Shown in pieces: positions 1 through 63,082 of a stretch of 63,082 bases of DNA. Source of the DNA: a virus; the IMG/VR virus record IMGVR_UViG_3300045988_178671, positions 1 through 63,082 of that record; one strand, written 5' to 3'. Each line of letters begins with the position of its first letter. Positions within the stretch are counted from its first letter, which is position 1. The notes beneath the pieces are model-generated. The model was not told the origin of the DNA. It searched no databases and was given only the letters and a program-made list of their open reading frames with translations. Both the position numbers and the translations under genes were made by a program.

Positions 1-1173
1 CACAAAATCAGTAGCGTTTACCAAGGTCGCCCAAGTGGCAGTATCCTTAGCCAATAAATCCAGTAACGCCGATTTGGAAGCATTCGGCACGTTAGACAAA
101 TCCATATTGGCTTTGCCGGATAAAGCACCTGTAAACTCTGCCGCCTGTGCCGTACTAGCGGGCACCGCCGCATTATACGCGCACACCCACGGGTAAAGCG
201 TGGTATGGGCAGGTGTTACGGTATCGCTTGCGCCATATATGGAATTACTTTCAGAGGCAGGGGTGCTATCTTTCCCATACCCGTTTATTGTCGTAAACCA
301 TTCACTTGTTGCCGGGTGTGGATATCCGTTACCTTGCAAGTGGTAATCTCGATTATCATTTTTACCATAAGGTGCTCTGTGCGTATGGTCAGGCAACCCA
401 GCCTTGCCTTGCGTAATGCCATTCGTTTCGTCCGCGCTTTTAATGTAATTTACGAGTTTCGGCAAGCGCAGAGAGCCTGCCACCTCGTCTGCCACATAAT
501 AAGGGCACTCGCCGTAAGCGGACAGGGCTTGGTCGTACTGGGCTTTGGTTTTGCACAGTTCGGGGTGGCTTTTTACCCACGCGTAAAAATCGGGGTACAG
601 CGTGGAGGCGTTGGTGTAGTATTCGCCCGTCCAAAGCGGCAAACAGCCGGGGTTGTCTTTGGCTAATGAGGATTGGCTCCACACTAACTGCCCGATGGCA
701 AGTCCACGGGAATTTTGCGCGCTTTGCGCCGCATCCTGCGCATATTTTTTAGCCGAATAAAGGTCTTCCTCCACCGGGCCGTCTGTTTTGCTAGCCCAGT
801 TTTTAGCGGCCGCAATCTGTTCACTCCCCTCCTTTTGCACCTTACTTACTTGCGCAGTGCCAGCCGCCTCAACAGCCGATACTTGCTCCGCGCCGACAGT
901 TTCTACCGCGGCCTTTTGTGCCGTCCCGGCGGCAGTAACAATTCCAACCTGCTTGGTGCCCTCTGCCGTAATCTTTTCCATTTCGGCCGCACCACTCTGC
1001 TCTGTCAACTGTTTAATGGCCGTTGGAAACTGAATAACATCTTTTTCTGGCTCCATACCAGCCAGTTCTATCGCGCCCTGAATTTCATTTTTGATTTGGT
1101 TGTAATCCGTTGCCTTGATCCGGCTCGGGCTATCAGGTATATATACTGCGTCTACTTTATCATCAATTTTCAT
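1..1173 (-). CDS. Tail fibre / receptor-binding protein of phage A. Partial: the 3' end runs off the left edge (391 codons seen). Its N-terminal Ala/Thr-rich repeats resemble the 61772 ORF. The central region and C-terminus are homologous to the partial fibre at 62207-63082.
   Basis: ATG at 1173 with an AAGGAG RBS embedded in the upstream gene; open frame to position 1; C-terminal 40 aa identical to the right-end ORF. Confidence 0.6.
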   Translation of the reverse strand, partial: MKIDDKVDAVYIPDSPSRIKATDYNQIKNEIQGAIELAGMEPEKDVIQFPTAIKQLTEQSGAAEMEKITAEGTKQVGIVTAAGTAQKAAVETVGAEQVSAVEAAGTAQVSKVQKEGSEQIAAAKNWASKTDGPVEEDLYSAKKYAQDAAQSAQNSRGLAIGQLVWSQSSLAKDNPGCLPLWTGEYYTNASTLYPDFYAWVKSHPELCKTKAQYDQALSAYGECPYYVADEVAGSLRLPKLVNYIKSADETNGITQGKAGLPDHTHRAPYGKNDNRDYHLQGNGYPHPATSEWFTTINGYGKDSTPASESNSIYGASDTVTPAHTTLYPWVCAYNAAVPASTAQAAEFTGALSGKANMDLSNVPNASKSALLDLLAKDTATWATLVNATDFV

Positions 1174-1176
1174 TTC

Positions 1177-3528
1177 TTACTCCTTATAGTCAAGCGGTGT
1201 TGGGAATATGGTTTGATACTCGTAAAATTCTTTTTCCGGCGCGTTGTTTTTGTTGGAAACGTCGCGCAAAGTGTATTTAATCTGCCGTTTGGCAAAATCG
1301 TAATTTAAGCCGGTTATTTTGCACGCGCGGTAAAAGGTGTTTAGCCGCTCGTACTTGGTATAATCGGCGTAATTTGGCGGTACCGTGAGAGGCATTTCGC
1401 GTTGCAGGTTTACCACGTCGCCCAATTCCAATGAAAGGTTAAATTTGCCCGTGCAAGTGATAGTATTTGACAGGGCGGAATAAATCGCCAACAACTGCGG
1501 CCCGATAGCCTGCGCGAGTTCCGGGTTATCGTAGTTTATGATTTGCGGTTTATCAATATCGCGGTTTATCACGCCGTAACGGTCCACGGCGGTCGGCCTG
1601 TCGCCCGTATTGGCGTAAAATTCCAGCGGAATTGCGGCAAAATTAAGCGTGATTTTTGTCGCCAATTCTTTAACATCGCGTTGGACGGTATCTATTTTGA
1701 CCAGTTCTTTTTCGTCCAAAATATAAACCGGGGTGGTGCTAGTGGTGCGCGGGCGGAAGAAAAACACGTTGTTTCGGTCAATGCCGAACTCATAGCCGGA
1801 AATCAGGGCTAAATCTTTAATAACATCAAGTACCGTTTGGCCGGATAGGTCTATAAAGTTTAATGTTATGGCATCGGATAAAAAATAACATCTCGGATAA
1901 TCAATATCAGTTGAAGCATTTGTCGGATGTGTAACTATATTTGTTAGAAATTGGATGTAAACACTATTAACAGATATCCCATTTGCTGAGTCAAATTCAA
2001 TCCAATTTCCCCAATTTACATTGTCATTAGAAATGCGGTATAAGGTGGTATACTGAATATCTTTATTTGAAAAGTCGGCCTTAAAATCACTCCAAACCAC
2101 TGCCGACGAGTTATCTGTTTGTGGCACGAGTAATAAGGCCGGTTTATCCAGAACCGCAATAACTGAACCATTATTATCAAGGGCGGTTAATGAAAAACTA
2201 GACAATGTGCTTCTCCAGTCAAAAACCACGCCCTCGTTTTTTTTATTTGTTGGCATTTCAAAATCTAACTCTTGCGATACCGTAATCCCGTTTATTGTAA
2301 CCGAGTAGTTGTTTCCATTTTTTTCTACTGATACAGAATAATTACGAGTAGAGAATTCATAGCTTCGCACGGTTTGCCCATTTAACCGCCAATACGCAAA
2401 AATCCTAGTGCTTTCTTTATATAGGCATAGTCCACTTACAACACTGTCCTGTAAGTTATACCATCCATTGTGCGTCAAATTACTATTCAAATCTCCAAAA
2501 ACATACGAGCAATCACTGTAATCTATATGGTTTCCACCAAATGACAAATTAATGATAAACCTATTTGGAAATATACTCGTTCTTGCATTAGGTTGATTAA
2601 AATTATTATCTACAACTGTTCCCCAGAAAAAATGGTTTCCGGCGTCCTCAATATAATTTCCATTTTTACCAATAAACCCCAAACTGGCTAAAGCAGATAA
2701 ATTTTTTTCGCTCCTAATTTGGCTGTTAAAAGATACAGAAGATATATCCATATCTTCTACTTGATATCCAGCAACCTGCAAAAGTTCATTTAAGATGTTT
2801 TCAATACTCTTATTTCTTTTCCAGCAGTAATAATCGGCCGTTATGTTCGCACTGTAAAAATCTGCTTTGGTAATTTGTACAAAAGCTACAGAATTAGCCT
2901 CATTAACATTTGACACCTCGTAATCCACGCCATCATACAGTTTGACACCATTTGCATATACCGCATTAAAACCGCCCACGCCCAGGTTAGCCGTTTTGTA
3001 TACGGGTTGATTGTCATCTTCTTTGTGGTCCAGCGTTAAAACTTCGCCCACCACTTTATCGCTGTACTCTTTTGCCTCTACATCATTTAACAGCTCCAAG
3101 GGCGACACCAGCGTCAAAGACAGCTGATACTTTTCCGGCGTATAGTTCGGCAGTGTTTTAATTACACCGCTAAATAAGGGCGTTTTATCGGTTTCTGTCC
3201 CGCAGGAAATATCCACGCGCGACCCATAAATTTGATATCCGGCCGGGAAATAACTTTCCGGCGTTTCTTCCACAAAGTGGTTGTGCGGGTCCGACAGGGT
3301 CAGCGTCATATTGCTTGCCGTAAACTCGCTGATTTCGCCCACGTCTAGTTTAGTGGAAAGCGTGCCCCACTTTACAACCTGTTCCGTAATATCAAGGGGC
3401 GTTTCTTCCAATTTAAAAACGTTCTGTTCCGCGTCCCACTTGTTTCGGTAGAACGTGCAAAATACTTTAAGCTGGCGCAAATCGCCGCTTTTAATAACAG
3501 CAGCCAATTCTGCCGGGATTTCGGTCAT
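1177..3528 (-). CDS. Tail tip / tail-associated (Tal-like) protein, 783 aa
   Basis: Large ORF directly downstream of the TMP-Dit pair in siphovirus order; translationally coupled starts. Confidence 0.5.
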   Translation of the reverse strand: MTEIPAELAAVIKSGDLRQLKVFCTFYRNKWDAEQNVFKLEETPLDITEQVVKWGTLSTKLDVGEISEFTASNMTLTLSDPHNHFVEETPESYFPAGYQIYGSRVDISCGTETDKTPLFSGVIKTLPNYTPEKYQLSLTLVSPLELLNDVEAKEYSDKVVGEVLTLDHKEDDNQPVYKTANLGVGGFNAVYANGVKLYDGVDYEVSNVNEANSVAFVQITKADFYSANITADYYCWKRNKSIENILNELLQVAGYQVEDMDISSVSFNSQIRSEKNLSALASLGFIGKNGNYIEDAGNHFFWGTVVDNNFNQPNARTSIFPNRFIINLSFGGNHIDYSDCSYVFGDLNSNLTHNGWYNLQDSVVSGLCLYKESTRIFAYWRLNGQTVRSYEFSTRNYSVSVEKNGNNYSVTINGITVSQELDFEMPTNKKNEGVVFDWRSTLSSFSLTALDNNGSVIAVLDKPALLLVPQTDNSSAVVWSDFKADFSNKDIQYTTLYRISNDNVNWGNWIEFDSANGISVNSVYIQFLTNIVTHPTNASTDIDYPRCYFLSDAITLNFIDLSGQTVLDVIKDLALISGYEFGIDRNNVFFFRPRTTSTTPVYILDEKELVKIDTVQRDVKELATKITLNFAAIPLEFYANTGDRPTAVDRYGVINRDIDKPQIINYDNPELAQAIGPQLLAIYSALSNTITCTGKFNLSLELGDVVNLQREMPLTVPPNYADYTKYERLNTFYRACKITGLNYDFAKRQIKYTLRDVSNKNNAPEKEFYEYQTIFPTPLDYKE

Positions 3529-4238
3529 AGTTCTTTTGCCTCCAAAGTGGCCGAATACAGGGCCGTTTTTCTATCAACCTCATAGGAAAATTCGGGCGAA
3601 ACATAGCACTCATAGATAGCCGTCGGATCAAAATCCTTAAACGGAATAACCGTCAAGACATTATCTGCCATAATAGCCGCGTTCAGCGCGTCAAACTGCT
3701 CTTGCGGGAGGTTTTCTATTTTGATTTTGGCTTCCCATTTTTGATAATCACCATAAAAAACAATATCGCCCGATAGCGTGCGGTAGCTCCCTTGGTTTGT
3801 TTCCCTCTTAAAGTTTCCGTCAGTAAGGGCGAACAGATCCGTGATGTGGTTAAAAAATCCAATTTGCCCCACTTGCACCTTTTGCGGGTTTCCCTCTGCC
3901 GGAATGGTAATGCGCAAAGAAGAAGTAGTTACAGGCGCGGGGGCCGAGAACATAACCGTAGAGTCCGTATTGCCTTGCACATTGAAAAGTTCCGAATAGT
4001 TACCTGCGCTGTCTGCGGCTTCAATGCTGATATTTTGTAAATTCGTATCGCGCAAAATAAGCGTATCTAGGTTGTGGTTTTTAATCGTACCCCACCTGTC
4101 AGAGAGAAAGAAGGTAAGCGTAAGCGGTAAGGCCACCGTATCAATGTTGTTAAGCTGGCCGGAAATATCGTTTCCGTTTCCGTCCACTACCCGGCGCGAA
4201 AAATTTTGACTTAAAAATATGTAAGGTTTCTTAATCAT
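3525..4238 (-). CDS. Distal tail protein (Dit-like), 237 aa
   Basis: Position between tape measure and tail tip genes; 4-nt overlaps on both sides. Confidence 0.4.
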   Translation of the reverse strand: MIKKPYIFLSQNFSRRVVDGNGNDISGQLNNIDTVALPLTLTFFLSDRWGTIKNHNLDTLILRDTNLQNISIEAADSAGNYSELFNVQGNTDSTVMFSAPAPVTTSSLRITIPAEGNPQKVQVGQIGFFNHITDLFALTDGNFKRETNQGSYRTLSGDIVFYGDYQKWEAKIKIENLPQEQFDALNAAIMADNVLTVIPFKDFDPTAIYECYVSPEFSYEVDRKTALYSATLEAKEL

Positions 4239-6292
4239 ACGCTATACCCGCTTTGTTCGTTGCCCGCTTTAACTGCGACGTTTGCGTATCTTAACGCTTC
4301 CGTAACGCCGTTTTGCGTGGCTTCTGTAAGTTCGTTTAGAAAGGCTGGCAGGCCTCCGTTTGCCGTAACATTTACATTTACCGTAATGGCCCCAGCAAGC
4401 CCGGCGGGGCCGCTTTCTTCCGCGATAGCCCCACCTATGCGGCGCATAGCGCGGCTGTTGTCTAATGGCAGTACAGCTTCATCAGAGCCACCTTCGCCAA
4501 TAACAGCAGGCACGCCACCCGTAACCGCTTTCACTAAACCGCCTTTTGCAAGTTTTACAGCTTCAATTTGCGAAACTAACGCCGCCCCCTGTGCTAATAC
4601 TGTGGCTACAGCCGCAAGGTTTGCCGGGAAGGGTAATTCTAAGGCTTTGGCCGCACCTGTGAACATAGACATAGTGGCCTGAGCAATGCTTGCAACCTTA
4701 CCAACGGCCGCCACCTTTTTATTTTCAGACGAAGCCAAACCCGTAAGAGCCGACCACATAGAGCCATAGACTTGCTGTCTTGCTTGGGCTGATTTTTTGT
4801 CATTGGCAAGGCGTTGGGTGTTGTATTGCTGTTCAAGGTTGCGCAAGGCTTCTTGTTTGAGTGTTTCGTCCGTGATTTCTTGGTCTATGTACTGCTGTTT
4901 AAGTGCGCGCAATTCTTCCAAGCGTTCGGATTCCGCTTCGTATTGCATAACGGCATTTTCTGCCGTAGCTACTTGGCTCGCGCCGCCTGCAAATGTTTCT
5001 AACGGTGTAGGCCCTTTCTCGCTTTCGCTTGCGTTCCTATCCCAGCCTTTCAAATCTTCCGAAGAAGAAAGGCCCATATTATCCAAAATTTCCTGTTGCC
5101 GCTTTAATTCGTCCGTCTTTTCCTTGGTCACTTCAAGCGCTTGTTCTTGCGCTCCGCGCAAAGCGTTAATTTTAGCCGCCTGTGCGTCAAGCCCTGCTTG
5201 CTGTTCTTCCGAAACCTTATTTTCTAACTTGGATAGGTCAAAGATTTCCGTTTTCATTCGGTTTAGAGTAGAAATTTGGCGCACGCCACTTTCCACTTCA
5301 CGCGCCGCGCGTTCTTCTGCGGCTTGCGCCGCCGCTACTTGCTCATCAGATACTAGCTTTATTTTGTTGCCCAGTTCAGCCGCCGCAGTAATTGCTTTTC
5401 GGAAACCCAAAATAATACCATCTACAGCAACCTCAACAGACTTTGCGCCGATGTTTATAAGATCAAAAGTAAGCCCCCAACCGTTAGACAGAATAACAAA
5501 ACCTTTCTGCAACCACTCCATAAGCGTAGTAAGCCGGCCTAAAACGGGTGTAAGCCCTTGGGAAAGCCCTTCGCCTACAAGTTCCTTAAATCCTCCCCAA
5601 GTTTCCTTCAAAACGCCTACCTTGGAAGTCATATCCCCCATAGTAGCCTGCGCGGAAGCCCCGAACTGATCGTTTATTTTTCCTACTACCGCGGCGAATT
5701 TATCGCCCTCTTTTACATTTTCGTCAAGCGTAATTCCATAACGGGAAAGGGCGGAGGTAGATCCTGCGGCTGCGCGAGCGATAAGCATAAGCGCGTTTTC
5801 AAAGTTCATACCTTGGTTAGCAGATAAAGCAAAAGCGGCGCGGATTGCTTCTTGCGCTTCTACACCGACAACTTTGTAATTTGCCAAGGTGCGCTGGGCG
5901 TTTAGGAATGTTTCCCCTGCTAAACCTGTGGAGGCTTCCATTTCATCAGCGAATGCCTTAGCCTGCGCCATAGCCCCGGAAGCAGTATATCCCACATTTT
6001 GAAAGGCCGCGGCAAGCATAGACACGCTTCGGGCGTGTTCTTGGTATTCCGCAATACTGGAAGCAAAGAAATCAATAACGCCCTTTGCGGCGGCCAACGC
6101 ACCCGCAAAGCGCGCCACGCCGGATTGCAAGACATTGAAAGAGTTAGAGCCTTCTTTACCTGCGGTAACGGTTGCTTGGCCCACTTTTTCGGCTTTTTTA
6201 GCAACGGCGTCCATTCCCTTTTTGGCTTCTAGCTCGCCTTTGTTTTCATAGATAGTTTGAATGACTATAACTGCTTTTTCTTCTCCTGCCAT
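4235..6292 (-). CDS. Tail tape measure protein, 685 aa
   Basis: Long Ala/Gly-rich helical protein with coiled-coil segments (EELRALKQQY etc.), downstream of the tail chaperone. Confidence 0.8.
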   Translation of the reverse strand: MAGEEKAVIVIQTIYENKGELEAKKGMDAVAKKAEKVGQATVTAGKEGSNSFNVLQSGVARFAGALAAAKGVIDFFASSIAEYQEHARSVSMLAAAFQNVGYTASGAMAQAKAFADEMEASTGLAGETFLNAQRTLANYKVVGVEAQEAIRAAFALSANQGMNFENALMLIARAAAGSTSALSRYGITLDENVKEGDKFAAVVGKINDQFGASAQATMGDMTSKVGVLKETWGGFKELVGEGLSQGLTPVLGRLTTLMEWLQKGFVILSNGWGLTFDLINIGAKSVEVAVDGIILGFRKAITAAAELGNKIKLVSDEQVAAAQAAEERAAREVESGVRQISTLNRMKTEIFDLSKLENKVSEEQQAGLDAQAAKINALRGAQEQALEVTKEKTDELKRQQEILDNMGLSSSEDLKGWDRNASESEKGPTPLETFAGGASQVATAENAVMQYEAESERLEELRALKQQYIDQEITDETLKQEALRNLEQQYNTQRLANDKKSAQARQQVYGSMWSALTGLASSENKKVAAVGKVASIAQATMSMFTGAAKALELPFPANLAAVATVLAQGAALVSQIEAVKLAKGGLVKAVTGGVPAVIGEGGSDEAVLPLDNSRAMRRIGGAIAEESGPAGLAGAITVNVNVTANGGLPAFLNELTEATQNGVTEALRYANVAVKAGNEQSGYSV

Positions 6293-6460
6293 TGAAAAAA
6301 TCCTTTTTATTCATTACAATATAGGTATGACACTAAACGATATCTTCAAAGCTAATTATGGCAAGGACTGGAAACAAGCCTCTTTTATGGAAAAATTAGA
6401 GGCGGTAGTTTTTGGTGCTATCCTTATCCATTTTTTAGCCGCCTTGCTTCCTTTTAAGTC

Positions 6461-6666
6461 TTAATTGCTTCTGTTCCCTATTTTGAAACCTAGTTTTTTT
6501 AGCGACCCAAGGCTTTCGTTGCCTGTTAGCCGCGTAGTAGGCCCTTTATGCTTCAAGGCCTCTTTTTCCGCCTTTTGCGCTTTGGCCCATTCCAAAACAT
6601 AGGCGTTTATCTGCGTAAGACTTAAATCATCTATTTTCTGCCCGAAAAATTCATTTATTATTTTTG
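6461..6666 (-). CDS. Putative -1 programmed-frameshift extension of the tail assembly chaperone (gpG-T-like fusion product)
   Basis: The -1 frame is open from the 3' end of the chaperone gene to a TAA at 6461-6463. The slippery run CAAAAAUAA lies at the chaperone stop. The translated extension looks protein-like (KIINEFFGQKIDDLSLTQINAYVLEWAKAQKAEKEAL...). Confidence 0.4.
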
Positions 6667-7065
6667 CAACGCCGCCAAACCCTGCGTTAGTTGTGGTATC
6701 GACTGCGTTGCCCGGTAAAAATTTGCAAAAATACGCTCCAAATCATTGACGCACCACACCGCAAGGAGCAAATCGGCAAATTCTGCCAAGGTTACGCGGT
6801 CGGGGTCTATCTGTTTGCCCGGAATGCAAAAGTGCAGGATAACGGGCATTTTAACCAGTAAAGCGCGGTTTAATGCGGTTATATCCCCACCCGCCAGCTT
6901 TACCAGTTCTGTCGCGTTGCCTAACGCCGCGAACAATTCCAACGCCTTGCCCAGTTTAAAGGCTTCTATCACTACCGACTCGCCGCCGATAGTGATAGTT
7001 GCCCGCTTCTTGTTCAAAGCGTCCGTGATGTCTAACTCTTTCTTTGAAGAAAAGAATTTGAACAT
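6658..7065 (-). CDS. Tail assembly chaperone (gpG-like), about 135 aa from the internal Met
   Basis: Sits between the major tail and TMP genes; TAATG overlap with the major tail stop at 7065. Confidence 0.5.
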   Translation of the reverse strand: MFKFFSSKKELDITDALNKKRATITIGGESVVIEAFKLGKALELFAALGNATELVKLAGGDITALNRALLVKMPVILHFCIPGKQIDPDRVTLAEFADLLLAVWCVNDLERIFANFYRATQSIPQLTQGLAALQK

Positions 7066-7595
7066 TAGGCCCCCGCGTAGCTGTCGTTTACAGACATAAA
7101 GCCCGTGTTTTTGCCTTCCGTGGGGCAATTTACGATAGAGCCTTCCAAGGTTACGGTCTGCTGGTCGGTGCGGGACAAAGCGATTTCGCCCGTTCCGTTA
7201 AAGGACACCTTGGCAAAGTAAAATTCGCGGGTTGCTTTTACGCCGCTGTCATTTACTGGACCGTCGGTTTCGATCCATACTTGATAATAGGATTCCTTGG
7301 TTAAAGTAGCGATACCGCTTCCGTCAAGTTCCACGCCAAAGGCTAACGCCAAGTTTTCCGGCGTGATACCTGCCAACGGGATAGACAGCGTGTATTGTGC
7401 GGCCGTAGCAATTTTGCGCACAGGTACCACGCTTTGGTCGACTACTACATCCGTCTTTTCTACCGCCGCCGTTAAGGTTACGCCGCCATTGGTAAAGCCC
7501 AAATCAATAGCGGCCGTTTTTTCCGCGCCAAGCGGCGCAATTTTTACGCTTTTAGCACCGCCTAAAACGGTGTTTTGACATTGCTGTTCTGCCAT
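7065..7595 (-). CDS. Major tail protein, 176 aa
   Basis: Ser/Thr/Gly-rich beta protein in the canonical position upstream of the chaperone and TMP. Confidence 0.6.
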   Translation of the reverse strand: MAEQQCQNTVLGGAKSVKIAPLGAEKTAAIDLGFTNGGVTLTAAVEKTDVVVDQSVVPVRKIATAAQYTLSIPLAGITPENLALAFGVELDGSGIATLTKESYYQVWIETDGPVNDSGVKATREFYFAKVSFNGTGEIALSRTDQQTVTLEGSIVNCPTEGKNTGFMSVNDSYAGA

Positions 7596-7598
7596 TTT

Positions 7599-8036
7599 TT
7601 ACTCTCCTTGCGCTTGTGCGCACTTTGTGAATTGAAAATCAAAACTGACTACGGCGTTTATCGCCTGTTCCGTTTCCAGTTGGAAATTGTTTGTTAACTG
7701 CGCGGGTACTGCGTGGCACTCGCGGATAATAATCCCTTGGGCCATAGCCGAAGAATTAAAGAAACGGTCAAATTTATTAAAAATCGTATAGAGCCGATCT
7801 CGGATAGCCAAAGACTCCGTTTTTGTTTTGGCCCAAAATTCAAAGGTTATATTCTGCTGATATCCCCAAGGCTCATTGTTGGGGTTTGTAGGCTGATCCG
7901 CATAATAAACGATACAGGGCAAATTCCCAGGGTTTGCGTTATCCGGGTATATTTTGCTGTCGCTTTGCGTAGCCCCTAAAATGTTTTGAAGGGGCGTATC
8001 TGCTTTTAGAACGCCGTAAATAATGCTTTCTATCAT
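7599..8036 (-). CDS. Tail completion / tail terminator-like protein, 145 aa
   Basis: Gene order in an HK97-like head-tail joining cluster. Confidence 0.4.
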   Translation of the reverse strand: MIESIIYGVLKADTPLQNILGATQSDSKIYPDNANPGNLPCIVYYADQPTNPNNEPWGYQQNITFEFWAKTKTESLAIRDRLYTIFNKFDRFFNSSAMAQGIIIRECHAVPAQLTNNFQLETEQAINAVVSFDFQFTKCAQAQGE

Positions 8037-8037
8037 C

Positions 8038-8490
8038 TTATGCCCCCTTAGTCTGCGAAGCCCTGTAATGTTGCCAAAATCGCGCTAAAAGTTTATGAGA
8101 ATTATAGATAGGCTCCACATACCAAAGAAACGGTCTGATCCCGTCGCCGTTGTGCCCTTCCAAATACTTAGCGTAGTTAATGGGCGTATTCTTTGCGCCC
8201 GATCCGATTTCGCTTGTTACTTTATTGGCGGCTAACATAATCTTAAAGCCGATACTATTTCTTAGGCGCATAGTGTGGCCGTAAGGCAAAGCACCTTTTG
8301 GGCTGTTGGAATAATTCGGGTCTTTTTGATCCCGTCCGGCACGCTGTGAAAGCCCTTCTTTTAATTTGGTGGATGCTTGGGACGCAAGTTCGCTATGTGC
8401 TTTAACCATAGCGTCAAGCATAGAACGCTCCTTTTGCTCAAGGCGTTGGCGTACCTTCTCAAAATTTTTAGTAGTTAGCCTAATCATCAA
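8038..8490 (-). CDS. HK97 gp10-family tail component protein, 150 aa
   Basis: N-terminus MIRLTTKNFEKVRQRLEQ... typical of HK97 gp10-like proteins. Confidence 0.5.
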   Translation of the reverse strand: MMIRLTTKNFEKVRQRLEQKERSMLDAMVKAHSELASQASTKLKEGLSQRAGRDQKDPNYSNSPKGALPYGHTMRLRNSIGFKIMLAANKVTSEIGSGAKNTPINYAKYLEGHNGDGIRPFLWYVEPIYNSHKLLARFWQHYRASQTKGA

Positions 8491-8821
8491 GTGCCACCCG
8501 TTCTAAATTTACGCGCATATATCTTTTGCGCCCGCCTAAATCGGTTAATTCGGTAATGTTATACTGTTCCCCGCGTACCGCGATAACGTGAAAATGCTTT
8601 TTAAGGTCAAAATCAAGCGGGAATAAATAAATTCTGTCCGTATTGTTCCCCGTTTGTATGCGGCCTGTACGGTCAATGCTACCGCCGCCATTTTGAAAAG
8701 CGCATTTAATGCCCTGCGCCACAGGCTCTAATGTACTTACAGTTTGTCCCGTCGCTTCGTCCTGTCCTTCTACGCGCGCTAAGATGTCGCAGGTATCATT
8801 TAACAGGCCTCTAAAGCTCAT
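8480..8821 (-). CDS. Head closure / head-tail adaptor protein, 113 aa
   Basis: Size and position between the gp6-like connector and the gp10-like protein. Confidence 0.45.
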   Translation of the reverse strand: MSFRGLLNDTCDILARVEGQDEATGQTVSTLEPVAQGIKCAFQNGGGSIDRTGRIQTGNNTDRIYLFPLDFDLKKHFHVIAVRGEQYNITELTDLGGRKRYMRVNLERVALDD

Positions 8822-9372
8822 ATTTTAACTCCGTCAAGCATACCCGCGATAATTTCCGGCACGCCGCGCACCATTGCACCTTTGGTATAGCTATAATCGC
8901 CCAAATGTTCAGAGGCAAAGCCGTTTAATGCGTCGGGATTTGCGTTCCAAGCAAGCAGTTTTTCAGCCGCTTGGCTAAGTAAGGCCGGTGCTTGGGAAAA
9001 GTTATCATAAAGCCCTGCGTTATAGCTTATCTGCGCCGCGGCTATATGGCCCGGGTGTTGTCCACAAAGTAGCTCCACGCTGATTTTTCCTACGGCATAA
9101 TGCCCTTGATACGGTGCATATTCCCCGTCGGCTTTTAAGAAATTGATTTGCGCTACCGAATTAATCGGAGCAAAACGCGGACGCAATACAGACTGCCACC
9201 CATAGGGCAAAGTGATTTTTTCGTCCGTGTAGTCGGTCTTAATAAGCGTGACAGCAAGGTATGCTTCTATCATCTCTTGCACGGCGTTAATCTGCGCCGC
9301 CGCTTCTGCATCAGTTCCGGCCCCGGTAATTTGTTTCACTTTATCTAAGGGAATTAAGTATTCTTGTTCCAT
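8818..9372 (-). CDS. Head-tail connector (gp6-like DNA packaging protein), 184 aa
   Basis: Lies directly downstream of the capsid gene; the N-terminal LDKVKQITGAGTD...EAAAQINAVQEMIEAYL pattern is typical of gp6-like connectors. Confidence 0.55.
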   Translation of the reverse strand: MEQEYLIPLDKVKQITGAGTDAEAAAQINAVQEMIEAYLAVTLIKTDYTDEKITLPYGWQSVLRPRFAPINSVAQINFLKADGEYAPYQGHYAVGKISVELLCGQHPGHIAAAQISYNAGLYDNFSQAPALLSQAAEKLLAWNANPDALNGFASEHLGDYSYTKGAMVRGVPEIIAGMLDGVKI

Positions 9373-9389
9373 ATTGCGCCCGCATTAAA

Positions 9390-9575
9390 TTATTTAGTTC
9401 CAGCCTTGCCGCCATTTTTTTCATCGGCGGATTTTTCGGCTTCCTTCTCTTTCAATTCTTTTACATTCTCAGCGAAGCGTTTAGCGTCCTCGCCGTGAAA
9501 GGCTACTACTGCCCCTTCTTTATAAGGGCCGAAGGCTTTTTTTACTACATATCTTTTAAGGGTAAAATCTTTCAT
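9390..9575 (-). CDS. Small Lys/Glu-rich hypothetical protein, 61 aa
   Basis: ORF between the capsid and connector genes. Confidence 0.3.
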   Translation of the reverse strand: MKDFTLKRYVVKKAFGPYKEGAVVAFHGEDAKRFAENVKELKEKEAEKSADEKNGGKAGTK

Positions 9576-9632
9576 TTTTCTTGCTCCTATATTGGGGCGG
9601 CGTTTTTACCACCGCCCCATAATTGACTAGGC

Positions 9633-10754
9633 TTAGGCGGCCGGAACGGTCGCTTTGGCCCAAACGCTACCGATAACGGTAAGCGCGGCGCGGGACTCAA
9701 AGAGGTAAGCCTCTTTGTTCTCTTGGAAAAGATGATGGGTAGTAGATCCGTCCACCACTTCGGCGGTTTCGCTATATCTGACCGTCATATCCGTTCTCGG
9801 CGAAAAGATAATGTTGTTCAAATCGCCGAACACAGCATTGCGCGCACCGATAAGCGCGGTTTCCACAGGCTCAACGGCAGAGCCGTCAATGCGCATTTCG
9901 CCTTCTTCGTAATACAACCACGCAGGCGCGGCAGAACGACTCAACGAGGCCAATTCACCATAAAGCGCGGTATCGATGAAGAAAGAGCCGCTGGCGCGGA
10001 CGTGATCCGGCACGGCCATTTTAAGGGCCAGCAAGCTGGAAACGGAGGCAACCGTCGGATTAAGAACGCCGGAAGCGGTCAAAATGCCCGGGTTTTCATC
10101 GCCGTTGCCGTTAAAGATCCAGTTGTTGTAGTATTCCACGAAGGCCGGGGCGATAATATCGGGCAATAAGCGGGCCATATCAATCGCGCTATCTTCCGCC
10201 AATTCTTTGGTTAAAACCACGATAGCGGCGGCTTTTACTAATACCTGCGTAAACTGTCCAAACACCGGGTTAGATACGGGTTTAGAAGCACCTTCGCCGA
10301 CTTTGGAAACATTCGGGCGAGCCGCTAAGTTAGGGATTTGGCGGGTGTTACCGTCCAAGCCCCAAGGCAAAATGCGGGTGCGGCTGATGAAAGAAGGCTG
10401 TTTGGCGAGCAAATCAACCAAGGTTGGAACAAAACCTTCCGGCACTAAGTAAGAGCCGGGAGTCGCACCAGCCTGCAAGGCGGCCTTGGTAGCACCAAAG
10501 CGGGCAGCTTTAACATCGTTCAAAAAGGATTTGATTTTGCTGTTCAATTCCTTTTCATCGGCTTTTTTGCCAGCAGGAACAAAAGAAATATCCTGCATAT
10601 TTTTTTGAGAAGCAACCTGCGCTTCCAGTTCCGCTACTTTTTGCATAGCGGCTTTTGCGTTTTCGTCGGACTTGGCGGCGGCGGAAAGCACATCGTCAAG
10701 TTTAGCGTTTAACGCGTCCAGCCCATTTTGGGCGTTTTTCACTTGTTCTTCCAT
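9633..10754 (-). CDS. Major capsid protein, HK97 family, 373 aa, with N-terminal coiled-coil delta domain
   Basis: Coiled-coil N-terminus followed by an HK97-fold-like region; directly downstream of the prohead protease. Confidence 0.8.
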   Translation of the reverse strand: MEEQVKNAQNGLDALNAKLDDVLSAAAKSDENAKAAMQKVAELEAQVASQKNMQDISFVPAGKKADEKELNSKIKSFLNDVKAARFGATKAALQAGATPGSYLVPEGFVPTLVDLLAKQPSFISRTRILPWGLDGNTRQIPNLAARPNVSKVGEGASKPVSNPVFGQFTQVLVKAAAIVVLTKELAEDSAIDMARLLPDIIAPAFVEYYNNWIFNGNGDENPGILTASGVLNPTVASVSSLLALKMAVPDHVRASGSFFIDTALYGELASLSRSAAPAWLYYEEGEMRIDGSAVEPVETALIGARNAVFGDLNNIIFSPRTDMTVRYSETAEVVDGSTTHHLFQENKEAYLFESRAALTVIGSVWAKATVPAA

Positions 10755-10760
10755 TATTAG

Positions 10761-11453
10761 TTACTCCTTGCCCTGTTTCGGGCCTTTAAGTTTTGCTTCA
10801 AACTGTTTGATTTTGTTTTGGGCCTCAAAAACAAACATCTTTTCTAATGCCTGTTCTACCGCTTGCGCTTCTTCGGCTTTGGCTTCGGTGTCCGCTTGCT
10901 TAGCCTCTTGCGCTTGCGGTTTATCCTCGGGTTTTGCGGTTTCCGGCTCCGTGGTTTCTTCCGCGTTTTTTCTTTCGGTAAAAGTAGCGTTAGGGTCTGC
11001 CGGAATTGCCACAAGGGAAATTTCGTAAATTTTGGCGAGGGTCAGGTGGCTTTCGTTTAATTTGTCCTCATAAAACCACGTCCCGCCGATAGAAACTGTT
11101 TTCAAAAACCCTTCTTCAATGAGTTTTCGGGCGTGCGCTACTTCCGGCAAAGCACTATTAGACAGGGTGGCTTCAAAGTAGAGGCCTTTTTCGTCCTCGT
11201 GGATTTCGGTTACACCCCCGGCAATGTTTTTAACGGTTCCCCAATGGTCAAGCATTAAAACAGGATTTTTCTTGTAATCTTCCAATTCATACACATAATT
11301 GCGGCCGAAAGGCATAGGAATGTCCCCGTATCTGTCGGCTACATACTTTGTATTTGCGTACCCGCTAATGCGTACTACGCCGCCCTCAGATACCGCCTTT
11401 ACTTCTGCAATATCGAAGGACTTTTTACCCGTAAAGGTTTTACAGTTTTCCAT
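10761..11453 (-). CDS. Prohead protease (HK97 family) with acidic C-terminal tail, 230 aa
   Basis: HK97 protease-like N-terminal domain (GYANTKYVADRYGD...LDHW); sits between portal and capsid. Confidence 0.75.
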   Translation of the reverse strand: MENCKTFTGKKSFDIAEVKAVSEGGVVRISGYANTKYVADRYGDIPMPFGRNYVYELEDYKKNPVLMLDHWGTVKNIAGGVTEIHEDEKGLYFEATLSNSALPEVAHARKLIEEGFLKTVSIGGTWFYEDKLNESHLTLAKIYEISLVAIPADPNATFTERKNAEETTEPETAKPEDKPQAQEAKQADTEAKAEEAQAVEQALEKMFVFEAQNKIKQFEAKLKGPKQGKE

Positions 11454-13508
11454 TTATTCTTCCTCCAAAACTTGCGGCCCTATATCGCATAAGCAATTAA
11501 TGTCCTGATCTGCAAGTCCAAATCTGCCCGGGGCTTCTGTTTCGTCGCCCGTAATCGGGTTTATAAAAAGTTCATTGATACCCACAGTTTGCCCGTCCAT
11601 TTCTAAATGCCCTACATGGTGGTCGATAACGCCCTTTGTAGAGATCCACTTTTTGCCAGTTACATACGGGGTAGAACGGTAGGCGTCAAGCGCACTTTCG
11701 CTAATCGTGGCTAAGGTTTCGGTTTGAACAATGGTCCGCACGCGATTATACACGGTCTGCCCGTTTGCGTCGTCCGTTGGCTCGTAGCCGTTTTCAGAGA
11801 AGAAAGCCAATACCGCGCGGTTTATGGTTTCGTTGCTTTCCCCGTTTTTGACTAAGGTTTTAATGATAGCGTCTAAATCTTTAAGGGTGGTATGTTCAAT
11901 ACTGTCGGCCCATTTAAGCGCGTATTTCTCGGCCCAAAATCTAACGCGGTCTTGCATATCCTTTTTGCCCGTAAATCTAAAATCTTTGTTCGGGTTAAGG
12001 CTCTGTACGTACCCCTTTTCAAATTCAAGCCCTGCGTTAAAAATGGTAGAAAGCGCGGGTATTTTAAGCAGAAGCAAGGCTTTAACTTGGTCTTTTTGGC
12101 TTCCAAATACTGCGTCATAGGTTAGTGCGGTGTCTTTGTTCCCGTTTTCTAACCAGTCTTTAACCAGTTTATGCTGATTGGAGAAATGCTTCTTCATCGC
12201 TTCTTCCATAACCGGTCCTAGTTCTTCATAAAGTTTTAATTTAGCGGCTTTATGGGCGCGTTGCTGTGCGTCCGTAGGCTCGATAATGCGCAATTTCTTA
12301 ACGCCCTTATGTTGCATAGCAGGGGCAGACAAAGAGCCAAACGCCGAAAGAATAGGATCCGGCACTTCATCGCCGCCGGCTACATCAGAGAAAGGCAAGC
12401 CCAAGGCCCTTTTGCATTCATTAAGCGGGAATTTCTGCGCCAAAATCTGCAAGGCCTGCGCTTTGGTAAGCCAGTCTTCCTCTAACGCTTTTACGCGGCT
12501 GAAATCATAGGCCATATATACGCTTTCGTCTTTGTAGAAATCCGGGATAAGGTTTTCATTAATCGCGTCAGACAGCAGGCGCATAAGCGGGATAATGGTT
12601 GTTTCGTAGAAAATCTTTTGTTGTTCTTTGGTGTTAAACTGCGGGGCAAATTCAAACAAGCCCACCAAGGCAGGAGGCACGCCCATAGCAGAGAAAATTT
12701 GTTGTTGGCTGTATCTCTGCCCTTCGGCAAATTCCATATCTTTATGGGAAGTTTTGAAGCTCTCGTACTTGCCGCCCTGTTCCAAAATAGCGGTGCGGTG
12801 TGCTTTTTCGGCCCCGGCGTGCATATCATTAAACGCGCGCAGGATTTCTTCTTTATCTTCCTTGCGTACGCCGCGCACGCCTTCCGAGAACGTGATAACG
12901 CCGCCAACGCTTGCCCCGTTCTTAAAGAAGGCAAGGTTAAACACTTTTGCCGCGTTCATAATTTCCGCGTCTAGTTCGCACAGTTTGGCGCGCGGGAAGC
13001 CCTCAAATAAGTCATAGGCGTTCCCTTCGTAGATGTGGATAATGTCGGTAAGTTCAAAGTTTGTAGCTCCGTTTGTGGTGGTTACGCGGTAGCCGATAGG
13101 ATAGCCGCGGCCGTCTTTACGGATAGACACGCAGGGCGCAGGGATAGGGATTAAAGAAGTAGGGCGGCCCCGGTTATCGCGGCCGTTTTTAAGAAAATAG
13201 ACGTTGCCATAAATAAGCATTTGGCACGCGTAGATTTGCTTAAAGATGTTCTCGTTAAAGTAAGGCGAAGGCTGATAAAGCAGATCAAGCAGAGGGTCTT
13301 TGGTTTTGCGTTCGTAGGAAACTTCTTCACCGTCTGCTTTATAAAGTTTTAGTTCCCCGTTACAGCAAGCCGTGGCAATAGCGCGGATATTGGTCGCTAA
13401 AAAGCTATTTGGCCCGGCTTTGATGTTAGGCCCGCCGAATATGATTTGCCATACGCGGCCTGCGCCGGAAGTAAAAAATTTCTGTTTTAGTTTTTGTAAG
13501 ATGTTCAT
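11454..13508 (-). CDS. Portal protein fused to a MuF / SPP1 gp7-like head morphogenesis domain, 684 aa
   Basis: N-terminal about 400 aa is portal-like. The C-terminus carries the MuF-type motif VIDHHVGHLEMDGQ...FGLADQDINCLCDIGP. Confidence 0.75.
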   Translation of the reverse strand: MNILQKLKQKFFTSGAGRVWQIIFGGPNIKAGPNSFLATNIRAIATACCNGELKLYKADGEEVSYERKTKDPLLDLLYQPSPYFNENIFKQIYACQMLIYGNVYFLKNGRDNRGRPTSLIPIPAPCVSIRKDGRGYPIGYRVTTTNGATNFELTDIIHIYEGNAYDLFEGFPRAKLCELDAEIMNAAKVFNLAFFKNGASVGGVITFSEGVRGVRKEDKEEILRAFNDMHAGAEKAHRTAILEQGGKYESFKTSHKDMEFAEGQRYSQQQIFSAMGVPPALVGLFEFAPQFNTKEQQKIFYETTIIPLMRLLSDAINENLIPDFYKDESVYMAYDFSRVKALEEDWLTKAQALQILAQKFPLNECKRALGLPFSDVAGGDEVPDPILSAFGSLSAPAMQHKGVKKLRIIEPTDAQQRAHKAAKLKLYEELGPVMEEAMKKHFSNQHKLVKDWLENGNKDTALTYDAVFGSQKDQVKALLLLKIPALSTIFNAGLEFEKGYVQSLNPNKDFRFTGKKDMQDRVRFWAEKYALKWADSIEHTTLKDLDAIIKTLVKNGESNETINRAVLAFFSENGYEPTDDANGQTVYNRVRTIVQTETLATISESALDAYRSTPYVTGKKWISTKGVIDHHVGHLEMDGQTVGINELFINPITGDETEAPGRFGLADQDINCLCDIGPQVLEEE

Positions 13509-13511
13509 TTC

Positions 13512-14729
13512 CTATACCGTTAAAAATGTCCTGTTTGCCTGCTTGTCGTACTCATACACCGCGTACCTAACCGCGGCAATAGCGTCATCGTGTTGCTTAT
13601 TTGGCTCTAATTTGTCTAGGTACTCGCCCTGCAAGTTCTTTTTCCATTCGTACCCGTCAAATTCTTCCTGCAAATTCTTACTGTCCTTATGAATAAAAAT
13701 CTTGTACTTTTTAACCGTGTTAATCATTCCTACCACGCCCGCGCGCTTATCTGAGGGGTGTACATTGTAGCCCGCCAAAAAAATATCATCTATGCGATCC
13801 GGCTCCGCGCAGTCTGCTATGATTTCCGTTTCCTTGCTTACTTCGGCCCCGTCCATAAGTTCTATTAGTTCGGTGTTGGTTATGTGCCGTTTATAGAGGA
13901 TTTCTGACAAGTAAACTTCATTCTCTCTAAACTGCGCACGGATTAAGGCCGTAGCGTGGTTATAACCGAAGTCCAGCCCCAAAAATTCACCGTCAAAGTG
14001 TTTTGGTGCCGTACTGTTATCGTACAACTGCCATTTTTCAAATATCCGCCCTTCTGTTTGCCCCCATTCGCCCAGTACAAGCATTTTGTAAAGCCGGGGG
14101 TTTGTTTCCTTCATAGCCAAAAGGCTTTTAACGTATTCCGCAGAAAGAAAGGGATTATCTTTGTAAGTGCTATTAATCAAGGCCACTCCCTTTTGCGGTA
14201 ACAGTTTTGTTTTAATCCAGCCCCTAGCATCGCCGGGGTTAAGGCTTAAAATCGTTTGGTTTTGCTCCCAGCCCTCCGGCTTCGGTGCGCTTAAACGTGT
14301 TAGCAGAAAGCTATAATCGTCATAAGTGAAGTCGGTCGCTTCTTCCAGCCAAATGATATTGAACTCGGTAGATTTAATCTTATCAACGTCATCAAGGCCG
14401 AAAAATAGAATATCGCTTTGCTTTGGGTTTCTATCTTTCAAATCAAACTGGTAAAAGCGTTCCGATTTGTTAAAGTTATCCCTATCATAAACCCCAAAAT
14501 CAGCCAAGGCGGATAAGAATTGCTTTATCACGCTGTGCTGTAAGGTGCTGGCTATTTTGCGGCATATCCCAATATGTAGCCCCGGGTGTTGCAGGGCGTA
14601 GGATATAAGGCATTGCCTGATAGAGTAGCTTTTGCTAGAACGCACGCTTCCAACATTTACAACCGTCGGAGCGGGGTTTCTATAATTCTTTTCAAAGACC
14701 GTAGTACAAGCTATTTTCTTGGCTTGCAT
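13512..14729 (-). CDS. Terminase large subunit, 405 aa
   Basis: Walker A-like VGSVRSSKS; C-terminal nuclease-like acidic residues; directly upstream of the portal. Confidence 0.8.
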   Translation of the reverse strand: MQAKKIACTTVFEKNYRNPAPTVVNVGSVRSSKSYSIRQCLISYALQHPGLHIGICRKIASTLQHSVIKQFLSALADFGVYDRDNFNKSERFYQFDLKDRNPKQSDILFFGLDDVDKIKSTEFNIIWLEEATDFTYDDYSFLLTRLSAPKPEGWEQNQTILSLNPGDARGWIKTKLLPQKGVALINSTYKDNPFLSAEYVKSLLAMKETNPRLYKMLVLGEWGQTEGRIFEKWQLYDNSTAPKHFDGEFLGLDFGYNHATALIRAQFRENEVYLSEILYKRHITNTELIELMDGAEVSKETEIIADCAEPDRIDDIFLAGYNVHPSDKRAGVVGMINTVKKYKIFIHKDSKNLQEEFDGYEWKKNLQGEYLDKLEPNKQHDDAIAAVRYAVYEYDKQANRTFLTV

Positions 14730-14735
14730 AAAACT

Positions 14736-15143
14736 TCACTTCTTTTTTTCTTTCACAATTTCAAACACAAAGTTGCGCGGCTCTACATCTAGGGCCACTT
14801 CTTTGCGCTCTACATAAAGGCCCATAACCTTGCCTATAAGCTCTTCGCACTTAATAGCGGACGAGTGTTGCTTGTCTTTAAGCGAAAGACCTTTAAGCCG
14901 CATAAGTTCGGCAACGTGTTGCTCTAAGGTGTAGTTAAATTTGGCGGCGTTTTTTGCGCCTTCTTTTGCTAATTCTTCTTTGATTTCAGGTTTGTTCAGG
15001 TTTTCCGAGCCGATAGAATAGGCCGTTTTCTTTGAATATCCGGCCTTGCGTGCGGCTTCGGTAGCGTTAGAGGTGCGCAGGTATTCTTTGCAGAATTTAA
15101 CCTGTTTTTTGGTTAGCTTTGTTTTTGTTTTCTTAACAGCCAT
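14736..15143 (-). CDS. Terminase small subunit (Terminase_2-like HTH), about 135 aa from the internal Met
   Basis: KQVKFCKEYLRTSNATEAARKAGYSKKTAY motif. The annotated upstream extension would translate through a terminator hairpin, so I prefer the internal start at 15143. Confidence 0.65.
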   Translation of the reverse strand: MAVKKTKTKLTKKQVKFCKEYLRTSNATEAARKAGYSKKTAYSIGSENLNKPEIKEELAKEGAKNAAKFNYTLEQHVAELMRLKGLSLKDKQHSSAIKCEELIGKVMGLYVERKEVALDVEPRNFVFEIVKEKKK

Positions 15144-15174
15144 AAAAAAGCCCCTCTCGTGATAGAAAGGGGCT
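15144..15174 (-). terminator. Rho-independent terminator on the minus strand, immediately upstream of the small terminase start
   Basis: AGCCCCT / AGGGGCT stem with a 12-nt loop, followed by a U6 tract on the minus-strand transcript. Confidence 0.6.
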
Positions 15175-15253
15175 TTCAAAGCAGTCAAGGCAAAAAATAT
15201 GCCGAAAAACTGCGAGCTTGCCTAGCTCTTAGTTAATCAGCATTTACAATATC

Positions 15254-15282
15254 AGTATAAATACTTTAGCAAAAAAAGTCAA
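15254..15282 (-). promoter_or_regulatory. Near-consensus sigma70 promoter on the minus strand (late-promoter candidate): -35 TTGACT, 17-nt spacer, -10 TATACT
   Basis: Read from the reverse complement of 15254-15282; lies about 80 nt upstream of the terminator and the terS start. Confidence 0.5.
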
Positions 15283-15381
15283 GGGTTTGTATCTTTTTTC
15301 TTTTTAGTGGAATGGCTAAATAGTCTTGTACGGCCTTTGTCATAAACTCTCCAACAGGCAGTTAGATTTTTTCCTTACCTG

Positions 15382-15756
15382 TTAGGCCCCTAAATAATTC
15401 GCCGCGCAACTTTTTGGTCTTGCTTCCGGTGCCAGTTCAAAACTAATACGAACGCCAAAAACCCCCAAAATACGGGAAAGCGTGTCTAAAGACGGGTTGG
15501 CGTTGGCGCCATCTAAGGTGTCATAAATACAAACACGGCTTAAACCGATTTGGCGGGACACTTTGGATACGCCCAACCACTTGACAGCGCGCAGAATACA
15601 GCTAAAGAACAGTTCGCGGTTGCCGTCTTTTTTAAATCCTTTGACCGCCAGCTTAACAAATTCCCGCGCGTCTTCGGCCGTCCATTCCATTTTGGCGTCA
15701 AATTCGTCTTGTGTCAAAAAATCCACTTTGATTTCTGCTTTTTTTGATTTATTCAT
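15382..15756 (-). CDS. Addiction-module antidote protein (HTH antitoxin, HigA-like), 124 aa
   Basis: C-terminal HTH (QIGLSRVCIYDTLDGANANPSLDTLSRIL); 8-nt overlap with the upstream toxin gene. Confidence 0.6.
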   Translation of the reverse strand: MNKSKKAEIKVDFLTQDEFDAKMEWTAEDAREFVKLAVKGFKKDGNRELFFSCILRAVKWLGVSKVSRQIGLSRVCIYDTLDGANANPSLDTLSRILGVFGVRISFELAPEARPKSCAANYLGA

Positions 15757-16072
15757 AAACTTCCCTCCAGACGGTTAAATACCCGCGGGCCTTTTCTATA
15801 TCTTTCTTTTGAGTTCCTTTATCGCCGCCGCAAAGCAAAATAACCAGTTTGTCTCCCTCGTAAGCAAAGTAGATACGCAAGCCGGAAGAAACGTGCAGGC
15901 GGAGTTCCCACAGGCCGCCTTTTAAACTTTTGGCCGCCCCCGTATTGCCGCAGGCCAGCCGCTCTATATACATCGCGGACAAACGCTTCTCTTTAGCGGC
16001 TAACTGCTTCATCCAGTCCAGCACGGGCGTTTTGCCCTGTAAGGTAAAATAGCGTATCTCTTTCATATCCAT
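15749..16072 (-). CDS. Addiction-module killer protein (RelE/ParE superfamily, HigB-like), 107 aa
   Basis: LLCGGDKGTQKKDIEKA motif of this toxin family; toxin-first gene order; an operator-like TTGTAA/TTACAA repeat just upstream. Confidence 0.6.
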   Translation of the reverse strand: MDMKEIRYFTLQGKTPVLDWMKQLAAKEKRLSAMYIERLACGNTGAAKSLKGGLWELRLHVSSGLRIYFAYEGDKLVILLCGGDKGTQKKDIEKARGYLTVWREVYE

Positions 16073-16103
16073 ATTGTAAGTTATAATTTACAATTTTACA
16101 AGT

Positions 16104-16134
16104 AAAAAAAGGGCCTATTTTTTAATCTAGGCCC
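16104..16134 (-). terminator. Rho-independent terminator on the minus strand, closing the cI operon
   Basis: GGGCCTA / TAGGCCC stem followed by a U7 tract on the minus-strand transcript. Confidence 0.6.
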
Positions 16135-16142
16135 TTGTCAAA

Positions 16143-16436
16143 TTATAAGTGGGTGCCAATCGCTTGATTAATGGCAGCTTTCTGCGCAGAGTTTGATGCA
16201 AATAAAGAATTCCAATGTGTGCGCAAAATATCTTCTACGTCAATAGTGTTAATGTTCGTGCCCAAAGAAACGGGGGTGGTTCCTCCGCATTGTTTAAATG
16301 TCTCGACAATACCTTCTATAATGTTATAAATATCGCAAGCGAGCCCATCTAATGTAGGATTTTGCGAACGTTGATTTTTAGGACAAATATTTTTCAATGC
16401 TTTATAAGCATTTATTTTAAATTCCAACCCAGTCAT
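16143..16436 (-). CDS. Hypothetical protein, 97 aa; last gene of the cI operon
   Basis: ORF with a 10-nt gap to the upstream gene; AT-rich. Confidence 0.4.
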   Translation of the reverse strand: MTGLEFKINAYKALKNICPKNQRSQNPTLDGLACDIYNIIEGIVETFKQCGGTTPVSLGTNINTIDVEDILRTHWNSLFASNSAQKAAINQAIGTHL

Positions 16437-16446
16437 ACATCCTCCT

Positions 16447-16692
16447 TTACTTCGTCAGATTTTCAATAATGCAGTCGTAGACTTCTTTGTTGTCCACTTC
16501 CGTTTTTTGGCCCACGGTTGTGCCGGAGTTGTTATTGGCAGCGTTCGCGGCGGCTTTTGTTTCCGCCAGCATACGTTGGGCCGCCGCCTTATTTTCGCAC
16601 AAGGCGTACTGTTTGCGGGTGCCGTTTATCATCAGGCTTCCCCAATACAAGGGCGAGCCGGCGCGTTTATATACTGACGGTAATTTTGCCAT
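16447..16692 (-). CDS. Stand-alone integrase Arm-type (AP2-like) N-terminal DNA-binding domain protein, 81 aa
   Basis: MAKLPSVYKRAGSPLYWGSLMINGTRKQYAL...AAAQRMLAE resembles the N-termini of tyrosine integrases, including both integrases in this window. Confidence 0.4.
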   Translation of the reverse strand: MAKLPSVYKRAGSPLYWGSLMINGTRKQYALCENKAAAQRMLAETKAAANAANNNSGTTVGQKTEVDNKEVYDCIIENLTK

Positions 16693-16740
16693 AGATTAAA
16701 AACCTTTACAACGTTTTCGTTCCGCCATCGTACGGCACGG

Positions 16741-17688
16741 CTATTTTTTAGATAAAAGCCTATCTCCGTAGTTTTCCTTGAGTTCTTGATAAGTGGTGTA
16801 TCCTAAATAGTTCAAATCCCACCTATTTAGAATATCTAGTTTCCCATCCAAAGTTAGAATCACAGCAAAATTCTCATCTTCCAGGGAAATGATATCTGGT
16901 AGCATTAAAAAATTATTCCACACTCCTTTAATATCTAGATATGGACAGTATCTATATTTTTTTAGGTCCATTGTTAAATTCTGGAGGATTTTTTTCTTAT
17001 CTATGTAAACGATTCCGTCTTGTAAATAAGCATATTTATACCAAGCATTCTCTCCGATTAGTCTTGTTTTTATTCTGTGACAGCCAAAAGGGTTTAGTGT
17101 CCAACGCGAAACTCCATAACAAAAATCCTCATTTGCTAAACTTCTATCGACAGCACATCTTAAAAGTTTCGATAACTCGGTTTTTTCTATCAAGTCGCCA
17201 TTAATAAAAATTTGAGTTCCTTTTAAATTTTTAACTTCATCATATATTTTTTTAAAATCATGAAGGTTCTCTTTTTTAAAAGTAACCTCAAAGTTTTTTA
17301 TTTCTTCTGCTACATATTCCTTATACGATGGTAATTTTTTTATAATAGTTAAGGTCCTTTTAAATCCTATGCTTCTGCTTTCTGTCATTCTTAGTGTTAA
17401 TATCCATTCTTTGTTTTGCAGAAAAATAACAGGAGCAGATATATTTTCATTAATTGTAGGTGCTCTTTTTTTAGCCAATGAACAATGTTTTTTATTTATA
17501 AAATCTTCTGAATAGTGTGGTGTCCCATAAAAACCGCCTCTTCCAGTTGTTACCGTGAAAATAACCTCTTCTACCTTCTCTTTTTTGTCTCGAGTTGGCG
17601 TGGAGGTTTTTTGTGACTTCGATGTGCTAACTTTGACGCAAAAAATAATAAAAAAAGCCACACTTAAGACAAATATTAATGGCCCCAT
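16741..17688 (-). CDS. Membrane-anchored protein of unknown function (N-terminal TM helix), 315 aa; translationally coupled to the cI-like repressor
   Basis: TAATG overlap with the repressor stop at 17688; very AT-rich; hydrophobic N-terminus MGPLIFVLSVAFFIIFCV. Confidence 0.5.
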   Translation of the reverse strand: MGPLIFVLSVAFFIIFCVKVSTSKSQKTSTPTRDKKEKVEEVIFTVTTGRGGFYGTPHYSEDFINKKHCSLAKKRAPTINENISAPVIFLQNKEWILTLRMTESRSIGFKRTLTIIKKLPSYKEYVAEEIKNFEVTFKKENLHDFKKIYDEVKNLKGTQIFINGDLIEKTELSKLLRCAVDRSLANEDFCYGVSRWTLNPFGCHRIKTRLIGENAWYKYAYLQDGIVYIDKKKILQNLTMDLKKYRYCPYLDIKGVWNNFLMLPDIISLEDENFAVILTLDGKLDILNRWDLNYLGYTTYQELKENYGDRLLSKK

Positions 17689-18323
17689 TATTTTCGTTCC
17701 TTTTTCTTTTTTACTGGGCGGTAAACATTTACCACCTTGCCGATAATCTCTACGTTTTGAGCAGGTTTGATTATCGAGGTGCAGGCAGGATTATCGGGGA
17801 TTAATTTTACTTCTTTTCCTTTTGGAAAAAATCTTTTTATCGTGCTATATTCATCCTCAATGCGCGCAAGTACAACATCTCCAGGAGTTGCCTCGGCATC
17901 TGGGTCCACAATAATATAATTGCCGTGATAAATTGAATTTTGTGGATCTTCAGGATCTACCATACAATTTCCCTCTACGCGAACAGCAAATTGTTTTTTG
18001 TTTGACTTCTTAATGGGTAAATAACTTTCCAATTCTTCCAGAATAAACTTTTCTTCCGTTGCTGAAGATGTACCTAGAACAGGAATAAGCATTACTTCAT
18101 TTTGGTCTTCCAAGGATAAATTCGTAAAAACATTCTCCAATTCCTCGGGAGTAACTTTTAGCACATTGGCAATCTTTTTAATAGCCGCTTCGCTAGGTTT
18201 TTGCCTTCCAGAAATATAATTTGAAATCAAGGCTTTTGATAAACCTGTTTCCTCTACAAGGCGTGCTTGTGCGCCACGTTCTATTCCATTGTTCCATTTT
18301 TTTAACAAATTTTCAAAACTCAT
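17688..18323 (-). CDS. CI/LexA-like repressor: XRE-type HTH plus S24 peptidase domain, 211 aa. A Cys sits at the nucleophile position (GNCM).
   Basis: N-terminal HTH (LSKALISNYISGRQKPSEAAIKKIANVL). The C-terminus aligns to LexA/lambda CI, with VEGNCM matched to VEGNSM and IKRF matched to VKRL. Confidence 0.75.
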   Translation of the reverse strand: MSFENLLKKWNNGIERGAQARLVEETGLSKALISNYISGRQKPSEAAIKKIANVLKVTPEELENVFTNLSLEDQNEVMLIPVLGTSSATEEKFILEELESYLPIKKSNKKQFAVRVEGNCMVDPEDPQNSIYHGNYIIVDPDAEATPGDVVLARIEDEYSTIKRFFPKGKEVKLIPDNPACTSIIKPAQNVEIIGKVVNVYRPVKKKKERK

Positions 18324-18371
18324 TTTGCTTTACTCTCTCGTCGTAAAATAGGGAAACAACATAACTATCCC

Positions 18372-18400
18372 TTGACAAAGTATATAAACGTTTATATACT
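18372..18400 (+). promoter_or_regulatory. Rightward early promoter (-35 TTGACA, 17-nt spacer, -10 TATACT), overlapped by the 22-bp perfect palindrome AGTATATAAACGTTTATATACT (operator candidate)
   Basis: Read directly from the sequence; lies in the divergent region between the cI-like gene and the early operon. Confidence 0.55.
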
Positions 18401-18576
18401 TTAACTAACAAGGCGCAAGCCTACAAAATTTTAAGAGCCGCGCGTGGCTCTTACAGAGGAACGGCAGAAAAATTCAAACCGTCCTTTGCCCGGGGAATAA
18501 CAGAGCTAATACCCGGGACAATTATAAAACACGGCGCAGGTTGGCAACCCGCGAACGAAGCCCACCAAAAGGGCGG

Positions 18577-18688
18577 CTGATTAACAGATAAAAAACAGTT
18601 TTTGAAAGGGGCAAAATCCTTTCAAAGTTAATCAGCAAGGCTAGTATCGGGGCAGCCACCCCATAAAAGATACTAGCCCTTTTATTTT
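18577..18688 (+). promoter_or_regulatory. Structured 5' leader element: nested inverted repeats, then a terminator-like hairpin with a U tract
   Basis: Nested repeats CTGATTAAC...GTTAATCAG and TTTGAAAGG...CCTTTCAAA. Hairpin GCTAGTATC...GATACTAGC followed by CCTTTTATTTT. There is no ATG anywhere in 18401-18745. Confidence 0.45.
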
Positions 18689-18745
18689 ACCAAATTGAAA
18701 TTGATAATCAATAAGCGAATTTAATAATTACGGAGGAATAAACAA

Positions 18746-18967
18746 ATGATAGATGTAGGCGCAATTAAGAAAGGAACGCATTTCTTTCACCCGGGAATTG
18801 GGGAACTGGTGTTTGACAAAGAAGCCACCGCAGAACTTCTTGGTTGCACTCCCGCCAACCTGTTGAAAATTCGCGGGAAAGACGGCTTAAACCCTTTACG
18901 GGCGCGCGTCAACCGCAAAACAGTTTACGCACAGACGGACATTGAAGAATATCTGTCCTGCCGCTGA
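18746..18967 (+). CDS. Small HTH DNA-binding protein (Xis/AlpA-like; possible Cro analogue), 73 aa
   Basis: First gene of the early operon; HTH ELLGCTPANLLKIRGK. Confidence 0.5.
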   Translation: MIDVGAIKKGTHFFHPGIGELVFDKEATAELLGCTPANLLKIRGKDGLNPLRARVNRKTVYAQTDIEEYLSCR

Positions 18968-19317
18968 TTTGGCCCGCAAGGGCTCCCGCCGGCCTCCTGT
19001 GAAGGCTACCCTACAACGGCGGGAAAAATTTACCCCGAATTGAAACACAAACGGGGTATGGAAATGCCGAAGCTTGCTCTCTGATAGGTTGTAGTGTTGC
19101 GATACTGAGGGGGTCGCAACTGGGCAGGCAAAGGCAGGCGGAAATGATTACCCCGCTCGGGTGCGCCCGTTATAGCGCACGATTTGAAAGGTTTAGCAAT
19201 GGATTACGAAACAGGACTGGCCGTGTGCCAAGCAATTTTGGATTTGCTGTACATCGCGCTTATTTGCGCCGCACCGCTCTTTTGGCGCGATTTTAAAGAG
19301 TTCATCCGAGGGTAGTT

Positions 19318-19653
19318 ATGCAAGAAAGAACTTACACCAAAGAAGAAATAGAAGCCGCCCGCACAAGCGCGCGATATACGGCAAACGGAATAATCAGAAT
19401 TTGGGCATCCTCAATGGGGGCCGAAGCCGTACGCTTGGCCGAGCAGGTAAAAGACGTTTACGAAACCGATTTGCGGCGTTTACTGCGTGGCGCACCAACC
19501 TTGCAAGAGCATATACACGCGCACCTAAACCCCGATCACGGCGATTTACCGGTATGCGGCAAAAAGCCGGAGTGCCGGAACGCGGCAAACTGTAAGACTT
19601 GCACCGCGTACGAAGATTTTAAGGACAAAATGCGGGATAACTTCCGCGAATAA
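19318..19653 (+). CDS. Hypothetical protein with a C-terminal Cys cluster, 111 aa
   Basis: ORF with RBS; motif CGKKPECRNAANCKTC. Confidence 0.4.
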   Translation: MQERTYTKEEIEAARTSARYTANGIIRIWASSMGAEAVRLAEQVKDVYETDLRRLLRGAPTLQEHIHAHLNPDHGDLPVCGKKPECRNAANCKTCTAYEDFKDKMRDNFRE

Positions 19654-19674
19654 TCAAAAAAGGAGACCATACCA

Positions 19675-20955
19675 ATGACAAACGGCATCATATCATTGAC
19701 CGTAGAAAACATCAAAAAAATCAAGGCCGTAACCATCCGCCCAAGCGGCAATGTGGTGGAAATTACCGGCCGCAACGGGCAAGGCAAAAGCACCGTGTTG
19801 GACGCGATTTGGTGGGCGTTAAAAGGCAAGGATAATATCCAAACCGCGCCCATCCGCAACGGCGAACAAACGGGCAAAATCACGCTGGAAGTGGAGCAGT
19901 ACATCGTAGAGCGCACGTTCAAACGCAACGAACGCGGCGACGATTACACCACCAACATCAAAGTGATTACCAAAGCCCGCGCCCAAATGCGCAGCCCGCA
20001 GGCGGTACTGGACGGCTTTACGGGTATGTTGGGCTTTGACCCGTTGGCCTTTATGCGCCAAACACCCAAGCAACAGTATGACACCCTGCGCGGGCTCTGC
20101 AAATTAGACGTGTACGTGGAAGAACTGGACAGACAATATAAAGACCTGTTTGCCCAACGTACTGAGGTCAACCGCGACGTTAAAACGTGCGAAGCGCGGC
20201 TTGCCAATATGGTAATCCCCGCCGGCGCGCCGACCGAGCGCGTGGACGTGGCCGCTTTGGTTGACAAAGTGGAAGAAATCAACGCGGATAACTCCGCCAT
20301 CGCGCAACGGCAACGTATGCGCCAAACCTTGCTCGCTGATAACGTCCGCCGCGGCGAAGAAGCCAAAAAATTATACGCTCGGCTTGCCGAAATTGAAAAA
20401 GAAAACAAATCCGCCGCCGAACAAATCGGAACGATTACGGATTATCTGCGCGACAACAAACCGCAGGACGCTTCTTTTTACAGCGAAAAAATCAAACAGG
20501 CCGAACAAATCAACAGCATTATGGATTTGCGCGACAACCGCGCTTTGGAAGAAAAGACGCTCCGCGCCGCACAGAGCAAGGCGGACGGCTTAACCGCCCA
20601 AATGCAAGGACTGCAAGAGCAAAAGCGCGCGGCCATCGAATCGGCCCACCTGCCAGTTTCCGGCTTGGAATTTGGCGACGGGGAACTGCTTTTAAACGGA
20701 GTGCCGCTCGAACAGTTATCGACCGCGGAGCAGTTAAAGCTGTCTATGGATATCGCTATGGCGGAAAACCCCAAACTGCGCGTGATTTTGCTTAAAGACG
20801 CGTCGCTGTTAGACCCGCAAAGCACCGACTATGTACGCCGCCGCGCCGTGCAGGAAGGGTACCAAGTTTGGGAAGAACGCGTATCGGCCGAAGGTTCCGT
20901 CGGATTCGTCATTGAAGACGGAGAACTTAAACAGGAAACCGAGGTGGAAAAATGA
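19675..20955 (+). CDS. SMC/SbcC/RecF-like AAA ATPase with a central coiled coil, 426 aa
   Basis: Walker A GRNGQGKST; Walker B/signature ILLKDASLLD; long coiled-coil middle; AAGGAG RBS. Confidence 0.65.
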   Translation: MTNGIISLTVENIKKIKAVTIRPSGNVVEITGRNGQGKSTVLDAIWWALKGKDNIQTAPIRNGEQTGKITLEVEQYIVERTFKRNERGDDYTTNIKVITKARAQMRSPQAVLDGFTGMLGFDPLAFMRQTPKQQYDTLRGLCKLDVYVEELDRQYKDLFAQRTEVNRDVKTCEARLANMVIPAGAPTERVDVAALVDKVEEINADNSAIAQRQRMRQTLLADNVRRGEEAKKLYARLAEIEKENKSAAEQIGTITDYLRDNKPQDASFYSEKIKQAEQINSIMDLRDNRALEEKTLRAAQSKADGLTAQMQGLQEQKRAAIESAHLPVSGLEFGDGELLLNGVPLEQLSTAEQLKLSMDIAMAENPKLRVILLKDASLLDPQSTDYVRRRAVQEGYQVWEERVSAEGSVGFVIEDGELKQETEVEK

Positions 20956-21404
20956 AAATCACCAAAGTAAAAATCAAATCCTGCGACACGGAAATCGCCT
21001 ACCTGGAATCGGAAGCGAAAGACTCCAAAGAGGTGGTTTTTAAAAGTTGGGATTTACAAGCCAAAGAGTTCCTAGACGCTTTGCAAATTTTGAAGCCTTA
21101 CGTTATCTCGGCCTTGGAATTGCCGGAGGATTATGGCGAAACACTGAACGTGCGCGGCCTTACCATCAAGTACGAGGAGGAAGGTATCGGAGTAGTCATA
21201 TCGGCCATTAAGGGCTTATCAACGCTATCTGCGCCGCTGTGCCTTAATACACCGTATATTCCTCCGCTGCGAAACGAAAATGTTACCACGCCGATGTGCG
21301 AGGATTTGGAATACGACGTGGAAAAAATCACGGAGATGGCGCGCAAATTCATGCAAGGGCAGTACCGCGCGCAAGGCCAACTTTTTGACGAGGACAAAAA
21401 ATGA
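20952..21404 (+). CDS. Hypothetical protein, 150 aa
   Basis: ATGA-coupled to the flanking genes. Confidence 0.4.
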   Translation: MKITKVKIKSCDTEIAYLESEAKDSKEVVFKSWDLQAKEFLDALQILKPYVISALELPEDYGETLNVRGLTIKYEEEGIGVVISAIKGLSTLSAPLCLNTPYIPPLRNENVTTPMCEDLEYDVEKITEMARKFMQGQYRAQGQLFDEDKK

Positions 21405-22270
21405 ACACATTAACCGATAAAGAATACTTCGCCTATCCGGCGATTTCCAAGTCGCAACTCCACGCGTGGACGCGCGACAACCCGATGGCTTTTTGGCGCG
21501 GATGCCTTTTGAACCCGAAACACACGCCAGTTGAAGAAAACGACGCCATCTCAAACGGCAAACTGCGGCACACGCTTTTATTGGAGCCGCACAAGGCAGA
21601 AAGCGAGTTTCTCGTTATTGAGGGCGGTCGCGGATTTTCCACCCGCAATACAGCAGCGTTTCAAAAAGTAATTGCCGATAACCCAAATGTTACGGTTGTA
21701 ACGCAGGAAGAGTACGACCTTGCCAAACTGCAAATTGAAACGCTCAAAAGCTACAAGCCCGTGCAAAACCTGCTCGCCGGTGCGAGCGTGGAACAGGCGT
21801 ACTTTTGGACGGATAAAGCTACGGGCCTGCCGCTTAAGGCAAAACTGGACTTAATCAAACGGATTAAAGAGGGCGTGCTTATCGTGGAATACAAAACCAC
21901 AACAAAAGGTTTTGACCAAATAGAACGCGGCTTGGATGTGATGGGTTGGCAATGGGATGCCGGTATGCAATGCAAAGCCGTAAAAGCCAAGTACGGCGAA
22001 ATGCCCTTTCAAATGCTGTTCATCGTGCAAAGCCAAGCCGAGGGAGAAGAAAACCGCATCCGCCTGTTCGTAGTAGACCAAACAGATTTAGACACCTGCG
22101 TGTACTATGTGGACAGCGTTCTTGCGGAAATCAAAGAGCGGTACGGCCAATGGGGCCTCGGCAATCCGGAAGCGTGGAAAACGAAACTCGCCCACCACAC
22201 CTTCCAAGGCTATCAAGGAACGGCGTTCTCGTTTGCCTTTGATAAAGAATTGGCGGAAATGGGGAATTAA
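21401..22270 (+). CDS. PD-(D/E)XK recombination exonuclease (YqaJ / lambda Exo-like), 289 aa
   Basis: D...EYK motif (KLDLI...LIVEYKTT); immediately upstream of RecT. Confidence 0.65.
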   Translation: MNTLTDKEYFAYPAISKSQLHAWTRDNPMAFWRGCLLNPKHTPVEENDAISNGKLRHTLLLEPHKAESEFLVIEGGRGFSTRNTAAFQKVIADNPNVTVVTQEEYDLAKLQIETLKSYKPVQNLLAGASVEQAYFWTDKATGLPLKAKLDLIKRIKEGVLIVEYKTTTKGFDQIERGLDVMGWQWDAGMQCKAVKAKYGEMPFQMLFIVQSQAEGEENRIRLFVVDQTDLDTCVYYVDSVLAEIKERYGQWGLGNPEAWKTKLAHHTFQGYQGTAFSFAFDKELAEMGN

Positions 22271-22272
22271 TT

Positions 22273-23124
22273 ATGGAAAACAATACTCAACTTGCTATCA
22301 AAGATGCCGACATAGTCGTAAGCGGCGCGCGCGAAATCAGTGAATACTTGCGAACGCTCATCCAATCACCCAAGTTTATTACCAACCCCATGCAAAACTT
22401 GAATGACCGCATTTTAAGCTTCGTTTACCAATGCAAAAAGATGAAGCCGGAAGATTTGGCCCAATGTACACGCGGGTCTATCGCGGAAGCGTTTAAAACC
22501 TCGTTGGATGTGGGTCTGCCTGTTAACGCTTACCAGTTGGCTTACTTAACAAAATACGGCAAGGAATTGACTTACCATATCGGCTACAAGGGGTACCTGT
22601 ACAAGATACGGCAACTGCGCAAAGGCGCCTATGTGGAAGTTCATTTGTTGTGGGCTGACGATGAATTTTCCTACCAAAGCCAAAGCGGCCGCGCGGAATA
22701 TACCTACAAACCGGCAAAACCCGTACGGTCGGATTTTGGGACAGTAACAGGCGGTTTTGTGTATATGGCGTGGACACAGAACGGGCGGGAGTACTCCTGT
22801 ATTCACACAATGAGCCGCGAAGAAATTGATAAAGCCAAAAAAGCTTCCAAAGCCCAATACGGGCCGTGGGTTATGTGGACTGGCGAAATGATGAAGAAGG
22901 TACTTTTGCGCCGCGCCTGCAAACTTGAATTTATCGGGGAGCCGGAAATGGAGCGGATCATTGAAATTGACAACAAAGAGTATGACCGCCCCGCGCACCA
23001 AATGCAGCAACCCGATACCGTCAATTACGCGGATGTTCAACCGTTGGACGAACCGACGCAGGGCGGCGTTGTTTCCGCAGAAATCATAGACGAACCCGCC
23101 GATACCGGGGCGGCGGGCGAGTAA
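22273..23124 (+). CDS. recT: RecT-family single-strand annealing recombinase, 283 aa
   Basis: GPWVMWTGEMMKKVLLRRACKLE aligns to the E. coli RecT segment GPWVTHWEEMAKKTAIRRLFKYL; central region is also similar. Confidence 0.8.
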   Translation: MENNTQLAIKDADIVVSGAREISEYLRTLIQSPKFITNPMQNLNDRILSFVYQCKKMKPEDLAQCTRGSIAEAFKTSLDVGLPVNAYQLAYLTKYGKELTYHIGYKGYLYKIRQLRKGAYVEVHLLWADDEFSYQSQSGRAEYTYKPAKPVRSDFGTVTGGFVYMAWTQNGREYSCIHTMSREEIDKAKKASKAQYGPWVMWTGEMMKKVLLRRACKLEFIGEPEMERIIEIDNKEYDRPAHQMQQPDTVNYADVQPLDEPTQGGVVSAEIIDEPADTGAAGE

Positions 23125-23178
23125 GCCCAAGGGCGGCGGCGTTTACGGGAGAGCGCCGTCGCCCCTAAAAGGAGAAAT

Positions 23179-23661
23179 ATGTTTAACAAATACGGATGTT
23201 ATGCAATGGGTGTAAAACTGAAACCGCACCGCGAAGATTTGGAACACGGCTTGCAAAAAGAAATCTGTACGTTTTTAGATTTCCAATCCGCAACACTGCC
23301 GATGCTCTATTTTGCAGTACCAAACGCGCTTAAATTTTTAAGCACGCTCAAAGATACCCGCCGTATCAGCGCGGCCTACGCCAAAATGCGTGCCGAAGGT
23401 TTTAAAGATGGCGTCAGCGATTTGGTGGTAGTTATAAAACGCGATAACCGGCTGAAACTGGGGTTTTTTGAGCAGAAACGGCCTGCCACCTACAAAACTA
23501 GCGAAAAGACCGGCAAACGCGTTATAAATACCCCCGCGGGCAAACCTACGGAAAGCCAGTTGGCCTTTTTGGAAGAAGCGCGAAAACTGGGGGCTTACGG
23601 GGCCGTGTCTTACACGTTGGAAGAGTTTCAGAATCATTGGCAGGAATTTCTAGAAAGTTGA
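23179..23661 (+). CDS. VRR-NUC domain nuclease (PD-(D/E)XK), 160 aa
   Basis: GVSDLVVV...GFFEQKRP...ESQLAFLEEARKLGAYGAV matches the VRR-NUC D/E-K/Q pattern. Confidence 0.55.
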   Translation: MFNKYGCYAMGVKLKPHREDLEHGLQKEICTFLDFQSATLPMLYFAVPNALKFLSTLKDTRRISAAYAKMRAEGFKDGVSDLVVVIKRDNRLKLGFFEQKRPATYKTSEKTGKRVINTPAGKPTESQLAFLEEARKLGAYGAVSYTLEEFQNHWQEFLES

Positions 23662-23668
23662 GGCGACT

Positions 23669-24430
23669 ATGGGAAAGAGGTTTACAGACACCGACAAATG
23701 GACCAAACAATGGTTCGGCGATTTAAGCATACGTGAGAAGGTACTGTGGCTGTACTGCTGTGACGCGTGCGACGCGGCCGGAATAGCGGATTTTTCCACC
23801 AAATTTTTTAGCGTGTCGGTAGGATTCCCCGTTAAAAAAGAAACATTGGATAAAGCCTTTGGAGACCGCATCGTGTGGTTGGAATCAAGCAAGTTCTTCA
23901 TTCCGTCCTTTATCGAATTTCAGTACGGGCAACTTACCGAAGCCTGCAAGCCGCATAAACCGATTATCAAAGAATTGGAAAAACTGGGGCTTTTGGTTAT
24001 GGAAAACGGAAAGGGTACCGTAAGGGTATTGAAAGGGTATTCAAAGGGTATTAATACCCTTGAAGAAAAAGAAAAGGAACAAGAACAAGAAAAAGAAACA
24101 AAAGGGGTTGCAGGGGAAAAGGAACCCTTTGCCGATTTTTGGGCCGTATACCCCAAACAGAGAATCGGCAACAAGGACAAAGCCCGCGCGGCGTTTGTGC
24201 AAGCCGTCAAACGCACCGGTAAAACGCCGCAGGAAATCACGGACAAAGCGGCAGAATACGCCGCAAGCGAAGAAGTGGCGCGCGGATTTGCCAAGGGCGC
24301 GCAGGCGTGGCTGAATGACGACCGCTTCCTGCGCAATTATGCACCGGCCAAGACTTCCGGCGCCGCGTTGGCGGCGGCAAGAGAGGCCGGCACGGCCAAA
24401 ATTGACGAGATTTTCGGAGGTTCCAAATGA
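23669..24430 (+). CDS. Replisome organiser / replication initiator, 253 aa; carries the origin iterons internally
   Basis: N-terminal replisome-organiser-like domain. The C-terminal FWAVYPKQRIGNKDKARAAF domain is shared with the phage B initiator. Directly upstream of the helicase loader. Confidence 0.6.
   Translation: MGKRFTDTDKWTKQWFGDLSIREKVLWLYCCDACDAAGIADFSTKFFSVSVGFPVKKETLDKAFGDRIVWLESSKFFIPSFIEFQYGQLTEACKPHKPIIKELEKLGLLVMENGKGTVRVLKGYSKGINTLEEKEKEQEQEKETKGVAGEKEPFADFWAVYPKQRIGNKDKARAAFVQAVKRTGKTPQEITDKAAEYAASEEVARGFAKGAQAWLNDDRFLRNYAPAKTSGAALAAAREAGTAKIDEIFGGSK
24011..24061 (+). repeat. Four AAGGGTA(T/C)T iterons spaced exactly 11 bp apart, ending in the palindrome AAGGGTATTAATACCCTT; purine-rich A tract follows (ori candidate)
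   Basis: Iteron starts at 24011, 24022, 24033 and 24044; they lie inside the linker region of the organiser gene. Confidence 0.6.
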
Positions 24431-25131
24431 GCGAACAGTGCATTTTTTGCGGCAAACCGTACCAACAAGTCCGCTACGAAGTATGCGGACAGGTTCGCAG
24501 TATGCTTCAACCGGCCTGTGATTGCGAGGAGCGGGAAGCTGAAAAACAACGCCAAGCCGAAGAACACGCCCGCAAACTGGCCCGCGTGGCCGCGCTTAAT
24601 TTGCCGCCGATTTTCGCCCCGTGGTGGCTCAAAAATTTGGAATGCGAACACGCCGCGGATGCGCAAATCTACGTGGAGGGTTTCCGTCCTCGCCAAAGCA
24701 AGGGGCTGTTCCTCTCCGGCACCAACGGCAATGGAAAAAGCACGCTTGCCGCCGTTATTTGTAAAGAGTTGGCGTACCGCGGCCGCCGCGTGCTGTTTAC
24801 CACGATGACCGAAATGTTAGACAGAATGGAGCAGGGCGTTGGCGGCAACCGTGCGGCGCAGGCACGGCGCACACTTTGTGAGTTACTAGCGTATGACTTT
24901 ATCGTATTTGACGACTACGGACGCGAGAATTACACCCCCGTCCGCCTGCAAAACGTATTTCAAATTGTGGACAGATTGTATACGCACCAAATCGTGTTCG
25001 CTATGACGACCAACCCGGAATGTATCGCGCGGATAGCCAATATCCCCGAAATGGCAGCCATAAACGACCGTATCGGCCAAGTTTTAACACGTTGGGATTT
25101 TGCACGGACATCGTTCCGGCGCCAAAATTAA
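24427..25131 (+). CDS. DnaC/IstB-like helicase loader ATPase, 234 aa
   Basis: Walker A GTNGNGKST; Walker B FIVFDDYG; ATGA-coupled to the organiser. Confidence 0.7.
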   Translation: MSEQCIFCGKPYQQVRYEVCGQVRSMLQPACDCEEREAEKQRQAEEHARKLARVAALNLPPIFAPWWLKNLECEHAADAQIYVEGFRPRQSKGLFLSGTNGNGKSTLAAVICKELAYRGRRVLFTTMTEMLDRMEQGVGGNRAAQARRTLCELLAYDFIVFDDYGRENYTPVRLQNVFQIVDRLYTHQIVFAMTTNPECIARIANIPEMAAINDRIGQVLTRWDFARTSFRRQN

Positions 25132-25285
25132 AGTTTTGAGGTTATGACTGTTTTCCGCCGCATCCTGCGGCCCGCTTTGCAGCACAGCAGAAGCGCAAAG
25201 CAAGAAACAAGAAGAGGAAAAAAGTCAATGAAAAAAGAAGTTATCGGCAACATCCACGAAAATATGGAACTCTTGGAGATGGAAA

Positions 25286-25435
25286 ATGCCAAATGAACTT
25301 AAATTTTGTCCGTTCTGTGGGGAAGAGCCTCAAAAAGCAGGTTTTACCGTTATGCACTGTTGTAGAGTGCTTGATATGGAAATCAGAGTTCCTTTGTCTT
25401 GTTGGAACCACCGAGCGGAGGGTAAGAATGGCTAA
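25286..25435 (+). CDS. Lar-family restriction-alleviation zinc-ribbon protein, 49 aa
   Basis: MPNELKFCPFCGEEP...HCC...SCWNHRAEG matches the Lar family signature (ELKPCPFCG ... AWNRRA). Too short to appear in the supplied ORF track. Confidence 0.6.
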   Translation: MPNELKFCPFCGEEPQKAGFTVMHCCRVLDMEIRVPLSCWNHRAEGKNG

Positions 25436-25718
25436 AACCTTACATCTTACGCTTACCTACCACTGGTGGGAAGAAATAGCCGCCGACCGAAAAACGTGCG
25501 AATACCGCCGCTTTACGGAGGGCTGGCGCAAACGCTTAAACGGTTTAAGACGCGGTGATTCTATCGTATTCCACCGCGGCTATACCGGCCGCACTCTGAC
25601 ACGACGCATAGAGGATATCCGCGTAATTGTGGGATGGGATTTACCCAACGAAGTGTACGAGTATTTCAAAAAACCCAATGAGGAAAAATTCTTCGAAATT
25701 CAATTCAGCAAAGAATAA
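25428..25718 (+). CDS. ASCH (PUA-like) domain protein, about 96 aa from the internal Met
   Basis: KTLHLTLTYHWWEEIAADRKTCEYRR fits the ASCH GxKxxExR-like motif; start chosen at MAKTLHL, which carries an RBS. Confidence 0.5.
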   Translation: MAKTLHLTLTYHWWEEIAADRKTCEYRRFTEGWRKRLNGLRRGDSIVFHRGYTGRTLTRRIEDIRVIVGWDLPNEVYEYFKKPNEEKFFEIQFSKE

Positions 25719-25747
25719 ATAAATCAGAAAAATAAAGTCGTTGAATC

Positions 25748-25777
25748 GGCCCCTATTATGGGGTAGGGGCTTTTTTT
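25748..25777 (+). terminator. Rho-independent terminator directly upstream of integrase A
   Basis: GCCCCTA / TAGGGGC stem followed by a T7 run. Confidence 0.6.
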
Positions 25778-25795
25778 GCAAATTTTGAGGTTTTT

Positions 25796-26938
25796 ATGTC
25801 AGACAAAATTCACTTATATGAAATTCGGCAAGGTGTTTTTCGGTGCCAAAAGCAGATTAACAGTATTCGTTTTGTGAAAGATTTTTACGGAACCGAAAAA
25901 CAATGCGAAACACAAGCACGTGCGTGGTGGGAAGATATCAAATCCCGCTATCGCGATAACTGGGATGGAACAAAAACATGGGACTTTTTCAAAACAAAAT
26001 GGGAGGAATGGGCCCGCTTGGAAACAAAATCCAAAGTTCCTATGGCAGAACGTACGATTACAGAATACAAGTGGGCATTTAAACAGGCTGAACGCCTTAT
26101 TTCCCCGATCCGTTATCTTGCCGATATTACACTTCAAAAACTACGTCTTGCCCGTGGAGTATTGGAAGATGAAGCGCGTGCAAAGGATGCGGACAATTAT
26201 GGCCCCAATAAGTTCGTTGGTTGTATGCGTGCCAGCCTGATGTGGGCTATGGAGCGTGGGTATATGAAAGATATTATATTAGATAACTTCCGCGCACTCC
26301 CAGTAGCAGAGGTAAAAGTAAAAACCCAAAGTATCCGAGAAATAGAACTACTCTTAAAATACGGTAGTACCAAAGAACGTGTGGTTGTTCTATTGGGCTT
26401 TGACTGCGGTTGCCGGCCCGAAGAAATCGCCAATATGCTTATTAACAACTTAGATTTGGAAAACGGTTTTGCCGATATTACACCACACGAAGAAGACAGC
26501 AAGCACGGCATTACGCGGTGGCATCCAAAGGTTTGGAAACGCCGTCAAATCCGACTTACGCCACGCCTTATTGCAGAAATTAAAAAACTGGGCAGCGAGG
26601 GCCCCTACTTGATTTCAAACCAATATGGCGAACCATATACGCAACTGGGATTCCCGCAGTTTTATGGCAAATTTGTAAAAAAAGTAAATGCCTGCATTCG
26701 GGATAAAGAAAAAGACCCCATAAAAATTACGGCTAGTTGCAAAACCTTGCGCAAAAATTACAGCACAAGCCGGCAAGGGCAAGGAGCCACCATTGAAGAA
26801 ACGGGTAAGAGTATGGGCCACGCGGACAGCAAAGTTACGCGCAAAAACTATACGGACACATTAACCCCCGAAATGCGCGCACAGGAGCGGGAACGACTTA
26901 AAAAAATGGATCAGTTTATCGTACCGTTGGAGTATTAA
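25796..26938 (+). CDS. int: Tyrosine recombinase / integrase A, 380 aa
   Basis: C-terminal MGHADSKVTRKNYTD (the HxxR...Y region); Arm-type N-terminal domain. Confidence 0.8.
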   Translation: MSDKIHLYEIRQGVFRCQKQINSIRFVKDFYGTEKQCETQARAWWEDIKSRYRDNWDGTKTWDFFKTKWEEWARLETKSKVPMAERTITEYKWAFKQAERLISPIRYLADITLQKLRLARGVLEDEARAKDADNYGPNKFVGCMRASLMWAMERGYMKDIILDNFRALPVAEVKVKTQSIREIELLLKYGSTKERVVVLLGFDCGCRPEEIANMLINNLDLENGFADITPHEEDSKHGITRWHPKVWKRRQIRLTPRLIAEIKKLGSEGPYLISNQYGEPYTQLGFPQFYGKFVKKVNACIRDKEKDPIKITASCKTLRKNYSTSRQGQGATIEETGKSMGHADSKVTRKNYTDTLTPEMRAQERERLKKMDQFIVPLEY

Positions 26939-27011
26939 CAACCGCTACTATAAACGCTACTGCCCCGACGTGCGTTGTACGGCCTCCCTCTCCGTTTTGC
27001 TATACAACCAT

Positions 27012-27040
27012 AAACCCCGACGAGGTCGGGGTTTTTTGTT
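27012..27040 (+). terminator. Rho-independent terminator between the two convergent integrase genes
   Basis: CCCCGAC-gag-GTCGGGG stem followed by TTTTTTGTT. Confidence 0.65.
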
Positions 27041-27112
27041 GACTTTTACGACGGAAAACATAGTAAAGAGTAGTAAACAAAATTAAACAAAGTTAAACTA
27101 AAACAAAGACAA

Positions 27113-27184
27113 AGTGGGGGCAAAAGTGGGGGCAGAATACCTAAAAATCAAGTGGGGGACACTCGGACAAAAGTGGGGGACACT
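27113..27184 (+). repeat. Four direct AGTGGGGG repeats: two as AGTGGGGGCA and two as AGTGGGGGACACT. Putative integrase arm-type binding sites (attP arm or prophage junction).
   Basis: Repeats at 27113, 27125, 27151 and 27172, abutting the 3' end of integrase B. Confidence 0.5.
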
Positions 27185-28358
27185 ATTTTTGCACCATTTG
27201 GGGCAGTTTGAGAACAAACGATTTCATCCGCTCTAAATGCTCCAAACGGGCCTTTGCATCCGCCTTGCGCAGGGTTTCTTTGTCAATATAATGGCGCTCG
27301 GTGGTCTTTTTGTCCGCATGCGAAACGTATTTTGATACGTCTATTTCCGCCGCGCCGGCCTGTATCATATACGACGTATGCGTTTTACGCAAAGACTTAT
27401 ACGTGCACACTATCTTATGGCCGTTTTCTTCTTTACGCAAAATCATTTCGTTGACGTTTTTTAAGTTTTTGTTCCAATGCTTGGAAAAAGTGCTGTCATC
27501 CAGCGGGTGGCCGTTTTCGTTGGTAAGTAGATATGTTTTGGCATGCAAGGATAAAATGTCCGCCACGGTGTCCGGCGTGAAATAAACCGGGCGTTCTTTG
27601 TCTCTTTTGACCGTCCACGCGCGGATGCCGCGGTTTTTGTTTTCCGCGTTATGGCTAATCCACGCAATGCCTGTGGCGGGGTCCAACTTTTCTATTAAAA
27701 AGTTGTACATTTCTTCCGGGCGCAAGTTCCCCTCAAAGCCCATACGAACGGCCACGCGCATTTGAGGACTGCTGTACTTTAAGAGCATAGCAAGTTCCCA
27801 CGTGGTAAGTACGCGCACCACAGGCGCGCTGGTCTTTTTGGGCGAATTGCGTAGTGGGGTAAGGTCTATATACGGGATATACCCCTCCACCATTCCCCAG
27901 TCAAAGGCGCGCAAAAGGCAACCCATATCTTTATTGACCCCGTAATTATCGTCCCCGTTGCGTTGGGCTTCGGCCGCCTTGGTACGGCGGAACAAGGCTA
28001 TATCTTCAAAGGTTAAATCCCGCACATAGTGTGGCTTGGCAATTTTTTCAAAGTGGGCCAAAGCGTAGGAGTATTCGGCAATGGTGCGGGTGCGCCAAGT
28101 GGGCTTGCCTGTTTTGGCGTCCTTTTCGGTACGCAGGGCTTTAAGAAAGGCACTCGTAAAAAAGGCCCACGTTTTAGAGCCGTCCACTCGGCGGGACTTG
28201 TTTTCCCGTTCCAATTTTTCTACCCAAATTTTATAGTCGTGTTCCCGTTGCTCCCGGTTGCCAGTCAAAAAAATCTCGTACCGCCTGCCATTTATTTGCT
28301 TGCGGTATCTTTGGCCTAGACGGCCGGGGCGTTTGAAACTGGAAATTTTCTCAGCCAT
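27183..28358 (-). CDS. int: Tyrosine recombinase / integrase B, 391 aa; paralogous to integrase A
   Basis: C-terminal VSHADKKTTERHYIDKE; the RKQINGRRYEIF Arm-type N-terminus parallels integrase A. Confidence 0.8.
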   Translation of the reverse strand: MAEKISSFKRPGRLGQRYRKQINGRRYEIFLTGNREQREHDYKIWVEKLERENKSRRVDGSKTWAFFTSAFLKALRTEKDAKTGKPTWRTRTIAEYSYALAHFEKIAKPHYVRDLTFEDIALFRRTKAAEAQRNGDDNYGVNKDMGCLLRAFDWGMVEGYIPYIDLTPLRNSPKKTSAPVVRVLTTWELAMLLKYSSPQMRVAVRMGFEGNLRPEEMYNFLIEKLDPATGIAWISHNAENKNRGIRAWTVKRDKERPVYFTPDTVADILSLHAKTYLLTNENGHPLDDSTFSKHWNKNLKNVNEMILRKEENGHKIVCTYKSLRKTHTSYMIQAGAAEIDVSKYVSHADKKTTERHYIDKETLRKADAKARLEHLERMKSFVLKLPQMVQK

Positions 28359-28644
28359 TGTTTTTTACCCACTTTGACATTTCGGCCAAAACCTCTTGGG
28401 CTTGGGCAGACGTTAAATAATGACGTTGTACCTGTTTATCCAACAAGTATTTCCACAAGGGAAAAAGTTGCTTTGGGGTGGCGTTTACGTCTGCACCGTG
28501 TTTAATTTGTGCGGAAACCTGTGCGAATAGAAAAGAATACCCCTCAGCGTCGGCGGTACGCATGAACGGAAAAACGGTATCAAAATAAGCGGATAAATCC
28601 GGGAATGCTGCCCGCAGAGAGGATTCCATAAATGCCAGGTTCAT
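28351..28644 (-). CDS. Hypothetical protein, 97 aa; its 3' end overlaps the integrase B start
   Basis: ORF in the operon xre-lipoprotein-this gene-int. Confidence 0.4.
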   Translation of the reverse strand: MNLAFMESSLRAAFPDLSAYFDTVFPFMRTADAEGYSFLFAQVSAQIKHGADVNATPKQLFPLWKYLLDKQVQRHYLTSAQAQEVLAEMSKWVKNNG

Positions 28645-29594
28645 TTTAAGAAATTAAACCGCACGTTGGCGGCCACTCCAAAGGTTTTTATACGGTCTAT
28701 GCCGTCTGCATCTATGTTGGTTTGGGAATAAAAAGCAATAATATCCATATCTGTTTTATCCCCTAATGGAAATTCCATTCCGACAAAGGCTGACGGAGTA
28801 AAAGCAAATTTACTCTTGAACAATTCAAAACGGTAGGTCCTGCCGCTTATTGTTACTTTGAGGTCGTTTATGTCCGTTCCGTTTATAGAAAATTTGGGCT
28901 GTACGCGCGTGGCGGCAATACCGGCTCCAAGAAAAAAGCGTACATTGGAATACGGATTTGCATACAAGAAAGCATTGGCCCCAACATCCCACATCTGCAC
29001 TTTGGATGTGTAGGAATATCGGGATAAGGGAGCGCGGAATTGGCCGCTTTTGGACATTTCCCCACGCCACTGAAAAAACACTTCGGTCCGTGTCCAAGCG
29101 GATAAGTGCGCGCCGTAGGTGGCTTTGATACCCGCTTGCATAGAGGACAAGGAGTTTTCCATATACTGGGAAAAGGCACTTTCGTCAGACAGGGATAAAG
29201 AACTGCTCATTCCCGCCGCACCAATGGAAACATACGGCCGGTTGGTGGCGGCAAGAGAAGTCTTGTTTTGTGGCACAGGTTTCTCTTTGGGAGTAGGAAC
29301 CGTTTGCGGCTTTTGCGGAGCAGCAGGCTTGGGGGTTGTGGTGCTTTCCCCGCGGGCCCAGCGGGCAGCCTCATCATTTAAGGCGGCATCTTGCTGGTGG
29401 GTATTTTCTTGCCCGACGATAACGGGGTTTGCGTAGCCCTGTTCGTTTACCGGAACATACTCATATTCCCCCTCTAAAATGCGATAGGTGCCATCCCCTG
29501 CGGGCACCAATTTAGGCACTTTTTGATAATAAGTTTGAGAATACGCAGGAAGAAAACATCCAGCCGCCAACAGGGCAAGAAGTATTTTTTTCAT
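28641..29594 (-). CDS. Outer-membrane lipoprotein with a Pro-rich linker and a C-terminal beta-barrel-like domain, 317 aa
   Basis: Signal peptide plus lipobox MKKILLALLAAGC; TTTPKPAAPQKPQTVPTPKEKPVPQ linker; alternating hydrophobic beta pattern; AT-rich; 3 nt downstream of the regulator gene. Confidence 0.55.
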   Translation of the reverse strand: MKKILLALLAAGCFLPAYSQTYYQKVPKLVPAGDGTYRILEGEYEYVPVNEQGYANPVIVGQENTHQQDAALNDEAARWARGESTTTPKPAAPQKPQTVPTPKEKPVPQNKTSLAATNRPYVSIGAAGMSSSLSLSDESAFSQYMENSLSSMQAGIKATYGAHLSAWTRTEVFFQWRGEMSKSGQFRAPLSRYSYTSKVQMWDVGANAFLYANPYSNVRFFLGAGIAATRVQPKFSINGTDINDLKVTISGRTYRFELFKSKFAFTPSAFVGMEFPLGDKTDMDIIAFYSQTNIDADGIDRIKTFGVAANVRFNFLK

Positions 29595-29597
29595 AAG

Positions 29598-29969
29598 TTA
29601 TTTTCCCTTTTTGAGCAAATTATATTTTAATTCCAAATTTTCTATTTTGCTTTCTAATGCTTCAATTTTTACCCGCATCAAAGCTATATCTTTTTCCACG
29701 TTGGGCGAGACGGTGATATTTTTGCCAACGATATTTTGGTTTCCCTTGACGTCGGTAGAATTATCAAAAAAATAATTAATGGGCCGCTTTGTAAGTGTGG
29801 CTATTTTTTCTAAATTCTCCATAGTGATAGTGGAACCGCCATTAAGCATTTTATTAATAGCACTATGGGTCTTTCCCATTTTTTTCGCGAGCGAAACTTG
29901 ATTAAAACCGCTTTCAATCATAGCAATTTTGATTTTTTTAATGATATTGTCAGTTTCTTTTTTCGTCAT
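29598..29969 (-). CDS. Small CI-type repressor: XRE HTH plus C-terminal coiled coil, 123 aa
   Basis: HTH SLAKKMGKTHSAINKMLNGG; C-terminal heptad repeats; divergent from the phage B early operon. Confidence 0.55.
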   Translation of the reverse strand: MTKKETDNIIKKIKIAMIESGFNQVSLAKKMGKTHSAINKMLNGGSTITMENLEKIATLTKRPINYFFDNSTDVKGNQNIVGKNITVSPNVEKDIALMRVKIEALESKIENLELKYNLLKKGK

Positions 29970-29996
29970 AAAACCTCTCTTTGTACAAAATAGAAC

Positions 29997-30043
29997 TTGA
30001 CAAATGTTCCTGTTATTCCTAAAATATGAGTGTTAGGAACATT
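29997..30043 (+). promoter_or_regulatory. Phage B early promoter (-35 TTGACA, 17-nt spacer, -10 TAAAAT), with the operator-like inverted repeat AATGTTCCT...AGGAACATT flanking the -10
   Basis: Read from the sequence: -35 at 29997-30002, -10 at 30020-30025, inverted repeats at 30003-30011 and 30035-30043. Confidence 0.55.
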
Positions 30044-30121
30044 ATAAGAACTAACGCCCCGGTAAAACGGGTTTTGGTTGGCAGAAAAAAACGCTTAAAC
30101 AATTTGGGCAACATGTGTGAG

Positions 30122-30193
30122 TAAGGGTGGTGTAAGCGACCACCCTTGCCAACCAAACCGTACAACTTTACCAGAGGCTGTACGGTTTTATTT
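30122..30193 (+). promoter_or_regulatory. Leader hairpin followed by an intrinsic terminator, lying between the early promoter and the first gene
   Basis: AAGGGTGGT...ACCACCCTT stem-loop at 30122-30146. Then the AACCGTACA...TGTACGGTT stem followed by TTATTTT at 30155-30193. Confidence 0.5.
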
Positions 30194-30245
30194 TACCATA
30201 AAAACCGCACCAATATGGAATTGCGGCTACGATTTGCAGAAAATT

Positions 30246-30500
30246 ATGAAAAAAGGCGAACTGGCAATAAAAAAATTGGATGTACGGATATTTCCAAATG
30301 CAGAAGTGATTACCGATTTGGCCGGAAATACGTTTTTAACACGGACGGCGGTGGCACGGTTGTTTGGCTGTTCCTTGCCGACGTTGGCCACCACCTACAA
30401 GCGTAAGGGCTTACGGCCGTTGGACCGATATGTAAACGGCCGCGTAGTGTATTTACTGGAAGATGTGGAACTGATGTATAACCGCCGGGCAACTTATTAA
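30246..30500 (+). CDS. KilA-N / ORF6N-like DNA-binding protein (antirepressor or Cro-like candidate), about 84 aa
   Basis: Start moved to MKKGELAIKK because the annotated upstream extension would translate through two hairpins; weak pattern match TFLTRTAVARLFGCS. Confidence 0.35.
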   Translation: MKKGELAIKKLDVRIFPNAEVITDLAGNTFLTRTAVARLFGCSLPTLATTYKRKGLRPLDRYVNGRVVYLLEDVELMYNRRATY

Positions 30501-30520
30501 ACAAAGTGAGGAAGTGAATT

Positions 30521-31051
30521 ATGATAACTGGGAATCAAAACAATACTTATAAGTATGTAGCACCTTATGTGCTGACGAGAAAAAACTGTCATTATGACTA
30601 CCGCGAATGCCCGGACTACTTGGCTGGTGCCGGCCCGGCAGTTATGAACGTGAGTATTGTGCATAGTGATATTTACAACGGACGCTGGATTTATTTTGCG
30701 TGGGTAGAATTGGAGGACTTGACCGATTGTCCGCGTGAAATTTTAATGGAATTTGACCAAGACGAATTATTTGACACTGCACAGGGCGCGTGGAATGACC
30801 AAGAAAAATACGCGCAAGCCCTGAGTGCAACCCGCTATAAATATGCGCGCTGCTACCACCATAAAAAGCAGGGTTGGTTTTCTCGTCTGTTTAAGTGGTG
30901 GTCCCCGATAAAGGCACTCGGGGCTGATGCAAACAGCAATTTCCTGGCGAAAAAGCACCAGGCGTCCGCGCTCCAACTTCCGGCGCGGCCCGAAAATACG
31001 CCGGGCGGGACAACCCAACCCGCCCGGCTGCTTGGCCGGGGGCAATTATGA
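30521..31051 (+). CDS. Hypothetical protein, 176 aa
   Basis: ORF with a GAGGAAG RBS. Confidence 0.4.
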   Translation: MITGNQNNTYKYVAPYVLTRKNCHYDYRECPDYLAGAGPAVMNVSIVHSDIYNGRWIYFAWVELEDLTDCPREILMEFDQDELFDTAQGAWNDQEKYAQALSATRYKYARCYHHKKQGWFSRLFKWWSPIKALGADANSNFLAKKHQASALQLPARPENTPGGTTQPARLLGRGQL

Positions 31052-31533
31052 GCCGAGGCCAACAACCCGCACAAGCGGCGGTGCTGCTTGATTTGGACGG
31101 TGTTCTTTGTGAAAACACGTTCCGCCGGGAGTTTGGGGACGATAGAGACTATGCGCTTTTCGGACGGCGGTGCAAAAACGCGTGTGCCAATATGGACTTT
31201 ATTTGCATGGCTCGTGCCTTAAAATTGGACGGCGTGGCGGTGTACATTTTAACGGCACGGAGCGAAAAACTGCGCGCCCAAACAGAGGCTTGGCTACGCG
31301 AAAAAGGCGTGCCGGTGGACCAGCTGCTTATGCGCCCGCTGGGAAACAAACTAAACGACAACCAGTTAAAACAAAAAATGCTGTCGCGCCTTGTACGGCA
31401 GGAAGCATTAAGCCGCCCCGGCGGCCCGGTGCCGCTACTGGCGGTGGACGACGACGAAAGCGTGGTAAAAATGTACCGGGATGCGGGAATCCCCGCCTAT
31501 TTGCCGCCCCATGTGCCGGAGGTGCTCTTATGA
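31048..31533 (+). CDS. HAD-superfamily phosphatase (nucleotidase / PNK-phosphatase-like), 161 aa
   Basis: Motif I LLDLDGVL; motif II ILTARSE; motif IV VDDDESV. Confidence 0.6.
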   Translation: MSRGQQPAQAAVLLDLDGVLCENTFRREFGDDRDYALFGRRCKNACANMDFICMARALKLDGVAVYILTARSEKLRAQTEAWLREKGVPVDQLLMRPLGNKLNDNQLKQKMLSRLVRQEALSRPGGPVPLLAVDDDESVVKMYRDAGIPAYLPPHVPEVLL

Positions 31534-31706
31534 GCCGGCGGCGCCAGGCGCAGGAAATAGACACGTTTGCCATTGGTCCGTCCGTTTGCGGGAATTTTAC
31601 CCACAAAGACCTGTGCCACGCCTGTGTGGCCAAAGGACTATTTGCAAGGGCTATTTGTTTTACGCAGCCGGGTAAGTGTGGCCGGCTTTACGGATATATG
31701 AAATGA
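31530..31706 (+). CDS. Cys-rich small protein (zinc-ribbon-like), 58 aa
   Basis: ATGA overlap with the HAD gene stop; CGNFTHKDLCHAC...CFTQPGKCG. Confidence 0.4.
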   Translation: MSRRRQAQEIDTFAIGPSVCGNFTHKDLCHACVAKGLFARAICFTQPGKCGRLYGYMK

Positions 31707-31945
31707 AACCCAACACCATGAATCTTATTATTGGCTCCACCAAACACGCACGAGATAAACACCCGGACTTTGCGGATAACATCTGCCGCGCCCTTTGTTT
31801 GGCCCAAGAGGAAATGGGCGAAGTGGCCAAGGCCATTAACGACCGGGCCGACTGGGAAGAGGTGGAAAGCGAAATTTACGACACCATAGCCGTTTTGGTG
31901 CGGATCGCGGAAAAGGATTTTAAGGGAGGATTCAATGAAAAATAG
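31703..31945 (+). CDS. MazG-like nucleotide pyrophosphohydrolase domain protein, about 80 aa
   Basis: ATGA overlap with the preceding gene; EEMGEVAKAI ... EIYDTIAVLVRIA resembles a MazG helical core. Confidence 0.4.
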   Translation: MKPNTMNLIIGSTKHARDKHPDFADNICRALCLAQEEMGEVAKAINDRADWEEVESEIYDTIAVLVRIAEKDFKGGFNEK

Positions 31946-32054
31946 CGCATTTGCTTGCTGTTCCCATTGCGGGGACCAGTTTTTTAAGACGGACTTAATC
32001 AAAACAACGCACGGCCGCTTGTGCCCGTGCTGTAAAGAAAAAGGAGGCTTTTAA
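31935..32054 (+). CDS. Zinc-ribbon peptide, 39 aa
   Basis: MKNSAFACCSHCGDQFFKTDLIKTTHGRLCPCCKEKGGF; its stop abuts the next ATG. Confidence 0.3.
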   Translation: MKNSAFACCSHCGDQFFKTDLIKTTHGRLCPCCKEKGGF

Positions 32055-32055
32055 T

Positions 32056-32259
32056 ATGGGAAGAAATCATAGACGGAAACGCAAATATAAATTTAACCAA
32101 AGAGAACGTGCGGCCAAGGCGCGTGCAAATGTGGCTTTACGGGCGTATCAGCCTTGGCGGCTGCTTGATGTACGCGATGTTACCCCGGTGGGGTGGGTTG
32201 TGTTGGTGCTGGGGTTTGCGTTGTTATTGACCCTAATTTTGAAAATCGTTGGAGCGTAA
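32056..32259 (+). CDS. Small basic protein with a C-terminal TM helix, 67 aa
   Basis: ORF; TM segment GWVVLVLGFALLLTLILKIVGA. Confidence 0.35.
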   Translation: MGRNHRRKRKYKFNQRERAAKARANVALRAYQPWRLLDVRDVTPVGWVVLVLGFALLLTLILKIVGA

Positions 32260-32262
32260 AAA

Positions 32263-32430
32263 ATGCAACAATGCACGATTACCTTTGAGCAAGACGGCCG
32301 CAAGGCAGTAGTGGTAGTTACCGAGGATTATAAGGTCAAAACAACCTTTACTCCCCCAATGGACAAAGAACACCCGCAGGCAAAGGATATTTTGTGCCTG
32401 GACTTTTTGAGGATGCTAAAAAATGACTAA
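32263..32430 (+). CDS. Hypothetical small protein, 55 aa
   Basis: Short ORF, ATGA-coupled to the next gene. Confidence 0.3.
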   Translation: MQQCTITFEQDGRKAVVVVTEDYKVKTTFTPPMDKEHPQAKDILCLDFLRMLKND

Positions 32431-32716
32431 ACAGGAATTGGACGAACAATTACAAAAAGGGGTAACAGCCCCATTTTTGGCCAAACTGGGCGCGGAGCGC
32501 GTGAACTTTTACCCCTTTGAGGATACGCTGACGGACGGAGAAAAACAGGTTTATGCGTGGGCCACCGACCCAGACAATGAGGAAATTTGTGCGCCGGCTG
32601 AAGATATAGAAATTTTTGCGGAAAGCCTATACAGTACCGTTTATCACGGGTGGCGGTGGTACTTTAAAACCCCGCAGGAACTGCAATCCTTTTGCGAACT
32701 GGTGGGGCAAGTATGA
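32423..32716 (+). CDS. Hypothetical acidic protein, 97 aa
   Basis: ORF. Confidence 0.4.
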   Translation: MTKQELDEQLQKGVTAPFLAKLGAERVNFYPFEDTLTDGEKQVYAWATDPDNEEICAPAEDIEIFAESLYSTVYHGWRWYFKTPQELQSFCELVGQV

Positions 32717-32803
32717 TGCTGGAAATAGGACCGAATTTAACTTGTCTGATTATGATTGGACTCGTTTTTGCCCTTATGTGGCTTATGGTATGGAGGGCGT
32801 AAT

Positions 32804-33055
32804 ATGGCAAAGTATCGTAAAAAACCAGTAGTTATTGAGGCCGTGCAGTACACCTATCCGGCTAGCGTGGAATTATTAATGCTGCTTAAAAGGGGGAACC
32901 GGGAATACTGTTTCGGCGGGGAACGTCTATTTTTAAACACGTTGGAGGGAACGATGCACGCAAATCCGGGGGATTATGTGATTTTGGGTGTAAACAAAGA
33001 ACTATACCCCTGCAAGCCGGATATATTCAAAAAAACCTATGAAAAAGTGGAGTAA
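32804..33055 (+). CDS. Hypothetical phage protein, about 83 aa from the internal start MAKYRKKPVV
   Basis: GGAGGG RBS in front of the internal Met. Confidence 0.4.
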   Translation: MAKYRKKPVVIEAVQYTYPASVELLMLLKRGNREYCFGGERLFLNTLEGTMHANPGDYVILGVNKELYPCKPDIFKKTYEKVE

Positions 33056-33058
33056 AAA

Positions 33059-33355
33059 ATGAAAATTTATTGTGAAGACTGCAAAGAAACATCTTCGGTT
33101 AATATGCAATGGTTTAACGGCATTTGCCCACGGTGCTACTCTGAAAAAACACACGACTATAACCGCTGGAAAATGCGCAATATGCCGCAAGAGTTCGTAC
33201 GTAAAGCGCACGAGTTATACGACGACGAAATGCAGTGCCCGAAATGCCACGGCCTACTGACGGGGCTGCATATGATGAGCGGCTGTTATCAAACTTTTAT
33301 CCGCAATGTGGCTTATAAGTTGTGGCAAAAACAGTTAAAGGAGAAAAAACAGTGA
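33059..33355 (+). CDS. Zinc-finger protein (two CxxC pairs), 98 aa
   Basis: CEDCKE...CPRCYSE...CPKCHG. Confidence 0.4.
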   Translation: MKIYCEDCKETSSVNMQWFNGICPRCYSEKTHDYNRWKMRNMPQEFVRKAHELYDDEMQCPKCHGLLTGLHMMSGCYQTFIRNVAYKLWQKQLKEKKQ

Positions 33356-33702
33356 GTGAAAAAAGAATTTTGTGCTTGGAAGTGAGCGGCGAGTGTAAAT
33401 ATTTGCTGGATGTAAACCGACCGGCATTAGCACATCTTTGTGAAAGTACCCAAGGGCTTTACTGTGCAAAAAATTTTTCCTGGAAACCGATTGTAAAAGA
33501 AACCTGCAAATTTTGCCAAGCCGCAAAGTATCAAGGCATAACCCGCGAGCAGGCGATTAAGCAAATGACGGATGCTATATTTAAAGAAATTGCTCCTTGT
33601 TTGAAACCTTTTTACAAAGTGCCAAAAGGAAAAAGAGGGTGTGTTAAAGTCGCCGCCGAAGCGGCATTAAATGCACTGTTGGAGGCGAACGCATGCAAGT
33701 AA
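33352..33702 (+). CDS. Cys-containing hypothetical protein, about 116 aa; GTG start overlapping the upstream stop
   Basis: AAGGAG sits 9 nt upstream of the GTG; the annotated ATG start would overlap the previous gene by 34 nt. Confidence 0.35.
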   Translation: MSEKRILCLEVSGECKYLLDVNRPALAHLCESTQGLYCAKNFSWKPIVKETCKFCQAAKYQGITREQAIKQMTDAIFKEIAPCLKPFYKVPKGKRGCVKVAAEAALNALLEANACK

Positions 33703-33908
33703 GTGGTTCTGTGTTAAAGCCGAGGTTTAAGGTGGGGCAAGATATTTGGTTTAGATACAAAACAAATAGGCCCGCGCCGGTTAGTGTGTTGGGCTTTGGC
33801 GTATATCCAAAGACCTATGATGTGGGAAGCTTGGAAACCGTTTTAATCTTACAAAACGTAGAAGAAAAATTCTTATACGCTACATTGGAGGAGGCAAATA
33901 ATGAATAG
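33693..33908 (+). CDS. Hypothetical protein, 71 aa
   Basis: ORF with overlapping coupling. Confidence 0.35.
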   Translation: MQVSGSVLKPRFKVGQDIWFRYKTNRPAPVSVLGFGVYPKTYDVGSLETVLILQNVEEKFLYATLEEANNE

Positions 33909-34083
33909 CGAAATAAAAATGCAATTTTTTGACCTACTGGCAATGATGTTTGTTGTTGGCTGCCTGACAGCGTTTGCCGGCATAGTAATCGGTGGTAGTA
34001 TTCGCGCGGGTAGCATTAACGACGTGTATAAGAACGGGCAGGCCAGTTGCAGGGTGTGCGAGGTGATGCAAAATGAAAAATAA
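33901..34083 (+). CDS. Small membrane protein, 60 aa
   Basis: TM segment FFDLLAMMFVVGCLTAFAGIVIGG. Confidence 0.35.
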   Translation: MNSEIKMQFFDLLAMMFVVGCLTAFAGIVIGGSIRAGSINDVYKNGQASCRVCEVMQNEK

Positions 34084-34246
34084 ATTAAAGCCGTGCCCGT
34101 TTTGTGGCGGTATTTTTATACGGACCACCCGCGTTGGCAATAACGGGGAGTATGCCAGTTGGTGCGAAATTTGTATGGCTGAGGGCCCTTGGAAATTTAG
34201 AAGGAGTAAAGCCATAGAAGCGTGGAACCGCCGCGCGGAGGAATAG
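34073..34246 (+). CDS. Lar-family restriction-alleviation zinc-ribbon protein, 57 aa; paralogue of 25286-25435
   Basis: MKNKLKPCPFCGG...WCEICMAEGPW...AIEAWNRRAEE. Confidence 0.6.
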   Translation: MKNKLKPCPFCGGIFIRTTRVGNNGEYASWCEICMAEGPWKFRRSKAIEAWNRRAEE

Positions 34247-34372
34247 ATGACAGAATTTGTGGATTTTTTATACTGGTCGTTTTTTTGTGCGTGGACTGCT
34301 ATATGTTTTAGGTTGGGACAAGCAACGGCAAATGCCTTGTTGAAAAAAAAGTATCGCCCTTGGGAGGATTAA
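34247..34372 (+). CDS. Micro membrane peptide, 41 aa
   Basis: ATG overlaps the Lar2 stop; hydrophobic FVDFLYWSFFCAWTAICF. Confidence 0.25.
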   Translation: MTEFVDFLYWSFFCAWTAICFRLGQATANALLKKKYRPWED

Positions 34373-34375
34373 ATT

Positions 34376-34747
34376 ATGATTACACCTGTGCAGATGTATT
34401 GGTTGTTAAAGTTGGATGATATTGGCGTGTTCTGTGTGTTTGCTATTTTTGCGTCTTTTGGTTTACTGGCTATTTCTGTAATGGCATATTGTAACGCAAA
34501 TGAAGATCTAAACGAAAAAGAAAAAAAGGGCGCTAGGATATTATTCTGTTTAGCAGTTATTGGTGTTGTGTTTTTCGGCAGCGTTAGAACACTTTTGCCG
34601 ACCACAAAGCAAATGGCTGCTATCTATGTAGTGCCTGCTATTACGAACAACGAGAAAATTCAACAAATTGGCGGCAAAACGCTGGATATTACTAACCAGT
34701 TGTTGGATTTAACCAAAGATTATTTATCAGAGAAGTCGGCAGATTGA
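34376..34747 (+). CDS. Membrane protein with two TM helices, 123 aa
   Basis: Two hydrophobic segments. Confidence 0.4.
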   Translation: MITPVQMYWLLKLDDIGVFCVFAIFASFGLLAISVMAYCNANEDLNEKEKKGARILFCLAVIGVVFFGSVRTLLPTTKQMAAIYVVPAITNNEKIQQIGGKTLDITNQLLDLTKDYLSEKSAD

Positions 34748-34873
34748 TGACTATTATCATAGACAGTATCGGTATCATTCTCGCCGTATGGTGTATCGGC
34801 GTTATGTTATGGTGGTTTATAGCGGAAGAGTGGTAAACGGGCCGCGCAGGCGGCCCAAATCATAAAAAAGGAA

Positions 34874-36016
34874 GTGGGTATGGGAAAAGGGTTCGTACGG
34901 ATTTACAGAAGCGAGGCGGATATTCCACAGTTGTGGGAGAATGCCGCGCTTTTTTGCGTGTATCAAAAGTTAAAAATTGTGGCCTTGTGGCCCGAGGGCG
35001 TGATAAAACGGCCAAGCCGTGTATTGGCCCGGCAGTGTGCCGTCAGCAGGAATACACTTTACAAAGCGATAGGTGAGTTAGAAAAATTGGGGCTGCTGGA
35101 TGTGGATATTTCGGACCGCAACACGTGGGCGCTGCGCGTAAAATATGTAGAGCAGGAGCCTCGGCAAAACACGCCCTTGGAAAAGCCGGAAGCAGCGGAC
35201 GAGGCCCAACTATCAAACGAAACCGAAAACGCGGCTCCGAGCGTTTTGGAGCCCGCCATGGCCGCGGCGGAACCCTCTGCGCAAGCCAACCATTTTGTTG
35301 GCTCCACCCAAATGGTCCCGGCTGGTTCAAAAAATGAACCAATCCCGGTACCAGTGGTTCAAAATTTGAACCAAGGTGGTTCAAAAAATGAACCAGTAGC
35401 GGTTCAAAATTTGAACCAACCACCTTTATATAGAGATTATTTATATATAAATAATATATATAACCCCCATAATCCCCCAACCCTTGCGCAAAAGGATGCT
35501 GGCTTTGAACTTTTTTGGAACGCCTATCCAAACAAGAGAGGAAAACAGGCAGCCTTAAAAAAATGGACAAGCGGAAAATACAATCCGGCTGATATTCTAC
35601 CGAGTTTGGAAAAACAAAAGAAACTGCGCGATTGGGTAAAAGCGGATGGAAAATTTGTGCCCCACGCAAGAACGTACCTCAATCAAAAACGGTACGAGGA
35701 CTGTTTGCCGCAAAGTGAGGAATACTACATTCTGAACTTTGAACACCCCCACACGGCCCGGGAAAAGACCTTGCGGGCTTGGATAGAGGCTACGAACCCG
35801 GCCCTTTTGAAAAACGACAACCAAAAAATAAACAACGTGTTTGAAACGGACCGGGCACTGTTTGAGCAAATAGTGGCCAAATGCGGCGGAGACTTGGACT
35901 TTGCCTTTGCCGTGATGCGCCACGGGTGGCAGTTGGGCTGCAACACGATGCGCGCCATAGCCGAACGTGCGGCGGCGTACATCAATGACTTAAACGAAAA
36001 AGGAGTAAAACAATGA
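34874..36016 (+). CDS. Replication initiator (winged-helix N-terminus, FWxAYP C-terminal domain), 380 aa; carries the origin internally
   Basis: C-terminal FELFWNAYPNKRGKQAALKKW is shared with the phage A organiser; iterons and an AT-rich block lie inside the gene. Confidence 0.55.
   Translation: MGMGKGFVRIYRSEADIPQLWENAALFCVYQKLKIVALWPEGVIKRPSRVLARQCAVSRNTLYKAIGELEKLGLLDVDISDRNTWALRVKYVEQEPRQNTPLEKPEAADEAQLSNETENAAPSVLEPAMAAAEPSAQANHFVGSTQMVPAGSKNEPIPVPVVQNLNQGGSKNEPVAVQNLNQPPLYRDYLYINNIYNPHNPPTLAQKDAGFELFWNAYPNKRGKQAALKKWTSGKYNPADILPSLEKQKKLRDWVKADGKFVPHARTYLNQKRYEDCLPQSEEYYILNFEHPHTAREKTLRAWIEATNPALLKNDNQKINNVFETDRALFEQIVAKCGGDLDFAFAVMRHGWQLGCNTMRAIAERAAAYINDLNEKGVKQ
35324..35465 (+). repeat. 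Ori candidate: four palindromic iterons alternating GGTTCAAAAAATGAACC and GGTTCAAAATTTGAACC, followed by a 40-nt AT-rich unwinding element
   Basis: Iterons at 35324, 35356, 35378 and 35401; AT-rich TTTATATAGAGATTATTTATATATAAATAATATATATAACC at about 35425-35465. Confidence 0.65.
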
Positions 36017-36462
36017 GGGAATACAAACGGAATTTTGGCCTAGTGGAAAGCAACCCTGCGCCTGCGGCGTCGGGTAACCAGTGCCAGTTTTGCGGTAAAA
36101 ACGGGCGGTGTGCCGTGCCGGTGTTTATCCGCGAGGAGCCAACGGCCCCCGCGCAAGTGGTTTGCTACAAGGTGGTGTGCGTTTTTTGTGGAAATATCCA
36201 GCAAGTAGCAGATACGGACAAGGACGGAAAGACCGTCCGCCGCCCGGCCTTTTTTGCCTATGGCACCGGGCGGGGCATTTTGACCACCTTGCGTAATTTT
36301 TTCCTGCCGCCGGACCTGTATGCCACACCGGACGGAAAAGCCGATGTGGGGCTTAAAGTGCGTCTGATTCGCGCACTGTTGCGCCTGCAAGTAGCGCGAC
36401 CTACGGAACGGGAATTTGGCCTGCGTGAAGTGTATGACGAGTACAAAAAAGAAAATCGGTAG
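36013..36462 (+). CDS. Zn-ribbon protein, 149 aa; candidate Q-like late regulator (speculative)
   Basis: CQFCGKNGRC ... CVFCGN; last early gene before the TA module and the late promoter. Confidence 0.4.
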   Translation: MREYKRNFGLVESNPAPAASGNQCQFCGKNGRCAVPVFIREEPTAPAQVVCYKVVCVFCGNIQQVADTDKDGKTVRRPAFFAYGTGRGILTTLRNFFLPPDLYATPDGKADVGLKVRLIRALLRLQVARPTEREFGLREVYDEYKKENR

Positions 36463-36627
36463 CCCCGTTTGCTTTTTGGACGGATTTACGCTGCGCCATG
36501 GCGTGGTGCTGGGCGGGCGGTGCGGGGTGTGGCGAGTGCGTAGCGGCGGGCAGATTTGGCACGTGTGGGAAGAGGACTTATTTACCTCACCCGCCGGCGC
36601 GCGGGCGGTGTTAAATAAACTGGTGGG

Positions 36628-36656
36628 TTGACAAACTGCCAATTATAAATTACACT
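36628..36656 (+). promoter_or_regulatory. Promoter of TA module 2 (-35 TTGACA, 17-nt spacer, -10 TACACT), abutting the ATG; implies a leaderless or second-AUG start
   Basis: Read from the sequence; the -10 ends 1 nt before the annotated ATG, and a second ATG lies at 36663. Confidence 0.45.
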
Positions 36657-37019
36657 ATGAGTATGAAAAAGAGCACAAAACAAATTAAAATTTATGAAAC
36701 GAAAACGGGCAATAGACCCTTTTCTAAGTGGCTCAAAAAATTGAAGGACCAAGAGGCCGTAAACCGCATCCGCAAGCGGATATTAAACGCGGCGGAAGGG
36801 TATTTTGGCGACCACCGCAATTTGCCGGGTGGACTAATTGAACTGAAATTCCGCGCAGGGTGGCGGGTTTATTTGGCCGATTTTGATTATGTATGCATTA
36901 TTCTGCTTTTATGCGGCGGGGATAAAAATACCGCAAAAGGGCAGCAGGCTGATATTGAACAGGCTTATGCTTACTTGAATGATTTTATGGATGGTGAATT
37001 GTATGAAAAAGACAAATAA
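36657..37019 (+). CDS. Addiction-module killer protein (RelE/ParE superfamily), paralogue 2, 120 aa
   Basis: LLCGGDKNTAKGQQADIEQA motif, the same family as 15749-16072. Confidence 0.6.
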   Translation: MSMKKSTKQIKIYETKTGNRPFSKWLKKLKDQEAVNRIRKRILNAAEGYFGDHRNLPGGLIELKFRAGWRVYLADFDYVCIILLLCGGDKNTAKGQQADIEQAYAYLNDFMDGELYEKDK

Positions 37020-37341
37020 ATTAACAGCGGCGCAGTTAAAAAAATTGGCGGGATTTGCGGATTTTGAGGAAGAAACCGCCAAAGAAATGAAAAATAATCC
37101 GGCCGCGCAAAAGAAATTTTTACGCTTGGCCTTTGAAGAATATGCCCAAGACGGGAACCAAAAGACGCTCCTGCGGGCGTTGGGGCTCGTGTTGCGCGCC
37201 CGCGGTATTAGCGCATCCGCCCGTAAGGTAGGCGTAAGACGTAATACACTCTACACCGGGTTTAGTGCGGACGGAAACCCGCGCTTAAACACCTTTTTGG
37301 GAGCACTTCAAACGGTAGGGGCTGTGATTACCCTGCCCTAA
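37003..37341 (+). CDS. Addiction-module antidote HTH protein, paralogue 2, about 112 aa
   Basis: Start MKKTNKLTAAQ overlaps the toxin stop; C-terminal HTH RKVGVRRNTLYTGFSADGNPRLNTFLGAL parallels antidote 1. Confidence 0.55.
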   Translation: MKKTNKLTAAQLKKLAGFADFEEETAKEMKNNPAAQKKFLRLAFEEYAQDGNQKTLLRALGLVLRARGISASARKVGVRRNTLYTGFSADGNPRLNTFLGALQTVGAVITLP

Positions 37342-37356
37342 ACAAAAAGGCTTTAC

Positions 37357-37394
37357 AAACCCGCTTTCCGACGGTGGAAAGCGGGTTTTGTTTT
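37357..37394 (+). terminator. Strong rho-independent terminator downstream of TA module 2
   Basis: CCCGCTTTCC-gacggt-GGAAAGCGGG stem followed by TTTTGTTTT. Confidence 0.7.
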
Positions 37395-37402
37395 GCCCGG
37401 GT

Positions 37403-37477
37403 TTGACTATTTTAAGAAAATTACTTATACTATCCCTATCTGGTACACGCATGTTGCGTGAGTTTTAAAATTTTTTT
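37403..37477 (+). promoter_or_regulatory. Phage B late promoter (-35 TTGACT, 17-nt spacer, -10 TATACT), followed by a short hairpin (CACGCA-tgt-TGCGTG) and a U-rich tract, upstream of terS
   Basis: Read from the sequence: -35 at 37403-37408, -10 at 37426-37431, hairpin at 37446-37460 followed by AGTTTTAAAATTTTTTT. Confidence 0.45.
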
Positions 37478-37542
37478 GGTTGGCAAGAGGCCGCTTATTC
37501 CCCCACTGCAAAAAATTGCAGCGGAAGTGAGCGGCTATTTTT

Positions 37543-38160
37543 ATGACCAAAAAAAGCAAGGCGATACCGGATAAAGAACTTTTTGAACGCATTGAGCAAG
37601 AAACAAAAAACTTGCTCACCGCCGCTGTGCCCACGCCAAACAAGCAACTCTGCCTGTTTGAGGACTGGGCCGACTGGAACGCCCAAGCGCGTGAAAAACA
37701 CCTCAAAACACAGGCGGGGCTGACCCTTTCCCAAGAGATTTTTGCCCAACTGGTAGCCGCCGGATATACCAAGACCGAGGCCTACCGCCAAGCCTATCCA
37801 AATTGTAAGACCGAAAATTTAAATACTGTCTATCCCAAGGCCTGCCGCCTGGCAAAACTGGGCAATGTGGGGGCAAGGATAGAGGCGGTGAGAAAGCAAC
37901 TGGTGGACAAGGCGTTGATGTCCCCGACGGAACTCTTCCAGCGCTTGACCGACGAGGCGCGAAACGGGGGCAAGGCGGAAATACGCCTAAAAGCGGCCGA
38001 ACTGATTGGAAAAATTCACGGGCTGTTTAAGCCCGAAAAAGAAACAAGCGTCAACGTGGGCCCGGCTATTGTTGTGCAAACCATAGACTACTCCAACGCC
38101 GGGCTTCCCTCCACGGATAAGGCAACGGGTACGCGTAACCCAGACGAGGTGAAGAAATGA
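37543..38160 (+). CDS. Terminase small subunit (Terminase_2-like), 205 aa
   Basis: LTLSQEIFAQLVAAGYTKTEAYRQAY...GNVGARIEAVRKQL pattern; sits upstream of the large terminase. Confidence 0.6.
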   Translation: MTKKSKAIPDKELFERIEQETKNLLTAAVPTPNKQLCLFEDWADWNAQAREKHLKTQAGLTLSQEIFAQLVAAGYTKTEAYRQAYPNCKTENLNTVYPKACRLAKLGNVGARIEAVRKQLVDKALMSPTELFQRLTDEARNGGKAEIRLKAAELIGKIHGLFKPEKETSVNVGPAIVVQTIDYSNAGLPSTDKATGTRNPDEVKK

Positions 38161-39524
38161 CCTACATTACTTTGCCCCATAACTGGACCCCTCGCGCGTA
38201 TCAGTTGCCTTTTTTTCGTTATTTTGCACGTGGCGGCAAGCGTGCCGTGCTGGTATGGTCCCGCCGTTTAGGCAAAGACGACGCCTGTTTGCATTTAACC
38301 GCTATGCAGGCAATGCACGTGCCCGGCACGTATTGGATGATGTTGCCCGAATACGGCCAAGCCCGCAAAGCAATATGGGACGCCGTAAATAAACACACGG
38401 GAAAACGCCGTATTGATGAGGCGTTCCCGGCCGAAATACGCGCCCGCACCAACGACAGCGAAATGAAAATTGTGTTTAAGTCCGGCTCCGTGTGGCAGTT
38501 GTGCGGAAGCGACAACTATAACGGGTTAGTCGGCTCCAACTGCGCGGGCATTGTGTTTAGCGAGTACGCCTTATCCAATCCCGAGGCGTGGGACTACCTA
38601 GAGCCGATTTTAGAGGAAAACGGCGGGTGGGCTGTGTTTAACTCTACCGTGCGCGGCCGCAACCATTTTACCACCTTGGCACACTACGCACAAAGTACGC
38701 CCGGGTGGTTTTGCTCTAACGTAAAAGCCAGCGAGGCGGGCGTGTTTACACACGAACAATTAGAGGGGATTAAACAAAAATACATCTTGCAAAAAGGATA
38801 TGACCGCGGCCTTGGGATGTATCTGCAAGAGTACGAGAACGACGAAAATGCTTTTGTGAGTACTTTTAACTCAGTCTTTGCACGCGGCGCTGGTGAGAAA
38901 ATGCGGCAAGCCGCCCCGGCTAACGTGCCGTCCGTAGCCCGTGTGGCCGGAATTGACCTGGCACGCTTTGGCGGGGATAACAATGTAGTGTTTATTGCCG
39001 ACCGTTTGACGGACCGCTCTTTGGTGGAAGTGCGCGTGGAAGCGTGGGCCGGAACGGATGCCGTGTTTACGCAAGGGAAAATTGCCGAACTGCTGTCCAC
39101 TTACCACGTACACCAAGCATTAATGGACGGCGACGGCGTGGGCGGACCGATTATTGACAACGTGCGCGCGCTGTGCGTTGGCCGCAACATTGCGTTTGAG
39201 GAATACCACAACACCGCCACCACGGGCTCTTACGGGACAAAAACCACCCAAGGGTATTTTGACCTGGCACGCGAAGCGCTGAGCGGGAAAGTGTTTTTGA
39301 GAGACGAGCGCGTTTTAAGCGAATTAGGTGCCCGTCTCTATGAGTTTAACCAAAAGGGGCAGGTAGTGCTGCAAAACAAACGGGAGTGGCGTAAAGAGGC
39401 CGGCACCAGCCCGGACTTCGCAGACGCGGCTGTTATGGCCTCTATGATTTTGCCGCTGCCCAAAGATTTTAGCGTGCAGGGCGGAAAACCCGCCTTTGCG
39501 CGTACGGAATACGATGTCATTTAG
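38157..39524 (+). CDS. Terminase large subunit, 455 aa
   Basis: ATPase motifs (SRRLGKDD; GIVFSEYA with DE); RNaseH-like nuclease residues GIDLARFGGDNN...DGDGVGG. Confidence 0.7.
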   Translation: MTYITLPHNWTPRAYQLPFFRYFARGGKRAVLVWSRRLGKDDACLHLTAMQAMHVPGTYWMMLPEYGQARKAIWDAVNKHTGKRRIDEAFPAEIRARTNDSEMKIVFKSGSVWQLCGSDNYNGLVGSNCAGIVFSEYALSNPEAWDYLEPILEENGGWAVFNSTVRGRNHFTTLAHYAQSTPGWFCSNVKASEAGVFTHEQLEGIKQKYILQKGYDRGLGMYLQEYENDENAFVSTFNSVFARGAGEKMRQAAPANVPSVARVAGIDLARFGGDNNVVFIADRLTDRSLVEVRVEAWAGTDAVFTQGKIAELLSTYHVHQALMDGDGVGGPIIDNVRALCVGRNIAFEEYHNTATTGSYGTKTTQGYFDLAREALSGKVFLRDERVLSELGARLYEFNQKGQVVLQNKREWRKEAGTSPDFADAAVMASMILPLPKDFSVQGGKPAFARTEYDVI

Positions 39525-39532
39525 GAGAAAGT

Positions 39533-39865
39533 ATGTGTGATCCGATAAGCGTTGGATTTGGAGTTGCCAGCATAGCCGCCAGCATTGGGATAAGTGCTAA
39601 GAACGCACACGACCAACGCAAGGCCTCCCGCGAGGCACAAAAAGTGCAGGAAGATACGGAGCGTAAGCAAAAGGCGCTCTTAGAAGCCAAAGGCGCGGCC
39701 CAAACCAGCCGCACCGATAGGACCGCCACCGAAGCGGAACGCAAACGCCGCACCGCCGTGGCCAATAATACCGTGCTGACCAGCCGCCAAGGTGCCTTGG
39801 GTACGCCCAACACCGCGGGCACGGCTTTGTACAGCGGGATAGCCTCCCGCAATACCTTGGGGTAA
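39533..39865 (+). CDS. Hypothetical protein with a hydrophobic N-terminus, 110 aa
   Basis: ORF between the large terminase and the portal. Confidence 0.35.
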   Translation: MCDPISVGFGVASIAASIGISAKNAHDQRKASREAQKVQEDTERKQKALLEAKGAAQTSRTDRTATEAERKRRTAVANNTVLTSRQGALGTPNTAGTALYSGIASRNTLG

Positions 39866-39867
39866 TT

Positions 39868-41529
39868 ATGGATATTAACGACGCAAACAACATCTTTGGC
39901 CAGTTGAAAGGCGAGTACGACCTGTGGGTGCCGCAGTGGAAGGAGTTAGCCAGTTATTTGGCCCCCACCTCCGGCAGTTTTGACGACGACGCCAAGAGCA
40001 AGCAGGGCCAAAAAATTGACGCCAAGAAGATATTGGATTCTACGGCCAGCCGGGCGGTGGCTATTTTGTCCGCCGGGATGATGAGCGGGCTGACTTCGCC
40101 CAGCCGCTCTTGGTTTGAACTGACCTTGGACGGGCCGAACGAGCAGCAGACCCACGCCGTTAAAGAGTGGCTCTATGACGTAAAGCAAATCATTGAACGC
40201 GTGTTTGCCAAAAGCAACCTATATGCCGTCCTGCGCAATTTTTACGAAGAAATGGCCGTATTCTGCACCGGGGCGTTTTTGGTGGAAGAAGATTACGACA
40301 ATGTGATACATTGCCGGCCGCTGACCATTGGCGAATTTATGTTGGCGCACGACCAACGCGGCAGAATTGATACTTACGGCCGCGAGTTTTATATGACGGT
40401 AGCCCAACTGGTTGGCGAATTTGGTATGGATAACGTACCGCAGACCGTCCGCCAGCAGTATAACGATAAAAAATATAGTGCAACCTACAAGGTACGCCAC
40501 CTGATTACCCCCAACCGCGACCGCAAACCGGGCGAGTTAGGCCATAACAATATGCCCTATATCAGCGTGTACTGGATGAGCGGGCAACCGACGTTCCTGC
40601 GCAAAAGCGGGTATGAGGACTTCCCGGTTATTGCCAGCCGCTGGGAAATAAAACGCCCCAACGACACCTACGGGCGTGGCCCCGGCTGGACGGTGCTGGG
40701 CGACGTGAAAATGCTGCAAAAAATGCAGAAAAAGAAACTGGTGGCACTGGACAAAAGTATTGACCCGCCCATTATGGTATCTAACCGCGTGCAGGGAGAG
40801 ATTAACTTGCTTCCCGGTGGGATTACCCGGTATAGCGATAACGCCGACGCGGCAGTAAAACCCGTCTATCAGGTAGCCGCGGACCTAAAAAGCGTGGAAT
40901 ATAGCATTGAACAAACACGCCAAAGAATCAGCGAGCAGTTTTTTGCCGATATGTTTTTAATGATTTCCAATGTGGACGCGGGCAAAATGACTGCTACCGA
41001 AGTAGCGGAACGCTCCCAAGAAAAAATGATGATGTTGGGCCCGGTATTGGAACGCCTGAAAAACGAACTATTGGACCCGCTTATTGAGCGGACCTTTAAC
41101 ATTTGTTCCCGCGCGGGGATTTTGCCACCACCGCCTGACGAAATACAGGGGCGGGATATACAAGTGTCTTATATCTCCATGATCGCGCAGGCGCAAAAGG
41201 CTACCGCCTTAAACTCTATCCGCCAAGGCGCGCAATTTGCAGCCGAATTGGCCCAAATACAAGCCGCCGGTGCGGCCGAAGTATTGGACAATGTGGACTT
41301 TGACGGAGCCTTGCGTGAGGGGCTGGCGGCCATTGGCGCCACGCCGAAAATGATTCGCCCGGAAGAAGAGGTGCAAACCTCCCGCCAAGCCCGAGCCCAG
41401 CAGGCGCAGAAAATGGCCCAGCAGGCCCAAATTGCCCAGGCAGTACAGAGCGCCAAAACCTTGGCCAACACCCCCTTAGGAACGGGTAGCGCACTGGACG
41501 CGTTTGCCCAAGGAGCAGCCAATGAATAA
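39868..41529 (+). CDS. Portal / head-to-tail connector protein, T7 gp8-like, 553 aa
   Basis: KMTATEVAERSQEKMMMLGPVLERLKNELLDPL parallels the T7 gp8 segment ERVTAEEIRYVASELEDTLGGVYSILSQELQLPL; Gln/Ala-rich C-terminal tail. Confidence 0.7.
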   Translation: MDINDANNIFGQLKGEYDLWVPQWKELASYLAPTSGSFDDDAKSKQGQKIDAKKILDSTASRAVAILSAGMMSGLTSPSRSWFELTLDGPNEQQTHAVKEWLYDVKQIIERVFAKSNLYAVLRNFYEEMAVFCTGAFLVEEDYDNVIHCRPLTIGEFMLAHDQRGRIDTYGREFYMTVAQLVGEFGMDNVPQTVRQQYNDKKYSATYKVRHLITPNRDRKPGELGHNNMPYISVYWMSGQPTFLRKSGYEDFPVIASRWEIKRPNDTYGRGPGWTVLGDVKMLQKMQKKKLVALDKSIDPPIMVSNRVQGEINLLPGGITRYSDNADAAVKPVYQVAADLKSVEYSIEQTRQRISEQFFADMFLMISNVDAGKMTATEVAERSQEKMMMLGPVLERLKNELLDPLIERTFNICSRAGILPPPPDEIQGRDIQVSYISMIAQAQKATALNSIRQGAQFAAELAQIQAAGAAEVLDNVDFDGALREGLAAIGATPKMIRPEEEVQTSRQARAQQAQKMAQQAQIAQAVQSAKTLANTPLGTGSALDAFAQGAANE

Positions 41530-41842
41530 GCAACTTTTGCAACGCGCGAATGCCAAAGAAATGCGTACGCTGCGCGACTGGCGTCGCGTGCTGAATTTGG
41601 TAGAGGGCCGGCGGGTAGTGTGGCAAATCTTACTTGCCTGTGGGCACCGCCAAGAGGCGTTTGTCCCGGGCGACCCTGAGGCCACCGCCTACCATTGTGG
41701 CAAACGGGCGCTAGGAAATGAAATAGAGGAAGTTATCCGACGTGCCGACCCGCAAGCCTATGAGCAAATGCGGCAGGAGTACGAAGCAGAATTAAAGCAA
41801 AACCAAAAGGAATTAAAAAACGTGGAGGACGAAGATGAATAG
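41522..41842 (+). CDS. Hypothetical protein, about 106 aa
   Basis: ATGAATAA overlap with the portal stop. Confidence 0.35.
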   Translation: MNKQLLQRANAKEMRTLRDWRRVLNLVEGRRVVWQILLACGHRQEAFVPGDPEATAYHCGKRALGNEIEEVIRRADPQAYEQMRQEYEAELKQNQKELKNVEDEDE

Positions 41843-42602
41843 ATACAAACTGATCCGTATGCAGTTAGAAACTGCCGGAACCCCGGCGGACGCGGGGGCG
41901 GCAGGAACTACCCCGGCTACTGAACCCGCAGGAAACGAACCGGCACAGGAACCAGTTGGCAAACCGGCCCCGGCCACGCCGCCTGCGTCGCAGGACAATG
42001 AGCCAAAAAATAATCCGGCGGGAACCGCTCCGGCTACTGAACCCGCAGGAAACGATAAACACTCTTTACTCGGGGGAGCCCAAACGGCAGGCACTCAACC
42101 GGCCACCGGCTCCGCTGGGACCAACCCGGACGGCGGCATGCAAAAACCCGGCGACGGACAAAACGCCACGCAGGACCCGTACAAGGACTTAACCTTGCCG
42201 GACGGGGCTGCTGTGGATCAAACACAAATGGCCAAATACAAAGATTTGGCCAAAAACTTAAACCTCAAACCCGAAGCCGCACAGGCGATTTTGGACTTTG
42301 AGGCGGAACGCTTATCTGCCGGAGCCGCGGCGGCTGCCGCTGCCTGGCAGGAACAGGTGAAACAGGAACACGGCGACAAATTGCCCCTCGTCTTGGCCAC
42401 ATGCGCCAAAGCGATTGACCAATTTGGCGGCGACGAACTGCGCACCTTGTTGGACCAAACGGGCCTGGGGAACCACCCCTTGCTCGTAAAAGCGTTCTAT
42501 AAAGCGGGGACACTGATGAAAGAAGACAAGTCCGTGTCCTCTAACGGGACCGCAACCGGCGACCTGACGTTTACGGAAGCCCTTTACGGCCGTTCCAAAT
42601 AA
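41835..42602 (+). CDS. Scaffolding protein, Pro/Ala/Thr-rich with internal repeats, 255 aa
   Basis: Position between portal and capsid; low-complexity repeats (TPATEPAGNE twice). Confidence 0.55.
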   Translation: MNRYKLIRMQLETAGTPADAGAAGTTPATEPAGNEPAQEPVGKPAPATPPASQDNEPKNNPAGTAPATEPAGNDKHSLLGGAQTAGTQPATGSAGTNPDGGMQKPGDGQNATQDPYKDLTLPDGAAVDQTQMAKYKDLAKNLNLKPEAAQAILDFEAERLSAGAAAAAAAWQEQVKQEHGDKLPLVLATCAKAIDQFGGDELRTLLDQTGLGNHPLLVKAFYKAGTLMKEDKSVSSNGTATGDLTFTEALYGRSK

Positions 42603-42617
42603 TCAGAGGTAAAAAAT

Positions 42618-43601
42618 ATGGCAGTTATTGCTGATAAAATGTACAACCTCCGCGATTATGCCGCCCAGTTTGGCGCCAATGGACAAGAGTTAGCCATTGC
42701 GGAAGTATTAAGCCAAACCAACGATATTATTGCGGATATGCCCCTGGTGGAAGGCAACTCCGACGCCGGACACGAATTTGCCGTGCGTACGGGTATTCCC
42801 AAGGGTGCGTTTCGCCAGGCGTATAAGGGCATTCCGCCCGAAAAAGCCACGAGCCAAGTGGTTTTGGCCCGCTTTGGAACCTTGGGCGCGTACTCCGTCA
42901 TTGACAAACTGACCGCCGAAAAGGGCGGCCACGTGGACGCCGTGCGCTCCGGACAGAGCCGGGCGATTTTGTCCGGGATGTCCAACACTATGGCCGACGC
43001 CATTATTTATGGCGGCGAATACGAATTGGACAAATTCCCGGGCTTGGAAGCACACTATGGCAGTTTATCCGCCAAAGTTCCGTCCAGCCGCAACATCGTC
43101 AACGCGGGAGGCAACAGCGCGGCGAAGAACTCCTCCATTTACTTGGTGGTGTGGGACACCGACAAGGTGTTTTCGTTCTTCCCCAAAGGGGCCAAAGCCG
43201 GGCTGGAACGCAAAGACTTCGGCTTAGTCAACCATACCGATGCCGAGGGTGAGGAATACCCGGCCTACAAGGAATACTTTGAGTGGAAACTGGGTATTGC
43301 CGTGCAGGACTGGCGCTACGCCGGCCGTATTAGCAACATTAATACCGCCGACTTGGCCAATGTGGACCTGGTGGGCCTGATGCAGGACTTGGAAGAAAAA
43401 ATCCAAGCCACCAATGTGGGCCACCCCGTGTGGTATATGAACCGCACCGTAAGAAGCGCCCTGCGCAAGCAGTTGGGCAATAAGGCCAACGTGCAATACA
43501 CGCCTGATACGCCCAATGCTAAACCGATTTTGCGGTTTAGCGAAATCCCGGTGCATTTGTGCGATGCCATTAAAGACACCGAAGCCAAGTTAGGAGCGTA
43601 A
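42618..43601 (+). CDS. Major capsid protein, 327 aa
   Basis: Directly after the scaffold in T7-like order; RBS GAGG. Confidence 0.6.
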   Translation: MAVIADKMYNLRDYAAQFGANGQELAIAEVLSQTNDIIADMPLVEGNSDAGHEFAVRTGIPKGAFRQAYKGIPPEKATSQVVLARFGTLGAYSVIDKLTAEKGGHVDAVRSGQSRAILSGMSNTMADAIIYGGEYELDKFPGLEAHYGSLSAKVPSSRNIVNAGGNSAAKNSSIYLVVWDTDKVFSFFPKGAKAGLERKDFGLVNHTDAEGEEYPAYKEYFEWKLGIAVQDWRYAGRISNINTADLANVDLVGLMQDLEEKIQATNVGHPVWYMNRTVRSALRKQLGNKANVQYTPDTPNAKPILRFSEIPVHLCDAIKDTEAKLGA

Positions 43602-43602
43602 T

Positions 43603-43983
43603 ATGAGAGACGAAACCTTATTCTACTCCAAAGAACAGGCCGTTACGGCCACGGCTAACTCCACCAACGTCCTTGATTTGGGCGGCGGCGACTTGGTACA
43701 CGGGTTGTACCTGGTCTTGCAGGTCGGTACGGCATTTGCCGGACTTACCAAACTGGTGGCCACGCTGGAAACTGCGGACGATGCGGCATTCTCGTCTGCT
43801 GAAACGGTTATGACGTTGCCGGACTACTCGGCGGCGAGTTTAACCGAAAACAAAGTGCTCTGCAAGGTGTGTTTGCCCGTGGGTATGAAAAAATACTCCC
43901 GCATTAAATACACCGTGACGGGCACAGGCACCGCCGGGACCATGAGTGCTTTCTTAATGGACAACCCCGGTATTGGGCTGTAA
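43603..43983 (+). CDS. Minor capsid / decoration-like protein, 126 aa
   Basis: Small beta-rich ORF immediately downstream of the capsid gene. Confidence 0.35.
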   Translation: MRDETLFYSKEQAVTATANSTNVLDLGGGDLVHGLYLVLQVGTAFAGLTKLVATLETADDAAFSSAETVMTLPDYSAASLTENKVLCKVCLPVGMKKYSRIKYTVTGTGTAGTMSAFLMDNPGIGL

Positions 43984-43996
43984 GCAAAATACACAA

Positions 43997-44023
43997 CCCC
44001 GGCCGGAACAAAAACGGCCGGGG
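43997..44023 (+). promoter_or_regulatory. Post-capsid stem-loop (CCCCGGCCG / CGGCCGGGG) with no U tract; resembles the T7 T-phi position
   Basis: 9-bp GC stem read from the sequence, just upstream of the gp11-like start. Confidence 0.4.
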
Positions 44024-44035
44024 TACAGGGGAATT

Positions 44036-44635
44036 ATGGCAAACGACATTTCTAAAACCGCTATCATTAATTTGGCCTTGGCCAACTTGGGGCAAAAACT
44101 GGTACACGACGATGCCGAGGAGACCAATACCGCCCGCACGGCACGGCTGATGTACGATTTTGTACGCCGCAATTTACTGCGCGCCCACGACTGGGCTTTT
44201 GCCTTGCGCTGGGCCGATTTGGCCGCACGCGATGTGGAAACACCCGACCTTAAACTGCCGTATGTGTTTGCCCTGCCGGCAGACTGTATTTTTGTTAAGA
44301 AAATTTCTTACAAAGACGTGCCCCCTTGCCACCAAATCCCCTATACCCTCTTTTATGACAACCAGGGCAATAAACTGGTGGCGTGCCCCTACGGCGGTGC
44401 GCGGGTCTGCTATGTGGCGGATGTGGAAAATACGGCCGTATTTGACCCCTCTTTTGTGGCCTGCTTTGCGCTGCTCTTAGCGGCGGAACTGGCCGTACCG
44501 ATAACAGGCGACAGCCAACTGGCGCAACTGATGCTTGCCAAATACCAAAGCAAACTGGACGAAGCGCGGCAGACCAACAAAATTGAACAGTTTGAAATGC
44601 CCGAAAAGACCAGTGCCTTTGTGGAGGTGCGCTAA
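44036..44635 (+). CDS. Tail tubular protein A (T7 gp11-like), about 199 aa
   Basis: Start moved to MANDISKTAI (RBS present; the hairpin lies inside the upstream extension). Size and N-terminal pattern resemble gp11. Confidence 0.5.
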   Translation: MANDISKTAIINLALANLGQKLVHDDAEETNTARTARLMYDFVRRNLLRAHDWAFALRWADLAARDVETPDLKLPYVFALPADCIFVKKISYKDVPPCHQIPYTLFYDNQGNKLVACPYGGARVCYVADVENTAVFDPSFVACFALLLAAELAVPITGDSQLAQLMLAKYQSKLDEARQTNKIEQFEMPEKTSAFVEVR

Positions 44636-47600
44636 TGCCTGTACACATTTTACAACCCACGCTAAACGGCGGCGTGGCCGCACCAGGGCTGTGGCGCCGG
44701 GTGGACCAGCAGAAATTTTCCACCTGGTTGCGCGAGTGCGTAAACTATTACGTTTATCCGCAAGGTGGCGCGGCTAACCGGCCCGGCACTATAATGCTGG
44801 CCACGGTTAAGAAAACGCCCTACACCTATGAGGCCCCCATGACGCTTTACGCGTGGGGTATGAGCGGGTATGAACAGACCCAAGGGGTGTATTACACTGA
44901 ATCCGAAACGCCGCAGGCGGGCTGCCCGGTTTATAAAAATGACGAAAAAACACCCTCTTTGAGCGCGACGTCCTTTGATTTGCAGGCCAACCCCGCTACC
45001 ATGACGATAACGGACGGCTCTTTGACCTGGACCGTCCTGCGCCAGCCCACGTGGGACCAAGAACGAACCGTACAAAAAACCGCTTACCAAACCAAAAAAG
45101 CACGTTTGCTGCCGTTTGTATTTTCTAAGACACAAGCCTACTCGCTGGAACTGGGCGCGGGATATATCCGCTTTTTTAATTCAGACGGCCAATTATTAGA
45201 CCAGCACCATTTGGTGTATGAGGTAGAAACCGATTTGGCCGAAGCAGACTTGAAAGATTTGTATTATTGCCAAAGCGCTGATGTGATGTATTTTGCCCGC
45301 AACGGCAAACGCCCCAAACAGTTGGAACGCTACGGCCATACGGATTGGAAATTTTCCGACTATGTTTTTTTGTATGGGCCGATGAAACTGGCCAACAAAG
45401 ACGACGGACTTAAAATCTCGGCCGTGTATAACCAAAACTTGGCCAAGTTTTATTTAACGTGTGCCAATGATGTATTTTCGGCCGGCGATGTGGGCGCGTG
45501 GTGGAAGTTGAAACACCGTCTGCGGGCCGTAAACTTTGCCCCACAATACACCACACAACAAAACACCTTGTCAGACGCTATGCTGGTAAGCGGTGAACTG
45601 ACCGTACAAACCACCGGCACATGGGGCGGACAGGTGGAACTGCAATATTCCGCCGACCCCAAAGACGAAAATTCTTGGCTCCCCCTACACACGATAAGCA
45701 GTATTATGTACCACGACCAAGCCGCCGACCAAGACGTAAACAGTTTTAACGCCAATGACGTGGTATCCGTGCCGGCCGGGCTATGGTGGATCCGGGTAAA
45801 ACCGAGCGTAAACAATGGCCGTTGCTACCTGCGCCTGGACTGCGAAGCGCAGGAAGTGGATATTTTTTACAAAATAAGCGAGTTTATCTCGCCTATCAAA
45901 GTGGCGGCGGAACTGGTAAATAACACCAAAGATTTGGAAATGTATTTTTCCACGGGCCGGGAATACAAAGACTGCATCCCCGTATTCACCTCTGCTACCG
46001 CGCCCGCCGGCACATTTACCAGTTTGCAGGCTGATGCCTGGCACGCCTTGGACGGCACCACGGACACCTATGCCGAAGTGCCCAAGGACGGTAGTTTGGG
46101 CTTTACCTATACCTTTCCGGCCGCAGTAGTCATTACATCCATATCCGTGCTGGGCTATGGGATAGACGAACCTTTTATTGCCAGCGGGGTTTCCGGTGAT
46201 GATACCCAATTTTTGACTTATGACGACGCCAAGGCCTTTAATATCCGCAGTGAAGAACGCGGCAAAAGCGTATGTTTTACCGCCGGCGGACAAGAACGCA
46301 CCAACACGTGGCGGATTTTACACATTAACCCACAGGTGGCCAGCAGTATTACGCTGGGGATTAACAACGGCAAAACGAAAGATAAATACCTGGTGTCTTT
46401 TGTAGTGCGCGGCTACGATTACGAAGCCGGAAAAGAAATTACCATTAACGCCACCAGCGAGTGGAGCGAGGGCGCTTGGAGCACCAAAAACGGTTGGCCC
46501 GCCAGCGTTTGCCAGCACGGCGGCCGCTTGGTGTGGGGCCAAAATGACGGTGTACAGGGTACGCGCATTGGCGATAATCACTCTTTTGCCCTGTCGTCGC
46601 CGTTGGAGGACAGCGACGCAGTATCCACCACGCTCAAAGACGAGGGTGTCAACGCCATTAATGCCTTAGTCAGCATGAAGAGTTTGGTGGCCTTTACGGC
46701 GGGTGGCGTATTTGCCTCTAACGCGGGCGTGATGACCCCCACCGATGCCGGAATGCCCAAACAGTCGGCCGAGGGCGGCGCTAACGTGCGCCCGGCGGTT
46801 ATCGGTTCGCGCGTGCTGTATGCCCTGCCCAAACGGACCAAATTGCGCGACAGTGCGTATGATTATTCTACCGACGCTTTTCACGGCGACAACCTGTGCT
46901 ATATTGCCGCCCACTTATTTGATAACGATAAAATCTTGGAAATGGCTTACCAACAAGAGCCGGACGGGCTTTTGTGGGTGCTTATGGAAAGCGGTAAACT
47001 GCTGTGCCTGACCTATGTGCACGCGGAAAATGTCTGCTCGTGGACGGAAATGGAAACGGATGGACGGGTGGAGAGCATTTGCTGCATACCGGGCCAAGGG
47101 CGCGACGAATTATTTTTAATCGTCAACCGTGACGGCACGCGCTATGTGGAAAAAATGGCAGACCGTTTGGCAAGCAAAGAGCCGGCGGAACAATACTTTG
47201 TGGACTGCGGCCGCACCTACCGAGGCGAGCCCACTACTGCGGTAAGCGGGCTGGATTATTTAGAGGGCAAAGAGGTATCCATTTTGGCAGACGGACAAGT
47301 AATGCCCCGCCAAACGGTACAAAACGGACAAATTACGCTTTCCGCGCCCGCCAGCGTGGTGCACGTGGGGTTGCCTTATACGGCGCGCCTGCGCACGTTA
47401 AGCGGGGATATCAACACAGACAGCGGCAGCGTACTGGCCAAAAAGAAACGCATTACCGGGGCGTTGGTTTGCGTGGTGGACAGCCGCAACGCCCGCGTAG
47501 GCACGGACCCGGACCATATGGAAACCTGGAACCCGGAAAAGCCACTTGCCTATAACACCGGGAAAGAATTAGTTAGCGAAGACATCCGCTTCACCTTTGC

Positions 47601-47703
47601 GGGGCAATATGAGCAAATGCCCAGCGTGATAGTGGAGCAGCGGGACCCGCTCCCGTTAATGATAACGGCTATTGTGCCGTGTGTAACGGTGGGTAATTTA
47701 TGA
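44635..47703 (+). CDS. Tail tubular protein B (T7 gp12-like), 1022 aa
   Basis: Large beta-rich protein following the gp11-like gene; coupled overlap. Confidence 0.5.
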   Translation: MPVHILQPTLNGGVAAPGLWRRVDQQKFSTWLRECVNYYVYPQGGAANRPGTIMLATVKKTPYTYEAPMTLYAWGMSGYEQTQGVYYTESETPQAGCPVYKNDEKTPSLSATSFDLQANPATMTITDGSLTWTVLRQPTWDQERTVQKTAYQTKKARLLPFVFSKTQAYSLELGAGYIRFFNSDGQLLDQHHLVYEVETDLAEADLKDLYYCQSADVMYFARNGKRPKQLERYGHTDWKFSDYVFLYGPMKLANKDDGLKISAVYNQNLAKFYLTCANDVFSAGDVGAWWKLKHRLRAVNFAPQYTTQQNTLSDAMLVSGELTVQTTGTWGGQVELQYSADPKDENSWLPLHTISSIMYHDQAADQDVNSFNANDVVSVPAGLWWIRVKPSVNNGRCYLRLDCEAQEVDIFYKISEFISPIKVAAELVNNTKDLEMYFSTGREYKDCIPVFTSATAPAGTFTSLQADAWHALDGTTDTYAEVPKDGSLGFTYTFPAAVVITSISVLGYGIDEPFIASGVSGDDTQFLTYDDAKAFNIRSEERGKSVCFTAGGQERTNTWRILHINPQVASSITLGINNGKTKDKYLVSFVVRGYDYEAGKEITINATSEWSEGAWSTKNGWPASVCQHGGRLVWGQNDGVQGTRIGDNHSFALSSPLEDSDAVSTTLKDEGVNAINALVSMKSLVAFTAGGVFASNAGVMTPTDAGMPKQSAEGGANVRPAVIGSRVLYALPKRTKLRDSAYDYSTDAFHGDNLCYIAAHLFDNDKILEMAYQQEPDGLLWVLMESGKLLCLTYVHAENVCSWTEMETDGRVESICCIPGQGRDELFLIVNRDGTRYVEKMADRLASKEPAEQYFVDCGRTYRGEPTTAVSGLDYLEGKEVSILADGQVMPRQTVQNGQITLSAPASVVHVGLPYTARLRTLSGDINTDSGSVLAKKKRITGALVCVVDSRNARVGTDPDHMETWNPEKPLAYNTGKELVSEDIRFTFAGQYEQMPSVIVEQRDPLPLMITAIVPCVTVGNL

Positions 47704-48158
47704 TAACCATTGAAAGGACCAAAGACGAACACATCCGATTTGTTTCGGCGCGCCTGCGTAAGGGCGACAAATTGGAACTGGAACACGCCGGAAGAAAGGA
47801 TTATCAAGCGGCGGTAAAAGAAAGCGTGGCCGTAAGCCCGTTTGCTTTTACGGCCCTGCACAATGGGGTGCCTATGTGTTTGTTTGGCCTACGGCCAGAC
47901 GGGTTGCTGTCCCGCCGGGCACGGGTGTGGCTGCTAGGCACAGGCGAAATAAATACCACCAAAAAAGACTTTGTGATAACCTGCCGCGCGGTGCTGAACG
48001 GCCTCTTGGATATTTATCCGGAACTATACAACGCAGTAGATGACGGGTATCCGCAAGCCAAGCGGCTGCTTCAATTTTTGGGGGCTCGGTTTACCCGGAA
48101 GGTATTTGCCAAAACCGGGCAGCCCTTTATTTTGTTTGAAATACGGAGGAATCAATAA
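47700..48158 (+). CDS. Internal virion protein (gp13-like), 152 aa
   Basis: T7-like gene order and size. Confidence 0.4.
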   Translation: MITIERTKDEHIRFVSARLRKGDKLELEHAGRKDYQAAVKESVAVSPFAFTALHNGVPMCLFGLRPDGLLSRRARVWLLGTGEINTTKKDFVITCRAVLNGLLDIYPELYNAVDDGYPQAKRLLQFLGARFTRKVFAKTGQPFILFEIRRNQ

Positions 48159-48766
48159 TGTGTACTGCCAACAACGCTGCCGCCAAAGGCGCGGCCGCTA
48201 CGCAAACGAAAACACCGTTTTATAAGAACCCACAATTTTGGCGCGGTGCCGGGACGGGCCTTGCCATAGGCAGCGGGATTATGGATGCCTCGTCCGCCCT
48301 TTCCAGCGGGCGTGCTGCGGCCGCCAAATACAATGCCCAGGCGTTTGCCGAAGAAAGCCAAGCGGCTTTGGACGAACAGACGGCCGCACGGCAGACTACG
48401 TACGATTTACAGCAGGCGGCCGATCAGGTAAAACAGGTCCGCCGGGCAGGGCGCCAAACCTACGGCAAGCAACTGGCCGCCGCCGTAGCCAGCGGAATGG
48501 ATTTGGCCAGCGGGTCTTTTGAAGATACCGTAAATGACAGTTTGCGCGCGGAGCAGGAAGATATGGAGTATCTTAAACGCACCGTATCTACCCGCGCCAG
48601 CGAACGGGCCTTGCAGGCACAATTAAACACCCTTACGGCCAAAGGGCAAGCCGAGCAAATGCGCATTGCCGGACGGGCCGCCAAAAAGGCTGCACGGCTT
48701 AATAGTTATTCTTCGCTGTTATCTACCGCGGCCAGCGTGGCCGGGATGTGGGGAGGCGCTAAATGA
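48158..48766 (+). CDS. Internal virion protein A (gp14-like), 202 aa
   Basis: T7-like gene order and size; Ala/Gln-rich helical. Confidence 0.4.
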   Translation: MCTANNAAAKGAAATQTKTPFYKNPQFWRGAGTGLAIGSGIMDASSALSSGRAAAAKYNAQAFAEESQAALDEQTAARQTTYDLQQAADQVKQVRRAGRQTYGKQLAAAVASGMDLASGSFEDTVNDSLRAEQEDMEYLKRTVSTRASERALQAQLNTLTAKGQAEQMRIAGRAAKKAARLNSYSSLLSTAASVAGMWGGAK

Positions 48767-50577
48767 AAGTACCGCAATATGAAAACCGGGTAGCCCCCGG
48801 ATCCATTACCGCCGCACGGCCGCAAGCGGTTACACCTGTGGCCGGCGCCTTTGGCGAAAGCGTGGCCGCCGCCGGCAAAAATGTGGCCCAAGGAATAGAC
48901 CGTATGGCCGCCGCTATGGACAACGCGGCCAACCGCTTGGCCGTCCGCCAGCGCAACCTGCGCACGACGGCCGCCATTTTGAACTGGCGCAAGGACAATG
49001 ACGAACTGTTAAACGGCAAACTGGGCGACGACGGAAAACGTATTGACGGCGGGCTACTCAGCAAGGAATACGGCCAAGCCGACACCATTGCCGCCGATTA
49101 CCAAACCAAGGGGCAAGAACTAATGAAAAAATACTTGGATATGGCCCCCACCGATGATGAACGCGAAGAACTGGCGTTGGAGTTTCAAAAGGACTTTCAA
49201 AATAATTTTGACACCGTGGCACGCTACCAGTTAAAACAACAGCGCGCCCAAGGCGACTTGCTGACGGATGCCTACAAAAAACAGCAGGCGGGCCTGGCCG
49301 GAGCGATCACCACCGTCGCAGGCATGCGCGCCAATTTGGACGATACGTATAAGAAGTCCAATGAAAACGCCACGGCCGCCGGCGTGCCGCCGCAAGCGCA
49401 GGCTTTGCTGCGCTTTGATATTGCGCGCGACAACGTATCGGCCGCGGTGAAAGGGAGCATTATCAACGGTAACCTGTCCGCCGCCCGCCAAGTATTGGAC
49501 GGAGTAAAGGACGATTTATTGCCCGACGATTACAACCAGTTAAATAACTTTATTAAAAAGGCCGAACAAACCCAAGTACAGGGCACCAAAAGCGAACGCT
49601 TGGGCCCGCTTTATGAGCGCGCCTTGCTTATGGCCGAAACCGAGCCCGAAAAATTGCAAGAAGAAATTGTCGGGCTGATGCGCAACCCCGCCAGTGCGCT
49701 TACCCAATACAGCCAAAACTTTGGCCCGTTGGATGCCAAGGGGCTTTTGGAATACGGCAAATGGGTGCAAAACAATTTGTTAGACAGCCCGGACACGCGT
49801 TCCGGGCGAATAAAACAGGCCAACTGGCAGGCGCACGAGAGCGGCTTTAACGCTTTTGAGTGGAAAATAAAAAGCGGAAAGGACCCAAAAATTGGCAACA
49901 AGGATATGAACAACCCGCAAACCGTGCTGGCCGCCATTGGTGCGCTTTCGGGCCAAATTGCCCACCACGACTTTGACGGCGAGGACCTAAAAAAGGCCGA
50001 AAAACAGTTGTCCCAACTGCGTCAGGCGCTGGGCACTATGGATATAAAAGCCAATGATACGGCTTTGGGCGAAATTGTACGGCAGGCTAATTTGCTTTCC
50101 GACGGAGCAGAAAAACGTGCGGAAACCGGCACTACCACCCGCCTGGCTCCGCTGGAAGTGGAAGGAATTTCCTTACTGAACGACCGCGAAGTAAAGAACT
50201 ATGAAAATTACCCCGTGGGCGGATTTTTAACCCCGGAAGAAAAGAGCCTTATTATAGAGCAAGCCGCCCAATTTTTACAAGCGGCCAATGTCAATTTGCT
50301 GGCCGAGGATACCAACACCCGCACCCAAGCGGTGGCCGCCGTGCAAACCGTGGCGCGCGATTATGTACGCAGTAAATTTGCCATAAACCGGGACGACGTA
50401 ATGGACGTGCAGGTGGGTGAGAATACCTTTAAGTCTTACGGTATTAAGCCTAATCCCCGTTTGGGTGCTGACGTAAAAAGCCGCTTGGACGGCTACCGCT
50501 ACCAAGAAGAAAACGGCGCCGCGTATTTGATTAAACGCGATAAAAACAACAAAGAATTACACAGGCAACTTTTATGA
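48763..50577 (+). CDS. Internal virion protein B (gp15-like), 604 aa
   Basis: T7-like gene order; helical. Confidence 0.4.
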   Translation: MKVPQYENRVAPGSITAARPQAVTPVAGAFGESVAAAGKNVAQGIDRMAAAMDNAANRLAVRQRNLRTTAAILNWRKDNDELLNGKLGDDGKRIDGGLLSKEYGQADTIAADYQTKGQELMKKYLDMAPTDDEREELALEFQKDFQNNFDTVARYQLKQQRAQGDLLTDAYKKQQAGLAGAITTVAGMRANLDDTYKKSNENATAAGVPPQAQALLRFDIARDNVSAAVKGSIINGNLSAARQVLDGVKDDLLPDDYNQLNNFIKKAEQTQVQGTKSERLGPLYERALLMAETEPEKLQEEIVGLMRNPASALTQYSQNFGPLDAKGLLEYGKWVQNNLLDSPDTRSGRIKQANWQAHESGFNAFEWKIKSGKDPKIGNKDMNNPQTVLAAIGALSGQIAHHDFDGEDLKKAEKQLSQLRQALGTMDIKANDTALGEIVRQANLLSDGAEKRAETGTTTRLAPLEVEGISLLNDREVKNYENYPVGGFLTPEEKSLIIEQAAQFLQAANVNLLAEDTNTRTQAVAAVQTVARDYVRSKFAINRDDVMDVQVGENTFKSYGIKPNPRLGADVKSRLDGYRYQEENGAAYLIKRDKNNKELHRQLL

Positions 50578-53500
50578 ACGAACAAGAACAAACCGCTAAA
50601 ACCCCTTTAACTGCCCCCGCACCGCTTGCCACTTTGGAGCCGGAGCGCAGAAGCGTATATTTGCCCAAGGAAAACTTAATTGTAAATACCTCCTTGCGCC
50701 GCGCGCAGGACTTACAATTTGCCATTGAGACCGAACTGCGCAACAAAAATAAAGACAATTATTTTGCCTACCAGCGTTTGGACGAAAGCATCCCCGATAC
50801 GACCCACCGCTGGTGGAAAACCCCTTACCGCGCGGTGGCCAATGCGGGTGTGTCTATGTGGCAGTCGGGCGAGCGCCTTATGGCGGGCGGCATCGGCGCC
50901 ATACTGGACGAATACGAATACAGCAAGGCTGCGCGCGCGACCAGCCGCAAATACGCCCAGCAGGCCGAGGAATTAAACCAAGGAGCCTTGGCCGTGCCCG
51001 GGGCGCAAACCCTGGATAAACGAAAAAAGGACCTCTACGATGCGTATTTGGCGGAACTGCACCAAATCCGTCAAGATTATGAGCACAACCGCAAATTGGG
51101 GCGGGATGCCTTGCTGGTGATGAGCAAAAATAACGCCAAATTCCGCGAACTAGCCGGCATTGAAAAGAACGAAAAGGACGGCTTTCTGTACGATTTGTTT
51201 GGCGCCGGCGGCAGCCTTATGGCGGCCATTGGCCTTACGGTGCTGACAGGCAGCCCCGCGGCGGCCGCTATTGCCTTTGGCGCTACGGCCGGGCAGCAGG
51301 ACTATGAAGAGGCCTTGCAAAACGGCGTGGCCCCGGACCGGGCGTTACTCTCTGGCATTGCCGGCGGTGCGTTTGAGGGCGGCATTGAACTACTGGGTAT
51401 GGAAATGCTGTTTAAGAGTTTAACCAAAACGGGCGTATTGGGGCGTATTGCCGCCTCGGCTTTGAGTGAGGGCAGTGAAGAGGCCGCCCAGCAAACCGCT
51501 GAGGAAATTATTATGCAGCACTTTGGCGGCCGCCAGCAGGACCTGGCCGACACCTTACAGGGTATTGGGTATTCGTTTGTTATTGGCTCTTTAACGGCTG
51601 TGCCTGTGGCTACGTTGGTAAACCGCGCGAGCAAAAAACTGCAAGACAAGGGCATTAAAAAAGAAACGGCCGACAAAATGGCCCTGAATATGGCCAAGGC
51701 AACGGCTACGCCGGAAAATAACGCGCAAGTGCATAAGATTTTATCCAACGCCACGAGCCCGCTTGTTTACCCCAATGGAGATGTGGAACAAGGGGCCCAG
51801 GCGTTTAAGGAGTCTGTTGATAAGGCACGCAACCCGGACAGGGAAACCACCCGCAAAATGTATGAGGTGGCGGAACGCACGGAGCAAAAAGCCTTGGCCG
51901 CCGGCTACGATACGGACAGCGCGGCACTGCTGGGCAACCTGGAACAAAGCCGCGCCAATAGCGTGCTGAACGTGGCGGGCCTGAAACCGGGCGAGTTTGA
52001 AATGACGGAAGTGGATTTTGAAAACGCCCCCGTGCAAGACAATACCGAAGCCGTGCAGTCCTCCGTGGCCGCCCAGCGCGAACAATGGAAGCGCGAATAC
52101 GAGGAACAACAAGCGCGCAAAGCGCAAGAGCAAGCGACCGCCAATGAGGAATTTGACCGCAAACTGGCGGAAGCCAACTTACAACCAGAAGATATTTTGT
52201 TTCAATCTGCCGCTATGTATAAGAACAAGGCTAATTCTTTGGTAGAGTTCAAAGATTTTGCCGTAAACAACAAAGGAAACAAACAAGAAGATAATAAAAG
52301 TTTCTACCGTTTTACAAACAAAGACGGGGTACAAATTGATGTACCGTTTGAGTGGGCTTTACACATTAAAGAAAAACACCATTTAACCGACCAACAACTG
52401 GATGTAGCGGAAAAGGAACTAAACAACGCAGAGTATGCCGTTCTTATGCCGGATGTCGGGGAATATCAAGGCAAGCAGGTAAAAATAAAAGTAAATACTT
52501 CTTTGGGCAAAATGGGTGCAGTTTTAGAAATTTTGCCCAATGGGCGCGTTTTCTTGGATACTGCTTTTTTTGACAGCGACGCCCATATAGATAATTGGGC
52601 AAAAGAAAACCACCCCAATGCGCCTAGCAAAAAGCCGGTGTTCATTGGCGGTGGTACTATTAGTATAGCGGATATTATGCGAGAAATCAAGGGGAATAAG
52701 AGCGGAACCTTTGACAGCGCTAACCCAAATATCTATCTGCAAGAGGATATTACCGCGGTAGATTTAACGGCTCCGTTTGCTGCCATTGCCAAATTGCCGG
52801 CAGACCAGCGCGCCCAACAAGTGGAATCTTTCTTGAATGCCCTTATCGGTCCTGCTATGGATACGGCTACCCCACCCTTGCAAATACAAATTACGGCAGA
52901 TAACAAGGTCCATATTAAAAACTCTAACGTAAAACTAAAAAATGGAAAATTAAAACGCCACCAAACCGCCCTGACCACATTGGAAAAAATTGTTAATGTG
53001 GCCCAAAAAACGGATAGAAAGGGCGCGGTGGACGTGTCCCATAATACCAGTAAAAAAACATTGGCTCATAAGGCTAATGTAGAAGAATATGTGTATTTCC
53101 AAGCCCCGGTAAAAATTGGAGAAGATACTTTTTTGGTGGAATTGGCTACGGAACGCGTAAAAGGGCAGGATAAAAATTTGTTAGACCTGTATAATGTACA
53201 CGTAAAAAGGAACCCTGCCACCGCGCATTTAAGCACTTACGGGCAGGGTTCCAGTACAGATAGGATAACTAATAACGAAGAATTTGTCAAGGCCCAAGAA
53301 AGCGGAAAGACAAACATCTATCTGAAAGAGGACATAGAAAACGTCCGCCCGAGCACTGCGGATATCTTCGGACCGGATGCCCAAACGGCAGAGCGGTTTA
53401 AGGAAAATGTAAAAACTGTATTGTCTGATGAAAACATATCCAACAAGCAACAGGTGGAAATGGGACAACTTCCGCCACTATACACAGAACTTGGCCTACC

Positions 53501-56500
53501 CCAACAGGAATTGAAAACCAATAAACTTGCCCTGCGTAAAGCCCTCGGGCTTTTAACTCCGCAGGAATTAGCAGAACATAAGGATTGGCATAATCATAAT
53601 GTGCCACAAGAAACGATAGATAATTTACCCGCGCTACTTTCTGACCCGGTGGCCGTGTTACGTTCCAACACTAAAAACGGAAGTTTTGTGGCGGTATTAG
53701 ATAGTGAAGTGCAGGGAAAGCCTGTGGTGGCTATTGTGTCGCCCAACCTTAGAAAAGGAGGATATACTTTTATCCCTTCCGTTTATGAAAGAAATAATTA
53801 CGAAACTTTTTTGAAAACGACAGCAGAAAAAGGAAATGTATTGTATTGGGATAAAAACAGAATGTCATTACCAGGGGCGCTTACGCGAGCCGCCATCATA
53901 GGTAACGACATTCTTATAGATAATATAACAACAAAAGAGGATGTTGTCAAGGCCCAAGAAAGCGGAAAAACAAATAATCCGTCTGAACTGTTGCAGGAAA
54001 ATTTATTTAATATCCAGCAAAACCTGTTTGATAAACAGCAGAGTTTGTTTGATACGCAGGTCAATGTGGAGGAACGGACCGCACTCACGCAAGAGGACAG
54101 CGAACTCAAAGAGACGGCAGACGGGCTTTTTAGCGAAGAAGAATTAAAACAGGACTTGCCGCCCTTTACCCCCACGGGCAAGCCCGAGCGCATAGAGGAT
54201 TTTGGCGAAAAGATTTTAGGGGCCCGCAAGGATATGTGGGGCAAGTACCGCGCCGCTATGACGAGCGAACTGCCCGCCGACGTGCGCAGTATTACGCTAT
54301 CCCAATACTTCCCGGAACCAAATTACGAAGCGGCCATAGCCAAGGGCATTACAACCGAACAACTGGCTATTGTAAAGGCTTTGCGCGACAGCCTGCCCGT
54401 TAAGCCGCAACGCCCCGCCCGCGCGGCCCAATGGGTAGAGGGCTTAAAGGCGGCGCGCGAAACGGCCAACCAAGTGCTGCAACATTCGGAAATGGTAAAC
54501 CTGTTCAAAGAAACAGACCAAACGGATGCTATCCACAACCGCGTGGCTTTTTACCTAGAACTGGGCTATCCGGCATTTACCAAGGCCAAGGAATACTCCT
54601 TGCGCCCGGGCAACTTTTTAATGTTTAACGGACAACGCTTTAATGAGCCCCAAAAGATATATTTACTGGAACGCGGATATAAACGGGTGGCCGGTTCGCA
54701 AAACCGGGCCGAAATGGTGGCCCTGGCCCGCAAAATGCTGGCGCAGTCGGCCGCGCCCGCCAAAGCACCTACCAAATTGGACGTCTATCAAAGGCGCGAC
54801 ACGGGCGAAATTATCATTGGCAAGAAAATTGCCACAGGCAAATTTATTGACTTAAAGGGCGGCTTTGAACGTGTAAAGGATGCGTTTGATTTTTTGACTA
54901 AAAACCAAGCGCATTTAGAAGCCCTTTTGGCCGAAAAGCGCAAAATTTACCCCGTCCGCCGCGACACCAACGCGCCGCGCGTGGGCAAGGAATACCGCCC
55001 GGCCGGAACGGTTATCACGCCGGAGCGGTTTAGCCAAGAGTTTGGCTTCCGCGGCGTACAGTTTGGCAACTGGGTGGAACAGGAACGCCGCGCGCAAGAC
55101 TTAAATAATGCTTATGATGCGCTGTTGGATATGGCAGATATTATCCGCATACCGGCCCGGGCGGTGTCTTTGGACGGCACACTGGGGCTGGCCTTTGGCG
55201 CACGCGGCAAAGCCAATGAACTGGCCCATTACGAACGCGACCAAGTGGTTATCAACTTAAATAAAAAGAACGGTGCGGGCAGTTTGGGCCACGAATGGTG
55301 GCACGCCTTGGATAACTATTTTAGCCGACAGGACGGGCAAAACGAAATGACCTCGGAAAACCCCAAGGCTAACAGCGCCTTGCGCCCGGAAATGAAAGAG
55401 GCTTACCAAGGTGTATTAAAAGCCATTACGGACACGTTTTACAGCCGTAGTGTAAACTTGGATAAATTGCGTTCAAAGCCCTATTGGAGTACCCGCACGG
55501 AAATGACCGCCCGCGCCTTTGAAAGTTATTTGATTTATAAGGCCAAGCAAGAGGGACACTCCAACGATTACTTGGCCAACATTGTAAACCCGGAGGCCTA
55601 TTTGGGCGGGAAAGAACGTTTCCCGTATCCGACCGATACGGAAATGCCCGCTATTGCGGCCGCGTTTGACCGCTTTTTTAACACGTTAAAAACGGCCGAA
55701 ACCCCGCGCGGCTATACGCTTTACGCGGAAAGCGAGGGCGACACGTCGTTTGATTTTGGCCAGAATGTGGCCCAGCCGGACTTTTTGGGGAAGGTGGTTT
55801 TTGCCCAAGACAGCAACCGCGCTATTATTGTAGCCAGCACTTCTGCCAATAAATCTACCGCCATTCACGAGTATTTCCATATTTGGGAACGCGACCTCTA
55901 CCGGGCGGAAAAAGCCAGCACAGACCCTGCGTTTTTGCAGTTGATGCAGAACCTGCGGCAAATCCACGCGGACAGCGCGCCCTTTGTAATGGAGTATTTG
56001 GGCAAAACCAAACTGCTAAACGATACCGCCCGCGCCCGCGTTTTACAAACCATTAAAGAGCGCGGCGGGAACGAATACATCAAACGCCTGGCGTTTAGTG
56101 ATGTGTTAGACGAAAACGACACAACCGCCCAATTTGTACGCCGCGGGTTTAGGGAAAACTTTGCCACCAAGGCCGAAAAATACTTCCAAAACGGCAAAGC
56201 CCCTAACGCGACCTACAAAAACCTGTTTGAAAAATTTGCCGCCTGGCTGCGCGAGATTTACGGCTCCTTAACGGGTGTGGAACTTTCGCCCGAGGTGCAG
56301 GAGTTCTTTGATAAACTCTTGGCCAAAGAGGCCCGCCGCGTGGACAGTAAACTGTTTACGGGTAAGGTGGATAAATTAAAACAACAAATTAACAACATCC
56401 GCCAAGGCAGCCCGCGGGGCGATTTTACATTGGAACAAATTAAAGACCTCGTCAATACATTAGATGCGCCCGCGCCCAAACTGCCCACGAATCATTTGCT

Positions 56501-59500
56501 TAAAGATTTGCGTCGCTATGGGGCCGAATATGCCAACGCCGGACAAATTGATAAAGAAGCCTATAAAAATGCCCGCGTATTTAATAAAAAGGGCGGCATT
56601 GGCGATGACACGGCCCGGTGGCTGGCCGACCACGGATATCTAACCGAGGCCGAAGGGCGGACCTATGAGGAGCAGGACCGTATCAACCAGCAGGCCTACG
56701 ACCTGATAGACCGCGCGTTAAACGGCGAAGTTATTTACCCCGTGGGCACGGAAAAACAGGTGCAGGACTTTGAAAACTACAAGGCCCTTGTGAATACCGT
56801 GCGCGACGTGTGGGGCGACCCGCGCGAAGCCAAAAAGACCTTAAAGGCTATTTTAGACCTGGAAGAAAAGGGCTACCGCGTGGTGGAAAAGCGCGACCTG
56901 GCGGATTTTTCCCTGCGGCTTGGGGAACTAAACCGCTTGGCCGAAAAGTTGGACCCCAAGGGCGCTACTACACAAGCCAAAGAACAGGCCTCCGCCGCCA
57001 CCTTGGATGCGGCCCGCAAGATTAAGCGCCACTTAATTACCGAACTCAACAAGCGGCAAATTGAGGGCAAAGACGGTTTAATTAAACAGTTGGAAAACGC
57101 CAAGACCTTTGAGGAAATACAAACCGCGGCCGCGGGTGCGCTGGACTTTTTGGAGGACGCCTACGACCGCACGAACGAGGGGCAGGAGGAACGCCGGCGC
57201 ACCGATTTGCCCAATACAAATTGGGACAACGTGCGCGCCGAACTGCTGCGCGCTTATACCGAATCTATCGGACACGTGGACGAAAAGATACAGCAGGCCT
57301 GGCGTGTGCAGACTATGGCCGCCAGCGGGCAACTGAAACTTTACGAAAACCTGACGGACGAAGAAGTGGCCCGCCGGCGAACCGCCGCCGAAAAGGTGTT
57401 AAAAGAAGCGGAGCCAAAATTGGAAGCCGCCCTAATGCGGGCTATGGAAAGCGTACTGCGCAAACAAGGCGGGTTGGAAAGCGACCAAGTGCGCCGCCTG
57501 GTGGCCAAGTACGCGCGCAACGCTAGCCGCCAACGCTCGCTTTGGAAAAATGAAATAGACAAACTGATAGACAAAGCACGCGAAATTCAAGAGGACAATT
57601 ATAAGCAGTATATGAACCGCAAAATCCAAGCCCTTTTGAATATGAACTTGTTTGACCGCCGGGGCAATTTCCGCCGAGCGATGACGGACCCGGCCACAAT
57701 GACCGCCTTGGAAGAATTACGGCGCGTAGCACATTTGGGGCCGCAAAGCGCCGCCGACGAATTGCAAAACCGTATGCTTGTAGATAAACCCACCAGCCCG
57801 ACGGATAGAATTATTAACGAAATGCTTTCCATACAGGCTTATGCGCGCAAGGACGTGTCCTGCCAACTGTTTAAGCAGGCTTACGAGGATATCCACGCCC
57901 TGCGCAAGGCCGGCAGAGAGGCTAAAAGTTTGGAAAAAATGATTAAAGATTACCGCACCGAACAGGACAAGAGCGAAGTGTTGGGCGCTATCAAAAAAAA
58001 TAAAAAGGCCGGCAAGTTAAAGCAGATGTACGCCAGTTGGATAGCCAACTGGGAAAGTTTCTTGGATATGGTAACGGATAAAGAAACCAAGGAAAAATAC
58101 TCTATGCTCAACCTGGAAGCCGATACCATTACCTACACTTGGCAGCGCAGAACGGAAATTATGGACGGCGTAAAGCGCATTTACGGGCTGGGCAGCAACC
58201 GCGAGGTGCAAAACAAAATGAACGCCTTGCGCAACGAAAAATATACGTTTACCAATTATGCCCTGGTGGATAAAAACACCAACCCCGGAGCCATAAAGCG
58301 AACGGGCGAAGCCTTCCCCGAGGAACTGAACAAACTGCAAATTATTACGGCCTATATCTATGCCAAGAACGATAACTTAATGGACCGCTTATTAAACCAG
58401 TACGGGGGCCAATTAAACGATATGTTTGCCCTGCTAGATAAGCAGGACAGGGCCTTGGGGGATTTTTTACAAAAAGAGGCGAAAAAAACCTACGCGCAAA
58501 TTAACAGCGTGTTTGTAAAAGAACGCGGCTACGATTTGCCCCGCGTGGAAAATTATTTCCCCAGCAAAACGGAGCGGGTGGAAAGTGAACTGGACTTTTT
58601 AAACGCGGCCGCCGCTATGAGCAAAAACCCGTCTTTTACCAAAATGCGCGTAAGCAGCGCGTTTGTGCAAATGAAGTTGGAAAACCCGTTTGGCATTTTG
58701 TTCACCCACATTGACCGTGCGGCCGATTACACCTTTAAGGCGGAAAAGTTAAACCAAATCCGCCGCGTGTTCAAAAGCCCGGTGTTAAAACCCGCGATTA
58801 TTGAGCAGGTGGGCGAGGACTGCTACAAGCGTATGCTGGAACTCATTGACCAGTTTAGCGTAACCAAGCCGCGGCTTAATTACGAAATGGACAAATTGGG
58901 CGACTGGCTGACCAACAACTATGTAAAGGGCGCGATTGCCTTAAAGCCAACGATTGCCGTAAAGCAGTTAATCTCGGCCATAAACTACGCGGAAAATATG
59001 CCGGCCACCCAATGGGTAAGCGGATTTACCAAGGCCATTATGCACCCCAAAGAAACGGTGGCCTTTATGATGGCCGGAGACCCGTATTTGAAAGCGCGGT
59101 ATGAAAGCGGCTCTATGAACGAGGCTTTGGCCCGCGCCACCGCAGATGCCAACGCCCTTACGGCCCGGGGTAAATTCCTGCGCTTTACCGACCTATTAAC
59201 AATTAATACGCGCTTAGGCGACGTGGGCGCTATTATGTTTGGCGGCAAGCCGTATGTGGACTATTTAATGCAGACCAAGGGAATGAGTAAAAAAGAAGCG
59301 TTTGCCGAGTTTAGAAAGTCCACCCTGAGAAGCCAACAGGCCAATACGAGAAGCAGTTTATCTACCTTGCAGGCGCGGGATATGAACTTTATCGTGCGCG
59401 GACTGTTTGCCTTTAAGAATACGCCCGCCCAGTACGCCCGCAAAATTGCCGACGCAATTTATGAATACCAACGTGGGGAAATTTCCCGCGCGCAACTGGC

Positions 59501-59993
59501 CAAGGTGGTGGCTATTTACGGGTTGTTTAACTCGTGGATGTACTCCGCCCTGACAACGCTGGGGCTTTTGGCCTGGTATTATGACGATGATGATGCGGAC
59601 GAAATACTGGCGGACGAACTGTTTTTTAGCCCGTTTGTGCAAATGGCCGGCTGTTTGCCCGTGCTGGATATGGCCGTGGGGACGGCCGCCCAAGTGGCCA
59701 AAGCAAAGATGTTTGACCATACAGTGCGTATGGAACGCCCGGAACTGCCGGTAGTAAGCGAACTGTTCAAAATGGGACAAATGGCCGTAAAGGACGATTT
59801 AGCCGCCGAAGATGTATTGAATATGCTAGTGGAAGGCGGGCAATTAATCGGCGGGCTTCCTACCAAATATGCCAAGGGCTTTGCCACGGGCACGGCAGAT
59901 ATTGCCAGCGGAGAAAACCCGATGCGCGGATTTCTACAAATGCTGGGCTACACCGAAAACCGCGCACAAATTGCCACCAATACCAAAAAATAA
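50574..59993 (+). CDS. Giant internal virion / ejection protein (gp16-like position), 3139 aa. Carries two HExxH zincin-like motifs and Gly-zipper membrane segments; polyvalent-protein-like.
   Basis: HEWWH at 55290-55304 and HEYFH at 55866-55880; hydrophobic GxxxG segments near the N- and C-termini; AT-rich internal block 52200-54100. Confidence 0.55.
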   Translation: MNEQEQTAKTPLTAPAPLATLEPERRSVYLPKENLIVNTSLRRAQDLQFAIETELRNKNKDNYFAYQRLDESIPDTTHRWWKTPYRAVANAGVSMWQSGERLMAGGIGAILDEYEYSKAARATSRKYAQQAEELNQGALAVPGAQTLDKRKKDLYDAYLAELHQIRQDYEHNRKLGRDALLVMSKNNAKFRELAGIEKNEKDGFLYDLFGAGGSLMAAIGLTVLTGSPAAAAIAFGATAGQQDYEEALQNGVAPDRALLSGIAGGAFEGGIELLGMEMLFKSLTKTGVLGRIAASALSEGSEEAAQQTAEEIIMQHFGGRQQDLADTLQGIGYSFVIGSLTAVPVATLVNRASKKLQDKGIKKETADKMALNMAKATATPENNAQVHKILSNATSPLVYPNGDVEQGAQAFKESVDKARNPDRETTRKMYEVAERTEQKALAAGYDTDSAALLGNLEQSRANSVLNVAGLKPGEFEMTEVDFENAPVQDNTEAVQSSVAAQREQWKREYEEQQARKAQEQATANEEFDRKLAEANLQPEDILFQSAAMYKNKANSLVEFKDFAVNNKGNKQEDNKSFYRFTNKDGVQIDVPFEWALHIKEKHHLTDQQLDVAEKELNNAEYAVLMPDVGEYQGKQVKIKVNTSLGKMGAVLEILPNGRVFLDTAFFDSDAHIDNWAKENHPNAPSKKPVFIGGGTISIADIMREIKGNKSGTFDSANPNIYLQEDITAVDLTAPFAAIAKLPADQRAQQVESFLNALIGPAMDTATPPLQIQITADNKVHIKNSNVKLKNGKLKRHQTALTTLEKIVNVAQKTDRKGAVDVSHNTSKKTLAHKANVEEYVYFQAPVKIGEDTFLVELATERVKGQDKNLLDLYNVHVKRNPATAHLSTYGQGSSTDRITNNEEFVKAQESGKTNIYLKEDIENVRPSTADIFGPDAQTAERFKENVKTVLSDENISNKQQVEMGQLPPLYTELGLPQQELKTNKLALRKALGLLTPQELAEHKDWHNHNVPQETIDNLPALLSDPVAVLRSNTKNGSFVAVLDSEVQGKPVVAIVSPNLRKGGYTFIPSVYERNNYETFLKTTAEKGNVLYWDKNRMSLPGALTRAAIIGNDILIDNITTKEDVVKAQESGKTNNPSELLQENLFNIQQNLFDKQQSLFDTQVNVEERTALTQEDSELKETADGLFSEEELKQDLPPFTPTGKPERIEDFGEKILGARKDMWGKYRAAMTSELPADVRSITLSQYFPEPNYEAAIAKGITTEQLAIVKALRDSLPVKPQRPARAAQWVEGLKAARETANQVLQHSEMVNLFKETDQTDAIHNRVAFYLELGYPAFTKAKEYSLRPGNFLMFNGQRFNEPQKIYLLERGYKRVAGSQNRAEMVALARKMLAQSAAPAKAPTKLDVYQRRDTGEIIIGKKIATGKFIDLKGGFERVKDAFDFLTKNQAHLEALLAEKRKIYPVRRDTNAPRVGKEYRPAGTVITPERFSQEFGFRGVQFGNWVEQERRAQDLNNAYDALLDMADIIRIPARAVSLDGTLGLAFGARGKANELAHYERDQVVINLNKKNGAGSLGHEWWHALDNYFSRQDGQNEMTSENPKANSALRPEMKEAYQGVLKAITDTFYSRSVNLDKLRSKPYWSTRTEMTARAFESYLIYKAKQEGHSNDYLANIVNPEAYLGGKERFPYPTDTEMPAIAAAFDRFFNTLKTAETPRGYTLYAESEGDTSFDFGQNVAQPDFLGKVVFAQDSNRAIIVASTSANKSTAIHEYFHIWERDLYRAEKASTDPAFLQLMQNLRQIHADSAPFVMEYLGKTKLLNDTARARVLQTIKERGGNEYIKRLAFSDVLDENDTTAQFVRRGFRENFATKAEKYFQNGKAPNATYKNLFEKFAAWLREIYGSLTGVELSPEVQEFFDKLLAKEARRVDSKLFTGKVDKLKQQINNIRQGSPRGDFTLEQIKDLVNTLDAPAPKLPTNHLLKDLRRYGAEYANAGQIDKEAYKNARVFNKKGGIGDDTARWLADHGYLTEAEGRTYEEQDRINQQAYDLIDRALNGEVIYPVGTEKQVQDFENYKALVNTVRDVWGDPREAKKTLKAILDLEEKGYRVVEKRDLADFSLRLGELNRLAEKLDPKGATTQAKEQASAATLDAARKIKRHLITELNKRQIEGKDGLIKQLENAKTFEEIQTAAAGALDFLEDAYDRTNEGQEERRRTDLPNTNWDNVRAELLRAYTESIGHVDEKIQQAWRVQTMAASGQLKLYENLTDEEVARRRTAAEKVLKEAEPKLEAALMRAMESVLRKQGGLESDQVRRLVAKYARNASRQRSLWKNEIDKLIDKAREIQEDNYKQYMNRKIQALLNMNLFDRRGNFRRAMTDPATMTALEELRRVAHLGPQSAADELQNRMLVDKPTSPTDRIINEMLSIQAYARKDVSCQLFKQAYEDIHALRKAGREAKSLEKMIKDYRTEQDKSEVLGAIKKNKKAGKLKQMYASWIANWESFLDMVTDKETKEKYSMLNLEADTITYTWQRRTEIMDGVKRIYGLGSNREVQNKMNALRNEKYTFTNYALVDKNTNPGAIKRTGEAFPEELNKLQIITAYIYAKNDNLMDRLLNQYGGQLNDMFALLDKQDRALGDFLQKEAKKTYAQINSVFVKERGYDLPRVENYFPSKTERVESELDFLNAAAAMSKNPSFTKMRVSSAFVQMKLENPFGILFTHIDRAADYTFKAEKLNQIRRVFKSPVLKPAIIEQVGEDCYKRMLELIDQFSVTKPRLNYEMDKLGDWLTNNYVKGAIALKPTIAVKQLISAINYAENMPATQWVSGFTKAIMHPKETVAFMMAGDPYLKARYESGSMNEALARATADANALTARGKFLRFTDLLTINTRLGDVGAIMFGGKPYVDYLMQTKGMSKKEAFAEFRKSTLRSQQANTRSSLSTLQARDMNFIVRGLFAFKNTPAQYARKIADAIYEYQRGEISRAQLAKVVAIYGLFNSWMYSALTTLGLLAWYYDDDDADEILADELFFSPFVQMAGCLPVLDMAVGTAAQVAKAKMFDHTVRMERPELPVVSELFKMGQMAVKDDLAAEDVLNMLVEGGQLIGGLPTKYAKGFATGTADIASGENPMRGFLQMLGYTENRAQIATNTKK

Positions 59994-60004
59994 GGAGCAA
60001 GGAA

Positions 60005-61138
60005 ATGACCGTATCTAATACCACTACAAAAATAACTTACGTTGGGGACGGAAAAAACCGCACATTTGGGATTCCTTTCCCCATTCTATCCGCCGCGGAT
60101 CTGCGGGTGGTGATAACCGACAGCGAGGGCGTGGAAACCAGTGCAGACGGGCAGTTTACCGTTAATATGGCCCAAAAGCAACTGACGTACCCAACGGTAG
60201 GGAGCCGTGTGCCTACGCTGTCCAAAGACTGCAAAATTACCATTTTGCGCCAAACGCCGCTTACGCAAGACATAGACCTGCAAAGCGGCCACGCATTGGA
60301 CGCCGAAGAACTGGAACGGGGGTTTGACAAACTAACGTATGTATTGCAGGAACTAAGCGAAAAGATGTCCCGCGCGCTGACCTATAAGGTGAGTGAAACA
60401 AACGAACATACAGCCGAGGAGTATTTGAGCAAAATTGCCGCTTCTCTGCAAGCGGCCGCCGGCGCAGCCCAGCAGGCGGCAACCGCGGCTACGCAAGCCA
60501 AAAATGCCGCGCAGGAGGTTTCTTCGTCCGTAAATGAACACAATGCCAGCCAAACAGCACATAATGATTTGCGCAACCTTATTGCCAAGAAGCAAAACAT
60601 CTTAACAGCCGGACCGGGCGTAGATATTACGGACGATATAATTTCCATAACGGGCGCCGGTGGCGGAAACGGTGGAACGGGCATAACGGTAGATAGCACC
60701 CTGGACAGCGAGAGCACCAACCCAGTGCAAAACAAAGTGATTAAAGCCGCCCTGGACGGCAAACAAAAAACCTTAATTCCTGGGCCAAATGTGAGTATTG
60801 CGGCCGACGGAACAATTAATTTTACGGGAGACACGGGAAGCGGAAGCAGCACTGGACTAACCGGGCTAGTGGTATATAACGAGCGAGGTTATAGCAAGGC
60901 AGCCCGAACAGGCAACTTCCGCACCAATATCGGCACCCGGGAATATAAGTTTATCACGTTGGAACTGTGCAACGCAGACGGCACTGTATGGTGCACTCCT
61001 CTGCACTCCGCGGTTGGATACGGGAACAGAAGCGGAAACTTTGCCACCGTTTACTATGCAATTTCTGCCAGCGAATTTGAGGGCAATACGATTTTGGCTG
61101 ACGACACTTACGGGATTAAAATTACCCTCTGGTACTAG
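60005..61138 (+). CDS. Tail fibre protein with a T7 gp17-like N-terminal anchor domain, 377 aa
   Basis: N-terminal TKITYVGDGKNRTFGIPFPIL parallels the gp17 segment LTYQLDGSNRDFNIPFEYL; C-terminal beta domain. Confidence 0.55.
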   Translation: MTVSNTTTKITYVGDGKNRTFGIPFPILSAADLRVVITDSEGVETSADGQFTVNMAQKQLTYPTVGSRVPTLSKDCKITILRQTPLTQDIDLQSGHALDAEELERGFDKLTYVLQELSEKMSRALTYKVSETNEHTAEEYLSKIAASLQAAAGAAQQAATAATQAKNAAQEVSSSVNEHNASQTAHNDLRNLIAKKQNILTAGPGVDITDDIISITGAGGGNGGTGITVDSTLDSESTNPVQNKVIKAALDGKQKTLIPGPNVSIAADGTINFTGDTGSGSSTGLTGLVVYNERGYSKAARTGNFRTNIGTREYKFITLELCNADGTVWCTPLHSAVGYGNRSGNFATVYYAISASEFEGNTILADDTYGIKITLWY

Positions 61139-61147
61139 GAGCCAAAA

Positions 61148-61768
61148 ATGACCGTAGCGAATACAACCACCAAATTACAATACAAGGGCAACGGCGAAAA
61201 CCGCATGTTTGGGATCACGTTTCCGTTGGCGGACGGCAGCCACCTGCGCCTATTTCTAACCACCCCACAAGGAGTGGAAAGCGAAATTACAAAAAATTTT
61301 GCATTTAGCGATACATTGGACAGTGTTACTTATCCGACCTTGGAAAGTGGCATGGAAGCGTTGGCGGACGGATATACGCTGACGCTTTTGCGTCAAACTC
61401 CCCCCACGCAAGAACTTGATTTGCAAAGCGGCCACGCGTTGGATGCCGAAGAACTGGAACGGGGTTTTGACAAATTGACGTGTTTGGTCCAGGAAGCGCA
61501 AGAGCAAATGGCCCGCGCCATTTGTTACCCCGTGAGCGCTGAGGAAAAACCCAGTGCAGAAGGCTTTTTAGAGCAGTTAAACGAACTGAAAGACACGGCT
61601 CAAAAAGCGCAGGCAGAGGCCCAAAAGGCTTTATCCCAAGCCTCCGACTTGAAAGACGAGACCTTGCAAATTGCGCGGTGCGCACGCAATATAGCCGGTG
61701 CGGATGAAGATGTGCCGGTGGATATTGCTATTTTGTTAGACGAGATAAAAGAAACACAGGAGAACTAA
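61148..61768 (+). CDS. Second tail fibre/spike protein sharing the gp17-like N-terminal anchor, 206 aa
   Basis: The first ~110 aa are about 60% identical to the preceding fibre (QSGHALDAEELERGFDKLT shared). Confidence 0.5.
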   Translation: MTVANTTTKLQYKGNGENRMFGITFPLADGSHLRLFLTTPQGVESEITKNFAFSDTLDSVTYPTLESGMEALADGYTLTLLRQTPPTQELDLQSGHALDAEELERGFDKLTCLVQEAQEQMARAICYPVSAEEKPSAEGFLEQLNELKDTAQKAQAEAQKALSQASDLKDETLQIARCARNIAGADEDVPVDIAILLDEIKETQEN

Positions 61769-61771
61769 ATT

Positions 61772-62197
61772 ATGGCAGACGAAACGACTATCTATTCTGC
61801 GAAACATTGGGCGGCCAAGGCGGCTAAAAGCGCTACGGCAGCGGCAGGCAGCAAGGAGGATGTTGCGGCCAACGCTACTGCGGCGGCCACCAGCGCCCAA
61901 ACGGCAAGCGAAAAAGCTGAGGATGCGGCCAGTTCCGCCACCAGCGCGGCGGCGAGTGCGACGGCCGCGGCTGGAAAGGCTACGCAAGCGGCTACTTCGG
62001 CCACCAATGCAGGGCAAAGTGAAACGGCAGCGGCCGCATCGGCTACGAATGCGGCGAACAGTGCCACGGCGGCGTCTAGCAGTGCAACTTCCGCCCAAAC
62101 GGCCCAAACCAAGGCACAGGCTTTGGCCGAATTGTGTAAACAACTGGCCAATGCGCCGGAAGACCAAGCGGTGGATGTTTCCGTGCTGAACAGTTAG
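61772..62197 (+). CDS. Ala/Ser/Thr-rich fibre-associated protein, 141 aa
   Basis: N-terminus IYSAKHWAAKAAKSA is shared with the next ORF and with the phage A fibre; low-complexity ATSA repeats as in side tail fibres. Confidence 0.4.
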   Translation: MADETTIYSAKHWAAKAAKSATAAAGSKEDVAANATAAATSAQTASEKAEDAASSATSAAASATAAAGKATQAATSATNAGQSETAAAASATNAANSATAASSSATSAQTAQTKAQALAELCKQLANAPEDQAVDVSVLNS

Positions 62198-62206
62198 GAG
62201 GGCATT

Positions 62207-63082
62207 ATGAGCGAAGAACAAGTTTATTCTGCCCGGCATTGGGCCGCCAAAGCGGCGGCCAGCGCGCAGGACGCGGCGCAAAGCGCGCAAAATTCCAGTG
62301 GACTTGCTATCGGGCAGTTAGTGTGGAGCCAGTCCTCATTAGCCAAAGACAACCCCGGCTGTTTGCCGCTTTGGACGGGCGAGTATTATCCTAACGCCTC
62401 CACGCTGTACCCCGATTTTTACGCGTGGGTCAAAAGTCACCCTGAACTATGCAAAACCAAGGCAGTTTATGACGAACTGGTAAACACGGCACAGGGGTGT
62501 CTGTTCTATGTGGTGGACGAGGTGGAGGGCTCCTTGCGTTTGCCCAAGTATAAGTTGGGTGGGCGCGTCTTGGTGGATAGCAAACAACCCACAGCAACAT
62601 CCCCTTCTTGGTATAACTTGTATTCTGACGGCTGGCTTGAACAGGGAGCCAGATATGAAACCAACGTAAATATTGAAAATATCACGTTCTTTAAGCCGTT
62701 TGCGAGTGTTCCGTTAGTTTTAACCAGCGTGCAATCAACAAGCAGAACAAGTTATAACGACTTTGGGATTGATGTTTACAATCTAACTACTACTGGTTTT
62801 ACAAAGCAGGATTTGCGTGCTGTTGGTATGGGATGGGGCTGGGAAGCCAAAGGTTATGCCGCGGGTACTCCTATGGGAAATATCAAGTATCCGTGGGTCT
62901 GCGCCTATAACGCCGCTATTCCAGCAAGCACTGCCCAAGCGGCAGAGTTTACAGGGGCGCTTGCCGGCAAAGCCAATATGGATTTGTCTAACGTGCCGAA
63001 TGCTTCCAAATCGGCGTTACTGGATTTATTGGCTAAGGATACTGCCACTTGGGCGACCTTGGTAAACGCTACTGATTTTGTG
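62207..63082 (+). CDS. Tail fibre / receptor-binding protein of phage B. Partial: runs off the right edge (292 codons seen). Homologous to the left-edge fibre.
   Basis: ATG at 62207 with a GGAGGG RBS; open to the window end; N-terminal region and C-terminal 40 aa match the 1-1173 ORF. Confidence 0.6.
   Translation, partial: MSEEQVYSARHWAAKAAASAQDAAQSAQNSSGLAIGQLVWSQSSLAKDNPGCLPLWTGEYYPNASTLYPDFYAWVKSHPELCKTKAVYDELVNTAQGCLFYVVDEVEGSLRLPKYKLGGRVLVDSKQPTATSPSWYNLYSDGWLEQGARYETNVNIENITFFKPFASVPLVLTSVQSTSRTSYNDFGIDVYNLTTTGFTKQDLRAVGMGWGWEAKGYAAGTPMGNIKYPWVCAYNAAIPASTAQAAEFTGALAGKANMDLSNVPNASKSALLDLLAKDTATWATLVNATDFV

Follow-up and report, generated by a model that had tools for sequence, protein, structure and literature searches.

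Two prophages integrated in tandem at one tRNA-Ser(CGA) site of a gut Elusimicrobia species, their modular tail fibres, and the inverted repeat at which the contig ends

Two independent prophages lie side by side at a single tRNA-Ser(CGA) site of Candidatus Avelusimicrobium fimicolum (gut Elusimicrobia). In the window, which is the whole analyzed stretch of 63,082 nucleotides, a siphovirus-like prophage (1-26982) is followed by a podovirus-like prophage (26996-63082), and their tandem integration was observed directly. Each prophage runs off its edge of the window inside a modular tail fibre gene. It is very probable that the window represents a tandem double lysogen, that the modular fibres were exchanged recently, and that the contig was broken at the resulting inverted repeat by the k of the assembler. 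The coordinates of all features are listed in Table 1.

Table 1. Features of the two prophages and of their shared segments in the window.
Feature	Position	Strand	Remarks
Left fibre gene	1-1173	-	ATG at 1173; runs off the edge; 391 of 473 codons in the window; full protein P0001 from L002 (identical to the window)
Terminal inverted repeat, left copy	1-119	-	Encodes ...GKANMDLSNVPNASKSALLDLLAKDTATWATLVNATDFV of the left fibre; length equals the k of the assembler
Conserved linker YPWVCAYNAAxPASTAQAAEF, left copy	120-195	-	Kept as protein; DNA 75% identical, mismatches mostly at third codon positions
Conserved junction block 1 (AQDAAQSAQNS...HPELCKTKA), left copy	529-741	-	91% identical to 62264-62476 over 213 nt
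Late operon, left siphovirus-like prophage	1177-18323	-	Gene annotation (Pfam/PHROG hits)
Distal tail proteins, left prophage	1177-3528 and 3525-4238	-	
Tape measure, left prophage	4235-6292	-	
Major head protein, left prophage	9633-10754	-	
Small terminase, left prophage	14736-15188	-	
CI-like repressor, left prophage late operon	17688-18323	-	
Early operon, left prophage	18746-26938	+	
Exonuclease, left prophage	21401-22270	+	
RecT, left prophage	22273-23124	+	
Tyrosine integrase IntL	25796-26938	+	PF00589, phrog_1
att core, middle copy	26983-26995	+	CCTCCCTCTCCGT, the last 13 nt of tRNA-Ser(CGA); junction between the prophages
Four copies of AAGTGGGGG	27112-27179	+	Between core and intR
Tyrosine integrase IntR	27183-28358	-	PF00589, phrog_1; 33% identical to IntL
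Early and late genes, right podovirus-like prophage	30117-62197	+	
Replication initiator, right prophage	34874-36016	+	
Large terminase, right prophage	38157-39524	+	
Portal/adaptor, right prophage	39868-41529	+	
Major head protein, right prophage	42618-43601	+	
Tail tubular proteins, right prophage	43973-47703	+	
Internal virion proteins, right prophage	47700-48766	+	
Polyvalent protein, right prophage	50574-59993	+	3139 aa
Fibre-like proteins, right prophage	60005-61138, 61148-61768, 61772-62197	+	Tail-fibre PHROG matches
Right fibre gene	62207-63082	+	Runs off the edge; 292 of 374 codons in the window; full protein from L006, L009 and L010 (identical to the window)
Conserved junction block 1, right copy	62264-62476	+	Counterpart of 529-741
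Conserved linker, right copy	62888-62963	+	Counterpart of 120-195
Terminal inverted repeat, right copy	62964-63082	+	Exact match to the reverse complement of 1-119

The preliminary description of this DNA had assigned one end to a siphovirus-type and the other to a podovirus-type prophage, which agrees with the gene content of the left late operon and of the right late genes. In addition to the genes given in Table 1, the left late operon contains a toxin-antitoxin pair and genes coding for a large terminase, a portal, a protease, a tail terminator and a major tail protein. The left early operon furthermore encodes an AAA ATPase, a replication initiator and a DnaC-like loader.

The core CCTCCCTCTCCGT was also found at the 3′ end of the tRNA-Ser gene in L017, L042 and L043, at attR in L006, and, for the right phage, in the attP form carried by L019 and L038. 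Only the right phage is present in L014, L016, L017, L018, L020, L022 and L023; here intR is followed by tRNA-Ser(CGA) and a host flank with abhydrolase and DUF2157 genes (L017 and others). In the window, the arm of the left phage replaces the tRNA body exactly at the core. The stretch from one integrase gene to the other (26700-27400) is matched over its entire length at 100% in seven other assemblies, and in two further assemblies the match (99.8-100%) includes the core but stops short of intR. The fibre-lysis end of a left-type phage adjoins tRNA-Ser and the same abhydrolase/DUF2157 flank in L043 and L042, and based on these relatives a tRNA-Ser junction can be assumed beyond the left edge in this strain.

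Recombination of both phages takes place at one 13-bp core, the tRNA 3′ end, and the two genomes lie in opposite senses relative to it, so that the integrase genes converge on the middle core and the fibre-lysis ends face outwards. The copies of AAGTGGGGG beside intR are probably arm-type integrase binding sites. As in other cases of tandem polylysogeny of tyrosine-integrase phages at tRNA genes, the core is the tRNA 3′ end and present in three copies, each phage contributes a substitute 3′ end that includes a terminator, and there are related genomes in which one phage (the right one) is the sole occupant of the site. It differs from them in the opposite senses of the two genomes, with converging int genes and outward late ends, which leads to an inverted and not a direct repeat.

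Both tail modules end with the fibre gene, which is located directly before the lysis genes. Beyond the edge, each fibre continues for 82 further codons, followed by a gene of 117 or 118 amino acids, a holin-like gene of 73 amino acids and a lysozyme gene. Shared blocks around unrelated central domains had been noticed earlier from the DNA and were recovered here: junction block 1 (213 nt, 91%) and a second block of 195 nt at 90% (1-195 against 62888-63082) are common to both genes. At the protein level BLASTP aligned the first block with 73% identity over 112 amino acids and the second with 90% over 72 amino acids; no significant alignment was obtained between them, so that the central domains are considered unrelated. 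Apart from these two fibre blocks, no shared segment was found when the two halves of the window were compared.

An alignment of fibre variants (A2) revealed two types of central domain and at least three types of C-terminal domain, which join at AQSAQNS...CKTKA and at the linker, the latter being the position where the C-terminal variants switch. The fibre is therefore modular (mosaic), with conserved junction blocks parting domains that are combined differently among relatives. Its order is a phage-specific N-terminus, the junction block, a swappable central domain, the linker and a swappable C-terminal domain of about 120 amino acids. The structural model of the fibre has a long N-terminal helix (residues 46-128) and a C-terminal beta domain, at low confidence (pLDDT 65, pTM 0.27), and its fold matches were weak and of the jelly-roll (C1q/TNF-like) type only (E at least 0.0076). 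Searches of Pfam and PHROG with the fibre protein gave no family match. From the position of the gene and the low-confidence model, the C-terminal domain may be the receptor-binding domain.

The reverse complement of bases 1-119 is identical to bases 62964-63082, and base 120 is the first mismatch. The exact inverted repeats reported for the two edges are thus present, and both edges fall, as likewise reported, within the 3′ parts of two mosaic fibre genes that are homologous but independent of each other. An exact match of 119 nt within 63 kb cannot arise by chance. The copies are located about 63 kb (62.8 kb) apart in the 3′ ends of two complete genes of two phages. From base 120 to 195 the identity of both copies is only 75%, with the mismatches between 145 and 193 placed almost all at every third base, that is at synonymous sites, before it jumps to 100%. 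Judged from this pattern, the transition at base 120 marks a sharp border between old divergence and recent exchange.

The extension beyond both edges, which was made via identical assemblies, showed that the repeat carries on past the window. The window is 100% identical to L002 across the left 13.5 kb and to L006, L009 and L010 across the right 11.3 kb. These four assemblies prolong the identical sequence past the edges, where the copies are identical or near-identical for 133-629 nt and alike for about 1.3 kb; left of the window, 555 nt were read for this exact strain (L002). A variant of the left phage (L001) and the right phage in L006 share 87.9% identity over 1274 nt from the fibre C-terminus to the lysozyme gene. 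Additionally, BRIT16-1 scaffold_284 (64,338 bp) matches the window at 100% in each stretch compared, and its two ends match without a difference over the first 629 nt of the repeat before they diverge. At 14 sites at offsets 133-246, all five of five right-phage-only lysogens differ from both BRIT16 copies. The 629-nt identity could reflect real gene conversion or the collapse of a bubble by the assembler.

The length of 119 nt seems to be set by the assembler and not by biology. The contig names of sister ENA assemblies of the same strain begin with k119_, contigs that MEGAHIT and metaSPAdes break at repeats have terminal stretches as long as maxK, and 119 is among the values of a MEGAHIT k-list (PMC10914622), which together point to the largest k of MEGAHIT. 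The earlier view that the repeat explains the contig break stands, and the exact length of 119 nt has to be ascribed to this k. The window would be a single contig of a short-read de Bruijn assembly, most likely by MEGAHIT with a final k of 119, and the assembler, unable to pass the inverted repeat, would have stopped after the first 119 shared bases on each side. As two inverted copies of the repeat lie about 63 kb apart on the chromosome, the contig was halted at both edges. Like the repeat breaks described for de Bruijn assemblies (COBRA paper, PMC10914622), the ends share exactly a maxK-type length, here as reverse complements; the difference is that both ends of one contig meet one repeat in inverted form. 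This indicates an inverted repeat within one genome and not a circular genome or a sequence shared between strains.

The fact that the repeat is as long as one of the standard k values of assemblers, and that the ends of the BRIT16 scaffold may be collapsed, would also fit a pure assembly artefact, in which a single repeat copy was joined to both contig ends with no second fibre gene. This is very unlikely, as the N-termini and the central domains of the two genes are dissimilar, and synonymous differences between the genes extend as far as base 120. Moreover, the right phage occurs alone with a complete fibre, lysis cassette and host flank of its own (L006, L017), and the left phage likewise in L043, where its fibre-lysis end was read. 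Each of the two fibre genes needs a 3′ end, so that two repeat copies must exist, and the scenario of one copy at both ends, formerly named as the possible refutation, was rejected. Just as improbable is a chimeric contig of phages from different cells, fused in silico at the att region common to both. Both phages have the same core with about 60 nt beside it alike, and they also occur singly in other samples (the left type judged from its fibre-lysis ends); however, the core flank on the intL side belongs to the left phage only, and the shared core of 13 nt is far below any final k, so that real reads must span the junction. The nine assemblies that cross the core also argue against a chimera, and the names of the matching contigs point to SPAdes (NODE_), a MEGAHIT-style k127 and a scaffolded assembly.

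An exchange of the distal fibre module between siphovirus-type and podovirus-type phages, proposed beforehand from the two genes of the window, is borne out by L043. It contains the same siphovirus-like prophage (99.1% over 10.6 kb), and its fibre turns within junction block 1 into the podovirus type, whose central and C-terminal parts it carries from there on (94.6%). As a related siphovirus-like prophage thus carries a podovirus-type distal fibre, module exchange between the lineages is demonstrated directly. Both co-resident phages have one and the same C-terminal domain, and their lysis cassettes are almost identical. Recombination is the likely mechanism: this sharing would stem from a recent homologous exchange within the conserved blocks, possibly aided by the RecE/RecT-type genes of the left phage. 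Phage Rad52-like recombinases such as lambda Red-beta and phi80 RecT drive exchanges of this kind, side tail fibre genes included, and lambda swaps stf/tfa with the Rac and Qin prophages in this way (PMC3945230). According to work cited there, mosaic fibre genes are traded among unrelated phages, as in P2 H, Mu S, P1 S and lambda stf (Haggard-Ljungquist, 1992; Sandmeier, 1994). The fibres described here resemble these mosaics in the short conserved blocks around swappable distal domains, in one distal module on phages of differing tail type and in a hybrid with its crossover inside a conserved block (L043), and the lambda-type exchange in that one phage, the left one, has its own RecT/exonuclease pair. 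They differ in that the host is an uncultivated member of Elusimicrobiota, that the fibre protein lacks a Pfam or PHROG family match, and that the shared module does not end with the fibre tip but goes on into the lysis cassette.

Prophage-mediated chromosomal inversions are known from E. coli O157 and Streptococcus pyogenes M3, and the two prophages described here are likewise homologous segments inverted on one chromosome. Active inverted repeats, by which the 63-kb block flips through homologous recombination or the copies homogenise by gene conversion, with a mixed population making hybrid phages, are accordingly a doubtful but conceivable reading. The repeats are exact over at least 133 nt and possibly 629 nt, genes for RecT and an exonuclease are present in the left phage, the 14-site haplotype is common to both BRIT16 copies and missing from the right-phage-only lysogens, and the crossover of L043 lies inside junction block 1. 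However, that haplotype may come from bubble-popping, and contigs with the block in inverted linkage were not found among the assemblies compared, in which short-read contigs cannot cross the repeat. Unlike in the known cases, no inversion isomer was observed, and only the two prophages lie between the repeats. The right-type fibres with a readable downstream host flank (L004, L006, L007) all adjoin a pilin/ABC-transporter flank, and the hybrid end of L043 is still beside tRNA-Ser, which requires a double exchange and not a single inversion. An exchange during co-replication after induction accounts for hybrids with no chromosomal inversion. Inversion of the 63-kb block is possible, yet found no support. 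That the inverted prophages of the double lysogen recombine actively, with one fibre tip and lysis cassette having overwritten the other or the block flipping, seems rather unlikely; if true, the resident pair of a siphovirus-like and a podovirus-like prophage would serve as a lasting source of host-range hybrids like L043.

Inverted repeats within fibre genes having alternative variable domains also recall the programmed invertible switches of Mu (G segment), P1 (C segment) and p15B (Min). Those systems (Gin/Cin/Pin) have short crossover sites and a constant 5′ part with alternative 3′ parts over a few kb, whereas each fibre gene here has its own 5′ part, and the repeat spans the 3′ ends of two complete genes of two phages about 63 kb apart. 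Neither the precomputed Pfam hits nor the PHROG hits of the genes examined included a serine invertase or resolvase, some small early ORFs of the right phage being unannotated. Such a switch is therefore hardly credible, and a tandem double lysogen with recently exchanged fibre modules is the preferred reading.

The practical main value lies in the terminal inverted repeat of assembler-k length, which is the signature of a contig broken at an inverted repeat within a genome and should not be taken for a biological terminal repeat. The finding is real yet ordinary, a phenomenon of a familiar kind in a host that has received little study, and the current understanding of phage mosaicism is unaltered by it. 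To our knowledge, the phages of this gut Elusimicrobiaceae species are essentially undescribed, and those of its phylum have hardly been studied at all. For this species, the two prophages provide a clean and well-anchored case of two temperate phages, one siphovirus-like and one podovirus-like, exchanging fibre modules, as well as an example of one tRNA-Ser site occupied in tandem and of defined conserved blocks as places of recombination.

Read as reverse complement, the closing 119 bases of the window match its opening 119 bases without exception, and the first mismatch occurs at base 120. Both edges are located inside homologous tail fibre genes on opposite strands, each of which runs off the window. 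The encoded proteins have two blocks in common, one of about 110 residues around AQSAQNS...GCLPLWTGEYY...HPELCKTKA (73% identity over 112 aa) and one formed by the last 72 visible residues, which are 90% identical. No alignable sequence was found between these blocks when the left protein was compared with the right one. Apart from the two blocks listed in the table, the halves of the window have no DNA repeats in common. The preliminary description had reported the inverted edges, the two fibre genes and their unrelated central domains in the same way, and all that it described is present. Identity of the fibre copies is 75% over positions 120-195, and zero differences were found over 119-1. 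Since the differences at 145-193 fall almost exclusively on every third base and none occur over 119-1, the linker YPWVCAYNAAxPASTAQAAEF is old and kept by selection at the protein level, and the terminal repeat segment is identical through recent exchange.

Positions of fibre genes, common blocks and further features of the two prophages
Feature	Position	Strand	Description
Left fibre ORF	ATG at 1173, runs off edge	minus	391 codons visible
Right fibre ORF	from 62207, runs off edge	plus	292 codons visible
Common DNA block 1	529-741 and 62264-62476		213 nt, 91% identity
Common DNA block 2	1-195 and 62888-63082		195 nt, 90% identity
Left prophage late genes		minus	CI-like repressor (17688-18323), toxin-antitoxin pair, small and large terminase, portal, protease, major head protein, head-tail adaptor, tail terminator, major tail protein, tape measure, two large distal tail proteins, fibre
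HTH antitoxin gene	15382-15756		left phage
Gp49/HigB-like toxin gene	15749-16072		left phage
Left prophage early genes	18746-26938	plus	exonuclease, RecT, replication initiator, DnaC-like loader, tyrosine integrase IntL
Recombination module	21401-23124		exonuclease (phrog_412) and RecT
att core, middle copy	26983-26995		CCTCCCTCTCCGT
Repeats between att core and intR	27112-27179		four copies of AAGTGGGGG
IntR	27183-28358	minus	tyrosine integrase, first gene of right prophage, 33% identical to IntL
Right prophage, further genes		plus	early genes, large terminase, portal/adaptor protein, major head protein, tail tubular proteins, internal virion proteins, 3139-aa protein, three fibre-like proteins, final fibre
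Outer-membrane beta-barrel gene	28641-29594		317 aa, PF13505
Replication-initiator ORF	34874-36016		right phage
Iteron-like repeats	35323-35426		four copies of TGGTTCAAAAwwTGAACCA
3139-aa ORF	50574-59993		MuF_C, LPD5, LPD1 domains
Low-GC stretch	~52-54 kb		in 3139-aa ORF
Diverged 60-nt repeat	53255 and 53915		in 3139-aa ORF

Other assemblies of the same strain were retrieved by exact-protein look-up. Over the left 13.5 kb of the window the locus L002 shows 100% identity, and so do L006 (a 735-kb contig of GCA_902463275.1), L009 and L010 over the right 11.3 kb. Each fibre continues for 82 codons past the edge, giving complete proteins of 473 aa (left) and 374 aa (right), and both genes are followed by a gene for a 117/118-aa protein, a 73-aa holin-like gene and a lysozyme gene. 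A single 64,338-bp scaffold, BRIT16-1 scaffold_284, has L002 at one end and L010 at the other; it carries both phages as in the window and is the only place where the full left fibre was found by exact-protein look-up. Its ends are identical for 629 nt counted from the repeat start, after which 5 of the last 45 positions differ. In addition, L001, a variant of the left phage with a complete end, is 87.9% identical to the right phage of L006 over 1274 nt, from the fibre C-terminus to most of the lysozyme gene. Based on the identity of the BRIT16 ends and the similarity of L001 and L006 past the edges, the repeat is real, present in two copies and much longer than 119 nt, covering the fibre tip and the lysis cassette. 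A metagenome scan with a 42-mer from the left copy, comprising 4 of the 5 sites which differ from the right copy, gave as its sole match an attP-form right phage (L038), and an IMG/VR scan for the left flank gave L039, a contig likewise ending inside the fibre. Contigs from several independent assemblies (L012, L013, L003 and L039) terminate inside these fibre genes as well, and assemblies of these metagenomes may repeatedly break at the fibre module junctions.

In sister ENA assemblies of the same strain, the contigs L009, L012, L018 and L042 bear names beginning with k119_, as MEGAHIT names contigs when its final k is 119. Repeat-broken contigs of MEGAHIT and metaSPAdes have end sequences of length maxK, and 119 appears in a MEGAHIT k-list (COBRA paper, PMC10914622). 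A contig lying between two inverted repeat copies would thus carry the first 119 bases of the repeat at both ends, as reverse complements. The window shows this arrangement. The length of 119 nt is a property of the assembly and the repeat itself is no artefact. The earlier proposal that the repeat explains the contig break therefore stands for the break at a two-copy repeat, but not for its exact length, which was set by the assembler. Identical ends could also be produced by one repeat copy joined to both sides without a second fibre gene. This was rejected, as the genes differ in their N-termini, central domains and synonymous sites up to base 120, and each is complete in genomes with only one of the phages. 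An interpretation as one linear element bounded by terminal inverted repeats was likewise rejected, as either half is also found without the other, having an integrase, att sites and host flanks of its own. Nor is the junction between the integrases chimeric, since the stretch 26700-27400 has a whole-length 100% match in 7 other assemblies, another two, which stop short of intR, match at 99.8-100% across the core, and the common core is far below any final k.

The division into two prophages was derived from PHROG and Pfam matches. The left prophage (1-26982) has a siphovirus-type layout and the right one (26996-63082) a podovirus-type layout; megablast of both halves against 50,697 phage records gave no match. 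The layout of the left phage is unusual, with the CI-like repressor and all late genes on one strand and all early genes, the integrase farthest, on the other (17688-26938). A toxin-antitoxin gene pair is located between its repressor and small terminase genes. In the right phage, the iteron-like repeats lie within the replication-initiator ORF and are probably the replication origin of this phage. The beta-barrel gene adjoins intR on the lysogeny side and may be a lysogenic-conversion gene. Due to its three domains, the 3139-aa ORF is classified as a 'polyvalent protein'; it occupies the position of internal virion/ejection protein genes, and its versions in relatives range from 2093 to 3139 aa. 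Past the right edge (L006 12571-14060), an Acb2/Tad1-hairpin (anti-CBASS) gene is located 3′ of the lysozyme gene and a small NrdD-like ORF adjoins attR. Sequestin, Lar and methyltransferase genes occur in the early region of the phage variants in L014, L016 and L020. The bacterial host is Candidatus Avelusimicrobium fimicolum (Elusimicrobiaceae), since proteins bearing this name agree exactly with the PEPCK encoded in the host flank and with the fibre and the capsid protein of the right phage. A genome scan gave four loci, two in Avelusimicrobium/Elusimicrobium MAGs and two in MAGs titled Muribaculaceae bacterium and uncultured Spirochaetes bacterium.

In seven lysogens with only the right phage (L014, L016, L017, L018, L020, L022 and L023), about 190 bp separate intR from tRNA-Ser(CGA), whose 3′ end faces the phage, and a host flank with abhydrolase, DUF2157, DUF4401, GDYXXLXY and ParA genes comes next. 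The window is the same as these loci from intR through the last 13 nt of the tRNA, the core CCTCCCTCTCCGT, and then passes, 44 bp after the stop codon of intL, into sequence that only the left phage has. The same 13-mer was identified as attR at the distal end of the right phage (L006 position 14104) and in the attP-form contigs L019 (11177-11500) and L038 (3990-4234), in which the right end of this phage is joined to intR. Because these two contigs hold the attP form, the right phage exists as an excised circle or as tandem copies in some samples, which suggests that it is active. Immediately left of the core the two phages have similar bases, the left one GTACGG and the right one, in its attP, TTACGG. 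The copies of AAGTGGGGG next to intR and the related GGGGGCAAAAATGGGGGC on the other attP arm (L006 ~14060-14090) are probably arm-type integrase binding sites.

On the other side, L043 carries the same siphovirus-like phage (99.1% over 10.6 kb) and L042 another one at the same integration site. Beyond the fibre-lysis end, both loci have a small NrdD-like ORF, then a terminator hairpin, tRNA-Ser(CGA) and the abhydrolase/DUF2157 flank. In this exact strain the left flank was seen for 555 nt past the window, and we infer its continuation from these two loci. The end of the L001 phage was searched and contains neither the tRNA nor the att core; this variant is therefore integrated at another site and was left out of the att model. 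The resulting order in the double lysogen is host flank, tRNA-Ser with core copy 1, left phage from lysis end to intL, core copy 2, right phage from intR to lysis end, core copy 3, and the host flank that contains pilin and ABC-transporter genes. Both phages share the core and its orientation, with their genomes in opposite senses around it, so that the late ends face outward and the shared segment is inverted.

Alignment of the left and right fibres with three relatives showed a modular order, consisting of an N-terminus specific to the phage type, conserved block 1, a central domain, the conserved linker and a C-terminal domain. Two unrelated types of central domain and at least three C-terminal types (L006, L005, L019) were distinguished. 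The N-terminus of the left fibre forms a long helix at residues 46-128 in an AlphaFold model of low confidence (pLDDT 65, pTM 0.27), for which Foldseek against PDB gave nothing below E = 0.001; a receptor-binding knob is at most putative. Pfam and PHROGs assigned no family to the left fibre, the right fibre or the 117-aa downstream gene, their only match being a sub-threshold H-type lectin in the right-fibre central domain. The fibre of L043 (499 aa) is of the left type as far as block 1 and of the right podovirus type thereafter. Its right-type part comprises the central domain, the C-terminus, the 118-aa and 73-aa genes, the lysozyme gene and a 101-aa gene, with 93.7-95.3% identity. Since this siphovirus-like phage carries a podovirus-type distal fibre, the module exchange proposed in the preliminary description is directly observed for the distal fibre, with crossovers in the conserved blocks. 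It would proceed through homologous recombination at short conserved stretches, either between prophages in the same cell or, after induction, between genomes that replicate together. The exonuclease/RecT module of the left phage could drive this mosaicism. Phage Rad52-like recombinases of this kind were shown experimentally to drive exchanges of lambda or phi80 with resident prophages, among them exchanges of side tail fibre genes and of sequences that had diverged by up to 12% (PMC3945230).

Recombination between the inverted copies could flip the 63-kb block that they enclose, as had also been suggested, but no inversion isomer was detected among the loci from the contig look-ups, and all right-type fibres with a readable downstream host flank (L004, L006, L007) adjoin the pilin/ABC-transporter flank. 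L043 cannot have arisen by a single inversion, since its hybrid end remains beside tRNA-Ser; a double exchange or two successive inversions are required. On the BRIT16 scaffold both copies have the same 14-site haplotype at offsets 133-246, and five out of five right-phage-only lysogens carry a different one there. This common haplotype may be a real gene conversion in the double lysogen and may equally be a bubble-collapse of the assembler, since the alleles would form an equal-length bubble of ~96% identity. That the two resident prophages actively undergo conversion or inversion is considered unlikely. The earlier interpretation was thus largely right, except for the repeat length and the unsupported inversion.

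Mosaic tail-fibre genes of unrelated phages (Haggard-Ljungquist 1992; Sandmeier 1994; both cited in PMC3945230), tandem polylysogeny at a tRNA gene and contig breaks at repeats are known phenomena, which the fibres, the two prophages and the ends of the window match. An invertible switch of the Mu G-segment or P1 C-segment type was rejected, as no invertase gene was found among the annotated genes. In those systems short sites lie between a single constant 5′ part and alternative 3′ parts, whereas the repeats described here span the 3′ end of a complete gene in each of two separate phages, at a distance of about 63 kb. In a literature search, no paper devoted to temperate phages of this gut Elusimicrobiaceae species came up. 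The novelty is limited to the setting, namely the temperate phages of this species and a fibre family outside Pfam and PHROG.

Follow-up and report, generated by a model that had tools for sequence, protein, structure and literature searches.

A predicted membrane-anchored protein encoded directly after the repressor gene of an Elusimicrobiota prophage is a candidate phage-exclusion factor

The window, by which we mean the whole 63,082-nucleotide stretch of viral DNA that was analysed, contains the immunity operon of a prophage of the uncultured gut bacterium Candidatus Avelusimicrobium (Elusimicrobiota). On the minus strand, the order is a CI repressor gene, a 315-aa ORF that we call X, an 81-aa ORF, a 97-aa ORF (orf97) and a terminator. 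The features of the locus are as follows.

18377..18402, no strand assigned: perfect 26-bp palindrome (AAAGTATATAAAC followed by GTTTATATACTTT), a putative operator, 54 nt upstream of the CI start codon
17688..18323, minus strand: CI-like repressor, 211 aa, with HTH_3 and a Peptidase_S24 autocleavage domain; the operon's first gene
16741..17688, minus strand: X, 315 aa, predicted to be membrane-anchored, phrog_16260 family; its ATG overlaps the CI stop
17623..17685, minus strand: N-terminal transmembrane (TM) helix of X, residues 2-22, from hydropathy and the model, with a Lys/Arg-rich stretch after it
16888..17430, minus strand: conserved core domain of X, residues about 87-267 (~180 aa), a ferredoxin-like unit plus a Cys-rich part
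16447..16692, minus strand: 81-aa chimeric ORF, an integrase N-terminus plus a lipoprotein tail
16143..16436, minus strand: orf97, the operon's last gene, with a strong Shine-Dalgarno sequence, AAGGAGG
16104..16136, minus strand: intrinsic terminator closing the CI operon, with a 9-bp GC-rich stem, a 10-nt loop and a U7 tail
16705..18428, no strand assigned: AT-rich block (GC 0.341) made up of the operator palindrome, CI, X and the 36 nt after X
15382..16101, minus strand: neighbouring toxin-antidote module, outside the operon: promoter-like site, HigB-like toxin and HigA-like antidote

An earlier note on this DNA had described these ORFs, a gene overlap, a TM helix and a terminator, and we found each of them in place. 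The first gene encodes a repressor by both Pfam (PF00717, E 4e-21; PF01381, E 4e-8) and PHROGs (phrog_4, 'transcriptional repressor', E 9e-34). Its stop codon, TAA, and the ATG of X have a common A at 17688 (TAATG, in the context ...AAATAATGGGG...). We found no terminator between CI and X; the only strong one follows orf97. The stem of this terminator is AAGGGCCUA/UAGGCCCUU, its free energy is -14.5 kcal/mol (z = -2.9), and the region is kept in two sister phages (L006 and L008). A consensus scan missed it only because its loop exceeds 8 nt. The tight coupling of X to CI in a terminator-closed operon agrees with the note's placement of X in a position like that of rexAB in lambda, and the operon ends where the note had put its intrinsic terminator.

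Upstream of CI, a repeat search found the inverted-repeat arms of the palindrome to be 100% complementary, and a plus-strand promoter-like sequence (TTGACA-17-TATACT, 18372-18400) overlaps this putative operator. For the CI operon itself, the promoter scan gave no clear sigma-70 promoter that could be assigned with confidence, and an Rfam scan of positions 15000-19500 returned a sub-threshold suhB match as its sole hit. Beyond the terminator, a promoter-like sequence (TTGTAA-17-TACAAT, 16073-16101) precedes the gene for the HigB-like toxin (Gp49; 15749-16072, PF05973, E 2e-9), which also matches phrog_3445 ('toxin') at E 2e-22; the HigA-like antidote gene lies at 15382-15756 (PF21716, E 3e-7).

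X has one hydrophobic segment (residues 1-21, Kyte-Doolittle 2.34). Hydropathy, the predicted model and the sequence thus agree with the earlier description of a protein with a single N-terminal TM helix and a TAATG start. The helix is retained even in homologues of 26% identity. The N-terminus, MGPLIFVLSVAFFIIFCVKVS, lacks both a lipobox and a positively charged n-region; instead, the positive charges (K19, K24, K27, R33, K35, K36 and K38) come after the helix. A TM segment, N- or C-terminal, occurs in about half of the X family and is missing from the other half, which suggests that the core folds in the cytoplasm. In L018, the TM-less relative comes after a Zn-ribbon/TM protein. From the positive-inside charge pattern together with the relatives that are tail-anchored or lack a TM segment, we infer that the core of X is cytoplasmic, next to the inner face of the membrane.

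The conserved core consists of a ferredoxin-like beta-alpha-beta-beta-alpha-beta unit followed by the Cys-rich part, which contains C178, C190, C203 and C248-P249. The four cysteines are kept in 152-154 of 154 aligned relatives and, with an NPFGC(H)R motif, form the family signature, which X carries. This conservation suggests that they bind a metal, as Zn or Fe-S. Structure prediction, which the earlier note had proposed for this protein, gave a confident model (pLDDT 89.9) with no specific structural neighbour: a Foldseek search of the model against BFVD returned nothing at E 1e-3 or better, and a profile search against PDB sequences returned no matches at E up to 10. Weak matches to TMEM171 and Cas3b were set aside as noise. 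When X, the 81-aa ORF and orf97 were searched against Pfam, NCBIfam, PADLOC and PHROGs, the only match was that of X to phrog_16260.

X matches this entry ('unknown function') over residues 89-182 at E 1.3e-5, and 63 of 76 aligned relatives also hit it (best E 4e-18). There are eight close homologues, and a profile of X homologues reaches at least 441 clusters (50% identity), of which 210 reach E 1e-10 or better; with this many homologous clusters, the X ORF is more than a chance reading frame. The family is thus large, yet Pfam, NCBIfam and PADLOC have no entry for it and it stands unannotated everywhere. The phrog_16260 entry carries no function and does not include the synteny, the cysteine signature or the predicted structure given here.

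This family is tied to repressor genes with unusual strictness, and across phyla. Members lie in lysogeny modules in about ten metagenomic contexts and in 14 of 17 IMG/VR clusters, usually in the order repressor, X homologue, integrase. Among these 17 clusters, a CI-like ORF lies upstream on the same strand in 12 and an integrase lies downstream in 8, with one or the other present in 14. In five lineages (the window, L001/L003, L005, L014 and L024), the spacing from CI to the X homologue ranges from a 1-nt overlap to 15 nt, and distant relatives of 20-30% identity (in L018, L019 and L022) also follow a repressor. The adjoining repressor may be of the S24 type or a short HTH-only protein of 124-129 aa; repressors of the latter kind cannot cleave themselves. 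The position that the earlier note assigned to X on one sequence therefore recurs in essentially every context examined. Outside lysogeny modules, the family occurs only as fusions to phage head proteins (Mu F, minor capsid). It is found in phages from several phyla; one homologue is WP_099637905.1 of Sporosarcina sp. P3, and Bacillota prophages among L025-L100 carry further members. A scan of genome contigs found it in one MAG only (Acutalibacteraceae, 42% identity), and searches of 50,697 GenBank phage records with megablast and tblastn gave no match to the locus, to X or to a consensus-like core. The wide family alignment is too divergent for pattern scanning.

The earlier note had treated the three ORFs after CI as one cassette, and this did not hold: the mobile unit is CI plus X (16705-18428). 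By blastn, positions 18428-16705 of the window align to positions 9258-10984 of a second phage, L103, over 1727 nt at 99.5% identity. The backbone of L103 is unrelated, and the homology ends at both edges of the block. These data indicate that CI and X have moved between phage backbones as one 1.7-kb block. Over longer times, the two reassort freely: we found two CI types and two X types, and all four combinations exist. We therefore rejected the idea that X is a CI-specific partner.

Sister phages whose early genes are 90-97% identical to those of the window lack X and carry other cargo in its slot, namely a lipoprotein directly after CI, toxin-antitoxin pairs, or a weakly TIR-like 327-aa protein (PADLOC E 6e-6). 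Elsewhere, the cargo after X homologues includes an NYN-domain protein and DUF3800. The description of the cassette as AT-rich applies to X (GC 0.315), orf97 (0.371) and CI (0.369), against a phage backbone of 0.465-0.51, but not to the 81-aa ORF (0.508), so that the cassette is not AT-rich throughout. The note had also taken the low GC as a mark of recent acquisition. X homologues, however, have a GC of 0.30-0.36 in all phages regardless of the GC of their flanks; low GC is a trait of the family and gives no sign of recent acquisition.

Both small ORFs reported after X are present. The second of them, orf97, has a homologue of 66% identity in L101, between a lipoprotein-tail ORF and the terminator; the two differ by an in-frame indel, which indicates that orf97 is more than a chance ORF. 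The exact protein is WP_176777409.1 and occurs on 102 contigs. We found no relatives in IMG/VR and one in the metagenome scan. We regard orf97 as an independent cargo gene, a resident of the variable cargo slot with a history separate from that of CI and X.

Several known systems occupy positions comparable to that of X. Both rexAB and bstA lie downstream of cI; rexAB is part of the cI operon and is expressed in lysogens, and mosaic diversity is known to concentrate at its site (PMC8585504). X likewise lies directly downstream of the repressor in the same operon, and one Rex component is, like X, membrane-bound. RexAB, however, is a two-protein system that pairs a cytoplasmic sensor with a multi-pass channel, whereas X consists of one protein, with a lone TM helix and a Cys-rich core, and we detected no sequence similarity between X and RexA or RexB and no corresponding PADLOC or Pfam match. 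BstA of the Salmonella prophage BTP1 is a single protein encoded downstream of the repressor, presumably on the repressor's promoter; homologues of bstA keep this arrangement to a striking degree, and a terminator of its own closes the gene (PMC8585504). In being a single gene after a prophage repressor, X resembles bstA. BstA, in contrast, is soluble, gathers at phage DNA that is being replicated and is accompanied by an aba self-immunity element, whereas X is predicted to be membrane-anchored; neither X nor its 76 relatives gave a match to BstA in PADLOC, presuming that PADLOC-DB v2 contains a BstA model.

[quoted passage not shown] Ltp, too, is attached to the membrane, and the sister phages of the window encode a lipoprotein in exactly the slot of X. 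Ltp is a lipoprotein that lies outside the membrane, whereas X lacks a lipobox, its charge pattern is positive-inside and its core is predicted to be cytoplasmic; we found no homology between the two. In ImmR-ImmA-Int modules (repressor, anti-repressor protease, integrase), the position after the repressor is held by ImmA. The order repressor, X-family gene, integrase is the same, including at loci with short HTH-only repressors. X differs from ImmA in that it has no HExxH motif and no Peptidase_M78/ImmA match in Pfam, and in that it shows no co-evolution with CI; moreover, the CI of the window is of the self-cleaving S24 type.

Genes on the repressor transcript (rexAB, bstA and sie/ltp) are a proven source of anti-phage functions. 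Since members of the X family almost always lie right after repressors, X is a good candidate for a phage-exclusion or defence factor. By analogy with these systems, we regard an exclusion or abortive-infection function as the best inference for X, one that we hold with some reserve. X would be made in lysogens in step with the repressor, and would serve as an accessory 'moron' that protects the lysogen against other phages, complementing the homo-immunity conferred by the repressor. The protection would come from a block to genome entry at the membrane or from abortion of the infection. Three points count against this reading. Exclusion proteins that block injection, such as Ltp, work on the outer side of the membrane, and a core predicted to lie in the cytoplasm would be uncommon among them. 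The very strict adjacency of the family to repressor genes of different types is compatible with a regulatory function as well. Lastly, the promoter scan assigned no promoter to the operon with certainty.

More tentatively, the core of X (phrog_16260) may define a new and widespread repressor-linked prophage family, with an unseen fold and a Cys4 metal centre, whose members would be anti-phage effectors of exclusion or abortive infection at the cytoplasmic face of the membrane, used by phages of phyla as far apart as Elusimicrobiota and Bacillota and exchanged between phages with the immunity repressor. If X is a defence or exclusion factor, it would represent a new protein class in prophage-encoded immunity, and would offer a simple rule for genomic searches: the first gene after the repressor.

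Alternatively, X could be part of the lysogeny switch, a repressor-associated protein in an ImmA-like position that senses a membrane or a metal/redox signal and modulates repressor activity, induction or the establishment of lysogeny. In favour of this, family members are the first gene after the repressor nearly everywhere, beside S24-type and HTH-only repressors alike, CI and X have travelled as one block, and the conserved Cys/His cluster could serve as a sensor or catalytic site. If so, X would be a new element of lysogeny control. We nevertheless consider this role unlikely, given that all four pairings of CI and X types occur, that sister phages with near-identical early genes have no X at all, that the CI of the window has an autoprotease domain of its own, and that X lacks the hallmarks of an ImmA-type protease.

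It is less probable again that X brings about lysogenic conversion, changing the physiology of the host (for example its envelope, transport or stress response) to a benefit unrelated to phage. Its predicted membrane tether and its placement for expression in lysogens are consistent with such a role, as is the general character of its slot, a hotspot for morons in which toxin-antitoxin pairs and lipoproteins occur as well. The family has no recognisable metabolic or transport domain, however, and its restriction to phage lysogeny modules and head-protein fusions speaks for conflict among phages or between phage and host, and not for a metabolic role.

The 81-aa ORF has a different history. We found that a tyrosine integrase gene supplied its N-terminus, residues 1-47 (16552-16692), and a lipoprotein gene its C-terminal tail, residues about 44-81 (16447-16565). 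The N-terminal part matches residues 1-47 of the 365-aa integrase of L024 (phmmer E 1e-25, ~85% identity), in which a SAM-like core-binding domain (63-165) and a catalytic domain (181-351) follow; the homology is thus to the integrase N-terminal domain that precedes the core-binding domain. At only 81 aa, the ORF has no catalytic Phage_integrase domain and no Pfam match, and no Pfam family, Arm families included, was matched by it at E 0.1 or better or by a longer fragment, P0011, at E 0.01 or better. Its homologues are all 62-118 aa long, and in their alignment one tail is joined to three unrelated N-termini. We considered and rejected the possibility that this tail is the end of a transposable element that inserts in many genes: the tail is the native C-terminus of a lipoprotein family, as homologous tails in L016 and L101 show, and both flanks are phage cargo genes.

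The DNA breakpoints lie near 16560 and at 16705. Truncated 5' fragments of integrase genes are common at related loci, with two in L016, and in L008 the 5' fragment of a nuclease gene is fused to the same tail as in the 81-aa ORF, a pattern of recombination scars. The note's assignment of this ORF to an integrase Arm-type domain is therefore correct as to origin, but the domain is not free-standing, being an in-frame chimera with a lipoprotein 3' end. That the ORF nonetheless encodes a functional free-standing Arm-type DNA-binding protein, for example one that disturbs integration or excision of related phages, is quite improbable: its first 47 residues correspond to the region where the arm-binding domain sits, and the ORF recurs unchanged on 45 contigs and also with a DUF2335 gene ahead of it in place of X, but its fusion to the tail of an unrelated gene, the stubs that litter related loci, the nuclease fusion in L008, the missing Arm family match and a weak ribosome-binding site all argue against it. 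Together, these findings indicate that the 81-aa ORF is a recombination scar, apparently a by-product of the recombination that brought X beside an integrase gene. The locus is a clear illustration of immunity modules being remade through recombination at gene boundaries, with stubs of integrase and nuclease genes left over.

The repressor operon of the window runs on the minus strand within 16104-18323, where four ORFs follow one another:

17688-18323, minus strand: CI/LexA-type repressor (CI), 211 aa, HTH_3 and Peptidase_S24 (E 4e-21), phrog_4 'transcriptional repressor'
16741-17688, minus strand: ORF of 315 aa (X)
16447-16692, minus strand: ORF of 81 aa (orf81)
16143-16436, minus strand: ORF of 97 aa (orf97)

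CI and X are joined at a TAATG (17686-17690), in which one A is common to the CI stop codon TAA and the X start codon ATG. We found no convincing hairpin in the gap between X and orf81 (z = -0.4). A terminator lies 3' of orf97 at 16104-16136 (9-bp GC-rich stem, 10-nt loop, U7 tract; -14.5 kcal/mol, z = -2.9); a consensus scan missed it because that scan excluded loops of more than 8 nt. GC content is 0.315 in X, 0.369 in CI, 0.371 in orf97 and 0.508 in orf81, against 0.465-0.51 in the backbone. The earlier note had described these ORFs, the stop-start overlap, the terminator and the GC content accurately.

Directly past the terminator, a promoter-like site (16073-16101) stands ahead of a HigB (Gp49)/HigA-like toxin-antitoxin pair; site and pair together occupy 15382-16101, and the small terminase, large terminase and portal genes come next. 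The longest small-terminase ORF (14736-15188) encodes 150 aa from a TTG start; gene callers give 135 aa on identical contigs (L010 8550-8957). Upstream of the operon, 54 nt 5' of the CI start, a perfect 26-bp palindrome at 18377-18402 is likely an operator. One 12-nt half-site, CGTTTATATACT, is found again at 16664-16675, within an integrase-derived stub in orf81; this second copy may be due to chance, as ~0.5-1 such 12-mer matches are expected per 2.8 kb. The 420-nt CI-cro intergenic region contains three terminator-like hairpins and a 45-aa ORF (window 18432-18626, minus strand). A clear sigma-70 promoter for CI was not found there; the best promoter-like site near CI (11/12 matches) is on the plus strand and overlaps the palindrome.

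X, orf81 and orf97 each have an exact copy in RefSeq, annotated as a 'hypothetical protein' of Candidatus Avelusimicrobium (fimicolum), a gut genus in the phylum Elusimicrobiota that has not been cultured. Among 5.8 billion proteins, a word-indexed search returned only 8 relatives of X (42-100% identity), and a profile of these 8, run against 1.84 billion cluster representatives, matched 441 proteins at E <=1e-3 (210 at <=1e-10), all sharing a core that corresponds to X residues ~87-267. No family had been recognised for the 315-aa protein at first reading; this held in Pfam, NCBIfam and PADLOC, but 63 of 76 aligned relatives matched phrog_16260, 'unknown function', to which the X core belongs. 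None of the 76 matched a PADLOC model, and a profile search of PDB sequences gave no matches. The family is unannotated, lacks a relative of solved structure and is missing from defence catalogues. In an alignment of 154 sequences, C178, C190, C203 and C248-P249 are invariant or almost so, G192, N199, G202, W216 and P264 are further conserved, and H204 is present in 132. Accessory domains among the relatives include zinc ribbons, TPR, DUF4236, SAP and TM2, and a few long relatives carry Mu F or minor-capsid head domains. Such fusions suggest that virions may also package and deliver the core. The long relatives (P0144, P0145 and P0061) are ~600-1080 aa, and DUF2513 occurs in these fusions as well.

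In each context that could be read, the X-family gene lay in the lysogeny module, in these orders at the comparison loci:

L001-L004: S24 CI, X, small ORF, integrase, host genes
L005: CI, X, integrase
L014: CI, X, 42-aa ORF, NYN-domain protein, integrase
L024: CI, X-family gene, DUF3800, integrase
L022: CI, 62-aa ORF, X-family gene, integrase
L018: CI, zinc-ribbon/TM protein, TM-less X core, integrase on the opposite strand
L019: HTH-only repressor, DUF4236 plus X core

In five lineages, CI and X overlapped by 1 nt at one extreme and stood 15 nt apart at the other. A consensus-like core, scanned against IMG/VR, matched 76 loci; an ORF was callable in 72, forming 17 clusters at 60% identity. 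Judged by crude home-made HMMs only, a CI-like ORF lay upstream on the same strand in 12 of the 17 clusters, an integrase downstream in 8, and one or the other in 14. Many IMG/VR matches had a contig end within a few kb, which fits a prophage end. No X-family member was detected in GenBank phage records. The family is thus strictly linked to the repressor. Such adjacency, HTH-only repressors included, would be expected if X itself belonged to the lysogeny switch and occupied the ImmA position, the main rival to a role in excluding other phages.

CI and X have moved together. Window 18428-16705, which holds the palindrome, CI, X and 36 nt past X, aligns at 99.5% identity over 1727 nt with L103, a contig with a different phage backbone and L001-like early genes, and homology breaks off at both ends. 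L103 reads CI, X, HigB, HigA, full-length integrase, host genes; its HigB/HigA pair, directly after X, is 72% identical to that of the window. We read identical X on 22 contigs, 13 in the L103-type context and 9 in the window type. The near-identical CI and X in two backbones therefore moved recently as one block. Over longer times the two genes reassort, as two types of CI and two of X are found in all four pairings: CI-A with X-alpha (window), CI-A with X-beta (L022), CI-B with X-alpha (L001, L014) and CI-B with X-beta (L024). Window and L022 share 72.5% identity in CI and 24% in X; window and L014 share 26.5% and 66%. X is therefore not co-evolving with a particular repressor, which speaks against a switch role. 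In every phage the GC content of the X homologue is 0.30-0.36, against 0.43-0.49 in the flanks; since X is AT-rich whatever its flanks, its low GC, once taken to suggest recent acquisition, is a family trait and no evidence of recent import.

The downstream ORFs have other histories. Residues 1-47 of orf81 share ~85% identity with the N-terminal end of a 365-aa tyrosine integrase on L024 (phmmer E 1e-25), ahead of its SAM-like domain (from residue 63) and catalytic domain (181-351). DNA homology to L024 spans 16705-16551, and 27 nt past the X stop match as well. Residues ~44-81 and the next ribosome-binding site (16565-16441) match, at 86-93% identity, the 3' end of a lipoprotein gene (118 aa) that in the sister phage L006 directly follows CI. 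Thus orf81 is a chimera: the free-standing integrase Arm-type domain proposed earlier has the integrase origin in its first part, but the rest is a lipoprotein tail. All orf81 homologues are 62-118 aa long, and related loci carry comparable stubs: a secreted-nuclease-like 5' fragment that runs into the same lipoprotein tail (L008 7001-7336) and two separate truncated integrase 5' fragments (L016 437-778 and 1836-2039). Such stubs are apparently the traces of recombination that recurred at gene boundaries. Given the two-part homology, the short homologues and the stubs, orf81 is best read as the scar of a recombination in which a resident lipoprotein gene became linked to a 'CI, X, integrase' module. 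A 66%-identical orf97 homologue on contig L101 follows a lipoprotein-tail ORF and precedes a terminator and HigB, without X; orf97 is thus independent of X and belongs to the resident variable slot, bounded by two conserved junction segments. The single cassette envisaged in the earlier note therefore dissolves into a CI-X block, a chimera and an independent gene.

The early genes of sister phages are 90-97% identical in protein sequence (AAA_23 ATPase), but the CI-terminase space is filled differently: a lipoprotein, a 53-aa ORF, a 327-aa protein and a DUF4160/DUF2442 pair in L006; six small or medium ORFs and HigBA in L008; and a DUF2335 protein, where X would be, in L012. X is accessory in this lineage, and its dispensability likewise argues against a part in the switch. 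The 327-aa protein (L006 7590-8573, post-CI slot) is a possible defence effector: PADLOC gives a weak match to a TIR effector (E 6.4e-6) and Pfam one to Nuc_deoxyrib_tr (E 2.5e-3).

Structure prediction, proposed at first reading, gave a confident AlphaFold2 model of X (mean pLDDT 89.9, pTM 0.77; 76-sequence alignment) but no BFVD neighbour at E <=1e-3. In the model an N-terminal helix (2-22) leads through a disordered linker to a beta-alpha-beta-beta-alpha-beta unit (96-167); a Cys-rich part of helices and loops and a C-terminal alpha/beta part make up the rest. Strong positive charge past the TM helix (K19, K24, K27, R33, K35, K36, K38) and an uncharged N-terminus would, by the positive-inside rule, place the core in the cytoplasm. 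About half of 155 family representatives have a TM segment before or after the core and the others have none, so the core probably folds in the cytoplasm, in X close to the membrane. Because of this location, its four invariant cysteines most likely bind metal. At L018 (5478-5951), a 157-aa zinc-ribbon and TM protein precedes the TM-less core with a 47-nt overlap; it may represent the membrane anchor in split form.

We infer that X is made in lysogens, where a metal-binding core at the cytoplasmic side of the membrane would exclude other phages or abort their infection. We put this forward tentatively, from the position after the repressor, the hotspot behaviour of the slot and the membrane anchoring. 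Like X, rexAB and bstA lie downstream of the repressor gene cI, an architecture 'strikingly conserved' for bstA (PMC8585504), and ltp, a superinfection-exclusion gene that the prophage transcribes, belongs, like the X family, to the lysogeny module (PMC3952083). The genomic logic of a gene riding after the repressor is already known; the protein is not. X also lacks protease motifs, and we consider a role in the switch unlikely. Least probable is a lysogenic-conversion factor unrelated to phage. Cultivable Bacillota, Sporosarcina sp. P3 among them, carry relatives, so the exclusion reading is testable despite the uncultured host.

L104, a 64-kb metagenomic contig, is 100% identical to window 13000-27500. 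Two convergent tyrosine integrase genes (25796-26938, plus strand; 27183-28358, minus strand) are separated by 245 nt, and a further set of head genes is present; the window thus contains two adjacent prophages, back to back. The second carries a T7-type portal gene (39868-41529) and an ORF of 3139 aa (50574-59993).

Follow-up and report, generated by a model that had tools for sequence, protein, structure and literature searches.

The window, the whole 63,082-nucleotide stretch of viral DNA analysed here, carries two prophages in tandem, phage A and phage B. The early region of phage A contains an intergenic segment (18324–18745) bounded on the left by a leftward repressor gene and on the right by a rightward gene for a 73-aa protein. 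In and around it lie the following features:

17688–18323, − strand: CI/LexA-type repressor gene, 211 aa (Pfam Peptidase_S24, E = 4e-21; HTH_3, E = 4e-8)
18372–18400, + strand: early (lytic) promoter, TTGACA (18372–18377), 17-nt spacer, TATACT (18395–18400), matching 11 of 12 consensus positions
18379–18400, no strand assigned: 22-bp perfect palindrome AGTATATAAACGTTTATATACT overlapping the spacer and −10, unique in the window and a candidate operator
18412–18421, + strand: H1, 5'-proximal hairpin GGC-GCAA-GCC with a GNRA tetraloop, from folding
18432–18517, + strand: optional 5' hairpin module of H2 (18432–18453), H3 (18454–18488) and H4 (18489–18517), from folding
18526–18690, + strand: conserved core RNA, type W (covariance model from type-L relatives, 33.1 bits, E = 1e-8)
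18532–18557, + strand: core helix P1' (loop UUGGCAA), from fold and covariation
18542–18545, + strand: UGGC in the P1' loop, by complementarity the candidate kissing partner of GCCA (18655–18658) in the terminator loop
18560–18574, + strand: core helix P2', from fold and covariation
18576–18636, + strand: P3', nested inverted repeat with an inner hairpin at 18601–18626, from fold and covariation
18639–18689, + strand: P4', intrinsic terminator with hairpin 18639–18679, apical loop CAGCCA (18653–18658) and U tract TTTTATTTTA (18680–18689), from sequence and folding
18684–18711, − strand: candidate convergent (antisense) promoter, TTGATT, 16 nt, TGGTAAAAT (extended −10), directed leftward into the terminator, from a promoter scan
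18690–18745, + strand: conserved post-terminator block with palindrome ATTGATAATCAAT, a AGCGAATTT repeat and the RBS GGAGG (18732–18736), from comparison of relatives
18701–18728, + strand: weak promoter-like site from a scan, its −10 poorly conserved in relatives and without an operator
18746–18967, + strand: first early gene, encoding a 73-aa Xis/MerR-type winged-HTH protein (Pfam HTH_17, E = 0.005; PHROG excisionase, E = 0.002)

The repressor gene, which also matches PHROG 4 (transcriptional repressor, E = 9e-34), is divergent from the leader. The early promoter is the top-scoring promoter-like site in a scan of 17500–20000 and the sole promoter ahead of the early operon with an operator-like palindrome, and promoters of the form TTGACA-17/18-TAnnnT stand at the equivalent place in relatives. 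The palindrome occurs once in the window with up to three mismatches allowed (chance expectation 0); a half-operator match at 16665–16674 lies inside a coding region and was set aside as chance. It is plausible that 18379–18400 serves as the operator, since different repeats occupy this place at loci whose repressors differ. Both parts of the original prediction for this segment, a TTGACA/17-nt/TATACT promoter and a 22-bp palindrome overlapping it, are in place.

The AF2 model of the 73-aa HTH protein (pLDDT 87) has the RdfS excisionase, BldC and Xis as its best PDB folds, and the fold cannot tell Xis, BldC and AlpA apart. Genes for an SbcC-like ATPase, a PD-(D/E)XK exonuclease and RecT lie 3' of it, a set that, judged by annotation, is typical of an early operon. 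With the 73-aa protein as the handle we collected ~58 true loci, all from Elusimicrobia/Elusimicrobiaceae MAGs or gut metagenomes, and in almost all of them a gap of ~300–350 nt separates the upstream module from the HTH gene. Loci L002–L004 (ParB-like) and L064 were dropped, as they had matched the pattern by chance. A search of IMG/VR with the repressor protein turned up no relatives, and blastn against GenBank phages returned no similar DNA.

Downstream of the promoter, a transcript of about 340 nt with no ATG had been predicted, containing a GC hairpin, nested inverted repeats and a terminator-like hairpin with a U tract. All of these structures were found where they had been placed, and the 345 nt from 18401 to 18745 hold 0 ATGs against ~5.4 expected; only 0.3% of shuffled sequences lack ATG. 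Whatever the start codon, the + strand of this stretch has no ORF reaching 20 aa, and the indels of relatives preserve helices, so a small protein gene in the leader was rejected. Since homologous leaders carry 0–4 ATGs, avoidance of ATG is not a strict trait of the family. RNA folding, proposed as a check, gave a stable structure of eight hairpins for the whole leader (−107 kcal/mol, z = −7.3 against dinucleotide shuffles).

The same prediction had treated these 340 nt as one element. Comparison of the sequences points instead to a mosaic of an optional four-hairpin module (18401–18517) and a conserved core (18526–18690), because locus L001 matches the window only from ~18518, where 96% identity begins abruptly, and its upstream repressor, promoter and operator differ. 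H2–H4 are missing from this locus despite an identical core. In L050 the 5' module follows yet another repressor and promoter, L045 and L022 share parts of it, and the H1 hairpin also stands behind the promoters of these three loci. Between L050 and the window, compensatory changes are seen in both H2 (TAAGAGCC-GCGCGT-GGCTCTTA; AAGAGCC/GGCUCUU to AAGGGUC/GGCCCUU) and H4 (CCCGGG/CCCGGG to UCCGGG/CCCGGA).

The core belongs to a family whose members are 165–195 nt long and consist of four helical elements, including the terminator. Its covariance model, built from type-L relatives alone (17 sequences) with the window sequences outside it, matches 55 of 58 related loci, all on the sense strand and directly upstream of the HTH gene. 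The alignment of the 17 type-L relatives gives a P1 built of an outer stem, AUACG/CGUAU, with a hairpin inside it; a P2 of CCCC-AGGGCA-GGGG; a 9-bp P3 helix that surrounds a conserved ACAAAUUG internal loop and a capped hairpin; and a P4 whose outer stem encloses two small hairpins and leads into a U tract. P1 and P2 are built very differently from one subtype to the next; P3 is a perfect 8–12-bp helix in every one of them, with unrelated sequences, and the terminator tail TTTTATTTTAY (UUUUAUUUU) is kept across all subtypes. We propose an Elusimicrobial prophage early-leader RNA family defined by P1, P2, a long P3 with an A-rich/UUUG internal loop, a P4 terminator and the tail UUUUAUUUUAY, on the sense strand between an early promoter and an Xis-type HTH gene. 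Both copies in the window, 18526–18690 at 33 bits in phage A and 30021–30196 at 20 bits in phage B, are found by the model and share this placement and the tail.

Covariation had been named beforehand as the test by which the proposed structure could be refuted, and it was found in each alignment. Compensatory changes affect 11 of 36 pairs in a plain MAFFT alignment of type L and 15 of 39 in a plain alignment of type W (the window, L011, L058/62 and L063). Because the MAFFT alignment misplaced P1 (A3) and P3 (A7), we added a model-fitted alignment of 25 distinct sequences, in which pairing holds in 98.5% of the cells and both sides have changed in 28 of 36 pairs, values to be read with the lean of such an alignment towards structure in mind. 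None of 500 shuffles gave covariation as high as this alignment, and slid partners gave 35–46% pairing.

On the + strand the variable hairpins end in GNRA (GCAA, GAAA, GCGA, GUAA) or UUCG tetraloops. Read on the opposite strand, no such loop would be a stable tetraloop, and the model-fitted alignment holds 34 G·U cells against 13 non-standard cells. Since the tetraloops are stable only on the + strand and G·U cells number 34, the + strand RNA is the molecule under selection. Its structure, conservation, strand and position define an RNA family that has no Rfam match and for which the literature searched gave no earlier description.

The placing of selection on the + strand fold by tetraloops and G·U pairs speaks against a quite unlikely alternative, in which a convergent promoter running from 18711 to 18684 makes a short antisense RNA against P4 that acts by pairing or through transcriptional interference, the sense structure being at least partly its target. 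Across relatives the −35 TTGAYT and TGGTAAAAT of this site are kept and the 16-nt spacer is variable, which is the pattern of a real promoter, and the site is picked up by the promoter scan of the window. In type-L elements P4 is preceded on its 5' side by an invariant A5–7 tract, which would make P4 a bidirectional terminator there and the antisense RNA ~60 nt long, and the window has minus-strand terminator-like hairpins at 18626–18601 and 18553–18535. Yet the −10 may be a by-product, since it is the complement of the terminator U tract; neither the L034/L037 group nor phage B has the −35; and P4' of the window lacks an A tract on its 5' side. Control by an antisense promoter is in any case compatible with control in cis by the leader, not exclusive of it. 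A leftward promoter serving the repressor gene in the manner of PRE/PRM was rejected, because P4 is bidirectional in type L, yet the same repressor type occurs with both type L and type W.

The terminator itself has the form expected of an intrinsic one, a stable GC-rich hairpin directly before a U tract (18639–18689), and a simple terminator scan missed it solely through an 8-nt loop limit. Terminator hairpins of the family have energies of −20 to −24 kcal/mol and are followed by 5–9 U, so that the terminator predicted ahead of the first gene, the hairpin 18639–18679 with its U tract at 18680–18689, holds up as strong by its fold. It is integral to the conserved fold and co-varies with it. 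A consensus scan found no further strong + strand terminator in the phage A early operon before 25748.

A mutually exclusive antiterminator helix, sought by folding the core representatives, was not found. With the 3' arm withheld, only 0–2 nt of the terminator 5' arm pair elsewhere in 9 of the 10 core representatives having a discrete hairpin; in phage B, 8 of 13 nt do so. Because the 5' arm stays unpaired in this way, the fold offers no classical antiterminator alternative, which is what would mark a riboswitch or classical attenuator. An antitermination RNA or attenuator had been suggested for this leader, and of that suggestion the structured + strand leader and the strong terminator before the first gene stand. 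A classical attenuator with a mutually exclusive helix is not supported.

The sequence at the tip of the terminator hairpin complements that of an upstream hairpin loop, and which bases make up the pair depends on the subtype: GGGCA:UGCCC (type L, L028), UGGC:GCCA (type W), GUAAA:UUUAC (phage B) and UCGCG:CGCGA (L030b). A loop-shuffle test of this complementarity gave a combined p of ~0.02, a modest value. The loop-loop contact, UGGC:GCCA in the window, came to notice only once the sequences had been inspected, and we keep it as a candidate.

From these features we lean, with limited confidence, towards a cis-acting leader RNA that governs read-through of the terminator at its end and would thereby gate the lytic operon. 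Within this proposal RNA-mediated antitermination is possible but falls short of probable, attenuation tuned by a factor or ligand is rather less likely, and a terminator that is merely leaky and constitutive is extremely improbable.

A strong terminator without an antiterminator alternative, integral to a conserved fold and co-varying with it, is also what a discrete small RNA gene would present. In that case the repressor-controlled promoter would yield a stable, compact RNA of ~170–290 nt that ends at P4' and acts in trans, as a protein decoy, an antisense regulator or a leader-derived immunity RNA of the P4 CI/P1 C4 type working on nascent transcripts through the same loop complementarity, and leak-through or a second promoter would account for early gene expression. 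The conserved A-rich/UUUG internal loop and long U tail suit such an RNA, as does the copy in L030 that is intact though a convergent repressor gene splits it from the HTH gene, and the promoter-like site at 18701–18728 could supply the second promoter. We nonetheless regard a small RNA gene as unlikely: 55 of 55 matches are co-oriented with the HTH gene and immediately upstream of it, transcription of the lytic genes from 18701–18728, a site with a poorly conserved −10 and without an operator, would escape regulation, no conserved target sequence complementary to the RNA turned up, and there is no Rfam match to C4 or other sRNA families.

Very unlikely, in our estimate, is a new metabolite-sensing riboswitch class in which P1–P3 would form the aptamer and P4 the expression platform, tying lytic development to host physiology; this proposal overlaps with control of read-through in cis. 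The multi-helix fold, with conserved junction and internal-loop nucleotides and the terminator directly after them, is in keeping with a riboswitch, and a loop-loop contact with the expression-platform hairpin has a precedent in the corrinoid riboswitch, where a loop of the upstream domain pairs with the loop of the regulatory hairpin (PMC10653944). In the element described here the kissing contact is a prediction, the Rfam cobalamin models do not match, and no other known aptamer class does. Against an aptamer also stand the missing mutually exclusive antiterminator helix, a P1/P2 architecture so different between subtypes as to be unusual for a ligand pocket, and downstream genes that hint at no ligand.

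The RNA element is constant behind at least 10 different promoter/operator/repressor modules, at −10 to P1 distances from ~10 to ~150 nt, and this independence from the immunity module was counted in favour of control of read-through in cis. L030 has two tandem immunity modules with an RNA element each, one of them intact though an inserted convergent repressor gene separates it from the HTH gene. In one lineage (L034, L037-44, L055, L063 and L051) the element lies behind a same-strand integrase gene, with no recognisable sigma-70 promoter between that gene and the element, and promoter-deleted variants (L053/L054 and L058) persist in metagenomes. These variants and the integrase-adjacent loci were counted against control in cis, as was the + strand promoter-like site at 18701–18728, which lies between terminator and gene.

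The second copy in the window, which the original prediction had overlooked, lies in the early region of phage B:

29598–29969, − strand: 123-aa HTH_3 repressor gene, divergent from the promoter at 29997–30025
29997–30025, + strand: early promoter, TTGACA, 17 nt, TAAAAT, from sequence
30021–30196, + strand: second RNA copy (cmsearch, 20.1 bits, E = 1e-4)
30058–30071, + strand: P2 (loop GUAAAA), from the fold
30074–30156, + strand: P3, from the fold
30157–30186, + strand: terminator with loop AACUUUACCAGAGGCU, then the tail UUUUAUUUUAC, from sequence and fold
30246–30500, + strand: HTH_17-like gene, its protein aligning with the 73-aa family

The order is the same as in phage A: repressor, promoter, RNA, terminator with the tail UUUUAUUUUACC, and HTH gene.

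No Rfam model reached its gathering score in the window and nine relatives, bar tRNAs elsewhere, and permissive scans (E up to 10) of the window, phage B and nine relatives gave matches at chance level only. ARAGORN found no tRNA-like gene in a tRNA/tmRNA scan, and no description of this RNA element was found in the literature searched. A layout resembling put of HK022 had been proposed. The putL and putR elements are likewise cis-acting nascent RNAs just past the early promoter of a temperate phage and before terminators, and they need no phage protein (PMC9378689). They differ in being V-shaped, ~70 nt long with two stem-loops, processive on several distant terminators through the beta' zinc-binding domain, and found in lambdoid phages of enterobacteria, while the element described here is 165–195 nt long (~280 nt with the 5' module), has four helical elements, its own terminator and a candidate loop contact. 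No sequence or model similarity was found in comparison with the published description (PMC9378689) or in Rfam, so that assignment as a put-type RNA falls away. What survives of the put-like layout is the position downstream of a promoter divergent from an S24 repressor gene; the further terminators that would complete it are not seen before 25748.

Leader RNAs of mobile elements and operons are a further point of comparison. Cis-acting antiterminator RNAs precede terminators in canT of Tn916, EAR of B. subtilis and conAn2 of pLS20, large and complex leader RNAs that let polymerase pass a terminator, and the Tn916 terminator T1 insulates the genes of that element from premature expression (PMC11658703). 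In Tn916, canT (340–452 nt) and T1 are joined only after excision, whereas the element described here is contiguous and co-varies with its terminator. Homology to canT, EAR or conAn2 was not detectable, and the Rfam EAR model gave no match.

RNA immunity systems offer another comparison. The P4 CI RNA and the C4/CA RNAs of P1, P7 and N15 are ~70–90 nt long, undergo RNase P processing and stand in for a protein repressor or add to its action; as leader RNAs of phage operons, P4 CI and the P1, P7 and N15 C4 RNAs have loops complementary to other sites in the leader and control premature termination or translation downstream. Loop complementarity within the leader is common to these RNAs and the element described here, which differs in being accompanied by a CI-type protein repressor and in having no evident processing signal. 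Neither the C4 family fold (RF01695) nor a tRNA-like RNase P substrate was found by Rfam and ARAGORN.

Protein antitermination yields a similar arrangement of promoter, short terminated transcript and downstream genes that need antitermination, as in lambda PR'-6S RNA-tR' with Q and in AlpR/AlpA of P. aeruginosa, which pairs an S24 repressor with a small antiterminator protein of the HTH_17/AlpA type (PMC7969949). Q and AlpA are products of a separate transcription unit that load onto DNA close to the promoter, whereas the HTH gene here lies behind the terminator. That the HTH protein made downstream loads at the promoter in the manner of AlpA or Q is unlikely, because relatives with a conserved protein have differing promoters and because the protein's fold fits Xis and BldC as well as AlpA. 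Between promoter and element the distance ranges over ~10–150 nt.

Outside the put, Rfam riboswitch and C4-type families, then, the element would function like known leader antiterminators and attenuators, possibly through a new coupling between domain and terminator. Read as economically as possible, the sequence still points to a cis-acting antiterminator or attenuator. Termination at P4', its regulated read-through and the direction of that regulation are what we infer from it.

Transcription would start at ~18407, and the optional 5' module (18412–18517) would emerge first, with H1 probably capping and stabilising the 5' end. The core would follow, P1' and P2' and then the long P3' with its conserved A-rich/UUUG internal loop, and P4' would form last, as a strong terminator whose apical loop is able to pair with the upstream hairpin loop. 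By default polymerase would stop at 18680–18689 and free an RNA of ~280 nt, so that expression of the HTH gene, and of the genes for recombination and replication behind it, would require polymerase to pass P4'. Because no phage protein can be made until the terminator has been passed and there is no competing antiterminator helix, it would be the P1–P3 domain that sets read-through, either by acting on polymerase, with a function like that of put, EAR or canT, or by using the contact between the loops to capture or position the terminator, for which the kissing loop of corrinoid riboswitches (PMC10653944) is the nearest parallel. The outcome might be tuned by a metabolite or a host factor. 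A processive, put-like mode is weakened because no further strong + strand terminator follows until 25748.

A bolder version, which we hold to be doubtful, is a gate made of RNA alone, in which the upstream hairpin would recognise its cognate terminator loop by co-evolving kissing and so decide whether polymerase enters the lytic genes, as sequence-specific, non-processive antitermination or as a new riboswitch-like class responsive to a ligand or factor; an antisense RNA of 60–90 nt, made from the conserved convergent promoter, might counteract it. If this were true, regulated read-through of the terminator could be the sole barrier between lysogenic and lytic transcription in the integrase-adjacent relatives.

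Temperate-phage switches are usually explained by repressor/operator logic and protein antiterminators, and to our knowledge very few systems control early transcription by RNA alone (put, the P4/P1-type RNAs and, recently, canT). The family described here, backed by covariation and present twice in the window, heads the lytic operon in prophages of the Elusimicrobiota, a poorly studied gut phylum; it probably decides whether the lytic genes are transcribed, as far as the sequence comparison can tell, and may add a new mechanism or sensor to the decision between lysis and lysogeny. A promoter, a ~170-nt RNA and a terminator make up a compact and directly testable system for a nascent RNA that controls its own terminator, and the covariance model is ready for use in annotating Elusimicrobiota prophages.

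We also note that the highest DNA conservation of the region falls in 18690–18722, within the post-terminator block. Direct repeats in this block, such as TAGCGAATTT, may be binding sites of the HTH protein. The convergent promoter-like site at 18711–18684, part of which lies in the same stretch, had likewise been overlooked in the original prediction.

Phage B, the second prophage of the window, has its own copy of the leader element, the conserved structured RNA that precedes the first early gene (30021-30196), and across 29598-30500 its repressor, promoter, RNA element, terminator and HTH gene are arranged as in phage A. Phages A and B follow one another as a tandem pair, their integrase genes adjoining, and phage B also carries a strong terminator with a near-consensus promoter (TTGACT, 17-nt spacer, TATACT) right behind it, a pair at which the late operon may begin:

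25796-26938, plus strand: integrase gene, one of the adjoining pair
27183-28358, minus strand: integrase gene, the other of the pair
37357-37431, terminator on the plus strand: phage B terminator (AAACCCGCTTTCC...GGAAAGCGGGTTT) and the promoter behind it

Directly 3' of the 73-aa HTH gene, the first early gene of phage A, there is a second structured non-coding block (18968-19060), which is made up of three parts:

18972-18983: GCCC-GCAA-GGGC
18985-19023: CCCGCCG...CGGCGGG, in which the inner hairpin varies and ACCCUACA is conserved
19033-19056: CCCCG-AAUUGAAACACAAA-CGGGG, the last stem

The block is kept in eight relatives, and comparison with these reveals compensatory changes in the final stem. 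Because its loop motif is similar to the internal loop of the leader element, ACACAAAUUG, the same factor might bind both.

On the minus strand of the window, a promoter-like site at 18684-18711 (TTGATT, 16 nt, TGGTAAAAT) is convergent with the leader and aimed into its terminator; the hexamers are kept across relatives, while the spacer is variable.

The related Elusimicrobia prophage loci gathered with the 73-aa protein as probe include several variant forms of this region. Two immunity modules are found in tandem in one of them (L030:1600-2500), the first consisting of an S24 repressor, a promoter and an element of type W, the window's own subtype. After this module comes a convergent gene for a 114-aa HTH repressor, whose stop adjoins the first terminator, and past that gene lie a second promoter and then an element of another subtype. 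The break point of module exchange seems to be the conserved TTTTATTTTA tail.

L053/L054 and L058 are natural deletion variants that have no early promoter; in L053/L054 a deletion between two GACGTAAAA repeats has also removed the 5' half of the element. The prophages in question, which persist in several samples, are probably crippled. In L034, L037-L044, L055, L063 and L051, the element lies 3' of a co-oriented tyrosine integrase gene, with no divergent repressor gene adjoining and no recognisable sigma-70 promoter ahead of the element; L055 has a leftward promoter (TTGACA, 18 nt, AATAAT) facing the integrase gene.

The 3' arm of hairpin H2 in the window (18447-18453) reads GCUCUUA, and the 5' module of L022 contains UUCUUUAACAA (2190-2210). 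Both resemble the boxA sequences of rrn operons and of the nut sites in lambda, a likeness that could be due to chance. In two of the related prophages, tRNA genes lie within the early region (L011:3957-4030 and L063:3503-3576).
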